This document shows positions 1 through 64,000 of a stretch of 64,000 nt of DNA, in pieces. Made by a program: the position numbers and the translations under genes. Each line of letters opens with the position of its first letter. Positions within the stretch are counted from its first letter, which is position 1. The notes under the pieces were generated by a model, which was not told the DNA's origin, made no database searches, and saw only the letters and a program-made list of their open reading frames with translations. Source of the DNA: Malacoraja senta (Eukaryota); contig CM075990.1 of the NCBI GenBank assembly GCA_038087875.1, positions 8,124,001 through 8,188,000 of the forward strand. The letters run 5' to 3'.

Positions 1-791
1 ACCGATTTGCATCCCAAACCTTGACATGCGGCAGACCTTAAGCAATGGATTATTGTTATGTAACTCAATACTGGTATTGATCACCGTAATATTATGTGCT
101 GTGCGGCCAGTTCCTTTAATGGGTTGGTGTGGGTAAGTATTGCGGTGTGGGGTGCAACTTTGTAACTTTGTCACGAGTGGCACCTTAAAACCTTATGTTT
201 TGCTTCATTACTCGATAAGAGTTCAGGAGAAGTAGTGGCGTCAGAAACCAGTTGGCAGAACCAACATTGTGGACCACAGCTGCACAATAAAAACCTTGTA
301 CAGGTTTTGCAGCCTTAGTGAGCACGCAAGCACTTTTCACGTGTTTTGGGATCTCTGCCCGTGGGTGATGTTTGACAGGCAATATTGGAACAACTAAGCT
401 GTTTATTTTGGCAGAAAGTATCAGTTCAGAGTTTTTGTTATAAGGGATAGCCAATCTCTGAAACGTTGCTTCATTGAATATTTTCATTGAATATGAAGGA
501 GACCATGCGGCCCACCTGTCTCTTCATTCCTACCACTGCTGCACCCAAATGCATAACCAGACTTTTTTGCCTCCAACAATCCCCCAAGTATTTTCTGTAA
601 TATTACACCTTTATGTCAACTGTCCCTTGACATCTGTCTTGAACTTTGATTATATCTGATTATCCTTTGACCTTATTTTGATACATTGCTTTAGTAATGT
701 TACATTCCAATTGCACCCCTCCCTTAACACTGATTCAGCAAGTGTGTTGGATTGTGTGTGAAATGGCAATAGTTCTCCATGTCAACAAACT

Positions 792-867
792 ACTTCTTCT
801 TGCGTATGGCGTGCACAGCCTAAAGTTGTAGGACAACTTGGTCTATTTGATCTTATTTGATTGTGGG
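792..867 (-). mobile_element. Short 3' tip of a non-LTR retroelement (RTE/Vingi-like tail)
   Basis: 76-bp insert flanked by direct repeat caacaaact (783-791, 868-876). Minus strand ends ccatacgcaagaagaag and contains hairpin aagttg-tccta-caactt. Confidence 0.6.
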
Positions 868-1790
868 CAACAAACTCCCTCTTCAACACCCATTGGGAAG
901 TGTGCGTTTCCTTATAGCACCTCTGTCCATAATATTTCATAGAATCTTCTCTTCCCATTGAGTTGAGAACATTTACCTACTTACTCCTCTAATGTACTTT
1001 GTTTCCATGAGTAGACGCACAGATTTTTTAACGTGTAATTTTGCCAATGTAGAACATTTTGATTGAACTTGTATTAATGGTTATAAGATGTTTTAATTCT
1101 TGAAAAAATTATCATGTCGCTTTGTGATATATTTATCCAGTTTCCACACAGATCAGGCCAATGCATTGGAACAATAAAGAACAATGTTTCTGGCATTGTA
1201 GCCTTTATCTTAATTGTTAACTTTCAAATGGCAGTAAGCACCATTGGTGTTTGGTGGTTCAAATTAAATCTAGAATCATTTATGAAAAGAGTTAGATGCA
1301 GATATTTTCACTTGGCCCCAATAGTATCTTACACATATTTTAACTGTCTTCTTTTGCAGATATAAGAGTATTATATCTTGAAATCTTGATTGGTTAGGGA
1401 TAATCCACTTGTTCTTACAGATTGAAGTAATCTAAACAAGTCAACACTAGTTTAAGGATTTTAGTGGACTTACTGTCCATTAAAATTTGAATGCCACTTG
1501 CAGTCATCGTGTTTATTAATGGTAAAAGTTAGATGTTTTTATGATACCACCATTATGATTTAAAAAAAATATTTACCATTAATATTTTGATTTACAAACT
1601 TTATCGAGTAACTTCTTCACAAGAATGAGTAAAGCACAGTGACAGGGAGGAAACTGAGGTGGAAATTTGTTATGGAGAGGTAGGGTTCTTGAGCAGATAT
1701 TGAGTGACTAGCTCCTATGTTTGAAGTATTTTGATGTGACTTCTCAAAGGTAACTTCCCGATTTTGATGGCTATTTCTTTGCAGCACCTA

Positions 1791-2003
1791 CAGTGGCTTG
1801 CAAAAGTATTCATACCCCTTGAACTTTTCCACATTTTGTCACGTTACAACCACAAACGTAAATGTATTTTATTGGGATTTTATGTGATAGACCAACACAA
1901 AGTGGTGCATAATTGTGAAGTGGAAGGAAAATGATACATGGTTTTCAAATTTTTTTACAAATAAAAAACTGAAAAGTGTCGCGTGCAAAAGTATTCAGCC
2001 CCC
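1791..2003 (+). repeat. Left TIR of Tc1 element with outer and inner direct repeats
   Basis: TGCAAAAGTATTCA at 1799-1812 and 1984-1997. Reverse complement of 3195-3407 with about 3 mismatches by eye. Confidence 0.93.
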
Positions 2004-2008
2004 CCGAG

Positions 2009-3028
2009 TCAATATTTTGTAGAACCACCTTTCGCTGCAATTACAGCTGCAAGTCTTTTGGGGTATGTCTCTACCAGCTTTGCACATCTAGAGACTGAAA
2101 TTTTTGCCCATTCTTCTTTGCAAAATAGCTCGAGCTCAGTCAGGTTGGATGGAGAGCGTTTGTGAACAGCAATTTTCAAGTCTTGCCAGAGATTCTCAAT
2201 TGGATTTAGGTCTGGACTTTGACTGGGCCATTCTAACACATGAATATGCTTTGATCTAAACCATTCCATTGTAGCTCTGGCTGTATGTTTAGGGTCGTTG
2301 TCCTGCTGGAAGGTGAACCTCCGCCCCACTCTCAAGTCTTTTGCAGACTCTAACAGGTTTTCTTCCAAGATTGCCCTGTATTTGGCTCCATCCATCTTCC
2401 CATCAACTCTGACCAGCTTCCCTGTCCCTGCTGAAGAAAAGCATCCCCACAGCATGATGCTGCCACCACCATGTTTCACAGTGGGGATGGTGTGTTCAGG
2501 GTGATGTGCAGTGTTAGGTTTCCACCACACATAGCGTTTTGCATTGAGGCCAAAAACATCAATTTTGGTCTCATCTGACCAGAGCACCTTCCTCCACATG
2601 TTTGCTGTGTCCCCCACATGGCTTGTGGCAAACTGCAAACGGGACTTCTTATGGCATTTTTTCAACAATGGCTTTCTTCTTGCCACTCTTCCATAAAGGC
2701 CCGATTTGTGGAATGCACGACTAATAGTTGTCCTGTGGACAGATTCTCCCACCTGAGCTGTGGATCTCTGCAACTCCTCCAGAGTTACCATGGGCCTCTT
2801 GGCTGCTTCTCTGATCAATGCTCTCCTTGCCTGGCCTGTCAGTTTAGGTGGACGGCCATGTCTTGGTAGGTTTGCAGTTGTGCCATACTCTTTCCATTTT
2901 CGGATGATGGATTGAACAGTGCTCCGTGAGATGTTCAAAGCTTGGGATATTTGTTTATAACCTAACCCTGCTTTAAACTTCTCCACAACTTTATCCCTGA
3001 CCTGTCTGGTGTGTTCCTTGGGCTTCAT
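2009..3028 (-). CDS. Tc1-family DD34E transposase, 339 aa
   Basis: Paired-like HTH N-terminus with GRPPK motif; WSDETK, FQQDNDPKH and SPDLNPIENLW catalytic motifs; 34 residues between second D and E; no stops or frameshifts. Confidence 0.96.
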   Translation of the reverse strand: MKPKEHTRQVRDKVVEKFKAGLGYKQISQALNISRSTVQSIIRKWKEYGTTANLPRHGRPPKLTGQARRALIREAAKRPMVTLEELQRSTAQVGESVHRTTISRAFHKSGLYGRVARRKPLLKKCHKKSRLQFATSHVGDTANMWRKVLWSDETKIDVFGLNAKRYVWWKPNTAHHPEHTIPTVKHGGGSIMLWGCFSSAGTGKLVRVDGKMDGAKYRAILEENLLESAKDLRVGRRFTFQQDNDPKHTARATMEWFRSKHIHVLEWPSQSPDLNPIENLWQDLKIAVHKRSPSNLTELELFCKEEWAKISVSRCAKLVETYPKRLAAVIAAKGGSTKY

Positions 3029-3194
3029 GATGCTGTTTGTTCACTAATGTTCTCTAACAAACCTCTGAGGCCTTCACAGAACAGCTGTATTTATACTGAG
3101 ATTAGATTACACACAAGTGGACTCTATTTACTAATTATGTGACTTCTGAAGGCAATTGGTTGCACTGGATTTTATTTAGGGGTATCAGAGTAAT

Positions 3195-3407
3195 GGGGGC
3201 TGAATACTTTTGCACGCGACACTTTTCAGTTTTTTATTTGTAAAAAAATTTGAAAACCATGTATCAATTTCCTTCCACTTCACAATTATGCGCCACTTTG
3301 TGTTGGTCTATTACATAAAATCCCAATAAAATACATTTACGTTTGTGGTTGTAACGTGACAAAATGTGGAAAAGTTCAAGGGGTATGAATACTTTTGCAA
3401 GCCACTG
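3195..3407 (-). repeat. Right TIR of Tc1 element
   Basis: Reverse complement of 1791-2003; ends GCCACTG followed by TA. Confidence 0.93.
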
Positions 3408-4863
3408 TACGTCTAAAAACTAAGCTAATTTCATTCATCAATAATGAATCGGCCGAACTAATTTGTCACTTGCTCCTGTTCTGCACTTTGATTCCTCGAA
3501 TAAATTTGCACAGATCTTTCAACTTTAAATTTTACTGATGTTATAAATTTATGTTGCGTGTGATTATTAATGTTTCCAATAATTTTTTGTGCTTAGAACA
3601 TTTATTGTATCATTTTGCAGTAGATTTACAGTGTCTTCCATATGTCAGTAGATCAGTTGCCTGTGATTGCTATATCAAGGAGTGATTGGAGCCGGCTTTT
3701 GCATCCAATTTGACAGCAGATCAGCTGAAATGAAAATACTAAAGAGTCTGTGCAGTGTTTGTGAACACTGTGAAATACAAATAGGACACTGTATTGCTCT
3801 TGCCTGCTGCATTTTAACATGGCAGTTCTGGTTAGTTGGAGGTTTATGCCCTTAGTTCTTAGAAGTCTGATTGTTCATTTTATCACAAGGCTTGGGATTG
3901 GGCTCATTTGCTCCTCCACAGGGAAGGATAGAAAACCAGTTAAGTCCTTCCAGTTCTATTGCCAAATATATCTAGTGGCTGCTTTCATAGAAGGTTTGCT
4001 GCAGAGTCTGTCCAAGTGCTCTGTTAGCCCCTGAGGCATATGGACAGATTTTTACAAGTGGACATTTTTATCCAGTAGTGATCACAGAAAGTCAGGTATA
4101 TCTCCAGATATCATTCATTCAAGCGTTTCGAGAAGGTCATTTTGGTGATGAGCCGGAGAGAAGTAAAATGCAGGAATTGCAATGGTGGTGTCTGGTTAGG
4201 ATGGGAATAGATGAAGATATTTGCCTAAAATATCTACATGGAGTTATTTGACCGGGGCACCCTCCAGCAAAGTTTATTATTTGTAATTCGCGAGTGTGCT
4301 CAGAGGCCGGATGAGAGAAAGCAAATGGCTCTTCAATGAGGACAAGTGTTGTAATCACAACATGTACTGTATGCAATTTCATTCCAGGCTAAAGAGGTAA
4401 AAGCCTTTCACCTGGGTTCAAGTGAAATAGGTTCAGAGCAATTTACAATTGTAATCTGAAACCAAAAATAATATTGAAAGTTGAATCTAAGTTTACCATG
4501 TTTCTCGCAGGTCTCGTTGTGGAAATGAACATTTAGTACAGGTAAAACCAAAGTGACTGTTGTAAGTTAATGTGAAAAAGAGGTTCACTTAACCCAGCCC
4601 TATTGTTTCTCTGTCGAGGGAGGGACATTAAGCTGACAGTGTGTGACATTGTTGGGAAAATGCCTATGTTCTCCACATTTACATGGTTCTCATAAGTGAA
4701 GGGTAACATCCAACAACAAAACCAACTCATTGAAAGGCAATCATATTTGTAAATTTGCATGTTAAACTTGGTTGCTTATTGACTTAAAACAGAAGATTAA
4801 ACCATGTAATCAATCCATTGTCAACGTTGCTTGTTTTCATATTTAGATTATAATCTATTTATA

Positions 4864-5089
4864 GACAAACACAAAAAGCTGGGGTAACTCAGCAGGTCAG
4901 GCAGCATCTCTGGAGAAAAGGAATAGGTGACATTTCGGGTCAAGACCCGTCTTCGGCCTGAAGAAGAGTCTCGACCAAAATCATCTCTTATTCCTTTTCT
5001 CCAGAGATGCTGTCTGACCCGCTGAGTTACTCCAGCTTTTTGTGTCTATCTCCGGTTTAATCCAGCAACTGCAGTTCCTTCCTACACAT
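4864..5089. mobile_element. Penelope-like (PLE)-derived foldback element with degenerate hammerhead cores
   Basis: Inverted arms acacaaaaagctgg...gcagcatctctggag / ctccagagatgctg...ccagctttttgtgt. Right arm extends to gcagttccttcctacac. Flanked by atctatttata (4853-4863, 5090-5100). Confidence 0.8.
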
Positions 5090-5654
5090 ATCTATTTATA
5101 CCCAGGCCCCACCTGCACCATCACTTATTCTTTGTTCACCTGAAGGCTCAATTTCCTCATTAACGTCGCCACTCTATAGCACGATCTAGTGTCGAACTTT
5201 GGTGCCGTATCTTACATGTACACATCCATTCCTTCACTCCTTCAAAGGCTCTTCAACTGCAAGAGTATCTCTTTTGAAACCTAATTATTGTCAGAAATCC
5301 TCTCCAGGACATTATCTTCTCATTTTCTGAATTCCATGGATTCTGGAACAGTTCCAGCATTTCAATGGTAGCAAATGCATCATTATTGTTGAAAAGAGGA
5401 ATGAGAAAGAAATTAGGAACTAGATATTCTGGCATCTGTTGTCAGGACTTTGTGTACAGAATAAGGTGACGGGGCATTTAGAAGATCATAATTCACAGCA
5501 ACCTTGATATATTAAAGCACGATTGTAGGTTTTTATCATGTCCCAACATGGATATTAGGTAAAGATTAGTTTCACTTATAACAGAGGAAGCTTGTATGAA
5601 AGTTTACCCCTGACTTGTATTGAGATTGTATTATCAGGCAGAACCAATATACCA

Positions 5655-5763
5655 GGGGATACAGACCTAATGCGGGCAGATGGGATTAGCATCGATGGGT
5701 AAAATGGTCAGCATGGATATGATGGGCTGAATGGCCTGTTTCTGTACTGTACAGCTATGACTA
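5655..5763 (+). mobile_element. CR1/HER1 LINE 3' UTR fragment
   Basis: gggctgaatggcctgtttctgtactgta 3' stem-loop region shared with other CR1 ends in the window. Confidence 0.55.
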
Positions 5764-6218
5764 TAAAAATAAATTATCTTTGTAAAATTTAAAGTTTTTA
5801 AGAAACTTGGGTAGATAAAGTGATGTCAGTGGATATAGTGGCTTTTGCTTTTAAACAAGATATCACCTAGAATGTGTTATTCTATCAAAAATATCTGTTT
5901 CCTCTACTTGTTTCCTTTATCTGCGCTGCTGGTTTTGTCTTCAAACAGTCCAATTAAATATGACAAATCTAATTTCTCATAAAAATCTTTCACATAAATG
6001 GATTGGGAATAATGATTTGGGGATTGGGTGGGTTCATTAAAGGATAGGGAACCGAGTAGTAATGATGGTGTTGTACAGATTGACAGTGGAGTGCTACAGT
6101 GATCAGTACTAGTTCCTTTACCATTAACAATGTAAATGAATGATTCAGATGAAAAGATGGACTCTAACCTATGCACGGTTGTTGATAATGTATATAAAGG
6201 TAAGATTGTAGGGAACCA

Positions 6219-6775
6219 GCACAGCGGGGCCACAGCAGAGCTGCTGCCGCACTGCACCAGAGACCTGGGCTTGATACTGACCTCGGATGCTGTCTGTGTG
6301 GAGTTTGCACATTCTCTCTGTGACTGAGTGGGTTTTCTCCGGGTACCCGGTTTTTCCCCGCATTCCAAAGTCGTGCGGGTTTGTAGGTCATGTAGGAAGG
6401 AACTGCAGATGCTGGTTTAAACCGAAGGTGGACACAAAAAGCTGGAGTAACTCAGCGGGTCAGACAGCATCTCTGGAGAAAAGGAACAGGTGAAGATTCG
6501 GGTCGAGACCCTTCTTCAGAAATAGGAGTAATGTAGAAATGTGGGTCTGAAGAAGGGTCTCAACCTGAAACGTCACCTGTTCCTTTTCTCCAGAGATGCT
6601 GCCTGACCCACTGAGTTACTCCAGCTTGTTGTGTCTATCCCAGGTTTGTAGATTTATTGGCTTCTGTAAAATTGCCCCTAGTGTGCAGGATGTAAAACTT
6701 GGATAACATAGAACTAGTTGAACAGCTGATTCATGGTCAGCATGGAATCAGTGGGCCAAAGGTCCTGCTTACATC
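6219..6775 (+). mobile_element. tRNA-derived V-SINE (HE1-like), interrupted by a PLE foldback element
   Basis: tRNA-like head, V-domain tgtgtggagtttgcacattctc...gggttttctccggg, tail resuming at 6643. Confidence 0.8.
6391..6640. mobile_element. PLE-derived foldback element with hammerhead core
   Basis: Inverted arms. Plus-strand core ctgaagaagggtctcaacctgaaacgtc at 6547-6574. Direct repeat ggtttgtag at 6378-6386 and 6643-6651. Confidence 0.85.
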
Positions 6776-6879
6776 TCTGAAGGAGCAGCCGTAGGCTATT
6801 TGATCCTTCAAGCCGGCTTTGATCATGCCCCAACTCCTCTTCTTTGTGAGTTCCTTCCAGCTCTTAATTCTTGATCTTT

Positions 6880-7440
6880 AAAAAATGTAAGAGGATGTGA
6901 GAAAGATGACAAGAGCCTGAAAAAGGATGTAGGCAGGTGGGAAAGGTGCAGCAGATGGTCTTCAGTTTGAAGCATTAACTTATCTATTAGCAATGGAGTA
7001 TATTATTTGAAATGGTGCAAAACACATACATGTTTGTGTGCAGGTGAATCCTGGGGTGCTAGTTTCTGAAATGCTAGAAGCATCACAGATGCAACCGAGC
7101 AAATGAGATAGCAGGTGGTATGTTAGCTTTTTTTACTGATGAAGTTGAGGTGCAGCAAAGCTTTTCCGTATAGACACAAAGGGTTTATTCTGGTCTCAGT
7201 ATTTAAAGGACAGATTACTTGCATTGGGTTGGAGTAGCATTGTTTCACCAGATTGATTCCCGGAATGAGAGTTGTCTTATCAGGAGAGAGTAAGTAAGAT
7301 TGTCTAATAATCACTGGGATTTTGAAGACTGAAATTATGATATTGAAATACGAATGACTGAAAATGATACAAACAGGTTATCTCTATTGGATGAAGAATT
7401 TAGAGCTAGAAGTAGCCTTGGGAAGATAATATTTAGTTCC
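6880..7440 (+). mobile_element. Old, degraded CR1 LINE RT-region fragment
   Basis: Decayed similarity to the CR1 ORF2 C-terminus seen at 43718-44441 (tttcaccagattgattcccggaatgaga; 3' part resumes near 7735-7865). Confidence 0.55.
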
Positions 7441-7511
7441 AAGATGATGAGATAAATCATAACTCATTCATCATTGGCATTCTCTTTCCCAAAGAATCTT
7501 GGATGACCAGT

Positions 7512-7720
7512 TGTGCATGAAGGAACTGCAGATGCTGGTTTACACCGAAGATAGGCACAAAATACTGGAGTAACTCAGCGGGATAGGCAGCATCTCTGGA
7601 TAGAAGGAATGGGTGAAGTTTTGGGTCTGAAGAAGGGTCTCGACCCGAAACGTCACCCATTCCTTCTCTCCAGAGATGCTACCTGTCCCGCTGAGTTACT
7701 CCAGCATTTTGCATCTATCT
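7512..7720. mobile_element. PLE-derived foldback element
   Basis: Long left arm from gaaggaactgcagatgctgg, short right arm, central hammerhead core, degenerate flanking duplication (ttggatgaccagttg / ttggattacctgttg). Confidence 0.85.
7622..7659 (+). ncRNA. Minimal type I hammerhead ribozyme motif
   Basis: UGGGU-CUGAAGA-A-GGGUC-UC-GACCC-GAAA-CG-UC^-ACCCA: complete catalytic core, 5-bp stem II, 5-bp stem I, palindromic ACGU in place of stem III. Confidence 0.75.
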
Positions 7721-9209
7721 TTGGATTACCTGTTGTTGATTTTATTCAAGACTCGAAATTGAAGGATTTTTAGACTGAAGGGGAGTCAAGGATTATGGGG
7801 ATTGGACAGAAACATGAACAGAGTTAAGTACGGGCATGATCTGTTGAATGGCAGAGCAGCCTCATGAGTCATTATGTTCTTTTACTATCTTTTTCTGCCC
7901 TATTCTTGCTCAGAATTTTGTTCTTTAACTCTGATGTCCCAAAATGTATTCCCTGTTCAGCATTGGAGGCAAAGACTTGTTGTTTATGTTGTCAAATCAC
8001 CAAATTTCCAAATTATTTTATTAGTCAGCCTCTTCCTGCTTTGTCTTCAAGGTTATCCTGTAAATGTATTAATTTCAGTCTTTTTCCCCTAGAAACACAA
8101 ATCTGTGCACAGCCCCTGCAAGGTCAATGAAGGCCTTCTGTGTAATATCCGGAACTAACCATAGTGCACAATTAAGTTGTGCCATGTAATTTTGATACTT
8201 TCCCCTTGTCCGGTCAACCATCGCTGATCAGGCAGGCAGTGTCAACCATAATCCTGGCTGAGATTATGTGGCTGCATGTAGCCTGGGATAAAGGATGGAA
8301 TTATTTGCTTTGGGTCTACATTTCCTTTGAGAAATAAGGCAGATAACAAATCTAACCCTATCTCCGAAACCTTTCCTCTATCTCTTGCTTAGTGCCATCT
8401 AGTCTTCCGGTAAACCACTGTGGGATGTTTTGTTTTGTGTAGGGAGGTGTATAAAAGTAAAGTGTTATCGTCAACTATGTTCTAACAATAGATTTCCATT
8501 AAGTGCCTTCAATTCTACCGTACTTTTAATTGTTTATTGGGTTGCGATGATTACCATATTATTTCTATTGCATAATATTGGTTTGGCATAATGGATTCTG
8601 TGGAAGTCAGACAACATTTCTGTGGCATTCTTATTGCATTGTGGATGCTGCATTATTTAATGTCACATTAGAGAAGCCATTAAGCAGCTGTTGAAAGTGA
8701 CTTGCGTTGGTTGCTTGGACATGCCTATACCAGGCAGGCAATCATTAGGCTTTTACATTCAGTGATACTTGTCTTTTTGCAAGGGAAACTGGAGGCGATA
8801 ACCTTAATGTACCTGGCACAGCACAAAGAGAGTGACATTGTCTTCCCACAGAGATAATAGAACCCTGAATAAATCTTTTTTTAAATTCAAATGTACGGTG
8901 CTTTTGGTGTTGTGGAAATTGTTGCTGTCAAATTAAAGTGTAAAGCAAATAATCAGATCGTAAATAGGTGTGTCAGAAAGGAGTATTTCAACCACATTAC
9001 TAAGACTGATTCTCTCCCCAGAATAAGTTAAATGTAACTTGCCCTGTCACTGATACACACCCCTTGACACCTAACACATCTGCCAGTCCCGATCCTGTGA
9101 AATTATTTGGTATTATTGATTCCTTCACCTGAAGTAATACTTTCTCTCTATAAAACCCTTGCCACAATCTTAAATGCTTCCAATCCAATTAGATCATTTC
9201 TTAATTTTA

Positions 9210-9508
9210 ATTTAGATTATAGGTATAGCGTGGGAACAGGCCCTTCAGCCCACTGAGCCTACACCGATCAATGATCACCCGTACATTAGCACTATCCTAC
9301 ATACTAGGGCCAAATTACAATGTTTACCGAAGCAAATTAACCTACAATCCTGTACGTCTTTGAAGTGTGGGAGGAAACCGGAGCACCTGGAGAAAACTGA
9401 TGCAGCCATGGGGAGAGCGTACGAACTCTGTACAGACAGTTGCTGTAGCCAGGATCGAACCGGGGTCTCTGGCACTGTAAGGCAGCAACTCTACAGCTGC
9501 GCCACGGA
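9210..9508 (-). mobile_element. tRNA-derived V-SINE (HE1-like)
   Basis: Reverse complement of the SINE at 38288-38592, with B-box-like ggttcgatcc on the minus strand. Confidence 0.85.
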
Positions 9509-9921
9509 GGCTACATGGTGGTATTATTGATTCCTTTATCTGAAGCAATACTTTCTCTCTAGAAAAACCTTTTGACATCTTAAATGCTTCAATTCGACAA
9601 CTTCTAAATCTTCACATACACAAAGTTTGTCTAGTAATTTACCACACTGATCATTGGCATCTTTAAGGTGAATCTGTCCTGCATCCCATCCATAGCTCTC
9701 CCAGCGAGCAATGATATCAGAACCAAACATAATATCCCAGTAAGACGTATGGCTCCATTCTAATGCCATCCACATTACTGGCTAATGATTGTGAGTCACA
9801 CATAGAGCTATAACCGTGCCCGATACTACTCAGCTTGTATGTAGCCTAGTATAGAGCATGGGACCATCTTCATTAGTTCAGATCTGCATCAAATATTGCA
9901 TTATCTTTAAGTCCTGTCAGA

Positions 9922-10128
9922 AGGTCATAAGTGATAGGAGAAGAATTAGGTCATTCAGCCCATCAAGTCTACTCCGCCATTCAATCATGGCTGATCTATC
10001 TCTCCCTCCTAACCCCATTCTCCTGCCTTCTCCCCATAATCCCTGATACCCGTACTAATCAAGAAGCCTTAGAAAATATCCATTGACGGCCTTCTGTGTC
10101 AAAGAGTTCCACAGATTCACCACCCTTT
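9922..10128 (-). mobile_element. CR1/HER1 LINE 3' end fragment
   Basis: ggtcataagtgataggag...cagcccatcaagtctactccgccattcaatcatggctgatc; near-identical ends at 12490-12615, 48720 and 60690-60825. Confidence 0.75.
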
Positions 10129-10898
10129 GTATGTAATACACCAACAAGCAAAACTAAACTTCCAAAATAAACAAAACCAAAGAAAAAGTGACAACCAAAC
10201 AATATACAGTAGGTTCTAGCAGGTCAGGCAGCATCTCTGGAGGACTAAGGTGGAGAATCGATGGCATTGTTCCATGACCCCTCATTCGACTGGAACATCA
10301 GAAATGGTATTGATTTGTTAGGCAGTATCTCAGGAATTGAATACCGAAGAATTTCACAGTCAGTAACATTCTTTTAAGTTAAAAAAACTTATACTTTAGT
10401 CATAATATAGACACTATAAATACAATTGGAACATTTTTTTTCAACATTCATTGTACTAACAATCAATCTGTTCTCTTTCAATGTGCCCATGCCAACTCAC
10501 GTCTCCTGCTTAAACAATGCATCTTCTTCCCTATTGACACACCATTCTGACAGAATGGTTTTTGAAGCTAATGTCAACCAATCTGGATTTGCATATCCTC
10601 TCTGAATTAAAGTGAGCAAGAGATGCTTTATATTGGTAGGAGAATTTGAATCTCTGATTGGAATATACGGGCTGAATGAAGCTAGTTGACAACATGATTT
10701 TTCCAAAACATTCCTTTTCCACTGGTTCACGATGGAATTGTTGCATTGTTTCATGCTGTGGCTTAGCAACACAGGTGATAATTGGACTGGTGTGGTTTTC
10801 TGTTTAGTGTGAATGACACATATCTAACATTCTATGTATGTGGTTCAAGTATTGCTTCCCATATCTTCCCTGTGTCATACAGTCATAAAGCAATTCAT

Positions 10899-11035
10899 TC
10901 ATAGAGTCATAGAGTGATACAGTGTGGAAACAGGCCCTTCGGCCCAACTTGCCCACACTGGACAACAGGTCCCTGCTACACTAGTCTCATCTGCCTATGT
11001 TTGGTCCATATGCCTCCAAACCTGTCCTGTCCATG
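10899..11035 (-). mobile_element. CR1 LINE 3' end (catagagt-tail subfamily)
   Basis: atagagtcatagagtgatacagtgtggaaacaggcccttcggccc; same end as 42560 and 52990. Confidence 0.7.
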
Positions 11036-13159
11036 TGATTCAAAATTTCTAAATGCTGACTTTTTAAATTCAGCTTTCCTTCTTCTCTTTAAGCATCCTA
11101 TTCTCCGTGCTGTATCCTCCCCTCCATGATTGCCCAGTTTGCCAAATCAACATGGAAGAGGTGATCATACAACAGAGGGAGGGATCAGAGCCACAGCTGG
11201 CTCTCAATCTCTTACCATTTAAAAAGGCTCAAAGTGATCTTCCATTTGCAACAGTGAGTGGGACTGCTCCATTTAAATGACAGCCAACATTTAATGCTAA
11301 CAAAACTACAATGTTAAAAGCGTTAAAAAAAAAAATCTACAGTTCAATAACGCTGTAATAGCGTTTAAGTAAACAATTGACTTGCTTAATAACCCTGAGA
11401 AGCTGGCGCAACCAATTATGATAATGAATTAATAATATTACAACATTGCTGTAAATATAGGGCTCTAGGAGTCAAAATATAAATGTTCGGCAATATTGAA
11501 TTGATTATCGATCCAATCAAAGAATGTTTTCTAATCTGAGGGTCAGGGTTTTAACCTTCAAATCCTTATTGTATTCTTGAGCAATCCTTCTCTTTTTCAT
11601 CAGTTCTCACACCCAATGAGCTAAATAAAAAGCCCTAAGAAGGAGTCGCTGATACCCAGTTGTTCATCCAGTAAGGGGAGACTGGAAAACAAAGACTTTG
11701 TTTCACCATATGGTGCTCTCTTTGTTTTACCGAATGGTGCTCTCTCTCTGCGTAGGTGTGGGTCATCTCTCCAAATCAGCTCAGTTGGAAGCAACCAGGC
11801 CTTCCCAGATGACTGGTATCCACAGGAGATGCTGCATATTCACCAACTCTGATATCAGGGCAAGGATGCCAAAGGCAATGTCAGGAGAGGAAATGCACAA
11901 CAGACAAGAAATGGAATCAAATGTGTAAAAGTGCCAGATTAAATCCACCTTAATGCCATGCTCCAAATTGGTGCAAGCAAGATCTATTTCAGGTTTCTTT
12001 CCTCCGAGATATTTTCTCTGTGCTATGGTTTCTTTCAAGAGATGAGAGGGGTTGGGTGCAATTGCACAGAATAGACAGACAGAAACAGACTCTTTCCCCA
12101 ATTTGTGTAGGAAGGAACTGCAGATGCCGGTTTACACCGAAGATAGACACAAAATGCTGCCTGACCCACTGAGCCTTTCCTCAACTTGTTTGGGTAGATT
12201 TTTTATACCCTGCCGAATTTGCTCCATCTATCTCTCATCTCACGATTTGGGAGAGGTCTCATATATTTTCTCTTGTGTGATAATTTCCTTTTCAAAACAT
12301 CTCAAGTTTCAAGAGAATTAAGTTTAATTGTCCTGTGCACTGGAGCAATGGAAGTCTTGCTTGCTGCAACTTTACAGCACGTTATACGCAATAAATACGT
12401 GTATAATAAATAAGCTGTTATTCAGTAAAGGAGACACAATAACGCAAGCCAAATTATATAGTGCATTAAGTTTTGTTACCAAAAGGTTCAGAGGTGATAG
12501 GAGCAAAACTAGGCATCTGGCCCATCAAGTCTACGCTGCCATTCAATCATGGCTGATCTATCTTTCCCCCTCAAACCCATTCTCCTGCCTTTTCCTCGTA
12601 ACTCCTGACACCTTAGCAATAGAAAGTCCATGGTAGTGGTTAGAACCACTGCCCATAGCTATGATTATTATGATGTGGTGAGCAGAACCACACAGAGCAG
12701 TGTATCTGTGACCTGACCAAGGTCTAATTCAGGATTGAACAACTTCAATGCATTGTAATACTAACTGGTTGAAATAAATTCCATTTGCATTTGTATTGCT
12801 TTGATAACCTTTGATGCTACTTACAATAATTTGTTGACATGTAGCCTTGCAGATCTTTGCTCTTCTGTAGAATTCTGTTTCTTATTTAACACGTTTTTTC
12901 TATTTTCTTTTTTTAAACATCCCCGGGTTACAAATTTTCTGATCCCTCCTTGAAGTGGGTGAAGAATAAATTGTGAATGTACAGACCTGGGAGTTTTCAT
13001 CGTAGTTCAGCATGAACAGTTTATTCATCTCTTGCACTCCTCAACCATTGAATGTTGGTCAAGTGTATTCAGCTTCCAAATATATTTATCAATGGTTTCT
13101 GCCTTATTGTCTCTTACCCTCCCCCCTCCGATCCCACACAGTAATTATTTACAAAGGGT

Positions 13160-13500
13160 GAAATATAAAGTGCTGGTGTAACTGAGTGGGTCAGGCAGTA
13201 TCCCTGAAGTGTGTCGGGTTGGGACCCTTCGTCAGGCTGATTGTCTGAAGGTGGCAAAGCAAGAAAAGAGGGAGAAATGAGTGATAGGTGGATACAGGTG
13301 AGGGGAGTTTGACAGGTGGGTGACAAAATGCTGAAGAAAATAGACAAAAGAGTGAGCGATAAGGTGAGAAGAAGAGTAAAATGAAAAACCAGAGGAAGGG
13401 ATATTGGTGGAAGGGGACAGGCCCCCCCCCAGAGATGCTGCCTGATACATTGATGTTACTCCAGCACTTTGTATTTCACTCAAGATTGCAGCTTCTGAAA
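13160..13500. mobile_element. Diverged PLE-derived inverted element
   Basis: Arms aaagtgctggtgtaactgagtgggtcaggcag / gatgctgcctga...ttactccagcacttt. Minus-strand core remnant gggacccttcgtcag. Confidence 0.65.
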
Positions 13501-14983
13501 TTGTGTATGCCTCCATTGTTTATGAAGGGACTGGGTAAACTTGCAATTGAAGTTCCCTGTAACACAATTACAAACTAATTCTTTCTACATAGGTCTATAA
13601 ATATGTTTTCTGTAGCAGAGGTTTTTTTTCATGTTTCGTACATCATTGTTGAGTTATTTCTGTGTTTACTGGCTGTACGACTGTGAAATCTTCAAACATC
13701 GGTCGCTGGCATCGTGGATTGTTCAAGTCACTCATTAACAGAGAACCCATTGAAAGTGTATCTCTGCAGCCCACCACTCCATTATAATAAGCTTTTTCAT
13801 AGACAAACACTTATAGAGGGAGCTTGTTTCCCTTTGATATGTCTTTGCACTACAGTAGCCAGAGCTAGGACAATTTTTTTTTTCACCCCTCAAATCATCT
13901 TGCTCACAATGAGTTATTCAGACTTGGTATCTTGGTATTCAAGTCATTGCATGTTTTCTCAGATGGGATATCTCAGAGATTTGAAGTTTTGCCACTGCTT
14001 CAGGTAAGGATGCTTTAAAGCCCGGGTCAATAGTTCTGCCAGTGTCAGAATTAGCCTCGGGTCTCTCTCTTCAATCTATCCAGAAGGGGCTAAATTATAA
14101 ACCAACATTCATCAATGTACTTTTATAAAGAATGCTCCTCACAGAAAATTCTGTTCGATCATTAGAAATTTTCCTGATTTTAGAAAAATCTGTGGAACAA
14201 AGGAAATATTGATATGGTTTAGCCAACTGTGTCTTCTCCCATAGGTAACAAACAACCCAAAATTTACCTTGTATAAATAAATCTGTTTGAATATGTGAGC
14301 ACGGTGGTGTAGGCTTGCAAGGCTGCTGTCTATATTTTAAATTCTGCATTTGGAAAAAGGCCAATTTGGACGTTCTTTCTTCAGTAGATCCACTGAGAAC
14401 TGCTTTTTGAGAATTGATTAAACCTCAGGCATCTGCTTCTTTACCTTCTGCTGTTGATCAATAGGGGCGTTTGTGCTCCATGTTTCTCCCCTTCACGAGT
14501 GTGCTGACTCGTCTGCTTCATGGGGCTGTGTGTCAGTAACTCTTCAACACTTTGCCCATGAGAAGGTGGACCTGATGAGTGCTATTAAATTATTCAGCTG
14601 TAGACAGTGGGATAAGACATCCTTGCGTCCCTTTCCATCTTGTATTTTCTAACAAAGTACACTGAGTGTTACAGGTAAACTCCTCAATAATGGGCACATC
14701 CTCGTGTCAGCATTGGTTTTACTGTTTGAGATCAATTTCCCCAAGTGAAACTTGTCAATGTACCCCTTACTCCAGCAGGAGGTGAGAGGTAGCTCTGTGG
14801 CCCACCAACAACTCTCACCACCACTGCCACCACCAGCCACTATCAACCTTCGCTAACCACCAAATATTACCATTACCAGCAACTCTCACCACCAACAAGT
14901 CCAACCACCAACAATCTCTCACCACCACTACTTCCAACAGCTCTTGCCACTAAGAACCCTCACCAACCGCCAGATATTACCAC

Positions 14984-15437
14984 CAAGATTCAAGATTCAA
15001 GAGAGTTTATTGTCATGTGTCCCTGATAGGTCAATTAAATTCTTGCTTTGCTTCAGCGCAACAGAACATACTAGGCATTGACAACAAAACAGATCAGTGT
15101 GTCCATATACCATTATATAAATATATACACACATGAACTGATAAAGTGCAAATAACAGATAATGGGCTATTAATGTTCAGAGTTTTGTCCGAGCCAAGTT
15201 TAATAGCCTGATGGCTGTGGGGAAGTAGCTATTCCTGAATCTGGTTGTTGCAGTCTTCAGGCTCCTGTACCTTCTATCTGAAGGTAGCAGGGAGATGAGT
15301 GTGTGGCCAGGATGGTGTGGGTCCTTGATGATTCTGGCAGCCTTTTTGAGGCAGCGACTGCGATAGATCCCCTCGATGGAAGGGAGGTCAGAGCCGATGA
15401 TGGACTGGACAGTGTTTACTACTTTTTGTAGTCTTTT
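14984..15437 (-). mobile_element. Rex1/Babar LINE 3' end
   Basis: Minus-strand peptide RKRLQKVVNTVQSIIG...DPHHPGHTLISLLPSDRRYRSLKTATTRFRNSYFPTAIRLLN, followed by 3' UTR and (TTGAATC)n tail. Confidence 0.88.
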
Positions 15438-15554
15438 CCTCCACCAACTCTCACCACGATTATCACCTACAATAGCGCTCACCACCAAACGGTAACAACC
15501 CCCACCCCCAACACCTACCAACCCCATCAACAACCAAATATTATCATATGACTC

Positions 15555-15686
15555 AGTTTGAAGAAGGGTCTCGAACTGAAACACCTCCCATTCCTTCTAT
15601 CTAGAGATGCTGCCTGTCCGGTTGAGTTACTCCAGCATTTTGTGTCTATCTTCGGTGTAAACCGGCATCTTTAGTTCCTTCCCACA
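15555..15686 (+). mobile_element. PLE pLTR fragment (single arm)
   Basis: Degenerate core tgaagaagggtctcgaactgaaac followed by the arm ending gttccttcccac. Confidence 0.75.
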
Positions 15687-16466
15687 TATTACCATTACCA
15701 ACTCCCACCACCAGCCCCCACCAAACATCACCATTACCAATCCTTGCCACCAACCACCAAACTGCATCACCACCAACTACCCAAATATCACCACTGCCCT
15801 CACTACCAACCTCCCCTCACCACCATTCACCACCAATCCCAAACTCACCAAATACCTTCAACACCAAGACCCTCTTCATCAACCCCCACCGCCAACCCTA
15901 AACAACTACCACCAACCAGTGGCATTCATTACCAGCCACCATCAATCTGGAACCAATCCACGTCGACTCAACAGTAACCACCAATGTTCAACATCAACTA
16001 CCAACGTCATCAAACACATCCAATGGACCTGTGTAAATCTGAATGAATTGCAATTCCGAGCTTCACTGACTTGACTAACAAAACACAATTATAATGACCA
16101 CCTATTGTGGCTTTCCACTCCACTGGTTGAGTCTGGTGAACAGATGTAACCGTGATTTAAATCCACAATTCCCTGATCATATGAAGAGTAGAAGGACAAA
16201 AGACGCTTAGGGGGGCTGATCAAAATGTTTTTCAGATGTTTAAACCAAAATTCTTAATCTTTGCCTGGGGGTGTCATGGAGCCACAGAGCACCAACAGGC
16301 CCTAAACCCATCTCGTCTATGCTGCTGAATGTGTCCCATATAAATTGGTCCCATTTGTCCCATATCCCTCTAAACCTTTCTTATCCGTGTACCATGGGTG
16401 TCATTGAAGTGTTTTACTCGTTTCACCAGTCCTTGCTCTTTCACTAAGTTGGGTATATACATTGTC

Positions 16467-16663
16467 TGTAGGAAGGAACTGCAGATGCTGGATTACACCA
16501 AAGGCAGACTCAAAATGCTAGAGTAACTCAGCGGGCCAGGCAGCATCTCTGGATAGAAGGAATGGGTGGCGTTTCGGGCTGTCTTGACCCAAAACGTCAC
16601 CCATTCCTTCTCTCCAGAGATGTTGCATGTCCCGCTGAGTTACTCCAGCATTTTATGTCTATC
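16467..16663. mobile_element. PLE-derived foldback element
   Basis: Long left arm and short right arm meeting in a fused hammerhead stem II; tacattgt repeated on both flanks. Confidence 0.82.
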
Positions 16664-17038
16664 TTGGTTGTGTACATTGTTTGAGTAGTCAGGTGATAAG
16701 CCTGTGCACACCTTGTCTGCACAGTTCATGTTGGATGAGCAATGTGTCAAAGCTGGAGTTGTCATCAGAGGCAACATTGACATTGGTGAAATGAGTCTTA
16801 GATTTTGTATCGAGGATCTGTTTATTAATGCATTATTTTACGACAGGACTGTTTTCACAGCGTAGATTTTTCGCACACAGGATGGTGTCTATCTGGAACA
16901 AGCTGTGGGATGAAGTTTAGAAGCAGGTCCCATTGCAATGTTTAAGGACTTCTGGACAGGTCTTTGAGTGAAAAGCAATGTTGGAATGTGGATCAAATGC
17001 GGGCAAATGGGATTAACACAAATCAGTGTCAGAGTGGA

Positions 17039-17988
17039 CATAGAAACATAGAAACATAGAAAATAGGTGCAGGAGTAGGCCCTTCGGCCCTTCGAGCCTG
17101 CACTGCCATTCAATATGATCATGGCTGATCATCCAACTCAGTATCCTGTACCTGCCTTCTCTCCATACCCCCTGATCCCTTTAGCCACAAGGGCCACATC
17201 TAACTCCATCTTAAATATAGCCAATGAACTGGCCTCAACTACTTTGTGGCAGAGAATTCCACAGATTCACCACTCTCTGTGTGAGAAAAAAAAATCTCAT
17301 CTCAGTCCTAAAAGACTTCCCCCTTATCCTTAAACTGTGACCCCTTGTTCTGGACTTCCCCAACATCGGGAACAATCTTCCTGCATCTAGCCTGTCCAAC
17401 CCTTTAAAATGTTTGTAAGTTTCTATACGATCCCCCCTCAATCTTCTAAATTCTAGCGAGTACAACTGAGTCTATCCAGTCTTTCTTCATATGAAAGTCC
17501 TGCCATCCCAGGAATCAGTCTAGTGAACCTATTCTGTACTCCCTCTATGGCAAGAATGTCTTTCCTCAGATTAGGAGACCAAAACTGTACGCAATACTCC
17601 AGGTGTGGTCTCACCAAGGCCCTGTACAACTGCAGTAGAACCTCCCTGCTCCTATACTCAAATCCTTTTGCTATGAATGCTAACATACCATTCGCTTTCT
17701 TCACTGCCTGCTGCACCTGCATGCCCACTTTCAATGACTGGTGTACCATGACAGCCAGGTCTCATTGCATCTCCCCTTTTCCTAATCGGCCACCATTCAG
17801 ATAATAGTCTACTTTCTTGTTCTTGCCACCAAAGTGGATAACCTCACATTTATCCACATTATACTGCATCTGCCATGCATTTGCCCACTCACCCAAACTA
17901 TCCAAGTCACCTTGCAGCCTCCTAGCATCCTCCTCACAGCTAACACTGCCCCCCAGCTTCGTGTCATCCGCAAACTTGGAGATGTTGC
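17039..17988 (-). mobile_element. CR1/HER1 LINE, 5'-truncated (RT C-terminus plus 3' UTR)
   Basis: Frameshifted peptides ISKFADDTKLGG, LYRALVRPHLEYCVQFWSP, FFLTQRVVNLWNSLP; (CATAGAAA)n tail at 17039-17062. Confidence 0.93.
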
Positions 17989-18879
17989 GGAAATTGTGGG
18001 TTCGAATTTTTTGTTGTTGCACATTTTAAAAAGTATAATTTGGTAATCTCTGTTGAATTTGAATGAATAGTCATGAACAACTGCAATTTTCATATGAAGT
18101 AAGGGGTAAAATGTGAGGCTAAGTCAGGCATTATTATAAATTCACAGTCCTTCCTTATTCTTATATTTCATTTTAAAATTATATAATTTAACATAAAAAA
18201 CGGACTATTTGTGAAACAGAAGGTAAGCTGCAAGAGGCAGTTTTCTTTTCAGTATGGAGCTGGAGGACATAACACTAAAATGTTACTGTAATACAGAGAA
18301 TGCCTTCATTACAATGCACTGCATAGATGAGCAGCTCCCATTATAAATGTGGATGCAAGATTTCACGTTGTCATCTTGGCACAAAAGCGATTATAATCAC
18401 CATGGGAGGAAAGAATTCAAGGTTGTGTGTATATGAATACAATATAGTCGTATGGTAAATGTGAAAATATGGACGTATCATGGGAAGAGAATAAGAATAT
18501 ATGTTAAAATACAGCTGTCGTCAATATGTGGTTTCCTTATAAGGAGGTTTGCCTTACAATACAAGCTGGAATTCAAGGTGGGAGACGTTAATGTGAGTTT
18601 AATTTCTGTTTGGTAATGGAAGGTGAAGGAAAATTCACACTGTTGGATCTTACTTTTCTACTTCTGATGCTTTGTATTTTAATTTCTCAAATAACAGAGG
18701 CTTTGAAGCTCTCAGATGAAGAGATAGATGTAGAGAATCAGTGAAAGTGCTGGATATGTTGTGGGAGAACAGATTAAAAGAAAACAGTGGGTATCTGAAA
18801 GAAAAGTAGAAGATGATGTAATAAATAAAAATTAAATAAAAAGATTTTTAAAACAAATAGAAAAAAATATACTACAGAG

Positions 18880-19046
18880 GTTGTAAATCTGAAATTAAAA
18901 AAATTAAAAAATTCTGGAAACACTCAGAAGGTTTAGCAGCATCAAGTTCTGATGAAAGAGCACAGAATTGAAGCTTATATTGCTTCTCTTTCCACAGATG
19001 CTGCCCTGCATGCTGAGTGTTTCCAGCATTTTCTGTTTTCATTTCA
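18880..19046. mobile_element. Older PLE-derived foldback subfamily (CUGAUGA core)
   Basis: Arms ctggaaacactcag...gcagcatc / gatgctgc...ctgagtgtttccag around ctgatgaaag...gaa. Confidence 0.6.
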
Positions 19047-19217
19047 AACAATTTTAACCTGTTGCTGACGTTTTGAAGAAGAAAAAATCTTGCAAATGTT
19101 TTGGGTTAAAAAAAGACATTTGTTAAATTAGTACCAAAAAATGTTAACGTGACAGGAAACGGGAAACTCGTGTGCAGCTATTCACAATTAAAACTGACCT
19201 GTTGCCTGAGGTTTAAT

Positions 19218-19337
19218 GTTTAAGAAAGAACTGCAGATGCTGGAAAAATCGAAGGTAGACAAAAAATGCTGGAGAAACTCAGCGGGTAAGGCTGCATCTA
19301 TGGAGAGAAGGAATAGGCGATGTTTCGGGTGGAGACA
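19218..19337 (-). mobile_element. PLE pLTR fragment
   Basis: aagaactgcagatgctgg...ctggagaaactcagcggg...gatgtttcgggt. Confidence 0.75.
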
Positions 19338-20120
19338 ACAGAACAACAGAGGAGGATGACTGAACTTTGGTGCCTTCCCTCACAGTGGGAAACTTTGATT
19401 CCACTGTGTGGGGATGTCTATGTTAAAGACTATCGTGTTCTGTGCTCTTTTTTTATTCGTATGGCTGTATGGTGACCACAAATGTCACTGGACCAATCGG
19501 TACATGTGACAATGAATGTCTCTTGTCTCTCTCTTGTCTCTTCATTGTTTCCCTGTTGCCTGTGGTGCCTGTTTTTGGTTTGGCAATTAAAAAGTACAAT
19601 TAAAATTGCTGATTTAAAGATAAAAAAAGAAGTAAACGCCAGCAGAGTTCCATGAATGTGATTGGATTTAATGTGTGTTGAAAGCAATGTTAAGACCACT
19701 TTGCTGTCATTCACAGATGAGTCTTTGTGTGGGAGAAGAATATTAGCAGCAATTTAATTGTAGAGCAGGAATTCTGTAATTGTGTGCTACATTGTATTTC
19801 CCAACTAAATTAACTTGTGCTTTGATGAACTGGGTTTCTAAATGTAGCAATTTGTGTAGCAATCAATAGTCTTTTTATTGGAACAATAGAGATAACAAGA
19901 AGAGATCCTGAATTTGTAAATGAGGGACATTGCATGGAATGGTAATTATTTAGCGGCTAAATTGAAACCCAACAACTTTGCTTTCAAGTATGGAGAGTCG
20001 GTTAATAATATGTTCCTCTGCTGAAGCAGAATATCAATAGAATTAATTGTACAGTTGTGCTGGGGGAGATTCCTATTGTTGACATAATGGGGAAGATTCA
20101 GTTTTGAAAGAGGTTCAAGG

Positions 20121-20250
20121 CAGTCTGGAGTAGGGCCCTGACCCGAAATATCTCCTATCCATGTTGACCAGAGATGTTGCATGACCTGCTGAGTTACCCC
20201 AGCACTCTGTGTGTCTTTTATTAAACGAGCATCTGCAGTTCCTTGTTTCA
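20121..20250 (+). mobile_element. PLE pLTR fragment
   Basis: Degenerate core gtctggagtagggccctgacccgaaatatc plus arm ending gcatctgcagttcctt. Confidence 0.7.
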
Positions 20251-20930
20251 AGGTTCAGTTTTGGCTTGGAGCTGGCTTTCTTACCCTCGATCTGAGGAGG
20301 TTGTGAGTCGAGACTTCAGGCAGGGATGAGTTGCTGTGGTTTACTCACTTGGTAGCTGGACTTTCTGATGGGCTACTGATGGGGTAATATTATTTCCATT
20401 GGTCTTTGAATCATCATCAAGGTTCTTCCATTCAAGATTATGACATGAGGCCTATAGCCAGGGTAGATTACTGTGTTTTCACACAAAACATTATTAGAAA
20501 ATGTTATACAATACCCAGAACATTTATTGACGTCAAGTCAATCTCACCATTTAAAGGGATGAGGAAGGGAGATGGGTGGTTATATTAACCCATGACTTGT
20601 GCAGGCACTGGCTTTCGGGTGGGATATTTAATGAAGGCCCTGTCTAACTGACCTGCTGAGTTGCTCCAGCACTCTGAGACTTTTTATTTGTAAACCGGCA
20701 TCTGCAGTTCCTTGTGTCGCTCTCTCTACCCTCATGGGTGGATGTAAAAGATTTCATGACGATGCTTGAAGAAGTTCAGAGTATGTTTGGCTGATACTTA
20801 TCCTTCAAAAGAGCTCTAGAAACAAGCTTCCTCCTGCCATCATTATGAAGTTCATCCATGTGCATCAGCTTAGACTCAGTATATATTCCACTAGCAAACC
20901 TCATACTGCTTCTCATCAGCATTCCTGTAG

Positions 20931-21095
20931 AACCGTAGAAACATAGAAAGTAGGTGCAGGAGTAGGCCATTCGACCCTTTGAGCCAGCATCGCCATTCAA
21001 TATGATCGACTAATCATCTAAAATCAGTACCCGTTTCTGCTTTCTCCCCATATCCTTTGATTCCATTAGCCTCAAGAGCTAAATCAAACTCTCTT
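20931..21095 (-). mobile_element. CR1/HER1 LINE 3' end
   Basis: tagaaacatagaaagtaggtgcaggagtaggccattcg, as at 17039 and 59349. Confidence 0.75.
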
Positions 21096-21291
21096 TTGAA
21101 TACATTTCAACCTTGTCCCCTGCCCCTTCCTTATGTATAATTATTTAGTATAAGCACACAACGTTTGGGGATGTTTTTCTATTCCAATTATACTTTAATT
21201 CCTAATATATAAATTAAATTGCAGTATTTGTAACCAATATTTTCAACATCCTTCAGCACCTGGGTTATTTTTGGGGGTTGGGGGAAAGGAA

Positions 21292-21890
21292 AGATACAAA
21301 GTGCTGGTGGCGTAACTCATCAGGTCAGGCAGCATCTCTGGAGAACATGAATAGGTGACAGGCACATAGAGCTGGAATAACTCAGCGGGTCAGGCAGCAT
21401 CTCTGGAGAACATGAATAGGTGTCAGGCACATAGAGCTGGAATAACTCAGCGGGTCAGGCTGCATCTCTGGAGAAAAGGAATAGGTGACGTTTTTGGGTT
21501 GAGACACTTCAGATTCAGAGTCGGGGGAAAGAGAGATATCGACGGTACTGAGGACAAATTAATGGAAGAAAGCAACGATCATCAAGGACCTCTGGAGCCC
21601 ACAATGGTCCATTGTTGGCTGTGGGATAGGTGTTAATAAGTTATACAGACAGTGGTGGGCTCCACATTTCCTTGATTATTGTTACTTTTTGCATATCTTC
21701 CATTCATTTATCCTCAGTACCGTCTATATTTCTCGTTTCCCTCTCCCCTGACTCTCAGTCTGAAGAAGGGTTTCAACCCGAAACGTCACCCATTCCTTTT
21801 CTCCAGAGATGCTGCCTGTCCCGTTGAGTTGCTCCAGCATTTTGTGTCTCCCTTCAGTTTAAACCAGCATTTGCAGTTCCTCCCTACACA
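21292..21890. mobile_element. Long PLE-derived inverted element with internal tandem repeats
   Basis: Left arm with about three 65-bp tandem units. Intact plus-strand core ctgaagaagggtttcaacccgaaacgtc at 21760-21787. Confidence 0.82.
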
Positions 21891-22835
21891 TGAGTAGGTG
21901 ACGTTTTCCATCGGGACCCTTATTATTTGTGGGATCTCATTTGTAACTGAGTGGGTGCAAAGAACTTTGTTCTTGTTAGGATTTTCTTCCCTTGGGGTGA
22001 ATCAAAAAGGATAGGTAATTAAATATTTGATGACCATATGCTTAATAAGCAGAAAGGGGGCAAGCTCTTTATAATGAATCCTACTGTAATCAACTGAATA
22101 ATCCTATATTTGAAACAACTTGCCCAGCTGACATTCGCCCTTTATGTTCATCTTTGCACATTCTCTTTGATATTAAAATTTCTGGACACAATCAAGATTT
22201 TGGAAAATACTTTGCAGAGCAACGAGTGAAATCCAATCAAGATTATTACAGGTTTATGGACAGGGTAGATTAAAGTGTTTTCACACAAAACATTATTAGA
22301 AAATAAGATACATAATCCTGAACATTGATTGATGTCGTCAATTTAAAAGAGATTTAAATGAATGAGTTTCAATGGAAAGGACATTGGGTAAACCATTAAG
22401 ACAATTGGTCCAGATTAGACTCAATCTCAATCCAGAATTTATTTACCACTATGTTAAAACTCAATCAAACTGCCTCCTACATCTCTCTTCATGTGTTCCA
22501 TTAGCAAACGAACTATTATGCTTACATTCCAGGTTATAAATTGAGTTTGCACCCAATACTTGCTCTGGGAGTTAATTCTGTCACCCTTTGCTTGATGAAT
22601 GGTTTTCGATCTACTTTCATGAATGGGTGTTGGTTGATTATTGATGTAAAATTGTATGTTCTTGCTCTCGATGATCCTTCACAGAAAATATTCTCTCAAA
22701 GTATCCTATCAATTCTTCATCAAATCTTAAAACTTTGATCAAAGTCACACTTACATTTTTCAGTGTTCCTAGTAATGCATGATTTAAGTACTCTCCTCTG
22801 ATTTTGTTTTCTTTGGTAGCCGCTTGGGATTCGGC

Positions 22836-23092
22836 TTTACTTTAGACTTGAGAGATAAAGCACGGAAACAAGCCCTTTGACACACCGAGTCTGCGCTGAC
22901 CAACTATCTCCTCGTACACTAACCGAAAGACAATTTTAATACTTGCTGAAGCCAATTAACCTACAAACCTGCACGTCTTTGGAATGTGGGAGGAAACCTG
23001 AGCACCCGGAGAAAACCCACGCAGGTCATGGGGAGAACGTACAAACTCCGCACAGACAGCACCCGAGGTCAGGGTCAGACCCGGGTCTCTGG
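22836..23092 (-). mobile_element. tRNA-derived V-SINE (HE1-like)
   Basis: Reverse complement of the SINE body and V-domain. Confidence 0.82.
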
Positions 23093-23751
23093 CCTTTAAC
23101 ATAGTCAAAGGCTTTAAGATTAAAAAAAAGACCATATATAGTGAAGAGGACATCAGCAGGTCCATTACCACCACAGCTCCTCCACTAACTTGACTTTCCC
23201 TGTGCCAGCGAGCAGGAAGATTCCTCCATCATTACCACAATTGCATTTGTCCACTTACTTTAAGATAGTCCTGATTGAGGCATCTATAGGATCCCGGTTC
23301 TGGGAGATGAAGTTGTAGACGCGTGACTGTAGTTCCTATTGGCCACATTATAGGACTGCGACATGGATAATGTCTGCTCCCATCACCTTGGTGCTTACCA
23401 TTTATCACGTGGCCTTTCAAATCCCTGCTTGTCAGTGGCTGTGTGGACCGGATAATTGGCGGTGAGGAGTTTTAGCCATAGATAGTCTTGACAGCACCCG
23501 TGTAATGTTCTGATGAATCTGTGGTGCAATCTGCCCTTTACGAGAATTTTCTAGTAACTTTTGAACTAATTACCGTTTATTCTTATGATCTGTGGACATG
23601 GGTCCTTGAGTTTTTGTGGTCCTTCATGTTCTGAGACTTATTATTATTTAAATATTACTTCGTCCCCTTTCAAAAGTTGAGGTTCTCACATGTACTTCAT
23701 GTGGAATCCCTTTGTAGCAATGTTTTCTCATTCACTTAATACATTCATTTA

Positions 23752-24062
23752 ACACAGTTGGTGCAATGGGAGAATTGTTGCCTTCCAGCTCCCGAGACCT
23801 GGGTTTGATCCTCACTATGGATGCTGTCTGTATGGACATTTTTACATTCTCCCCATGACTGCGTTGGTTTTCCCAGGGCGCTCCAGTTTCCTCCCACTCT
23901 CCAAAGATGTACAGGTTTGTAGGTTAATTAGCTTCAGTAAAGATTGTAAATTGTTCCTAGTGTGTAGCATTGTGCTTGTGAATGGGCATCGCTGGTCGGT
24001 TTGGACTTGGTGGGACGAAGGGCTTGTTTCCATGCTGTATCACTAAACTAAACTAAACTAAA
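23752..24062 (+). mobile_element. tRNA-derived V-SINE (HE1-like)
   Basis: gggtttgatcc B-box-like motif, V-domain, (CTAAA)n tail. Confidence 0.85.
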
Positions 24063-24925
24063 TTAATGTTGCTGTAATCTTATATTCCTATCTGTACTGC
24101 ATATTATTCCACTAATCTATGTCATCGGCAAAAGATATATTGCCAGATTTATGTTGTGTAAAAATATATTAATATATTTATTTTAGATTCAAATTCAAGT
24201 AAACACACATTGTGGCTACCTGATGTTTATCTGAGCTAATACTGTCTTAAAATGGAGAACTTTATTAAACGCCTTCTGGAGTTTCATAGTGACTTTGAAA
24301 CGTATGTGAGCCAATTATAATTGTCATACATAACCTTCGTTAATATACATTGGATTTTCCAAATCAGCTCAAATATGCTAAAGACAGTCTATGTGTTGCA
24401 AGTTACAGATTCTGGTAACTTCACCATGACTGATGTTGTTTCTTCTGATTTCCTTGATTTGAGTTTCTCATCTTTCCTATACATAGCATAGCTGAAGGTT
24501 CAGTTGCTTCAACATATTGATCCAAGCATCTGCAAACCCTTGCCAGTTTCTGTAGAAGCCCGAGGGTGGAAGTCAGAACATGGGGATCGTTCAGTCTTTG
24601 GCACTGATATCCTTTATAATCCTGCTCGTATCCTTAGTTTACAGTTATTATTCCAGTCCTCGATTTATTAATTATCACCATTAATTATTCTCTTCCATCA
24701 CAATATGTATAATATAGAAACCAGGCCTATGCTAGTTATCATTCTTCATTGCAGCTCCAAGAACCTTCTTTGGTCTATTCTAATATTCTCCCAATGATTC
24801 TCCCCTCATCAGCTCCTCGTGGTACTCAGTTGCACATGTTCACCATTCAACAGACCCAAAGAGGTTTCCTCTGAATTACCTATCAGATTTAGTGGCACAG
24901 TTTATGTTTTTTTTCACCTGCAAAT

Positions 24926-25020
24926 GGAAGAAAGGTCTCGACCCGAAACATCACCTGTTCTTTTTCTCCATGTCTGCTGCCTGACCCGCTGAGTTACTCC
25001 AGCCTTTTGTGTCTGTCTTC
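24926..25020 (+). mobile_element. PLE pLTR fragment
   Basis: gaagaaaggtctcgacccgaaacatcacc...gagttactccagccttttgtgtc. Confidence 0.72.
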
Positions 25021-26127
25021 AATGGAAATACATCGCTCCACCTACCCGATTAAACAACTCCTTCACCTCCTTGATCTCCAGCAGCTCATCCATCCCTTAC
25101 CTTCATTTTTCGAGAAAAAAAAAAGTTTGTTCAATCATTTCTGATTGTTGTAATCTCTCGTTTCTATTCTGATCCCAGTAATTTTTATTGCATTTTCTTC
25201 TACACATTTAATTCCTTTTGTAATGTGATCAGAGCCATTTGCAGTATTGCAATTAAACTAACCAGATTTAATACAAATTTAATATGACTTATCTTCTTTT
25301 TTAAATTCTGTCCTTCTAGAAACGAGCTCCAGTGCTTAGATGGATGATCATTATAGCTTCCTTTAATGTCTCCCTACTTTTAGAATATTATGAATAAGTG
25401 CCTCTGAATATTATTGGTATCGTCATTCTTCTGACAAAGGGGGTCATCGTGCATTTACATGTATGGAGGTTCACTTGCTAATTCCATAACCATCCCAAAA
25501 GATTATTAATGTCAACCGATATTAGATTGCAGTTTTCCTCAGCATTAACTGCAATCCCTCCATTTTGGTGTCAAAGGCCAGATTTAAATATCCGTTTCAA
25601 TCATGAATGCAAAAAGATTTATGCAAATGCTGAACAGTAATGTTCCAGTCAATATCTTTGTAGAATATCTCTTCTAAACCTCTTTCCATTTTTGTAATCA
25701 CATTTAATATCTACAATTCATTTCTTATCTATTAGCAGCTTGCAATCAAATTTGCTCATTGCTGTCTCCACAGTTTCTGCTCACTAATGGCTTCTACCTG
25801 AACTGAGTGGTGGAGGGGTGGGGTGAAGTAGGTAATGGAAGATTGGGGTGGTGAGGATGGTGGAATGGTTGGATTGTTAGGGGATGGGGTTTGGAGGTCA
25901 TGGAAGAAACTTGGGTTGGTGGGGCATATGGGAGGTGTTGGTGGGAATAGGAACATGTGTGTGTGTGTCCTTCTGCTTTATGCATTACTGAGACATTCAT
26001 GTCCTTGTCCCCATGCCTTCAATGTCAGGCACAATTCTGTGCCTCTGTTTTCCAATGATATCTCACCCAAGTGATGTGTGAACCTTGGGATGCTTTGTAT
26101 CATCAAGCCATTTGATTGTGGGGAGCA

Positions 26128-26490
26128 TGTTGCAGGTCTGAGCTATAAGCAGAGGTTGAGCAGGCTAAGACTTTGTTCCTTGGAGCGCAGGAGGATGAGT
26201 TTGATCTTATAGAGGTGTATAAGATCATGAGAGGAATTCCTATCAAGTCCACATCACAAAATTAGAAATTGATCAGCCAGAGCTGAACACCCTTCTTGGC
26301 ATCTGCATACGATGGCTTCTTGTGCTTCTTGTGCAAAGATTGGCGGAAACAGGGCCGCGACGTGATCACTCTTTCCTTGACCCCCACGAGAGGAATTGAT
26401 AGGGTAAATGCACAGAGTCTTTTACCCAGAGTAGGGGAATCGAGAACCAGCGGACATAGGTTGAAGTTGAGGGGGGATCGATTTAATAGG
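26128..26490 (+). mobile_element. CR1 LINE fragment, interrupted
   Basis: ttggagcgcaggaggatga...gatcttatagaggtgtataagatcatgagaggaatt. gagaggaatt recurs at 26388 after a ~150-bp intervening sequence. Confidence 0.65.
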
Positions 26491-26872
26491 AGCATCAGAC
26501 CAATAAGGATGTTAAAAAAAAGCACATGTATACAAGTGTTGGTGTAACTCAGTGGGTCAGGCAGCATCACCAGAGGTCTTGGATAATTAAATACAGTCTG
26601 AAGAAGGGTCCTGACCTGTCCCTCTGAGTTACTCTGGCATTTATGTGTGATTTCGTTTGGTGAACTAGCATCAGCAGTTCTTTATGTATCCAATATGGAA
26701 ATGACACTTGTTAGGGTTATCTGTTCCCTATAAGGTTATCTCTTGAGTTCAGCATTATTTCACTGAGAGCTATTAACTGTGAATAAAAAATACAAAAATA
26801 AACATAGAATTTTGAACTTCTCCAGAGTTTCTGCTTCTATCTACAGGCCACCGTGTCATCTGGCCGAACCTA

Positions 26873-27470
26873 CCTGATCTCCCGTTTGCTGAACACTTTG
26901 ATTTACCTACCCATTCCCACACTGACCTTGGACTCCTCCATTGTCAGAGTGAGGCTAAATGCAAATTGGAGGAACAGCATTTCATATTTCGCTTGGGCAG
27001 CTGACAGCCCAGTGGTATCAATATTGATTTCTCTAACTTCAAGTAACCCCCGGCATTCCCTCCCTCTCTTTCTATCTCCCCCCCCCCAACTCAAGTTGCA
27101 CCAGCTCGTTTTCACCCAACAAACAGCTAACAATGTTTAAGAAGGAACTGCAGATGCGGGAAAATCTAAGGTAGACAAAAATGCTGGAAAACTGAGCGGG
27201 TGCAGCAGCATCTGTGGAGCGAAGGAAATAGGCAACGTTTTGGGCTGAAACCGTTCTTCAGACAGTGGCCTGTTTCCTTTATCATTGTAACTTTTTTGCA
27301 TTTCTTTCATTCATTGTTCTTTATCTCTCTACATCATCGTCTATATCTCTCAGTTTCCCTTTTCCCTATCTAGTCTGAAGAAGGGTCTCGACCTGAAACG
27401 TCACCCATTCCTTCTCTCCAGAGATGCTGCCTGTCCCGGCTGAGTTACTCCAGCTTTTTGTGTCTATCTA
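26873..27470 (+). mobile_element. Penelope-like element 3' end: GIY-YIG C-terminus, 3' UTR/pLTR and hammerhead, with a nested inverted arm at about 27136-27262
   Basis: 26873-27046 translates PDLPFAEHFDLPTHSHTDLGLLHCQSEAKCKLEEQHFIFRLGS*QPSGINIDFSNFK*. Core ctgaagaagggtctcgacctgaaacgtc at 27375-27402. Confidence 0.85.
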
Positions 27471-27612
27471 TATACATCTCTTTTTATTCTGAGATACTTT
27501 GAATTTCTTTCTTTGTTGTCTTTGATCCAGCATTTCTGAAATTCCTCAGCCTGAAAGCCACTTTCGTAGTTTCCTGCTTCTAATGTTTTCACTGGTGTGA
27601 CAACACCCAAAA

Positions 27613-27903
27613 CTTAGTTTAGTTTGAGATACAGCGCGGAAATAGGCCCAGTCCGCGTCGACCAACGATCCCCGCATATTAACACTATCCTACACCCACT
27701 AGGGACAGCTTTTACCTTTACCAAGTCAATTAACCTACAAACCTGTACGTCTTTCGAGTGTGGGAGGAAACTGGAGATTCCGGAGAAAACCCACGCAGGT
27801 CACGGGGAGAACGTACAAACGCCGTACAGACAGCACCCGTAGTTGGGATCAAACCCGGGTCATTCGCTGTAAGGCAGCAACCCTACCGCTGTGCCACCCT
27901 GCC
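27613..27903 (-). mobile_element. tRNA-derived V-SINE (HE1-like)
   Basis: (TTTAG)n tail, V-domain and tRNA head on the minus strand. Confidence 0.87.
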
Positions 27904-28361
27904 ACAAAACATGATCCCAAACATGTTACATTGGCTCGATTAATGTTTCTGCATATCGCCGGGCTATGCATCCTGCCTGTTGCTGGGTTACTCCTGCTGC
28001 CTGTTGCCTAGTTACTATTGTGCTGGGTTGCTCTTGCTCTTGCTCACTAAGGATGCGTTTGCCCAGGAGGTGATGCTCTGAGTAGTTTGATTGCCTTGAT
28101 ATATCATTGTAGTCTACAGAGTAATGTTCATAGACTGCTGCAATGGGATCAATAAACAAAGATTTTTCTCAATATATTTTATCACATCAAATCAATTCGT
28201 TTGCCGATAAAATGTTCACTGAAAGATATATTGAGCTGATCTTCCAGGTATATTGACAGGGAACTAATCAGCTACAATGTGAATGGTCCAATCCATAGGA
28301 TAATATGTTATTCCTATTCCTTTAACTGTCACCTTATTTTAATTCATGTCCAGAATGTCAG

Positions 28362-28658
28362 TAGACACAAAAAGCTGGAGTCACTCAGCGAGTCAATCAG
28401 CATCGTTGGAGAAAAGGAATAGGTTTCATTTCGGGTCGAGACCCTTCTTCAGACTGAGAGTCAGGAGAAAGGGAAATGAGAGATATAGACGGTGATGTAG
28501 AGAGATGTAGAACAAATGAATGAAAGATATGCAAAAAAAGGTAACGATGATAAAGGAAACAGGCCATTGTTAGCTGTGGACGAGTACAGACAATGAGACT
28601 CAACAAGATGACTTTGAAGCTGGTATGACTGGGGTGGGGGAGGGACGGAGAGAGAGTG
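28362..28658 (-). mobile_element. PLE 3' UTR/pLTR fragment
   Basis: Minus-strand core at 28428-28452 (atttcgggtcgagacccttcttcag) plus upstream UTR matching 27050-27370. Confidence 0.8.
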
Positions 28659-29081
28659 GATGTTGCTGAGAAGGTCTCCATATATTGCTCAGCCGTCAGT
28701 TCCCTTAAGGAGGTGATGGTGAACTATCTTCTCACGATGAAGGTACCCTCTGTTTCCTGACTGTTCCAGAAGATTGTTTGGAGACTTCATATTTGACCCA
28801 GAGCAGAGCAACTGGTCGGTACATTTGATTCAAAGCAGCATCGTATTTAGCATCCCTCGGCTGTGTGGTTAAAATTGAGGAAGAACCCTGTAGGAAGGTT
28901 CAATCCATAGGATAATGTGTTATCCAATTCCTATAACTGTCACCTTTTATTGATTCATGTCCAGTACGTGGACGTTGCTGAGAAGGTTCCCATGTGCTGC
29001 TTTGCCCTGAGTGCCCTTGAGAGGGTATTGGTGAACCATTGTCTCTCTTTGAACATTGTGTCTGTTTCCTGAATTTTTTAT

Positions 29082-29209
29082 TAGTTTAGCCTATTTTTTT
29101 AGTTTGGAGATACAGGGAAACAGGCCCTTCGTCCCACCGAGTCCGCTCCGACCAGCAATCCCCGCACATTAACCCGACCACACACACACACAAAAATAAA
29201 TCCCCCCCC

Positions 29210-29268
<59 letters not shown>

Positions 29269-29377
29269 TGTGTGTGTGTGTGTGTGTGTGTCTGTGTCTG
29301 TGTCTGTCTGTGTCTGTCTGTGTCTGTGTGTGTCTGTGTCTGTGTCTGTGTCTGTGTCTGTGTCTGTGTCTGTGTCT

Positions 29378-29434
<57 letters not shown>

Positions 29435-29483
29435 TGTGTCTGTGTCTGTGTCTGTGTCTGTGTCTGTGTCTGTGTCTGTGTCT

Positions 29484-29524
<41 letters not shown>

Positions 29525-30013
29525 TGTGTCTGTGTCTGTGTCTGTGTCTGTGTCTGTGTCTGTGTGTCTGTGTGTCTGTGTGTCTGTGTGTCTGTGTGTC
29601 TGTGTGTCTGTGTGTCTGTGTGTCTGTGTGTCTGTGTGTCTGTGTGTGTCTGTGTGTGTCTGTGTGTGTCTGTGTGTGTCTGTGTGTGTCTGTGTGTGTC
29701 TGTGTGTGTCTGTGTGTGTCTGTGTGTGTCTGTGTGTGTCTGTGTGTGTCTGTGTGTGTCTGTGTGTGTCTGTGTGTGTCTGTGTGTGTCTGTGTGTGTC
29801 TGTGTGTGTCTGTGTGTTTTTAATTAAAAAAAACACAAACACAAAAAAAAAAAATCCCCCCCCCCCCCCATGGGAGGAAACCAAAGATCTCGGAGAAAAC
29901 CCCCGCGGGTCACGGGGAGAACGTGCAAACCCCGTACAGACTGCACCCATAGTCAGGATCGAACCCGGGTCTCTGGCGCTCTAAGGCAGTAGCTCTACTG
30001 CTGTGCCACCCTG
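29082..30013 (-). mobile_element. tRNA-derived V-SINE containing an expanded microsatellite
   Basis: SINE tail 29082-29180 and head/V-domain 29870-30013. Confidence 0.8.
29213..29817. repeat. Compound microsatellite (TG)n/(TGTGTC)n/(TGTGTGTC)n/(TGTGTGTGTC)n
   Basis: Directly visible. Confidence 0.97.
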
Positions 30014-30126
30014 TGGTATGAATGTGTTGTAAGAAGACAGTTTGGAGACTTCATATTTGACCCAGATCAGAGCAACTGGTCGGTACATTTGATTCAAACC
30101 AGCACCGTCTTTAGCATCCCTAGGCT

Positions 30127-30767
30127 TTGATGACCTCGAAAAGATCATCCACACCTTTATCTCCTCCCGCCTAGATTACTGCAACTCCCTTTACACTGGC
30201 ATCAGCCAATCTTCCCTGTCCCGCCTGCAACTGGTCCAAAACGCCGCAGCGAGACTCCTGACGGGCACCCGAAAAAGGGACCACATCACCCCGATCCTGG
30301 CCTCTCTCCACTGGCTCCCTGTGCGGTTCCGTATACATTTCAAGATCCGCCTCTATGTCTACAAAGCCCTCAATGGGCTTGCCCCCACCTACATTAAAAG
30401 TCTTCTCACCCACCACTCCACCTCCAGGCCCCTCAGATCGGCCGACTTGGGGTTGCTGAATATCCCGCGGTCTAGGCATAAGCTCAGGGGCGACCGGGCC
30501 TTTGCGGTTGCAGCTCCTAGACTGTGGAACAGCATCCCCCTTCCCATCAGAACTGCCCCCTCCATCGACTCCTTTAAGTCAAGACTAAAAACGTATCTAT
30601 ACTCCCAAGCCTTTCTTGACGTCCTCTGAGCGAGGGCTATATGTATATATGTATGTAGTTTGTTTGTTTATACTATTCTTATAACAAATGTAAAGCACTT
30701 TGGCCAACGAGAGTTGTTTTTTAAATGTGCTATATAAATAAATGTGACTTGACTTGACTTGACTTGA
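30127..30767 (+). mobile_element. L2-clade LINE, 5'-truncated
   Basis: Open frame 30126-30629: SSRLDYCNSL...LQLVQNAAARLL...HITPILASLHWLPV...RAFAVAAPRLWNSIP...FKSRLKTYLY. (GACTT)n tail; ctaggct at 30120-30126 and 30768-30774. Confidence 0.93.
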
Positions 30768-31938
30768 CTAGGCTGTGTGGTTAAAACTGAGGAAGAACGC
30801 AGCAGGAAGGTTAGCAAAAACCTAATGGACCGATTGGCAAACAGAAAAGTGGTAAAGACATCAATACAGAGGATGGCATGTGCATGTGTAGAAGGGTCTA
30901 CTCGACCTGAAACACCAACCATCAGTGGTAAAGTTCCCATTTGTCGCATGTATCATCCTATTTTATTGAATGTCTTTTTTCAAATTTTTAATCTCAACCA
31001 CATAGTACGACCGTCAGTTTATAAGCTTATTTCCCGTGACAATTTCTTACCTCTTCACCTTGCGCGTATGCGTGTGTCTATGTATGTATACAAAAAATAT
31101 TTGTGTGCAAGTGAGACCGAGTGTGCGAGTGAGATTGAGTCTGAGTTTATGCGTGAGTGAAAGAGAGAGAAGGATTAGTTACAGGAATATCCCTGGGAAG
31201 GTTTAGAAATGCTGGTGATCTGGTAAAGTGAATCTAGTGCGATTGCCTCTTGTCAGTATTTGCAACGCACATACGATGTGCAGGCTCTAACAGGACACAG
31301 AATCAAATGGACGTGAAGCATAGGCAGCCCTGGTGTGAACAGTGAGAGCAATCTGCCAGATGATCAATAGAAAGAGAACAAGGCCCGTTGATTGGAGACA
31401 TTAGCTCAAACCAGGCTACTAGTGATGCCATTGTATAAACCCTTAATGGGTATCAAAAACATTCTGTCTCTATTCTTGTAAAAGAGTCATTACACTTAAC
31501 TGGGTGTGAAACCTGGTGCAAAACCACCAACTTTTTGGTTTAACTAAAGTGCATTTTGTGGTCATGAATCAATGTCCATTGTGTACACTCGTGATGGAAC
31601 ATACTGTATTTGGAGCAGGGGTAGACCACGTGACCCATCGAGATTGCTCCGTCATTGATAAAGATCGTGACTGACTCACTTCAGCAATATTTTCTTACTC
31701 TGTTCCCATACCCCCCTCGTTCTGCTACTCTTAACATCCAACAATTGATCAAGCTCTGATAAGAATGAACTGAATAAATGAGCTTGCGCATCCCATCCCT
31801 TTCATGTCATCGTATTCATGAGCTTTAATTCCATTCGCTTTAAATTGATGGGAAATGTGATTTTGCAGAAAAAGATTCATGAGTTTTCCCAGGACTGGAG
31901 AGTTTGGAGTGTGATGGGAACAATGTTATTCCAGTGTT

Positions 31939-32145
31939 GGAAGGAACTGCAGATGCTGGTTTAAACTGAAGATAGAAACAAAATCCTGGAGTAACTCAGC
32001 GGGACAGGCAACATCTCTGGATAGAAGGAATGGGTAACATTTCTGGTCGAGACCCTTCTTCAGTCTGAAGTGCTTCAGACTTTAGTCTCCAGCATTTTGT
32101 GTCTACCTTCGGTTTAAACCAGCTTTTGAAGTGCCTTCCTACACA
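31939..32145. mobile_element. PLE-derived foldback element
   Basis: Arm ggaaggaactgcagatgctgg..., minus-strand core near 32037-32063, partial right arm ending ttcctacac. Confidence 0.78.
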
Positions 32146-32671
32146 TTTGAAGATGCCTAGTTTTCTAGCATCCCTTGGATTTCAGCACGATAGCTGAGGC
32201 AGTAGAATGCGTTACTGTGTGTTTACACACTGAACACACAAACATGAGTGGGTCAGCATATACTGAATGCTGTGGGAACTAGAAGATAGACACAAAATGC
32301 TGGAGTAACTCAGCGGGACAGGCAGCATCTCTGGAGAGAAGGAACCAGGTTGGTTTTGGACATTGTTTTCTGGCCTGTCATTCACGGGCTGTGCTAAAAG
32401 GCTGCCATTTGGTGAGAAGGCTATTACCAACGAAGTAGGGATGACTGTATAATTTCCCTGTCAGTCAGTCTGGATGACCACGCTGCTATGAGAGGCTGGG
32501 ATTGATTTTGCAGTGTGTGATTCATGCGTATCATCCACTCTATGCATTTTTCTAAAAATAACCCTTATTTTATTGGAAGGATTTGCAGTGGATGATACCT
32601 TTTTCTGCACATTAAATGGGCTGTTTTCTGAGTAAATTCGTGTTGCTTTATAGCACTGAACTCAGTTACAC

Positions 32672-32850
32672 AGAAGATAAACCAATAATGCTGGAGTAAC
32701 TCAGCGGGACAGGCAACATCTCAAGGAATGGGTGACGTTTCTGGTCGAGACCCATTCCTTCTATCCAGAGATGCTGCCTGTCCCACTGAGTTACTTCAGC
32801 ATTTTGTGTCTATCTTCAGTTTAAACCAGCATCTGCAGTTCCTTCCTACT
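32672..32850. mobile_element. PLE-derived foldback element
   Basis: Arms fused within hammerhead stem II (ggtcgagacccattcc); actcagtta repeated on both flanks. Confidence 0.8.
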
Positions 32851-33023
32851 CAGTTATACAGAACCAGTTGCCGTGTGGTCGATGAAAACTCTGATGTTAA
32901 AATGGATGGAACAGGCAAGGTGATGTTTTATTCCAGCTCAGGAATATCTGCATTTTACCTAAAGACACTTAAAATGGATGTCTTGCCACATCACAGCCAT
33001 TATGTAGCTATGTGTCTCTCAAA

Positions 33024-33345
33024 GACTAGATGTTGTAGGTTTAAGTTGAGGGGCAAAGTTTAAAGATGATGTACAGGGCAAGATTTTCCCCAGGGGTTGA
33101 TGGGTGCCTGGAACGTGCTGTCGGGGGGGGGGGGGGGGGGGGGGTGGGGGGGGGAGGTGGTGGGTGGTGGAAGCAGATGCAATAATGGCATTGTAGAGGC
33201 TTTTTAGATAGGCATATGGAAATGTGGGGAATTTTGGGGTATTGATAATGCGCAGGCAGAGGAGATTAGATTAACCTAACATCATATTTGACACATACAT
33301 TGTGGGCTGAAGGACCTGTTCCTGCACTGCAGTCTTCCATGTTCT
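33024..33345 (+). mobile_element. CR1 LINE 3' end with poly-G tract
   Basis: ggtgcctggaacgtgctg...gggctgaaggacctgttcctgcactg. Confidence 0.7.
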
Positions 33346-33481
33346 TTATTTTATTAATAACAAGCCCTGATATTTCCATTGAAGATTCCGAGATGAAATT
33401 GGCAGCCATGTAAAGCTTTTTGCTTTGCAACAGAGAATGATAAGAGATGTGCAGCTGTAAAATGATGCAGAGTGTAAAGAA

Positions 33482-33782
33482 AGGCAGCACGGTGGCACAG
33501 CGGTTGAATTGATGCCTTACGGCGCCAGAGACCCGGTTCAATCCTGAATATGGGTGCTGTCTGTACGGAGTTTGCATGTTCGCCCCGTGACACGCGTGGA
33601 TTTTCCCCGCGTGCTACGGTTTCTTCCCACACTCCAAAGATATACAGGATTTTTCAGTTAATTGGATTTGGTATAAATTGTAAATTGTCCCTAATGTGTG
33701 TAGGATAGTGTTAGTGTGCGGGGATCGCTGGTCGCCATACGCCAAAGGGGCTGTTTCCACTCTGTATCTCTAAACTAAACTT
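33482..33782 (+). mobile_element. tRNA-derived V-SINE (HE1-like)
   Basis: ggcagcacggtggcacagcggtt head, V-domain, ctaaactaaac tail. Confidence 0.88.
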
Positions 33783-34299
33783 AAGGGGCCCCAAGCAGAA
33801 ATGTCACCTCTCCATGTTCTCCAGAGATGGTGCCTGACCTGCTGAGTTACTCCAGCACTTTGTATCTTTCACAGCTGTGCAGATGTTTGCTGTAGACCTG
33901 ATAGTTGGGAGCTTTCCTCAATACAAAGTGCAGAATAAATATCATCAAAAGTCACTGCAAATTTCTACAAAAGATAATGTGAAATTGTCCAAGTGATTGT
34001 TGTACACGGCCCCACTATCGGTAACTTCAGCTTTAATGTGAAGGGTGAATGCGAATAAGAAGTGTGCTTGAATTAAAAATGACAGCCAATCACCGCATCC
34101 TCTCAAGAGTGCTCCAGGGTCAGTCTTGATGAAGTAGATTAAAATATATTAGCTCTTCTCTGAAACATTGGCATTCTACTGATTTGTACAAGCCCAAAAC
34201 TAGCTGTCTCAGGAATAAAATGTCATTCATCACTGAAATATTTATCCAGACAGGCCTGAAATGCAGTTTCTGGAAGATCTCTGAGGATTTGAATTGACA

Positions 34300-34612
34300 G
34301 TGCGTGTGTGTGCATGTGCATCTGTGTGTGCGTGTGCGTCTGTGTGCGTGTGTGCGTCTGTGTGCATGTGTGTGCGTGTGTGTGCGTGTGCGTCTGTGTG
34401 CGTGTGTGTGTGCGTGTGCGTCTGTCTGTGTGCGTCTGTGTGTGTGTGTCTGCGTGCGTGTCTGTACATGTGTGTCTGTGTGCGTATGTGTCTGCACGTG
34501 TGTGTCTGTACGTGTGTGTCTGTATACATGTGTGTCTGTGTGTCTGTGTGGGGGAGGGAGATGGGAGAGGGAGAGGGAGAGATGAGGGGGAGAGGGAGAG
34601 AGAGAGAGAGAC
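34300..34612. repeat. Imperfect (TG)-rich microsatellite followed by (GA)-rich tract
   Basis: Directly visible. Confidence 0.92.
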
Positions 34613-35335
34613 TCCATTCCTCATTGGGTAGGTGTCTTGTCATCTGTCCCTGTTTTTATGTCTGCTGTGATGAGAACGTGGCAGCTTTGATCACATTGAC
34701 TAAGTCACTGAATGAGTAGAACAGAGACTTGGATGAATGGTCGCTGGGAAATTTTAATTCAATTAATGAAATACATTTGGAGTACATTTTTTAAATTAGT
34801 AACAATAAGTAATAAATTGTTGGATTGGATTGCTGCAAAAATGCAACTAGTTCACTGTACATTGGGAAGAGACTCTACTGGTCAATGTATAACTCTGGAA
34901 TTCCCATTAACTACACTGCTCTATGAGATGGACAAGTGGACCATTATCTGTAATCCATTTTTTAGTTTTTAATTTGTGGGTTTGGCTCCAGACTTCAATG
35001 TGTTTATTGTTTTTCTTTGCTGGAGGGGCCAAGAAAGCAGGAACACATGAGGTTGGTCTGGAGTATGGGACATTATTGGCCCGGTGTTCTTGCATCAAGG
35101 ACAAAATATATTAAACAGCTGTAAAGAAAACCGCTAAGAACAAATCCTCACACGCACTGTGCTGTAGTTCATAAAGGTTCCCTTCTTTATTCAAATGGCA
35201 TCAGTTAACAATGATTCTGAGTTAAGGTCTGAAGAATGGTCCCGACCTGAGACGCCATCTGTCCATGCTGCCTGAAGTCTTGACTCCCTCCAACAGTATG
35301 TTTTCAAGGTTTCAGCATCTATTGTCTCTTGTGCT

Positions 35336-35750
35336 AAACACAAAATGCTGGGTTAACTCAGCGGGTCAGGCAGCATCTCTGGAGAAAAGGAATGGGTGAT
35401 GTTTTGGGTCAAAACCCTTCATCAGACTTCTGTTGTTCCCTAATTAAACGTTATTCCCTTATCATGTATCTATACACTGTAAATGGCTCGATTGTAATCA
35501 TGTATTGTCTTGATGCTGACTGGTTAGCACGCAATAAAAGCTTTTCACCGTACCTCTGTACCACGTGACAATAAACTAAACTGAACTGAACTCGCTGAGA
35601 ACAAATTTTATTTCTTAACCTTCTGTCTGATGAAGGGTCTTGACCCGAAAAGACATCTGTTCATTTCCTCCAGAGATGCTGCCTGGCCCATTAAGTTACT
35701 CTAGCATTTTGTGTTTATCTTCGGAGTAAACCAGCATCTGCAGTTACACA
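35336..35750. mobile_element. PLE-derived inverted element enclosing a LINE 3' tail
   Basis: Left arm 35336-35427 (minus core acccttcatcag) and right arm 35624-35750 (ctgatgaagggtcttgacccgaaa). Middle 35440-35592 matches 38028-38195. Confidence 0.72.
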
Positions 35751-35867
35751 TGTACTCTCCTGTGTTTTCATTTTTTGTTTTATTTATTTGTTTTGTAGAA
35801 TGTGGATGCAATGGGTAACTTGTCGCCCGTCTCCAATTGTCTGTGTTTTCCCACAAGCGTATTCCCA

Positions 35868-36161
35868 GGGCGGCACGGTGGCTTACTACCTTACAGCACC
35901 AAAGACCTGGGTTCGATCCTGACTACGGATGCTGTCTGTATGGAGTTTGTATGTTCTCCCCATGACCTCGTGGGTTTTCTACGAGATCTTCGGTTTCCTC
36001 CCACACTCCAAGGACATACAGGTTTGTAGGTTAATTGGCTTTGTATAAATGTAAAAATTGCCCCTAGTTTGTGTAGTGTAGTGTTAATGTGCGGGGATCG
36101 CTGGTCGTTGCAGACTCGGTGGGCTGAAGAGCCTGTTTCTGCACTGTATCTCCAAACTAAA
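35868..36161 (+). mobile_element. tRNA-derived V-SINE (HE1-like)
   Basis: gggcggcacggtgg head, ggttcgatcc B-box, V-domain, aaactaaa tail. Confidence 0.88.
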
Positions 36162-36256
36162 CGTCTCGTGCATGCAGATATCCCAGGTCTGGCACTCGAG
36201 GTCTGATGTGCAGGGAGGACCTGACCTATGGGGAGAGTTTCGGCAGTCTAAGACTA

Positions 36257-36588
36257 ATAGCCCTGTCCCACGGTACGAGTTCATTCCAAGAGCTCTCCTG
36301 AGTTTTAAAAAAATCAAACTCGTAGTAAGCACGGAGAATGAACGTAGCGGGTACGTCGGAGCTCGGGGACGTCTCTTAGCGGCTCGTAACGCTAACGGCA
36401 GGTACTCGGGAAGACCCGCTAACGGCAGGTAAGCACGGGAAGACTCGTGAAGATTTTTCAACATGTTGAAAAATGTCCACGAGAGCCCCGAGTACCGACG
36501 AGTGGCCATTACCGTAAATCTCCGAGTTCGAATCAGGGCAAACTCGTGAGAGCTCTTGGAATGAACTCGTACCGTGGGACAGGGCTTT
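36257..36588. mobile_element. MITE, TA-flanked, TIR (A/T)AGCCCTGTCCCACGGTACGAGTTCATTCCAAGAGCTCTC
   Basis: About 40-bp near-perfect TIRs; TA at 36255-36256 and 36589-36590; CpG-rich interior. Confidence 0.9.
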
Positions 36589-37129
36589 TAATTTCTTGGC
36601 GTCCAGGAAGCTGAAAGGTAATCTTATGGAGGTGTATAAAATCATGAGGAGAGTAGATAGAGTGAGTTTACTCAATCTTTTTGATCGAGGAGGGAATTCA
36701 GGCCCATAATGCCAAATCTTCTGATTCAAGTATGATCAATTTCCTTTTGTACATTACTATTGAAGGAGTTTCAACAAACAGCGGGCTATGTATTCCATAA
36801 CTTAGCAACTGGTTGAATTAAAATAATAGCTGGAACGCCGGAGCAGTAGATTGTCCCATATGTGGAGCAGTGAATGGTAGAATTGAATACTAAGATGGAA
36901 CATTATTTGAAAATATGGAGTGATCGAATAGTGCTCTTTATGGGATGAGGTGGAATAGAAGCAGATTAATCCCCTGGGAAGTGTAGGAACATGTCACATC
37001 GATGACGTATGAGTGGTTCGAACCAGCAGCAGAAGAAGCATTATATGCAGATATATGAGCGGAGGAATTTATTACAAATGGTCTCCAAGGGAGAGATTTA
37101 AATCAACGTCAGGAATAAGTGAAGCAAAG

Positions 37130-37385
37130 AGTAAACTGGTGGAAAGTCTCAGAAATCCGGGCAGCATCTGAGGTGGAAAAAGATGGTCGACATTTCTGGT
37201 GGAGACCCTCCATTAGGTTTATCCCCTTTGCCTCCACAGGTGCTACTTCACCTGCTGGAGGGTCTTGACCTCCAAAGCCCTCGACTGTCCCTCTGCCCCC
37301 ACGGATGTTGCCTGACCCGCTGAGTTTTCCCCGCGGTTTATTTTTTTTGCTTCCGATTCCAGCATCTGCAGCCGCTTGTGTTTCC
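37130..37385. mobile_element. Diverged PLE-derived element(s)
   Basis: gggcagcatctg...gacatttctggtggagaccc; ggatgttgcctgacccgctgagtt...ccagcatctgcag. Confidence 0.6.
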
Positions 37386-37527
37386 GCTCAGGAATAGGTG
37401 AGGCAGGTGATTGGGGGAACATAAGATCAGGAAGGGAGCACGGGATTAAGATAACTGTGGATAAAGGTGCATGGGCTGGATGGAATGAGTGGCCTTTTTC
37501 AGTGCATTTGGAATATGAAAAATGCTA

Positions 37528-37764
37528 AAGGGCCTGTCCCACTTTCACGACCTAATTCACGACCTTTTTTACTCGTGGACATTTTTAATCATGCTAGAAA
37601 AAACGCCCCCACCTACTTGATGTCAAGAGTACCTACGACTAGCATCACGGCCCGCTACGACCTACCTACGACCTACGACCTCGTGACGACCATGCTGCAA
37701 GTATGAGTCAAGGGCAAACTCGGCAGAGGTCGTGAATTAGGTCGTGAAAGTGGGACAGGCCCTT
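37528..37764. mobile_element. MITE, TA-flanked, TIR AAGGGCCTGTCCCACTTTCACGACCTAATTCACGACCT
   Basis: Perfect ~38-bp TIRs; TA at 37526-37527 and 37765-37766; internal ctacgac repeats. Confidence 0.92.
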
Positions 37765-38027
37765 TACTCTCATTTTCAGCTGTGTGGAGAACAATTGCAA
37801 TAATTACACTATATCCATTAGTGGATGTGCTGGGGTATGGCTGGAAGGCGAGAACTCGGCCTCACAATAAACAGACTGCAAACTCGACTTGGGAATCTGC
37901 TGCTTGTAGTCACTCTCAATCATCCATTATCCCTGGATAATTTAGTGTTAACGCAGGTGGGAGTTAATTTAGATACTCTTGTATCAGCAAGTAACAACAA
38001 ATAGGTGATACCTCCTTTTGTGCAGCT

Positions 38028-38195
38028 TACCTTCGTATCGCACTAAACGTTATTCCCTTATGTATCATCTATGCACTGTAAATGGATCGATTGTAATCAT
38101 GTATTGTCTCTCCCCTGACTGGTTAGCATGCACAAAAGCTTTTCATTGTACCTCGGTACACGTGACAATAAACTAAACTGAGCTGAACTGAACTA
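38028..38195 (+). mobile_element. Rex1-type LINE 3' UTR fragment
   Basis: aaagcttttcattgtacctcggtacacgtgacaataaactaaactga; the same tail is attached to Rex1 coding sequence at 46475-46825. Confidence 0.65.
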
Positions 38196-38287
38196 GACTG
38201 AGCCCTCTGTAAAGCATGGAAGAGGTTTGGAAGTTACATGCTGGGGATCTGCAGAGGGGCAAGAGTGCGACAGAACTGTGCGGACCA

Positions 38288-38592
38288 GGGTGGCGCAGCG
38301 GTAGAGTTGCTGCCTTACAGCGCCGGAGACCCGCGTTCGATCCTGACCACGGGTGCTGTCTGTACGGAGTTTGCACGTTCTCCCCATGAGCGCGTGGGTT
38401 CTCTCCGAGCTCTTCGGTTTCCTCCCACAATCCAAAGACATACAGGTATATAGGTGAGTTGGCATGGTATATGTGTAAATTGTCCCTAGTGTGTGTAGGA
38501 TAGTGTAATATGTGGGGATCGCTGGTCGGTGCGGACTCGGTGGGTCGAAGGGCCTGTTTCCGCGCTGTATCTCTATGCTAAACTAAACTAAA
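38288..38592 (+). mobile_element. tRNA-derived V-SINE (HE1-like), near full length
   Basis: A-box-like tggcgcagcggtag, B-box gttcgatcc, V-domain, CR1-like 3' stem-loop, (CTAAA)n tail. Confidence 0.92.
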
Positions 38593-39764
38593 GTCACATT
38601 AAATTTAGATGGAGTTTCAATATACACTGCACTTATGGGCTGGGCTTCGTACAATCATTTGACATTGAGGCACAGTGTGTGACATCTGCAGGATGAGAAT
38701 GTTTACAAGCTGGGGCATTATGAGCATTACAGAGTTGAAGTCCGGGACAGGGGGTTTAAAATGTCCTGTTTCCTGCTAACTGGCTTAAACTGCAGCTGAA
38801 ATGGATCAAGCATCGATGATGGAGTCTGCCCACAGTGTGTTAGGGAATTGTAGCAGCAGGTTCACAGAAGGCTGACCTGGGCTCCCACCCCCCCCCCTGC
38901 TCCACCTGCCTCTCCTTAACTTTCCGCTGACGTTTAGTCAGTGTGTCCCCGCTTCTGTCGACGACACCGTGTGCTGCAGAAAGCTACTTGTCAGCGACCA
39001 CGGACGAGTCCCAAGCTTCCTCCCTGTTAGAAGCATGAAGGTTGACCTCCGAGCAGCCAGTGATTCGGGGCAATTAGAACTTTGAGTCCCCGATCACTGA
39101 GGGAGAACTGGAGCAGACAGTGATGGGCAAGTCACTGGGCTTTACTAATAAGCCGAACCTCGTCTGTGCAACTGGGAATGAATGTGCACTGGCTAAAGCT
39201 GCTCTTGCTCAAAAATTAAAAAATATCAGACAACCAGTCTGAATCATTTTAGCAAATCTCTGCGGCAGATGGTCCAGGAGGAGCATATGAACTCATGATC
39301 CCTAATACTGGCACTCTGTGTTATCAGTCGATTATACTGCTGCATTGTGATATTCTGATTGTTCGCATTACACTGGCATCTCCTGAGCTGTGTCAGGTTT
39401 TGCTTCTCTGAGCCTTGTCAGTGGTCTGGTACATCACGGCGGAAACTTGTCTGCAGTTTTCAGCTGAATTCCTTTCTGTTTTCATCTTCTAATTCCCACT
39501 CGTGATTTCCATTGCCGTTTTCTCAGCAATCATCATTTGGCCGTCTGACACTCCTCCCAAAGTGAGCCGAGGAGTTTTTCCGGAGCTGATTCATCTTCAA
39601 GCTACTCCGAATGCTGTAGTGCTATCTGCAGTGGGCATGTTGGAGATGCTGCCTGACCCGTTGAGTTACTCCAGCAATTTGTGTCTATCTTTGGCAAGTT
39701 GGCCTTTTCCAGCCATTCCCTCTTCCACAATCCATGACCTCCACTTGGCTTCAGTGGGTCAGGA

Positions 39765-40190
39765 AGTCTATATTCACTGGAATTTAGAAGGATGAGAGGG
39801 GATCTTATAGAAACATATAACATTCTAAAGGGATTGGACAAGCTAGATGCAGGAAAAGAATGTTCCCAATGTTGGGGGAGTCCAGAACCAGGGGTCACAG
39901 TTTAAGAATAAGGGGTAGCCCATTTTGGACTGAGATGAGGAGAATCTTTTTCAGCCAGAGAGTTGTGAATCTGTGGAATTCTCTGCCACAGAAGGCAGTG
40001 GAGGCCAATTCACTGGATGTATTCACGAGAGAGTTAGATATAGCTCTTTGGGCTAACGGATTCAAGGGATATTGGGAGAAAGCAGGAACGGGATACTGAT
40101 TCTGGATAATCAGTCACGATCATAATGAATGGTGGTCCTGGCTCGAAGGGCCGAATGGCCTACTCCTGCATCTATTTTCTATGTTTCTGT
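39765..40190 (+). mobile_element. CR1/HER1 LINE 3' end
   Basis: Peptide FPMLGESRTRGHSLRIRG...FFSQRVVNLWNSLPQKAVEA and 3' UTR ending tttctatgtttct. Confidence 0.9.
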
Positions 40191-41721
40191 AAGAAGCTTA
40201 TCGATGCCTGAAGGGGAATGTTAATATTTCAGACGTGGAGGAATAGTCAGGACCATGCTCTGGTGAATGGACACAGCTAGAAGAACAGCCTGCCTTTCAT
40301 TTATTCAGCTGCCTGTGGCTAGAGGTGATTAGCCGCTGATGAATTTCCAGTTACTGACTTATTTACAGTAGGATTTGTTTACTAATGCAAGTCACGAGGA
40401 CTAAATGCGTGGTTGCAATACGAATACTAAATTGGCTTAAAGATGAAAGATGAAACTGCCAATGAATGATAGTTTAAGGCCGGAGGGGAGGATTGGTATT
40501 TGGACCATTTGGCATCATTTCAAGATTTGCTAATGACACAAAATACAAAAAAAGTTACAAGCGGCGAGCAGATATTAATGGACTTTGGGAGGTGAAGTCA
40601 GGCTGGTGATGTGAAGGAGGTGTGTAGAAAGGAACTGCAGATGCTGGTTTATACTGAAAATAGACACAAAGTGCTAGAGTACAAGTAAGAGCTGGAGTAA
40701 GAACATATGAATGAGTGTTTGCAAAGCCGGAGGGATGGATTTGTGGCTATGGTGGAGCCACAGGCAGCAGGTAACTTGTGTCATGTGGAGTAACATGTTT
40801 ACATATTCTCTTGTGCTGCTGCAAGTAAGAATGTAATTGTTCTGTCTGCATGTTATGGCAATAAAACACTCTTGACTCTTGGTTCTGTTGAAGTCTATTA
40901 TGAGGAGTATGAAATGGAGGCCATTCAGCCCATCGGAGTCTTATGGGAGCAATCCCATCCTTCCCATTCCCCCACTCCTTATTTCCTTGTTGTTGTCCAA
41001 CCAGTTCTCTCTCCCACAAAGTTGCCTCTTTTTATCATTTACCTTAACAAGGGATAATTTACAGAGGCCAATTAATTTATCAACATGACTTTGAGATGCG
41101 GGGGGAAAGCGGAGTAGTTTTCGGGTGGGAAGCAGACAGCTTCCAAGGCCAGGATCAAGCCCAAGATCCCTGGAGCTGGGAGACAGCAGTTAACTTCTGC
41201 ATCACCACTCTGCCCTGAATGTCGAGAAGCATGTTAAAAACCACCTATGATCCTTGTTATCGAGGACAAAAATATGGACAATACGCTAAATCGTTGTGCA
41301 CCACTGGTTAGATCTCAGCTGGCTTCGAGCTTTGGAATATTGTCAGCACCTTAACAGGGGAGGGAGAAAAGATTTACTAGTCTGGACTGAGTGATGCGGA
41401 ATTCATTTGTGCATTGCGGTCGGAGAAGCCGTTCTCTTTGCAGTGGGGGCGGTGAAAAGAAATGCTCAGTTGCATTACCTTATTAATAGAATGTAAAAAT
41501 ATCCAGTGGCAGGAGCTTCGATAACCATTCAGTTAATCTAATTAGGAAGAGAAGGGAGATAAGCAGAATATGTTTTCATCTGATGAGTTGTTGTGATCTG
41601 GAATGTGCTGCCTGAAAGGACCTTGGAAGCAAATTAATTTGAAAAGAGAATTGGGTAAATACTCAAAGCGGGAACGTTTTGTGGTGTGCGGGGAATAGGC
41701 AATAGGCACATGAGCATCATA

Positions 41722-41930
41722 TACACAAAAAGCTGGAGTAACTCAGCGGGACAGGCAGCATCTCTGGAGAGAAGGAATGGGTGACGTTTCAGGTCGAGGC
41801 GCCTCTTCAGACTGAACCCGAAACGTCACCCATTCCTTCGCTCCAGAGATGCTGCCTGTCCCGCTGAGTTATTCCAGCTTTCTGTGTCTATCTTCGGTTT
41901 AAACCAGCATCTGCAGTTCCTTCCTACACA
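41722..41930. mobile_element. PLE-derived foldback element with clear target duplication
   Basis: Near-perfect ~70-bp inverted arms, a ~40-nt extension on the right, and cacatgagcatcata at 41707-41721 and 41927-41941. Confidence 0.88.
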
Positions 41931-42359
41931 TGAGCATCATAAATGTGTGAATAAACCAGCAATATGCAAGCCTGGAGAAGTAACCTCTAAACCCTGTACT
42001 GGTAATGACAAATTTAGATAAATACATAGGTTCAAAAAGCAGGTGACAGCAATGGTGAGGGCTATGTCCTCTAGTATATTTAACAACTCCACCCTGGGGG
42101 AAGAAGGCTCTGGCTGTCTCTCCATATCTTTACCTCTCATAATTTTATATATATATCTATCGGACCAAACAAATCCATCTCTCCTTATGGCTAATGGCCT
42201 CTAAGCTGGACAACAAGCTGGTAAATTTCTCCATACCCTCTCCAAAACCACCACGTCCTTCTTAATGTGTGACATCCAGAACTGCATACGCTCAAGCAGC
42301 TACGACCTGCCCTGGGCCAGGACAAATTGTTGGTGATATTTACTGTACATCTAATTCCT

Positions 42360-42476
42360 GTTTCTCTGTCCCCTGACTCTCAGTCTGATGATGGGACTCG
42401 ACCCGAAATGTCACCAATTCCTTCTGTCCGGAGATGCTGCCTGTCCTACTGAGTTACTCCAGCATTTTGTGTCTAA
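42360..42476 (+). mobile_element. PLE pLTR fragment
   Basis: Core ctgatgatgggactcgacccgaaatgtc at 42385-42412; tctaattcctgttt repeated on both flanks. Confidence 0.8.
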
Positions 42477-42559
42477 TTCCTGTTTTTTTCATTTGGGAGA
42501 CCTTCTGTATAAACCGATCATAGTGATTGCACCTTTCTTATTCATGAGCTTTACCCCAA

Positions 42560-42925
42560 TGAGTTATAGAGTCATAGAGTGATGCAGTGTGGAAACATAC
42601 CTTTCAGCCCAACTTGCCCACACCGGCCAACATGTCTCAGCTACACTAATCCCACCTGTCTGCGTTTGGTCCATATCCCTCCAAACCTGCCCTATCCATG
42701 TATCTGTCTAACTGTTTCTTAAATGTTGGGATAGTCCCTGCCTCAACTATCTTCTCTGGCAGCTTGTTCCATACGCCCACCACCCTTTGTGAGAAAAAGC
42801 TACCCCTCAGATTCCTATTAAATCTTTTCCCCTTCACCTTAAACCTATGTTCCCTGGTCCTCAATTCACCTACTCTGGGCAAGAGTGCATCTACCAGAAC
42901 TATCCCTTTCGTGATTTTATACACT
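42560..42925 (-). mobile_element. CR1 LINE 3' end
   Basis: Peptide RFKVKGKRFNRNLRGSFFSQRVVGVWNKLPEKIVEAGTIPTFKKQLDRYMD; catagagt tail. Confidence 0.9.
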
Positions 42926-42959
42926 GGACGAGTCTTTGAAGACGTCCTCTTTAAGTGCG

Positions 42960-43660
42960 GCAGTACTATACTTGCTGATCAGGTGGGCACCTCCCCTGCA
43001 GCTCCTGCACCCCTCCCTAACACAACTGGAACATCTGAACCCTAGAACGTTGAGCTGCCAGTTTTGTCATTCTCACAACCAAGTTCCTGTAATAGTTGCA
43101 ACATGTACTATGTCATATAAATAGTTCCACCTACTAATTTGGGCTCAAAGTTCAGCGGCCTTGCCCGTTATACCCCGTGTATTAAAATGTATACACTTCT
43201 GACTCTCATTTCCACCTATCCTTCCCATTAAACTTACATAACCTCTACCTTTTCCTACAGCCCTGCTCTGCTGGTTTAAACACTCTCGAGTCACACTAAT
43301 AAATCTCCCTGCAAGGATATTGGTGCACCTCCAGTTTAGGTGAAAACCTGTCCTCCTTGTATGGGTCCTACCTGCTCTGGAAGAGAGCACAATGATCCAG
43401 GTATTTGATGCCTTCCCTCTTGCACCAGGTCTTAGGCTGTGCCTTCAACTAGATATCTTCCTATTTCTTGCCATGCTAGTTTGTGGCACAGATAGTAATC
43501 CTGAGAATACAACCCTAGGAATCCTGCTTTTTAACTTTCTGCTTGACACCTTAAATTCCCTTTGAAAAATCTTGTATCTCTTCCTTCCTAAGTCATTACT
43601 ACCAACATGGACCACAACCTCTGGCTGCTCGCCCTCTCCTTTGAACATCCTGTGCCTGCT
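42960..43660 (-). pseudogene. Degraded CR1 ORF1 (SGNH esterase-like) and start of ORF2 (APE endonuclease)
   Basis: GEGEQPEVVVHVGSNDLGRKR...RVVFSGLL (ORF1 esterase motif) followed by KCIHFNTRGITGKAAEL (ORF2 N-terminus-like). Confidence 0.75.
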
Positions 43661-43664
43661 CAGA

Positions 43665-44640
43665 CACAGGGTTGGTTCAGGAATCAGATTGCAGTGGGGA
43701 AAAAGCCATTCTTAAGTACAATGGGATCTGGAGGGTCCTTGTTCATCAGTCTATGAAAGTAAGCATGCAGGTACAGCAGGCAGTGAAGAAAGCGAATGGC
43801 ATGTTGGCCTTTATAACAAGAGGAGTCGAGTATAAGAGCAAAGAGGTCCTTCTGCAGTTGTACAGAGCCCTAGTGAGACCACACCTGGAGTATTGGGTGC
43901 AGTTTTGGTCCCCTAATTTGAGGAAGGATATTCTTGCTATTGAGGGAGTGCAGCATATGTTTACAAGGTTAATTCCCAGGATGGCGGGACTGGCATATGC
44001 TGAGAGAATGGAGCGGCTGGGCTTGTACACTCTGGAGTTTAGAAGGATGAGAGGGAATCTTATTGAAACATATAAGATTGTTAAGGGTTTGGACACGCTA
44101 GAGGCAGGAAACATGTTCCCGATGTTGGGTGAATCCAGAACCAGGGGCCACAGTTTAAGAATAAGCGGTAAGCCATTTAGAACGGAGACGAGGAAACACT
44201 TTTTTTCACAGAGAGTTGTGAGTCTGTGGAATTCTCTGCCTCAGAGGGCGGTGGAGGCCGGTTCTCTGGATGCATTCAAGAGAGAGCTAGATAGGGCTCT
44301 TAAAGATAGCGGAGTCAGGAGATATGGGGAGAAGGCAGGAACGGGGTACTGATTTGGGATGATCAGCCACGATCACATTGAATGGTAGTGCTGGCTCGAA
44401 GGGCCGAATGGCCTGCTCCTGCACCTATTGTCTATTGTCTATTAAGTCTGGACATCCAGTCTTTCAGGCTCCTGTATCTTCTACCAGAAAATAGAAAAGG
44501 GAATGGCAAGAGTGGCAGGTATCCTTGATGATGCTTCCAACCTTCCCATGCAATGCACAGTGTAGATGACCTGGATGGAAGGAAGTATCTTACCCTGGGA
44601 CCAGAGAGGCAGCAAACCATCCTAAAATCTTGCTTGCAGC
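43665..44640 (-). mobile_element. Rex1/Babar remnant split by a CR1 insertion
   Basis: Minus peptide FSGRRYRSLKDWMSRL at 44445-44500 continues at about 43665-43717. Confidence 0.6.
43718..44441 (+). mobile_element. CR1/HER1 LINE, 5'-truncated, open C-terminal frame
   Basis: About 200 open codons (LYRALVRPHLEYWVQFWSP...FFSQRVVSLWNSLPQ); (CTATTGT)n tail; ttaagt at 43712-43717 and 44442-44447. Confidence 0.93.
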
Positions 44641-45774
44641 AGCAAAAAATGTCTTACTATTCCCTTAACTATAGTCCTAACTGTAGTGTTCACTGCTATT
44701 TGACCCCTGAAGCAAACACTTCTTTCGCACCCTCTTCCTGGAGGTACGGCCACATATTCTTGCTCTTAACTCTACCTTATGCAGTTATTCCGTTTTTGTA
44801 CTTCAATGTTTTTTTGCACCATTGGATTGCACTAAAATGTTGCACCACTTTGCACTTGTTGCTGTATATACTGTTAACTTTATTGCATGTATACTGTTTA
44901 CTCCTTGACCTTCACCCGAGCAAGGAATTTAATTGCACTCTGGTGTATATGAAAATGAAGTAATCTGAATCTCAACTGAGCCATGATCTTAAGTTGGGGG
45001 TGTGAGGCTCCCCTGCTCTCACTGTGTATGTTTGTATGTCCTTATGCCCAGCACAACGGAGCATCATCTTAATGTCATTTTGTGCAGTATCTTTGGGCAC
45101 TTTGTCAGTAGTTTGTAATCCATAGCATATATCACACAGAAAAGCTGACTAAAGGAAATGAAAATGGAAGTGCTCACTTGCTTCATGGGATAATTCTTTG
45201 ATATTGAGATGAAGGCACAGTGTGCTATGGTGTAGGAGTTCTAATCTATTAATTCATGTGGTGTAAGCACAGAAGTCCTGGAGCACTTGGTGTTGATGCA
45301 GTATGAGACATGTTTAATTCTTTGTGTCTCACTTTGACAAGCACACAATACTCTTTTGTCAGGGGGAGTTGCAAAGAAATTAAGCAGCAGAAGAATTTTG
45401 GGTCAATCTCTATCCTTGATTATATTCGTTCTTCTCACACTCCGACAGATGCATTATGCACTGTATTTCCACAGCTATATTTTTTTCTGCTGATTAGTGT
45501 TAATTAAAGTGTAATATTTATGGAAGTAGTAATTTGTTGTGGTATTTTGTAAACAGAGGTTGGTTGCTGAATGCATTTTGAGCTGTGTAGGAATTTGTTG
45601 AAATGATTATTATGCAAAGTTGGCTGATCTGCTTTACATATCAGCCTTACATTTTCACCATCTGCAACCCAACAGCTGATTAATTGCTGCTAGTAGTTAT
45701 TTTAAATCTTTGCCCAATTAAAAGTGAATGTCAGTTTTGTGATTCTCTGTACAAATCTATGTAAATGATACACT

Positions 45775-45852
45775 CTCTCAGTCTGAAGAAGGGTTTCAAC
45801 CCGAAACGTCACCTATTCCTTTTTTCCAGAGATGCTGCCTCACCAGTTGAGT
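45775..45852 (+). mobile_element. PLE pLTR fragment with intact hammerhead core, split by a MITE
   Basis: ctgaagaagggtttcaacccgaaacgtc at 45783-45810; arm gagtta|ctcc resumes at 46463. Confidence 0.82.
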
Positions 45853-45854
45853 TA

Positions 45855-46460
45855 AAGGCCTGTCTCACGAGTCTGCGGTCATTGGCGGCGAAACGGGAAG
45901 AATCTGCCGCCATAGACCGCGCACTCGTGAGAAGGTACAATTCCCGGGCCGTGCGGCGGTGTTCCCAACACCGCGCGGTGCTAAAATAAAATCGACAATG
46001 TCGAAAAACATATACTCACCGCACAACCTCCACCAGTGATGCACGAGTGCGGCACGGCAGCCCGCACGGGCCGCCGCCAGTGTGGCTCGAGCGCCGTGCG
46101 TCAAACCTCCACTGCCACAGCCTCCGCCAGTGAGGCACGTGCCGCCGCCAGTGAGGCACGTGTGCTGCACGGCCGCAGGCACAGCCACCGCTACAGCGCC
46201 GCGATCAGGATGGCCGTCGCCACAGCCGCCGCTGGTGAGTCACGTGCAGCGGGCCGACGTCATCGCAGTCGGCCCGCCCTTTTTTTTACTTACCGCAAGC
46301 ACGTGGGACCCGCCGTGTTTGAATGAACTCGGCCCCCGCGCAGCATCCGTGCGGCGCTCCGGTGGATAGGCTCGACGCTCTCGCCGTTGCCGCGCGGTCC
46401 TCGCTACCGGCGACGCCGCGCTTCACCGCCGATGACCGCAAACAGGTAAGACAGAGCCTT
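45855..46460. mobile_element. GC/CpG-rich MITE of the same TA-flanked family
   Basis: Imperfect TIRs aaggcctgtctcacgagtctgcggtcattggcggcgaa / ttcaccgccgatgaccgcaaacaggtaagacagagcctt. Empty site gagttactcc is reconstructable from the PLE consensus. Confidence 0.85.
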
Positions 46461-46474
46461 TACTCCTGCATTTT

Positions 46475-46825
46475 CAGTTTAGTTTACTGCCACGTGTACC
46501 GAGGTACAGTGGAAAGCTTTTGTCGCATGCTAACCAGTCAATAGAAAGACAATACATGATTACCATCGAGCCATCCAGTGTACATATACATGATAAAGGG
46601 AATAACATGAATAACATTTAGTGCAAAGTAAAGTCTGATCAAAGATAGTCCAAGGTTCTCCAATGAGGTAGATAGTGGCTCAGGACTGCTGTCTAGTTGT
46701 GGGTAGGATGGTTCAGTTGCCTGATAACAGCTGGGAAGAAACTGCTACTGAATCTGGAGGTGTGCTTTTTCATACTTGTATATCTCTTGCCCGCAGGGAG
46801 AGGGGAGAAGAGGGAGTGACCAGGG
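46475..46825 (-). mobile_element. Rex1/Babar LINE 3' end
   Basis: Minus strand encodes HTSRFSSSFFPAVIRQLN-like terminus, then 3' UTR ending cacgtggcagtaaactaaactga. Confidence 0.75.
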
Positions 46826-47339
46826 TGCATCTCATCCATTTTCTATCTGTCAACAGTGTAAACCAACATCTGCAGTTCCTTCCTACACAGTGTGCAAATA
46901 ATACATTCAACTCTCTTGGCATTATTTTGAAAATCAAATAGTTCTTTTTTTTTTAAGGATATGACATGTATTGCAAGGAATGATGAGTAAATGAGTCTGT
47001 TTTTCAGTATAACTATTTTATTCTGGACTAATGTGTGACCAGGGCTCACTATGTCCATTCTGACCATCATGTTGGTGAATATGTGCTCAAGCCTTGGACT
47101 AGTTAGGTGTCAACTGTGGTTCTGTGTTACCAGTTTCTCCTCACATGAAAAGTTAATTGATGCTCGAAGCACGCTTGAAACTTGAGAATAAAATCCAGGC
47201 TAGGAGTATCTTTCAGATTAGATGTTAAATTGTGACCCGATCTGTCTTCTCAGAAGGACATAAAGGAATTCTCTGAAGAAGGAGCCAGGGAATTCTCCAG
47301 CATGCTGTAGTCACTGTTGAAGCCTTAATTGAACAGTTT

Positions 47340-47975
47340 ATCTGTGGAGCAACAGCGGTGGACACCATAGGCATTATTGGCCAGGCCGACCCTGCAACAC
47401 TGCCAGGACAACGGGTCTTCATGGTCAGGTCAAGAACCCTGCACTTACAACAACTGGGACTTGAAAATGGCACCAAACTGCCAACACTGTATACTGGGCG
47501 ATGTTTTGTGTCAAGACCCTAAAGAAGGGCTTCGACACAAAATGTCACAATTTCCTTGTCTCCACAGATGCTGCCTGTCCCACTGAGTTACTGGAGTTTT
47601 TCGAGTCTATCTTTGGTGCATAACCAGCATCTGCAGTTCCTTCCCACGCAGATTCTGCATGCTGTCTCAGTGCACTACAAGGTGGAGAGGCGCAGACAAT
47701 GGCCCACCTACTGACTTGCGGCGGAGAGGCATGCACTGCGGACGATCTCCGCAGAGGCACAGATATGTCACTGGCTGTGGCAAAGCGATGGCAGAACGTC
47801 GTCTGACACTCGAGCGAGCGAAGTGCACTACAAGTACACACTTGTACTCTATCTGAGATACATATCTACAGTGCATCAAAGTACTTATGTAGAGAGATAC
47901 TTGTACTAAACTGTGTACAAAATGAGTTTCACTGTACTTCAGTACATGTGACAAAGTTCTATACCATACCAATTT
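47340..47975 (+). mobile_element. Unclassified retroposon with Rex1-type tail, carrying PLE and Vingi-like insertions
   Basis: ggccaggccgaccctgcaaca...cttcatggtcaggtcaaga...acttacaacaac is shared in inverted orientation with 51305-51720; ends tacatgtgacaaa. Confidence 0.6.
47682..47821 (+). mobile_element. Vingi/Ingi-like LINE 3' tip
   Basis: 13-bp duplication agtgcactacaag (47669-47681, 47822-47834). 47684-47806 encodes GEAQTMAHLLTCGGEACTADDLRRGTDMSLAVAKRWQNVV*; short (GAGC) tail. Confidence 0.72.
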
Positions 47976-48591
47976 CCTCTCTGTCTCTGGAAACTTGCTC
48001 TGAATGTTTCCCACAGTACAACAATAACTGCTCTTCAGAACCACTTCGTTACTTCTGAAATGCTTTGGAATCTCCTGAGGTTGTGAAATGCGCTACCACT
48101 TATTTATCTGGTCGCATTTCACGTCCTTCACATATCTAGCACTGCTGGTAAATGTTTTAACCCTTAGGCTCTCCTTCCTTTCATTGCCACTCTTTCATTT
48201 TAAATGCCTTCTCAGATTCTGCATCTTCCTCCAAATGCTTTGCTATTTCCTCTTATCTTCTCCGGGAGAAGAGAAAGTAGCAAAGTGTATGGAGGAAGAT
48301 GCAGAACCCAGATTAGCATCAGATATCTATTTTGAAGGAAGATATCTGGTCAGCATCAAGCATTTCATGAGTCTGTTACTTTCTCCCACACAACTGGTGG
48401 ATGTGAGTGAATAATTCAGGTCAAGGGATCTTCTTCAGAACTGGGAAAGGGAGAAGGGAGTGGGAGAGTTGAAGGTGGAGAGTCGACGTCTGCGTTTGGG
48501 TGTAGATCAAAGTTATCCAGAAAACATCAAGGAAAATAAAACCAATTGAAAACAGAAATGTATAACTGCATCTACAGAGAGCGAGAAAACA

Positions 48592-48675
48592 TTACAGGGG
48601 TCCCTGCAACTGTGGAATTCAGCATTGAATCTGTTACAGGGGTCCCTGCAACTGTGGAATTCAGCATTGAATCTG
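48592..48675. repeat. Exact 42-bp tandem duplication
   Basis: ttacaggggtccctgcaactgtggaattcagcattgaatctg x2. Confidence 0.92.
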
Positions 48676-48714
48676 CAGGGATGCAGCATGCCCTGATGGA
48701 AGATATGTTGCTCA

Positions 48715-49292
48715 TAAGCTCATGTTCATAAGTAATAGGAGCGGAATTAGGCCATTCGGCCCATCAAGTCTACTCCGCCATTCAATGATGGCTGATCTAT
48801 CTTTCCCATCTTCAACCCATTTTCCTGCCTTCTCCCCACAACCCCTGACACCCATACTAATTAAGTATCTATCTGTCACTGGCTTAAAAATATCCATTGA
48901 CGGCCTCCACAGCCTTCTGTGGCAAAGAATTCCACAGATTCACCAGCCTCTGACTAAGAAATTCCTCCTCATCTTCTTCCTAAAGGAATGTCCTTTAATT
49001 CTGAGGCTGTGACCTCTGGTCCTAGACTCTCCCACTAGTGGAAACATCCTCTCCACACCCACTCCATCCAGGCCTTTCACTATTCGGTAAGTTTCAATGA
49101 GGTCCCCCCCCAATCCTTCTTAACTCCAGCGAGTACACACCAAGTGCCGTCAAACGCTCATCATATGTTAACCCACTCTTTCCTGGGATCAATTTCTGGA
49201 TCCTCTGCAGCGCCTGCACATCCTTCCTTTGATATGGGGCACAAAATTGCTCACAATACTCCAAATGCGGCTTGACCAGTGCCTTACAGAGC
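48715..49292 (-). mobile_element. CR1 LINE 3' region
   Basis: Peptide LCKALVKPHLEYCEQFCAPY...GVYSLELRR; 3' UTR with cataag-type tail. Confidence 0.88.
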
Positions 49293-49534
49293 AGATGGCC
49301 TGTTCCAGCTCTAATTAAAACTGAACACAGGTTTACTGCAAAGTGGTGAATGGATCTGTGTCTGATTTCTCCATTTTGGAGACCAAACTTACCAACATTA
49401 TCCCCGTGCTGGCCTTGTAAGCACATTTAAATCACAAAATAGCGACAGACCCATTGCCTAATCTGGGTTGATTTTTAAACTCCAAGCAAGCAAACTGTGT
49501 TAATTATACTTCCCTAACTCACTTTCTCACTTTT

Positions 49535-49670
49535 CCAGTTCTGATGAAGGGTCCTTGGTGTGAAACATTATTTGCTCTGCTTCTCTCTGCATGGATGCCG
49601 CCTGTCCTGCTGAGTATCTCCAACATTATTTGTTTCTGTTTTGTATTTCAAAAATCAGCAGCGTTTTGTT
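49535..49670 (+). mobile_element. Older PLE pLTR fragment (CUGAUGA core)
   Basis: ctgatgaagggtcc...gaaacatt followed by ggatgccgcctgtcctgctgagtatctcc. Confidence 0.6.
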
Positions 49671-49774
49671 CCGAATGAGAAAATTATTATTTGGTAAAGC
49701 TTTAAATGAAGAAAAGCTGTACTTTGATTTCCCCTTTATACCGGGGTAGTTTAATGAGAATTACAACACACTTA

Positions 49775-49970
49775 ATGCGTGCACATGCACACGCTTAACA
49801 CACACACACACATGCTTAACACACACATGCACATGCTTAACACACACACACCGAACACACACATGCGTAACACGTGCTTAACACATGCTTAACACACATG
49901 TGCTTCACACACAGACATGCTTAAAACACCCACATCCTTAACATATGCTTAACACAAACATGCTTAACAT
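49775..49970. repeat. Imperfect (CATGCTTAACACA) tandem repeat
   Basis: Recurrent gcttaacac separated by CA runs. Confidence 0.8.
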
Positions 49971-51304
49971 GCAGATCAGCCATGATTGAATGTAGTCTCG
50001 ATGGGCTGAATGGCCTAACTCTGCTCCTATGATTTATGAACCTATGAAGGAAGCCAGTCAGCTCGTGATACCTGGGCCAACGCAATTGAAAGAGCCACCT
50101 GGTTATTTCTACCTATCCTCTTTAGATCAGCATTTATTTTATTTTTCAAATGCATAACCGGTTTCCTTCTAAACGTTAATATTGAATCTGCTTTCATGAG
50201 TTTGGTCACTGAACCAGCTGTCGGTGGGACTTCCAATTCATCGCTGCTAGCTGTGGTGACCATATAGCCACAGACACTGCGCTTGAAAGTAAGTCATCAT
50301 TAGCCATGCATCTTGACCTTTAATAAATGTGCAGTCATCCCGCTGTGACACCAGTATGTTTACCTGAGCTCCAGTATTTCCCTAATATTAACAACTTTCT
50401 GCTTACTTTGTAAATATCTCCTAATTAGTTGATGACTTTATAATTGCGACTGATCTGCCCCAGGCCTCACCACAATTTTTTTCTGTGCCAGTCCCCATAG
50501 TGCTCAATCTTTCAACAATTGTATCTATTACTTCTTTAAATACCCCCACCACGGTCCGGGGCTAAGAATTCCAGACATTCGCACCCCCAACTATGACTGT
50601 GCAACTTTGCTTTAAAGGTTCACTTTGTATCTGCCTTGTTTTCATCTTGCGACCATGTTCCTCTTATTCAAATTTATCCCACCCACGCAGAACATAGAAA
50701 AGTACAGCATATGGACAGGCCCTTTGACCCACAATCTCAATGCTGGAGATGGTCTTGGGTAATGCTAATCGGGCTGATTGATGCAAGTTATGTTGTGGGC
50801 TGACTGGAATGAGCCACGGACTCAATGGATCCGAGACTTTCTCTCCAGCTGCTTTTGTTTCAGCCCTTTGACAAATTGTAACTTGATGCACTGCTGTTCA
50901 GTTTCACTACCCCTCCATTACGCCGCCCTCAACGAGGCTGACCAAATTGGCATCATTAGTCGCTTTTAAATCTCTCGAGGGGGAGCCCAGATTGTCAAAG
51001 CATAAACAAAGGCTTCTGGTGCTGTTGGGCAGATCTCTACACTACCACGTCTGATTCACTCACTGATCAGCTTGTGGCAGTGATGAGACTGCACTCTCTC
51101 CAAATGGGACTCTCACACCCTCTGCAGGGTGTAAAGACATTGAGGACATTTGTCATGTTGTACCATAACTGGGCCTTGAGTCTGTAGTCGCCCAGTGACT
51201 GTGGTAAAGAGGAATGGTAGCAAGGTTAATCCTCCCCTCTGTGTATAGGCTGCAGGTCAGTGTCCAAAAATGGGTATGTGAAGAATACATTACTGTATAT
51301 GGGG

Positions 51305-51720
51305 GAATGGTCTGGTAAGGTACATTATTTGTCACGTGTACCCAGGTACAGTGAAATACATTTTTGTATACAGTTCTGTACAAGTATCACTATATATAAG
51401 CACTTAGAAACATATTAGATAAGCATCTCAGATGCAGTACAAGTGTATAGCAGTAGTACACTGAGAGAGTATACAGAGCGGCCAGTTTCAAGTCCCTGTT
51501 GTTGTAAGTTCATGCATCTTGACCTGACCATGAAGGTCCGTTGCCCTGGCGTTGTTGCAGGGTCGGCCTGGCCAAGCACGGCCTTTGGTGTCCTCCGCCG
51601 CTGCTCCACCGCTGTAGGCGGTGTCTGGTCCACGTGCTCGGCCACTTGGAGCGGCGCCCGGTCCAACCGAGCCCCAGGCAGCTGCAGGGCCTCCAGCAGT
51701 TCACTTCCACATTGAGGCCA
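51305..51720 (-). mobile_element. Unclassified retroposon with Rex1-type tail (second copy)
   Basis: Reverse-complement match to 47340-47975; tttgtcacgtgtacccaggtacagtgaaa tail. Confidence 0.6.
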
Positions 51721-52087
51721 AGGAATATGATGCTCCGGTGTAGAGACACATGCGATTGCAGATGCTGGAATCAAGAACAAAACACAAAGTATGGGATGAA
51801 CTCAACGGGTCAGGCAGCATCACTTGAGGCAATAGACAGACGATGATTCGGAGTGGGACCTTTCTTCAGACCGACAGACCAAGTTTCAGGTTGGGACCCA
51901 TCTTTAAGTTTAGAGTGTACCCTTTGCCAATTCTCAAGCGAATGTTCGTGCATTTATTTCATGTCAAACTTGCTCATATGAAAATTTTATTGCAGTTATT
52001 ACATAATTACAGAGTTTAAATCCAGGTGGGATTTAGTTCTGGAGAGCAGCTCAAGCAGCTCAAGTTTCCTATTTTTCACCCAGTAGT

Positions 52088-52375
52088 TTTGTTTACTTTA
52101 GAGAAAATGCACAGAAGTTGGCCCTTCGGCCCATCGATTCTGCACTGACCAGCGATCCCCGCACACTAATACTATCCTACACACACTAGGGACAATTTAC
52201 GATGTTACCAAGCCAATTAGCCTACCAACATGTACATCTAAACAGGAGCACCCAGAGAAAACCCACACAGGTCACGGAGAGAACGCACAAGCTCCATATA
52301 GACCGCGCCCGTAGTCAGAATCAAACCCGGGTCAGTAAGGCACTGTCAGGCAGCAACTCTGCCACTGTGCTGCCC
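52088..52375 (-). mobile_element. tRNA-derived V-SINE (HE1-like)
   Basis: Reverse complement of the SINE body. Confidence 0.8.
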
Positions 52376-52989
52376 AGCTTGGCATAACCATAATTCGAGC
52401 ACAAGCCAGAGAAAGTGGGGAAATGGACGTAAACATGAGAAGAATTGTCAAGCTTAATTTCAGACTAATTCATATATTTGCAGATATACATGTAGGAAGC
52501 TTATTATTGCATATGGAGTTAGTTATTGTCCTTGGCATAGGTGCATATAAGCAGCTTGATACTACCTTGGCTTTGGGCTTTGGATATCTTGGTTGAGTGA
52601 TTGTCCTGTTTTTATAGCACAAGTATGTGTTTTTAATAGTAATTTAATTTATATTTGTAGAAAGGTGCTGAGTTAAATTTGAGTTATTGTTGTGTAGCAA
52701 AGACGTAAATGAAAAAATACATAACATTTATTGGTATACAGACAAGCGGAAATTTATAGCGCAGATAAAGGTCAATCCAATATTTGGATCTGTACCAAGT
52801 CTTTGGTCGAAGAATCTCAAACTAATCTTACTTTTCCCTAAAGCATTGTATCAATCCCAAAACAATCCCATTGTTCCACTCTATCATTAGTCACAAACTA
52901 ATCCCACTAGCCCACTTTATCCCCAGAGTACCATATTAGTCCCACTGTAATCCCACTCCCCTACTCTCTCCCCAGAGGTCTGAATCATA

Positions 52990-53310
52990 CCAGAGTCAGA
53001 GTGTTACATTGCGGAAACAGGCCTTTCAGAACAACTTGCCCACACCGGCCAACACGTCCCAGCTACACTAGTCCCACCTGCTTGCGTTTGGTCCATATCC
53101 CTCCAAACCTGCCCTATCCATGTACTTGTCTAACTGTTTCTTAAACGTTGGGATAGTCCCTGCCTCAACTACCTCCTCTGGCAGCTCGTTCCAGACACCC
53201 ACCATCCTTTGTGTGAAAAGGTTTCCCCTCAGATTCCTATTAAATCTTTTCCCCTTCACCTTAAACCTATGTCCTCTGGTCCTCGATTCATCTACTCTAG
53301 GCAAGAGACT
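52990..53310 (-). mobile_element. CR1 LINE 3' end
   Basis: Peptide SRTRGHRFKVKGKRFNRNLRGNLFTQRMVGVWNELPEEVVEAG; closely similar to 42560-42925. Confidence 0.9.
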
Positions 53311-53817
53311 CACTCCTCCAAATCCTCTGCTTTATTCTGTTTGAACTCTGTGGCACATTCCAGTGAATGGACATTTAGGAAATTGTTGAACAGAAAACTA
53401 AGCAATCGCATTTGAGTATTTTTCAAACTAACGTGATTGCATACTGAGCCTGGGTGATTTACTCTGAACGTGCAAGTTGAAGCCATTACTTTAGTAACAG
53501 CACCAGTCCCAATACTGTCACGTTCTATCCTTGGTACAGCTAAATGTTCAACATCTACCTAGAAGCAACAAAAACCTGCAAGCCATTTGCAATGAATTCT
53601 TGCCTTTGAAGTGGGCAAATGATGCAAAATTGTCACCGAGGGAACATTTTAAAAAACATGTCCAGGTCATTACAGAGACCGTCCATTTCCACCTCTGTAA
53701 ATCCCCCCAGCTTCGTCCCTTCCTCTCTGTATTTGCTGCTGAAACTCTTGGGTGATACCTCGAACAATTTCTCATTTCCAACCCGTTGTAAACTTAAACA
53801 AAAGTAGAAAACCTATC

Positions 53818-54006
53818 AGGTTAGGAACCATCATGACCTGGTGCATGAAGGTTAGGCACCATCATGACCTGGTGCATGAAGGTTAGGCACCATCATGACC
53901 TGGTGCATGAAGGTTAGGCACCATCATGACCTGGTGCATGAAGGTTAGGCACCATCATGACCTGGTGCCTATCACGTTAGGCACCATCATGACCTGGTGC
54001 ATGAAG
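53818..54006. repeat. 31-bp minisatellite, six copies
   Basis: Unit aggttaggcaccatcatgacctggtgcatga. Confidence 0.95.
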
Positions 54007-54432
54007 GAAAGTGAAAGAGAAATGGTCAAAGTTTTGGGCCCTTGGTCTCCTGTCTGTTCCCACTGATCCACTCTATCATTAGTCATAAACTAATCCCACT
54101 ACCCCACTTTATCCTCAGAGTACCATATTGGACCTCACCATAGATGGTCCTCACCAACAGTAACATTCTGTTGCTGCTATTGTAACCAATTTGTCACAGT
54201 TTTGAAGGACTTTTTGTGGCTTTGATCCACCTGTCATTGTAGTCGCCATCTCTATAAACACTCATATTTCAATGCTTCTCCACTGCTATCCCCTTGCTTA
54301 GCCATGAGTTGCTCTGTTACTGATAGCCACCTCTTCACCTGCCAAGACTCTAAACTCTATGCTTCCATCATAATACATTCATTTGTGGTGTATACAGACT
54401 TGATGTGTTACCCATGCAACAACATCGTCAGG

Positions 54433-54673
54433 GAAGATGCTGGAGAATCGAAGGTAGAGAAAATTGCTGGAGAAACTCAGCGGGTGCGGCGTGCCTTCTG
54501 GCTCCTCCTCTTCCTTTCTTCTTCCCCCCCCACCCTGCATCAGTCTGAAGAAGGGTTTTGGCCCAAAACGTTGCCTATTTCCTTCGCTCCATAGATGCTG
54601 CCGCACCCGCTGAGTTTCTCCAGCAATTTTGTGGTCCTTCGATTCTCCAGCATCTGCAGTTCCTTCTTGAACA
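54433..54673. mobile_element. PLE-derived inverted element (second subfamily)
   Basis: Arms agatgctggagaatcgaagg...ctggagaaactcagcgggtgcggc / gccgcacccgctgagtttctccag...ccttcgattctccagcatct; degenerate core at 54545. Confidence 0.82.
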
Positions 54674-55499
54674 TTTTACTCAAGTATGGGATGATCTGCC
54701 GGGATATAAATGCAAAACAAAGGTTTCACTGCATCTTACTACAAATGACAAAAATAGAAGAATAAAAGAATAAAAGGCATACTTGAGTAAAACAGGTTGC
54801 GCAAAAGAGAAAATGACCAGGGTGCAGAATAGAGTGTTACAGCTACAGAGAAAGTGCGGTTAGTAAAAAGTGCAAAGGTTGCTTGGAAGGTGTGGAATAC
54901 ATCGTGAGGAAATGAGTGGTCTGTTCATCACTCCGATACCAGTGGGGATGAAGCGGTTCTTGAATCTGGTGGTGTGTGCCCTTTGCCTGAAAGGAGAGAG
55001 GTGAAGAGAGAAAATGCCCTTCAGAATATATGCTCCGCAGAAAAAACATTTGCAACTTCAGCCGGGAACATTTGAGCAGGGAAGTGTTGTGTGTAAGCGA
55101 TCCATCCTGTTGGTGTTTAGTGAGACACAGCTGAAACGTAGCAGGAGCGCTCGTTAGTGTAATAGCCAATCTTTAGGAAAACTATTTACTGCTATGCATG
55201 GTCACACATTCCCAGACATCCATTGATCAATGCCTCAAAATCCCACTGGGGTGCACTCTCCTAAGGCAAGGCTGGCAGGAGCCTGCTCTGTATGATTAAA
55301 GGTAGAAGTGATTGTACGGTGCTTGTACATTGCTTCTGTTTAACCTTATGAGGAGGAGACCTGCCTACCTGCAGCCAACGGAAAGAAAAACTCCAGCATT
55401 TTGAGTCTATCTTCGGTTTAAACCAGCATCTGCAGTTCCTTCCTACACATTTTGTCTGCTCCACTGCAAAATCTCCTCAAGGTATGTCTACTTTGAAGA

Positions 55500-56218
55500 A
55501 GATAGACACAAAATGCTGGAGTAACTTAGCGAGCCAGGCAGCATCCCTGGAGAGAAGGAATGGGTGACGTTTCGGGTCGAGACCCTTCTTTGAAGAAGTT
55601 CTCCACCTCCGACGAGGGTTCTGCAACACCCTCTCTCACTGCTGATTCATTCATTTGTTCCAAATCTCTCTACATCATCATCTATATATCTCTTGGTTCC
55701 CTTCCCCATGACTTTCAGTCTGAAGAAGGGTCTTTTTTTTTTCTTTTTTTTTTAAAAAATGTTTTTTTTTTTTTTTTTTAATTTGTATTTTATTAGAAGT
55801 ACATTACATTACAACCACATACATTAGTACTTGTCATTTATATCTTCTTACAATTAATGTACTCCATTTATTTTTTACACTAGAAAAGGAAAAGATTGAA
55901 AGAAAGAAGAAAGTGAAGGAAAAAGTAGAAGTGTAGGAAATGTGACAACAAAAAAGGACAAAGACCCTATAAGAGCAAAATTAAAAACAAAAGAAAAAGA
56001 GTTAAGAAATAGACCCTAGGAAAAAAAGAAAGAGAGAAAGAGGAAAAAGAGAGAAACAAATATTTTTATGAGCATTATGCAAAATGGACATACCAACTCT
56101 TCAACTATCATCCCCCCTTACCTGAAGAAGGGTCTTGACTCAAAATGTCACCCATTCCTTCTCTCCGGTGATGCTGCCTGTCCCACTGAGTTACTCCAGT
56201 ATTGTATGTCTATCTTCA
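55500..56218. mobile_element. PLE-derived inverted element disrupted by a poly(A) retro-insertion
   Basis: Left arm 55500-55590, right arm split at the core (55720 and 56122). Confidence 0.8.
55735..56121 (-). mobile_element. Poly(A)-tailed retro-insertion, probably an L1/Tx1 3' UTR
   Basis: Poly-T run on plus strand, minus-strand AATAAA just upstream of the tail, 15-bp duplication ctgaagaagggtctt (55720-55734, 56122-56136). Confidence 0.75.
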
Positions 56219-56949
56219 AAGAAAAACCTCACAGGGCAGCAATTAGAGTAACGGTGGAAGTAGTGAAATACAGGGGGGGAATACTGAGCTGGTGACTTGC
56301 GATCAGCGGATGCAGGTAAAAGTGTGGTTGAAGCCAAAATGAGTGCAATTTAACTGAACTTTGCTGGGTTGATTATAAACCATGAAACTGGCATTCCACA
56401 TCTTTATTGACCGTAGCATTCGTTACAACTATGCTCACGTCTGAGTCAAACAACTTATTATTTCTGCTGGCCGCTCCATGGTTGCCTTGAAATTTCAGGG
56501 TTTCCCCTTGAGCTGATGCAGGTTTTAAGGTGTTGGAAGGAACTTGATCAGTGCGGGTGTCAGGGGAAATGGGGAGAAGGCAGGAGAATGGGGTAATGAG
56601 GGAGTGTAGACTTGGTGGGCCGAATGTCCTAATTCTGCTCCTATTTCTCATGACCTTAACTGCAGATGCTGGTTTACACCGAAGATCAATGCCAAATGCT
56701 GGAGTAAGTCAGGCAGCATCTCTGGAGAGAAGGAATGGGTGACGTTTTGGGTCAAGACCCAAGGGTCACGCAGGTTTTAAGGTGTTTGGGCACCCATGGA
56801 GAATGGAAAGGAATTTGTCAATGTTGCCCAAAGATGGTGAAGAAACTGTGAGATATGTCTGACTCATAATAATGTATAACTTGTAGATAAGGTTGCTAGT
56901 TATTTGTGAAGAACTGTGAAAGACTGAGGCGAAGTTGACCAGATACAAT

Positions 56950-57310
56950 TGATGGGACACTTGATAGAGCTGCTGCCTCACAGTATTGGAGACCAAGATC
57001 TAATCCTGACCTCACCATGCCGTTGGTGTGGAGCTTGCATCTTCTTTCCGTGAACACATGGGTTTCCTCCAGGAGCTCTGGTTTCCTCCCACATCTCAAA
57101 GAGTTGGTGGGTTAATTGGCCACTGTAAATTGCCCTGGTGGATTAGTGAATGGTAGAAACTAAGGCTAGTTGGTGTGAATGTGGGGAAAATTAATAAGAG
57201 GGATTAATGTAGGATTAGTTTACTTTGGTGTTTAGTTTAGCTTCGGGTGATTGAGGGTTGGTGACTCAGTGGGCTGAAGGGCGTGCCCATGATGTATCTC
57301 TCTGTGACTC
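56950..57310 (+). mobile_element. Older V-SINE
   Basis: gctgctgcctcacag head; V-domain gtggagcttgcatcttct...gggtttcctccagg. Confidence 0.7.
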
Positions 57311-57384
57311 TAATTCTTGTCGTGAATGCAGATTTTGTGTCTCTAACATGTCTGAAATGAGTCAACTGTTTTTGACCCAATGTA

Positions 57385-57733
57385 TCTCTAATATCAAGTA
57401 ACCCTTGCTTTCTCTCTCTCTCCGTCCCTCCCCAGTTCTCCGACTAGTTCTCACTGTCCTTCTGATTAATTTTACTGATTGTATGCCTCCTTGTCACCTT
57501 CTCCTCAGCTGACAATGAACCATTCTTCATCATCTGCTTTGATCTTTCATTTTCACCCTTTACCCTTCCATATCTCTAGATTCCCTCTCCCCTGACTCTC
57601 ATGAAGGGTCTCGACCCCGAATCGTCACCCATTCCTTCTCTCCAGAGATGCTGCCTGTCCCGCTGAGTTACTCCGGCATTTTGTGCCTATCTTCACAAAG
57701 TGTAAACCAGCATCTGCAGTTCCATCCTACACA
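57385..57733 (+). mobile_element. PLE 3' UTR/pLTR
   Basis: Begins at the GIY-YIG stop context (tctaatatcaagtaacc), has a degenerate core near 57601, ends gcagttccatcctacac. Confidence 0.78.
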
Positions 57734-57890
57734 TTTCCCACATATTTGTTTGTGCTCAAGTAATCATGTATTCTGCAAGTTACATGGCCCATGGTGACTT
57801 CACCTTCCCCAAAGTCCCTGATTTAGATCTTTTAATATGGGAGAAATTGGGAATGCTTGGAGTGAGACACAAAGTATTTAGGAATCATCA

Positions 57891-58730
57891 AAGATAGTCA
57901 CAAAATGCTGGAGTAACTCAGCGAGACAAGCAGCATGCGTGATGTTTTGGCTCGAGACCCTTTTTCAGTCTGAGGGTCAGGGGAGAGGGAGACACAGAGA
58001 TAAGGAAGGGTAAGGTACAAAAATGAGACATCAAAGGGGATGCAGATCAAGGAAAATGTAGAATAGATCATTGTTAGCTAGGAGAAGGTGACAACGAAGT
58101 ATACAGAGATAACATTACCTCGTTACCCACACCAAATCCTGGCACCACATCACCCCAGTTCTCAAAGAACTTCACTGACTTCCCATTTCCCACCGGATCA
58201 CCTACCAAATCCTGGTCCTCACCTACAAAGCCCTCAACAACCTGGCCCCCCCTTATCTCATTGACCTCCTCTCCCCCTACCAACCCTCACGGTCCCTCAG
58301 ATCCACATCAGCTGGTCTCCTCTCCACTCCGAAATCAAACCTCTGCACTTTTGGAGGCAGAGCCTTCTCCAGGGCAGCTCCAAGGCTCTGGAATTCCCTC
58401 CCACAACCGGTCCGAAATTCTGAGTCCCTCACCATCTTCCAGTCCCGCCTCAAGACCCATCTCTTCACCTCTGCATACCCTTAGTCCCATGTTCCCCTCC
58501 CCTCTGTCTTACTGCTCTATTTTGTTTTGTTTATTCCTGACTCTCAATTGTAAAGCGACTTTGAGTCCTGAAAAGCGCTATGTAAATAAAATCTATTATT
58601 ATTATTATTAGCATTAAATCAGGGGGGCAGTCAGACTGGTCGGAAAACTAGGAAGGGGGAGAAATGGAGAGAGAGGGAGAGCAAGGGTTAGTAAAAATTA
58701 GAGAAGTCAATATTCATACTGCTGGGGTGT
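57891..58730 (-). mobile_element. PLE 3' end on the minus strand, interrupted by L2
   Basis: Minus strand at about 58695-58732 encodes LHPSSMNIDFSNF (GIY-YIG terminus); pLTR arm at 57891-57970. Confidence 0.75.
58117..58610 (+). mobile_element. L2-clade LINE 3' end
   Basis: Peptide HITPVLKELH*LPI...YKALNNLAPPYL...RAFSRAAPRLWNSLP...SRLKTHLF; 3' stem-loop agcgactttgag...aaaagcgct; (TAT)n tail. Confidence 0.9.
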
Positions 58731-59348
58731 AAACATGAGGAATCTTCAGTTTTGTGAGAGAGATCTGTTTTTGTTGTGTTGCAGATAAGATTTTCATGAT
58801 ACACATCTCCTGCTTGCAGTGCAGAGAGGTGATGCAGAATGTGTTGTGATTTAGAAGGCACCAAGTGATTTTACTCTTGATAGGTACAATGGATGAGGCA
58901 ATCACACTTCAATAGATGGCACAAGCTGAGAACAATCCCAGAGAGACCGCTTGCAAGTTTTACACCAGCCAACAGCAAAAATGTAATCCCGCTGATGCAA
59001 ATAGCAAAATCAAAACCCATATTATGAAGGATGGCAGTCTCGATTGAAGCCTGGAGAAAGATTACACTACGTATGAGCTATTTAGGCTGAGAGAGAACCT
59101 CATCAAAGTAAATGGTAGGTGGTAGATGTGAAACTTAGCAAGAGATTTCAACCAAAAGTATAAAAATACAAATTCCAACATGTATTCCAAATCCGACCTT
59201 CAGTTGTACCCAGTTAGTTGCATTAATGTGGATTATAATGTCATTGTGGTATAATTTCCCTTCATTGGAGGCTGACTGATGCAGAATTGATTTTAACCTA
59301 TAATGAGTGCCTTGATTCTGCATATAAAGGTTGGATAGGGGTTCGTTA

Positions 59349-59792
59349 TCATAGAAACATAGAAAATAGGTGCAGGAGTAGGCCATTCGGCCCTTCGAGC
59401 CTGCACCGCCATTCAATATGTCATGGCTGATCATCCAACTCAGTATCCTGTACCTGCCTTCTCTCCATACCCCCTGATCCCTTTAGCCACAAGGGCCACA
59501 TCTAACTCCCTCTTAAATATAGCCAATGAACTGGCCTCAACTACCTTCTGTGGCAGAGAGTTCCAGAGATTCACCACTCTCTGTGTGAAAAATGTTTTTC
59601 TCATCTTGGTCCTAAAGGATTTTCCCTTTATCCTTAAACTGTGACCCCTTGTCCTGGACTTCCCCAACATCTGGAACAATCTTCCTGCATCTAGCCTGTC
59701 CAACCCCTTAAGAATTTTGTAAGTTTCTATAAGATCCCCCCTTAATCTTCTAAATTCTAGCGAGTACAAGCCGAGTCTATCCAGTCTTTCCT
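59349..59792 (-). mobile_element. CR1/HER1 LINE 3' end
   Basis: Peptide EERLDRLGLYSLEFRRLRGDLIETYKILKG...FFTQRVVNLWNSLPQ; catagaaa tail; near-identical to 17039-17490. Confidence 0.92.
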
Positions 59793-59809
59793 CTTCATCG
59801 GACTCACGA

Positions 59810-60068
59810 CAGCACCATGGATGTGCTGAGCTCAGGTGCTGACTGTGTGGAGTTTGCATGCTCTCCCTACGATCACGTGGGTTTCCTCTGGGCGGTCCTG
59901 TTTTGATAGGTTAAATGGCCTCACTCTGTAAGTTGGATCTAGCGTGCAGGTGAGTGGTTAATCTGAGGGGTGTTGATTGGGAATATGGGGTTCGTGTACA
60001 TGGGTGCTCGGTGCTCAGCGTGAACTCATTGAGTTGAAGGCCTTGTATCACCGTTGCATGACTCTATG
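59810..60068 (+). mobile_element. Older V-SINE fragment
   Basis: V-domain tgtgtggagtttgcatgctctccc...gtgggtttcctctggg. Confidence 0.65.
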
Positions 60069-60120
60069 ACAGTAAAATATCAGCAGCGTCAGATGATCAT
60101 GCCAGACAACTACGCGATCT

Positions 60121-60590
60121 CCGGTTACCAAACATTTAAACTCCCTTTCCCATTTCCACACTGACTTTTCTATCTTGGGCCTCCTCCACCGTCAGAGTAA
60201 GGCCACATGCACATTGGAAGATGATCACCTCATATTTCACTTGGGCAGCTTACAACCCAGCGATATGAACATTGATTTCTCTCATTTCAAGTAACCCTAA
60301 CACTCCCTCCCTCCCCTTTCCCCCAACCTGGTCGTCCTACTAGTTCACTGTGCACATCCCTGTATCCCTTCATTATCACCTCTTCCCCCAGCCAACAATG
60401 TACCATTATGGGCCCTACTGTTCCTTGATCATCTGTTGCTGGCCCTGCTTTATTCTGGCCTTTTGTTAACTCCAGTTCCCTCCTCTCTACTTTCAGTCTG
60501 AAGAAGGGTCCCGACCCGAAACGTCACCCATCCTTTTTCTCCATAGATGCTGCCTGACCCACTGAGTTATTCCAGCATTTTGTGTCTAAT
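60121..60590 (+). mobile_element. Penelope-like element 3' end: GIY-YIG C-terminus, 3' UTR/pLTR and hammerhead
   Basis: 60121-60294 translates PVTKHLNSLSHFHTDFSILGLLHRQSKATCTLEDDHLIFHLGSLQPSDMNIDFSHFK*; arm follows the core. Confidence 0.87.
60498..60525 (+). ncRNA. Minimal hammerhead ribozyme core in native pLTR context
   Basis: CUGAAGA-A-GGGUC-CC-GACCC-GAAA-CG-UC; proximal stem I is short (GU/AC). Confidence 0.65.
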
Positions 60591-61248
60591 TCGGGTCACC
60601 TTCACCCTTGTTTGTTCAACTCTGTTAAAAATGTTCTTCCAAATGTTCATGCCATTTCACTCTGCTCTTTAGGATCATACTAGAGGTTATAAGGTCATAA
60701 GTGATGGGAGAAGAATTAGGCCATTCGGCACATCAAGTCTACTCCGCCATTCAATCATGGCTGATCTATCTCTCCCTCCTAACCCCATTCTCTCCATAAC
60801 CTCTGACACCCCATACTAATCAAGAAATCAGAACTATAATAGGAGATTATCGGAGAGATAATCAGAGAGTCTTTACAAGACCCAGACAGATGCCTGTCTT
60901 GTGGGTTCTGCTGTATACATCTCCATGGAGGTGGCTAGTCAGAATGAGATGATGGTTGGGTTTGCTGCATTGACTGGATTCCTGTGTGTTTGGGGAATGA
61001 TCAAGCACATTTGTGGCTCTCAAGGAACCCCCAGAGAAGGCAGGAGTACTTTGTGGTCAGACAGGATCCCAACGTATTAACACAGTCATCCCTCAGAGAG
61101 AGATGTGCGAGATACTAAAGCAGCTGCCATGGTTGTTGACACAAGGAACGGCAGAGGCTGGTTTAGAGCTGGAGTTATTCAGTAGGTCAGGCAGCATCTC
61201 CGGAGAACATGGATGGGTGATGTTTTGGGTCAGGATGACTAAACCAGT

Positions 61249-61625
61249 AGATAGACATAAAATGCTGGAGTTACTCAACGGGACAGGCAGCATCTCTGGA
61301 GAGAAGGAATGGGTGATGTTTCGGGTCGAGACCCCTCTTCAGACTGGTGGCTGTTTAAGGCAGGGATTAGACACATGTTTTTTTTCTCTCATGAGGATTA
61401 TGAGTTTCTGCAAAGGGCTGAGGAAATGGAGTTTTAATATTGTCAAGGCAAAGATAGATATATACCTATTCGACAAACATTGCTGGGAGTGAGGGAATGC
61501 TTAGTTGAGGTCCTAACTATATCAACCATGATCATATTATGGGGCAGAGCAGGCTTGAGGGGCCGAGCGGCCTACTCGTGCTAGTAATTCAATGTTCATA
61601 ACCAGGGGACCTATTTACTTCTGTT
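61249..61625. repeat. Duplicated composite (PLE arm plus old CR1 3' end), copy 1
   Basis: Same junction cttcagactgg..ctgtttaaggcagggat as at 63641-64000. Confidence 0.85.
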
Positions 61626-61857
61626 ATCTGTGATTATAATTCCTGTCATGGCCTCTTCAAACCTTCAAAGGAACGGCTCCCAGCAGGACAGCGCTAAGGA
61701 TGGCTCACAATGCATGTCTAATAGCACAAGGGCTTCTACAGCTGCCACAGTATGTGAATGGAACAAAGGTGTGCAGCGTTATTTATTTAAACGTGCGTTT
61801 TCAACATTAGTCGACTTGCCCAGATTTGGTTTAATTAGATTAACTATGAGAGGTTTA

Positions 61858-62064
61858 TGTGTAGGAAGGAACTGCAGATGCTGCTTTAAACCAAAGATAG
61901 ACACAATAAGCTGGTGTAGCTCAGCGGGTCAGACAGCATCTCTGGAGAAAAGGAATACTATAGGTGATGTTTTGGGAAGAAAGGTCTCGACACGAAACGT
62001 CACCTATTCCTTTTCTCCAGAGATGCAGTCTGACACGCTGAGTTACTCCAGCTTTTTGTGTCTA
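61858..62064. mobile_element. PLE-derived foldback element
   Basis: Long left arm and short right arm; central remnant ggtctcgacacgaaacgtc. Confidence 0.82.
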
Positions 62065-62661
62065 AATATGGGAAGTTCCTGCCTTCCCAGTTGCTCGGGT
62101 GTGGGTGGGAGGTTGGAGGGGTGGGGAGGTTGGGAGGGAGAGGTTGGGGGAGAGGCAGTGGGGGAGTAATTGAGGAAAGCCAAGGTGTGGTTGTGGAGAG
62201 GAGGGGTGGAGTTTGGGGGAGAGAGGGGATGGGAAGGTTTAGGGGGGAGAGGTGGGGGGGGGGGGGATGTTTGGGGAGGGGTGAGAGTTTTGCAGGTTAA
62301 ATAATAAATTTACTGAACCAGCTACCTGAAACCCTGCAGATCAAATAAAAAAAACCAACAGCAGCAGCTCATTTTGGGCATTATGCCTGTACACAAAATG
62401 CTCAGACTGAGAAACTGCATTCCCAGGTTGGGCTGCATCAACTGTTGCTGATATACCTTGTATCAGTGATTAATTATACAGACTGGATGTGGAATGAGAT
62501 AAGCAATGATTTTACTGTCACCCTCAGATGTCTAACATAGTCTTTAAGAGAAAATGCATACAACACCCTTGCTGCTAAAGTAGCATAACAATAACAAACA
62601 AAATGTCATAAATATCTGCTTACGTGGAGTGTAAAAGCTGAACTGAACTGCTCTGGTTGAA

Positions 62662-62805
62662 TGTGTAGGAAGGAACTGCAGGTGCTGGTTTGAACTGAAG
62701 ATAGACACAAAAAGCTGGAGTAACTCAACAGGACGGGCATGTCTCCGGGGAAAAGGAATAGGTGATGTTTCGGGCCGAGACACTTCTTCAGACTGGGAGT
62801 CAGGG
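62662..62805 (-). mobile_element. PLE pLTR fragment
   Basis: tgtgtaggaaggaactgcagg...gatgtttcgggccgagacacttcttcagact; tgaatgt repeated on both flanks. Confidence 0.78.
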
Positions 62806-63020
62806 GCCGTGAATGTTTTGTTTTCACATTTTAATTATCATTAGGTAGAAATTAATATTTGGTCAACAGCGCTAATCACACTATGTTGTGGCAACAGCCT
62901 TGGAAATTCAATACACTTGAAGTCAATCAAGTTTCTCGTTTACCTGTTTGAATTCATTTGTTCTAATTGTACTCAAATGGAAGGTATCACTTGAGGACTC
63001 TCTCTGACGGGAGACTTGGG

Positions 63021-63114
63021 CAGACACAAAATGCTGGAGTAACTCAGCGGTGAGGCGGCATCTCTGGAGAGAAGGAATGGGCGACGTTTCGGGTCGAGAC
63101 CCTTCGTCAGACTG
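63021..63114 (-). mobile_element. PLE pLTR fragment
   Basis: Single short arm; acttggg repeated on both flanks (about 63014-63020 and 63116-63122). Confidence 0.8.
63083..63110 (-). ncRNA. Minimal hammerhead ribozyme core
   Basis: Minus strand reads CUGACGA-A-GGGUC-UC-GACCC-GAAA-CG-UC. Confidence 0.65.
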
Positions 63115-63640
63115 AACTTGGGAGAATCGGGAGCAGGGTTATGTGCTTTGCAAAGAGCGCTATAGAAATCTGTGAATAAATGTTATGAGCCCACCATATC
63201 CTAGTTACCATAGTGACAGTTGCAGCCAAGTGGAGGTTGGGAATTCTGTTTATTTTTGGATTGAATGCATTTCCAGTTGTGGAAAATAGAAAAAACGATG
63301 TTTAAATCTTCAAGGCAGGGTCTTCCTTTGAAGTTCAATGTTTGAACCAGTGGAAGATTGAGGTTAATATGATGTTGGAATTTGATAGATTTTGTAACTG
63401 GGCACTCATTCGATAGAAGAGAGTATCACGAACTTTACCACAAAAAAAATATTATGGCTCAATTTAGGACTACTTGGTCTGATTCTGGTGTTTGAAAGGC
63501 TGTGCTGAAGTGTCTCGTTTGGACAGGAGGCTGCCTGCAAATGTTCATGCAAAAGTAACTCTTAAATTATTTATTCGCTGCTCCCAAAAAAGGTCGTAGG
63601 TGACAGTCATCTCCTTCAGCCTGCATGCAACAATTGGACA

Positions 63641-64000
63641 AGATAGATACAAAATGCTAGAGTAACCCAGCGGGACAGGCGGCATCACTGGAGAGAAGGA
63701 ATGGATGACGTTTCAGGTCGAGGCCATTTCTTCAGACTGGCGACTGTTTAAGGCAGGGATGAGACAAATGTTTTTTTTCTCTCATGGGGAAGTTTCTGCA
63801 AAGGGCTGAGGAAGCTGAGTTTTAATATCATCAAGGCAAAGGAGGATATATATATATTAGACTGGGAGTGAGGGAATACTTAATCGAGGTCCTAACTAAA
63901 TCAACCATGATCTTATTATGGGGCAGATCAGGCTTGAGGGGCCGAGTGGTTACAACTCCTAATTCAAATGTTCATAACCAGACTACCTATTTATTTCTAT
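63641..64000. repeat. Duplicated composite, copy 2 (runs off the window end)
   Basis: Colinear, diverged match to 61249-61625. Confidence 0.85.

Follow-up and report, generated by a model that had tools for sequence, protein, structure and literature searches.

Hammerhead-bearing repeats of Malacoraja senta as the ends of a Penelope-like element, with a candidate run-off origin for the short copies

RESULTS

A repeat built around a minimal hammerhead

What kind of element fills a stretch of the Malacoraja senta genome with short, often inverted repeats that each carry a hammerhead ribozyme core, and how were so many short copies made? We analyzed a stretch of 64,000 nucleotides (contig CM075990.1, positions 8,124,001 to 8,188,000; here called the window). 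A profile search (nhmmer) with the repeat unit found 65 arms or fragments, all between positions 4863 and 63740, and none in the reversed sequence. The repeats named in an initial annotation are real, although its figure of about 40 was too low. The arms correspond to about 53 insertion events and cover 10.9% of the window. The initial annotation had also placed the start of each arm at CTGAnGA, which describes 29 of the 56 well-aligned arms (starts at −12 to +11, counted from the C of CUGA as are all end coordinates here) but not every arm, as 7 carry at least 50 nt of upstream 3′ untranslated region (3′UTR).

Cores were scored with the descriptor CUGAnGA-N-stem II (4 bp)-GAAA-CG-UH, which gave no match in 20 shuffled windows and was passed by all seven previously named cores. 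Six of these are on the plus strand. The core at 6547 to 6574 is in the plus arm of a foldback at 6391 to 6647, and that at 7627 to 7654, an exact old-subfamily sequence, is in the plus arm of a foldback at 7502 to 7728 that has a tail on its minus arm only. The core at 21760 to 21787 belongs to an arm with 3′UTR leader and tail (21708 to 21901) that has an inverted partner at 21426 to 21546. Those at 27375 to 27402 and 60498 to 60525 belong to copies linked to a GIY-YIG endonuclease remnant, and that at 45783 to 45810 to a solo arm starting about 8 nt upstream. The seventh, on the minus strand at 63083 to 63110, has C at N7. An eighth core, at 61315 to 61342 on the minus strand, passes the descriptor with its ACGU palindrome lost by CpG decay. 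A younger-type subfamily arm with leader and tail is found at 54503 to 54686 on the plus strand.

The cores have the features of the minimal type I hammerhead: CUGAnGA, a bulge, stem II with G10.1-C11.1 (replaced by G·U in the cores at 6547 and 27375), GAAA, palindromic 15.2-16.2, and UH. Together with the linkage described below, this agrees with their earlier assignment to the kind found in pseudo-LTRs of Penelope-like elements (PLEs). Comparisons with published systems here draw on portions of the cited papers. Like the metazoan PLE hammerheads of Cervera and De la Pena (2014, PMC4209133), these have a type I core with an extra base between A9 and 10.1, G10.1-C11.1, and palindromic 15.2-16.2, lack loop 3, and are mostly single dispersed motifs with some close opposite-strand pairs. 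Stem II has 4 bp and a 4-nt loop, rather than the 5 bp and 2-nt loop first drawn, and helix I has 2 contiguous pairs followed by two mismatches in four of five copies examined, compared to 7 to 8 and 4 to 5 bp in the published consensus and 2 bp for helix I in Drosophila virilis. The copy at 7627 forms 5 helix I pairs, which arise from its private junction. The hammerhead families of Rfam gave no match in the window, as expected when stem III is lacking. Rfam matches to miRNA and plastid families were below the gathering score and reflect hairpins, and ARAGORN found no tRNA head.

Variation had been thought to be limited to N7 and the stem II loop, which does not hold across 244 arms. Catalytic G12 is retained in 121 of 180, the palindrome C in 137 of 186, and the palindrome G in 128 of 188; these losses are CpG decay. 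Among about 160 arms, the stem II pairs show only a one-sided U-A to U·G change, with 1 to 3 double changes per pair. Inserted copies decay neutrally, with no selection on the ribozyme, and the hammerhead would be preserved intact only in master elements.

Copy number

The amplification proposed earlier is indeed massive. The genome holds 58,086 exact intact cores, compared to about 4,000 for coelacanth and 9,000 for Xenopus (PMC4209133), numbers that are only roughly comparable since the descriptors differ. Arms are estimated at 0.84 million (0.6 to 1.1 million), or about 4% of the genome. The density in the window is about 2.3-fold higher than the genome average (65 arms in 64 kb versus 165 in 380 kb).

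Linkage to a reverse transcriptase and GIY-YIG endonuclease

The repeats are almost certainly the hammerhead-plus-tail ends (pseudo-LTRs, or pLTRs) of a PLE. Intact elements have the order pLTR, open reading frame (ORF), pLTR, and the ORF codes for a reverse transcriptase (RT), a CxxxxCxxC linker, and a GIY-YIG domain. Intact ATG-started ORFs (L045 to L049 and L051) encode 1,212 to 1,290 amino acids and have cores on their flanks, arranged as partial tandems and inverted pairs, with inverted 5′-truncated copies. Pfam matched RVT_1 at amino acids 722 to 891 (E value of 7e-6, below its gathering score) and GIY-YIG at 1142 to 1175 (above the gathering score as an isolated domain). The L046 translation contains CNRKRCNTC, PADKGG, and CIRC..H..H, corresponding to the CX2-5CxxC linker, DKG, and CCHH motifs. 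Ten ORFs differ by 0.37% over the last 2,100 nt. A PDB sequence search with the RT-endonuclease region gave no significant match.

A GIY-YIG remnant lies 150 to 400 nt upstream of the core in most loci retrieved from the genome, and two such remnants are in the window, both on the plus strand. That at 26852 to 27040 has one stop, is followed by 3′UTR and the core at 27375, and matches the intact ORF at 54.5% identity (tblastn; E value of 2e-14). That at 60121 to 60288 precedes the core at 60498 by about 210 nt and matches at 53.6% (E value of 2e-11). Pfam did not detect GIY-YIG in the 231- and 63-amino-acid remnants. A short minus-strand arm of the younger UUCG-loop-type subfamily (27125 to 27265) is nested in an older copy's 3′UTR and does not count as a true foldback partner. 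At 55389 to 55625 on the plus strand, a pLTR tail continues into an old-subfamily ORF start (ATG at 55484); this copy is interrupted by a short minus-strand arm at 55498 to 55590, with a 10-bp direct repeat at 55492 to 55501 and 55589 to 55598.

The motifs common to the Neptune/Nematis definition (PMC8557442), rather than a tree, suggest a Neptune-type PLE. Shared with those endonuclease-bearing PLEs are the single ORF with RT and C-terminal GIY-YIG, DKG, linker, and CCHH motifs, the partial-tandem pLTRs with hammerhead, the inverted 5′-truncated copy, and a 30- to 40-bp tail at one end. Unlike them, the present element has a variable proline-rich repeat insert in its ORF and about 10^6 arms, mostly as a discrete pLTR-only unit; the microsatellite targeting of those elements was not seen in the flanks inspected. 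The units had been taken for a separate nonautonomous family with its own sequence. However, they are identical to the ends of the autonomous RT and GIY-YIG element in the same genome, and some secondary trans-mobilization of short copies may occur.

Target duplications, 3′ ends, and inverted pairs

Target site duplications (TSDs) of at least 7 bp flank 18 of 29 solo short young copies, compared to 0.9% of 812 mismatched pairs, and range in length over 7 to 16 bp. Among 97 young copies, the 3′ end is at +90 to +95 in 60 and at +126 to +132 in 24. These alternative ends (+92 and +129), 37 nt apart, define the optional PLE tail.

The units are often inverted, as first noted. The window has 12 head-to-head pairs within 60 nt and 3 close tandem neighbors, and when 20 arbitrary stretches are included with the window, head-to-head pairs make up 24 of 36 close pairs, against 4.0 expected. 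Each such pair is a single insertion that has its own private junction and, in most cases, one tail: partners agree at subfamily sites (mismatch of 0.18 versus 0.41), and 39 of 50 pairs have a single tail (49% expected; p of 2e-5). One foldback (4853 to 5100) joins a minus arm at 4863 to 4964 and a plus arm at 4952 to 5095, and another (41707 to 41941) a minus arm at 41720 to 41815 and a plus arm at 41812 to 41939, both with a tail on the plus arm only. By eye, the flanks of the first show an 11-bp direct repeat (4853 to 4863 and 5090 to 5100), and the second has a 15-bp repeat (41707 to 41721 and 41927 to 41941) that partly overlaps the tail end. Foldbacks formed anew at each insertion, and with private junctions they therefore are not masters. 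Since an inverted pair has one sense and one antisense core, it cannot form the cleaving hammerhead dimer.

A 5′ boundary just before the ribozyme

Among the youngest copies (7,010 exact young cores), 48% end within 12 nt upstream of CUGA, and 3,668 still match at −12. The match is lost at −1, −2, −3, and −4 in 441, 979, 588, and 428 cores, respectively (35%; mode of −2). This set was anchored at +8 to +53 and thus cannot test for a peak at the cleavage site, a test that rests on older arms. Of those, 108 of 199 start at −12 to +9 and only 5 at +25 to +31, around the cleavage site, where ends do not accumulate; this map omits 45 of 244 arms, which scored below 60. In the 97-copy set, indels relative to the reference gave spurious starts at −33 to −45 and −75, and the copies concerned were treated as long. 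The ends spread over −8 to +11 rather than a single base. Across seven subfamily consensuses, an invariant block begins exactly at −4; 23 of 26 leader columns vary, compared to 0 of 4 at −4 to −1 and 0 of 11 catalytic columns.

An extra G precedes the start in 44 of 100 copies at −2 (30 expected; p of 0.002) and 39 of 100 at −3 (27 expected; p of 0.008), by hand tally of the first 100 rows. This is as a copied cap would give; the excess is modest, and microhomology or an A-to-G change could also produce it. Contigs of other organisms have loose ends at −3 (runs X1 and X15) and at both tail sites. The four runs compared, presumed to be RNA and available as contigs, carry no information on starts, ends, strand, or expression; the 40-fold depth drop upstream of the core may partly reflect leader divergence.

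DISCUSSION

The best overall explanation, to which we give a probability of roughly 0.6, is that the repeats are PLE pLTR ends and that the short copies arose by run-off on uncleaved RNA. The run-off step itself has slightly better than even odds; in it, the PLE enzyme would begin copying at the tail and finish where the RNA begins, a few bases short of the ribozyme. The element's endonuclease would nick the target, and the RT would start internally at one or the other tail site, as it does in vitro for the anole PLE. It would then run to the RNA 5′ end, predicted at the conserved initiator-like CAGU within TCAGTCT of an internal promoter, and a second priming round would make the inverted arm. 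In D. virilis, the internal promoter of Penelope includes a downstream element that contains ACGT (PMC2377424), and here ACGT is at +27 to +30 counted from the A at −3. The active hammerhead fold has near-zero predicted probability in monomers (folding prediction); the monomer ribozyme is presumably misfolded and inactive, and cut RNA would rarely serve as template. One observation complicates this route: none of seven ORF-bearing copies that keep their 5′UTR start at −2 to −4 (they start at or beyond −268, −28, −69, −1503, and +72; one is long with an indel artifact and one is the tandem reference). This counters a single start with one-pass copying and requires pLTR strand transfer or a separate short RNA.

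In another reading, a sharper version of the initial annotation's proposal, the solo copies themselves would be transcribed from an internal promoter and mobilized in trans by the PLE protein as a SINE-like nonautonomous family. We regard this as doubtful. It would account for full-length copies lacking a start at −3 and for the 165 arms found alongside 14 endonuclease remnants and 3 RT cores in 380 kb; pLTR sufficiency in trans has been inferred in rotifers (PMC3846280). Variants confined to short young copies (N7 A-to-G twice and catalytic G8-to-C twice, with none in 56 long copies) also point this way, but recurrent variants number just 2 versus 0 each. Short and long copies are equally divergent from the autonomous master (0.34% and 0.37%), no short-only subfamily was resolved, and the private foldback junctions exclude foldbacks as masters. 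This SINE-like scheme does not conflict with the run-off step; what sets it apart is the locus that makes the RNA. Its fullest form is no less tentative: an Alu-scale, polymerase II-type SINE equivalent of a PLE in sharks and rays, in which a 95- to 130-nt unit with its own initiator and the hammerhead ACGU palindrome as downstream promoter element would be retranscribed from solos and retroposed in trans without self-cleavage, to several hundred thousand copies that still move.

The same PLE could instead have produced the 5′ pile-up by a structural stop and no transcription start, if the new RT stalled on or was released when leaving a closed RNA domain at −3 to +130. In the minimum free energy fold of the young −3 to +130 RNA, the 5′ GU.UGAAGAAGG pairs with the tail's CCUUCUUUA.AC, the ends spread over about 15 nt, and full-length copies pass the point (0 of 7 stop), as expected if only early cDNA is fragile. 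However, copies started at +92, which lack the pairing partner, have the same stop position (of 41 short young copies, 28 are tailless), old-subfamily folds differ yet the pile-up is shared, and the G excess is left unexplained. A stop of this kind is unlikely.

A 3′ splice site at the boundary, with short copies derived from spliced host transcripts that exonize the pLTR, is very improbable and was rejected. In its favor, a pyrimidine tract forms the leader and closes with CAG, one base short of the core (CAG|U), exons ending in G or AG would look like starts at −2 and −3, and the D. virilis Penelope intron ends at helix I (PMC4209133). Yet 18 of 29 solo copies have their left TSD 0 to 8 nt from the start, too close to fit an upstream exon, and no GT..AG joint to the boundary is among the 15 joints listed of 114. 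A MITE or foldback DNA transposon mobilized by a DDE transposase has virtually no standing and was ruled out, in line with the initial annotation: the units are short, noncoding, inverted, and numerous like MITEs, and the window has an intact Tc1-like transposase ORF (element at 1786 to 3412), but the arms are unequal with one tail, most copies are solo, TSDs run from 7 to 16 bp rather than a fixed TA, the unit joins an RT ORF without a break, and its profile has no match in the Tc1-like element.

The preferred reading, run-off on uncleaved PLE RNA, resembles the Anolis Poseidon element PAc (Frangieh et al. 2024, PMC11167929), the only in vitro PLE system, with internal RT start and a dispensable ribozyme. 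There, too, two internal RT starts define the tail, uncleaved RNA is the template, and no RNA ends at the cleavage site. PAc belongs to the Poseidon clade and has a hammerhead that overlaps the ORF start, whereas the present ribozyme precedes the ATG by about 160 nt; the portions of that paper available to us report no fixed 5′ boundary for genomic PAc copies. Non-LTR retrozymes (Li, Clavereau, Pollet 2026, 10.64898/2026.07.22.740005), present in one chondrichthyan, are likewise hammerhead-bearing and PLE-pLTR-derived. They are direct tandem repeats with a type I hammerhead each, unlike the dispersed solos and head-to-head pairs of the window, and only a 384-bp tandem array of this PLE (L193, at G000:C1:28.90 Mb) matches that definition.

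A ribozyme in PLEs, inverted pLTRs, and tails are already published. Literature searches turned up neither this scale, nor this PLE family, nor the fixed 5′ boundary, and the searched portions of PMC4209133 name no chondrichthyan; Repbase, Dfam, or supplements may already contain the family. With thousands of near-identical copies, the genome offers, at scale, a fossil record to match the in vitro PLE system, in which copies would mark the two sites of RT start and the abrupt end of the cDNA right ahead of an uncut ribozyme, and the intact, very recent vertebrate masters are assayable. The 58,086 exact cores would rank among the densest ribozyme-motif loads described, and the many 100-bp hairpins likely form double-stranded RNA in host transcripts. 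For annotation, such repeats belong under PLE ends and not under MITEs or unknown SINEs.

Hammerhead-bearing arms in the window

Searched with a profile built from 27 well-preserved units, the window yielded 65 arms and its reversed sequence none; the arms represent about 53 insertions and cover 10.9% of the window. The repeat feature is real. The units read CAGU-CUGAAGA-A-GGGU-loop-RCCC-GAAA-CG-UY and continue for about 65 nt, with another 37 nt in some copies; we number the C of CUGA (C3) as 0, with the cleavage site directly after +27. Eight places in the window fit a structural descriptor of the minimal hammerhead, against none in 20 shuffles, and they include all seven well-preserved cores named in the initial annotation (6547, 7627, 21760, 27375, 45783, and 60498 on the plus strand; 63083-63110 on the minus strand). 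An Rfam scan returned no hammerhead match for the units. Older subfamilies, about 5 to 14% diverged at non-CpG sites, account for most of the window arms.

Over about 370 bp, two arms (61136-61620 and 63640-64000, minus) match each other at 82%; the stretch takes in an upstream leader that differs from the usual 3'UTR and may be a local duplication or come from a chimeric subfamily. At 21286-21534, the post-cleavage part of the unit forms a 65-bp tandem of 2.7 copies, in which both extra units begin near +25 to +27, close to the cleavage site. The window also contains LINE 3'-end-like fragments that we take to be CR1 type (17245-17760, 39856-40159, 42576-42978, 43645-44412, 52998-53297, and 59435-59910) or L2 type (30093-30629 and 58179-58484); Pfam gave no significant match for the two searched against it. 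A second dispersed family (6287-6372, 9299-9505, 23822-23986, 35883-36072, 38290-38463, and 57017-57102), resembling a V-SINE-type element, contains no tRNA gene detectable by ARAGORN.

The parent Penelope-like element

Two copies in the window run from the C-terminus of a GIY-YIG endonuclease (26852-27040 and 60121-60288) through a 3'UTR into the core. A genome search with this C-terminal piece gave 70,606 first-look candidates, and the fetched loci carry the core downstream of the endonuclease end and reverse transcriptase (RT) motifs upstream. An RT search identified about 100 places sharing one identical score, with open frames of up to 1,302 amino acids; ten read core-ORF-core or 5'-truncated forms of it, arranged as partial tandems or inverted pairs. 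The ORF of this Penelope-like element (PLE) matches RVT_1 and GIY-YIG and carries a DKG motif, a CxxxxCxxC linker, and CCHH, features that it shares with the Neptune and Nematis PLEs for which they have been described (PMC8557442). Because ten ORFs differ by 0.37%, the young subfamily is very recent and probably active. Its core has a UUCG loop, closed by a U.G pair, and its cleavage-site triplet is GUU.

The N-terminal half of the ORF contains a varying number of 26-amino-acid proline-rich repeats (4,900-5,400 in L046, a locus with an intact ORF; residues ~330-450), which accounts for ORF lengths of 1,212 to 1,290 amino acids. The ATG lies in a splice-donor-like AAG|GTATG context (L046 4026-4035; window 55480-55489), and no spliced joint there was among the contig joints listed. 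The closest named protein relatives are from Chiloscyllium (69%), Rhincodon (68%), Hypanus (66%), and Mobula (73% over half the query), all annotated as uncharacterized or misnamed; these relatives point to a shark or ray as the probable host. A stingray "divergent protein kinase domain 1C isoform X2" (P0105) matches the PLE's RT region at 66% identity across 62% of the query, a probable case of gene-model contamination or exonisation. In another fetched locus, L032, a 456-amino-acid open frame (930-2300, minus) lies some 2 kb away from a remnant of the PLE and looks like exon 1 of a LEM-domain gene.

Genome-wide scale and novelty

The massive amplification proposed in the initial annotation was borne out across the 1.94-Gb assembly. 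Exact counts were 18,728 for the old 28-nt core, 7,088 for a young 46-mer, and 58,086 for a degenerate intact core, each with a reversed control of 0. In 38 ten-kb stretches at hand-picked round coordinates (33 on large contigs and 5 unplaced; not formally random), 165 arms made up 4.4% of the sequence, which extrapolates from these hand-chosen stretches to about 0.84 million arms (bootstrap, 0.61 to 1.09 million). In the same stretches, the endonuclease end occurs 14 times, the RT core 3 times, and the ORF N-terminus not at all. Using a different descriptor, Cervera and De la Pena (PMC4209133) reported hammerhead motif counts of about 4,000 for coelacanth and 9,000 for Xenopus, and a PLE expansion was noted in whale shark introns (10.1101/443036).

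Hammerheads in PLE pLTRs, dispersed solo motifs, inverted pLTRs, and tails are already published, and PLE-derived retrozymes are known from one chondrichthyan (10.64898/2026.07.22.740005). No published account of this family, its scale, or its fixed 5' boundary was found in the published literature searched, PMC6155905 among it, as distinct from the Repbase and Dfam repeat libraries.

3' ends, target site duplications, and inverted pairs

Among the 100 matches listed for the young 46-mer, 97 young copies had 3' ends that fell mainly at +90 to +95 (60 copies) or +126 to +132 (24 copies). The two alternative ends are the PLE tail, which has been tied to two internal RT start sites (Frangieh et al., PMC11167929). 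Target site duplications (TSDs) of 7 to 16 bp flank 18 of 29 solo short copies, against 0.9% in the control. Head-to-head pairs are six times commoner than chance; every junction is different, the partners share subfamily sites, and in 39 of 50 pairs only one arm has the tail. Read by eye, the foldbacks at 4863-5095 and 41720-41939 are bracketed by direct repeats of 11 and 15 bp, respectively. Rotifer PLEs have been described with inverted pLTRs, one-sided tails, and 8- to 10-bp TSDs (PMC3846280).

A Tc1-like DNA transposon at 1786-3412 looks intact and recent from its sequence, with 218-nt terminal inverted repeats (98% complementary) and a 343-amino-acid transposase frame (2009-3040, minus; Pfam HTH_Tnp_Tc3_2, HTH_SB, and DDE_3). 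The unit profile has no match in it. Together with the two 3' ends, variable TSDs, and one-tailed pairs, this rules out the MITE-like origin, by a DDE transposon with fixed TSDs, that the arms' appearance had suggested.

A fixed 5' boundary

The 5' ends do not form a smooth truncation series. In a map of 199 older arms (45 weakly aligned arms were dropped), 108 begin at -12 to +9, at 3.8 to 5.8 per nt, compared with 0.15 to 0.44 per nt further upstream; there is no cleavage-site peak, with 5 of the 199 beginning at +25 to +31 (0.7 per nt). The flanks upstream are unrelated to one another. Of 7,010 young cores across the genome, the match extends to -12 in 3,668 and breaks off in 2,436 at -1 (441), -2 (979), -3 (588), or -4 (428, a figure inflated by a T-to-C variant). 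In contigs from other organisms, two runs had loose ends at -3, and such ends also fell at the tail sites. Short young copies are of the same age as long ones (0.34% versus 0.37%), and a G before the start is in excess, in 44/100 and 39/100 young copies among the matches listed.

Beside the observed boundaries, TSDs, element linkage, and copy ages, we set a likely mechanism. RNA would begin at TCAGTCT, an invariant sequence that conforms to the YYANWYY initiator consensus and has ACGT at +27 to +30 from its A; RT would begin at +92 or +129 and then run off the RNA 5' end. An RNA start at TCAGTCT would also explain a proximal stem I of only 2 bp. In L1, an extra G before the start is left by the copied cap, and the excess G seen here is what such copying would leave. 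The RT of an Anolis PLE is reported to initiate internally on uncleaved template (PMC11167929), and Penelope of D. virilis has an internal TATA-less promoter with an RGACGTGY downstream element (PMC2377424). Counting against run-off, none of seven copies retaining 5'UTR and ORF begins at the boundary, so a full-length copy would have to come from another RNA or involve strand transfer from one terminal repeat to the other. A structural stop is a rival explanation: the -3 to +130 RNA is predicted to be a closed domain, whose edge would be the boundary. A second rival, SINE-like mobilisation of short copies in trans, is weakly hinted at by two recurrent variants confined to short copies, one being the catalytic G8C. 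A splice-site origin is disfavoured because the TSDs abut the copy start.

Ribozyme conservation and possible routes to a dimer

The expectation that core nucleotides are more conserved than flanks held across seven subfamily consensuses: 11 catalytic positions and -4 to -1 are invariant, while variable columns make up 23/26 of the leader, 3/4 of loop II, and 10/19 of the linker. This pattern argues for selection in the masters. N7 and the bulge are likewise invariant, beyond what the ribozyme alone would require. Inserted copies decay neutrally: non-CpG catalytic bases are retained like conserved tail bases (94.6% versus 93.5%); G12 is kept at about 70%. Stem II changes in about 160 arms, a one-sided U-A to U.G change and 1 to 3 double changes per pair, show no real covariation, and folding predicts structures that compete with the hammerhead, including, in the young subfamily, a 6-bp hairpin covering GAAA.

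Because a foldback pairs one sense with one antisense core and is predicted to fold into a long duplex, it cannot form a hammerhead dimer. Only direct tandems could form a dimer, such as L193 (G000:C1:28,901,800-28,905,500, onward to ~28,906,900), an array of at least 13 direct 384-bp units, each comprising 3'UTR, core, tail, and ORF start; the full-length units compared are identical. A 219-bp spacing occurs as well, at G000:C2:79,144,989-79,145,458. The sequence of L193 points to a retrozyme-like array born from the young PLE via microhomology deletion of the ORF, and L193 is a natural candidate substrate for dimer cleavage.
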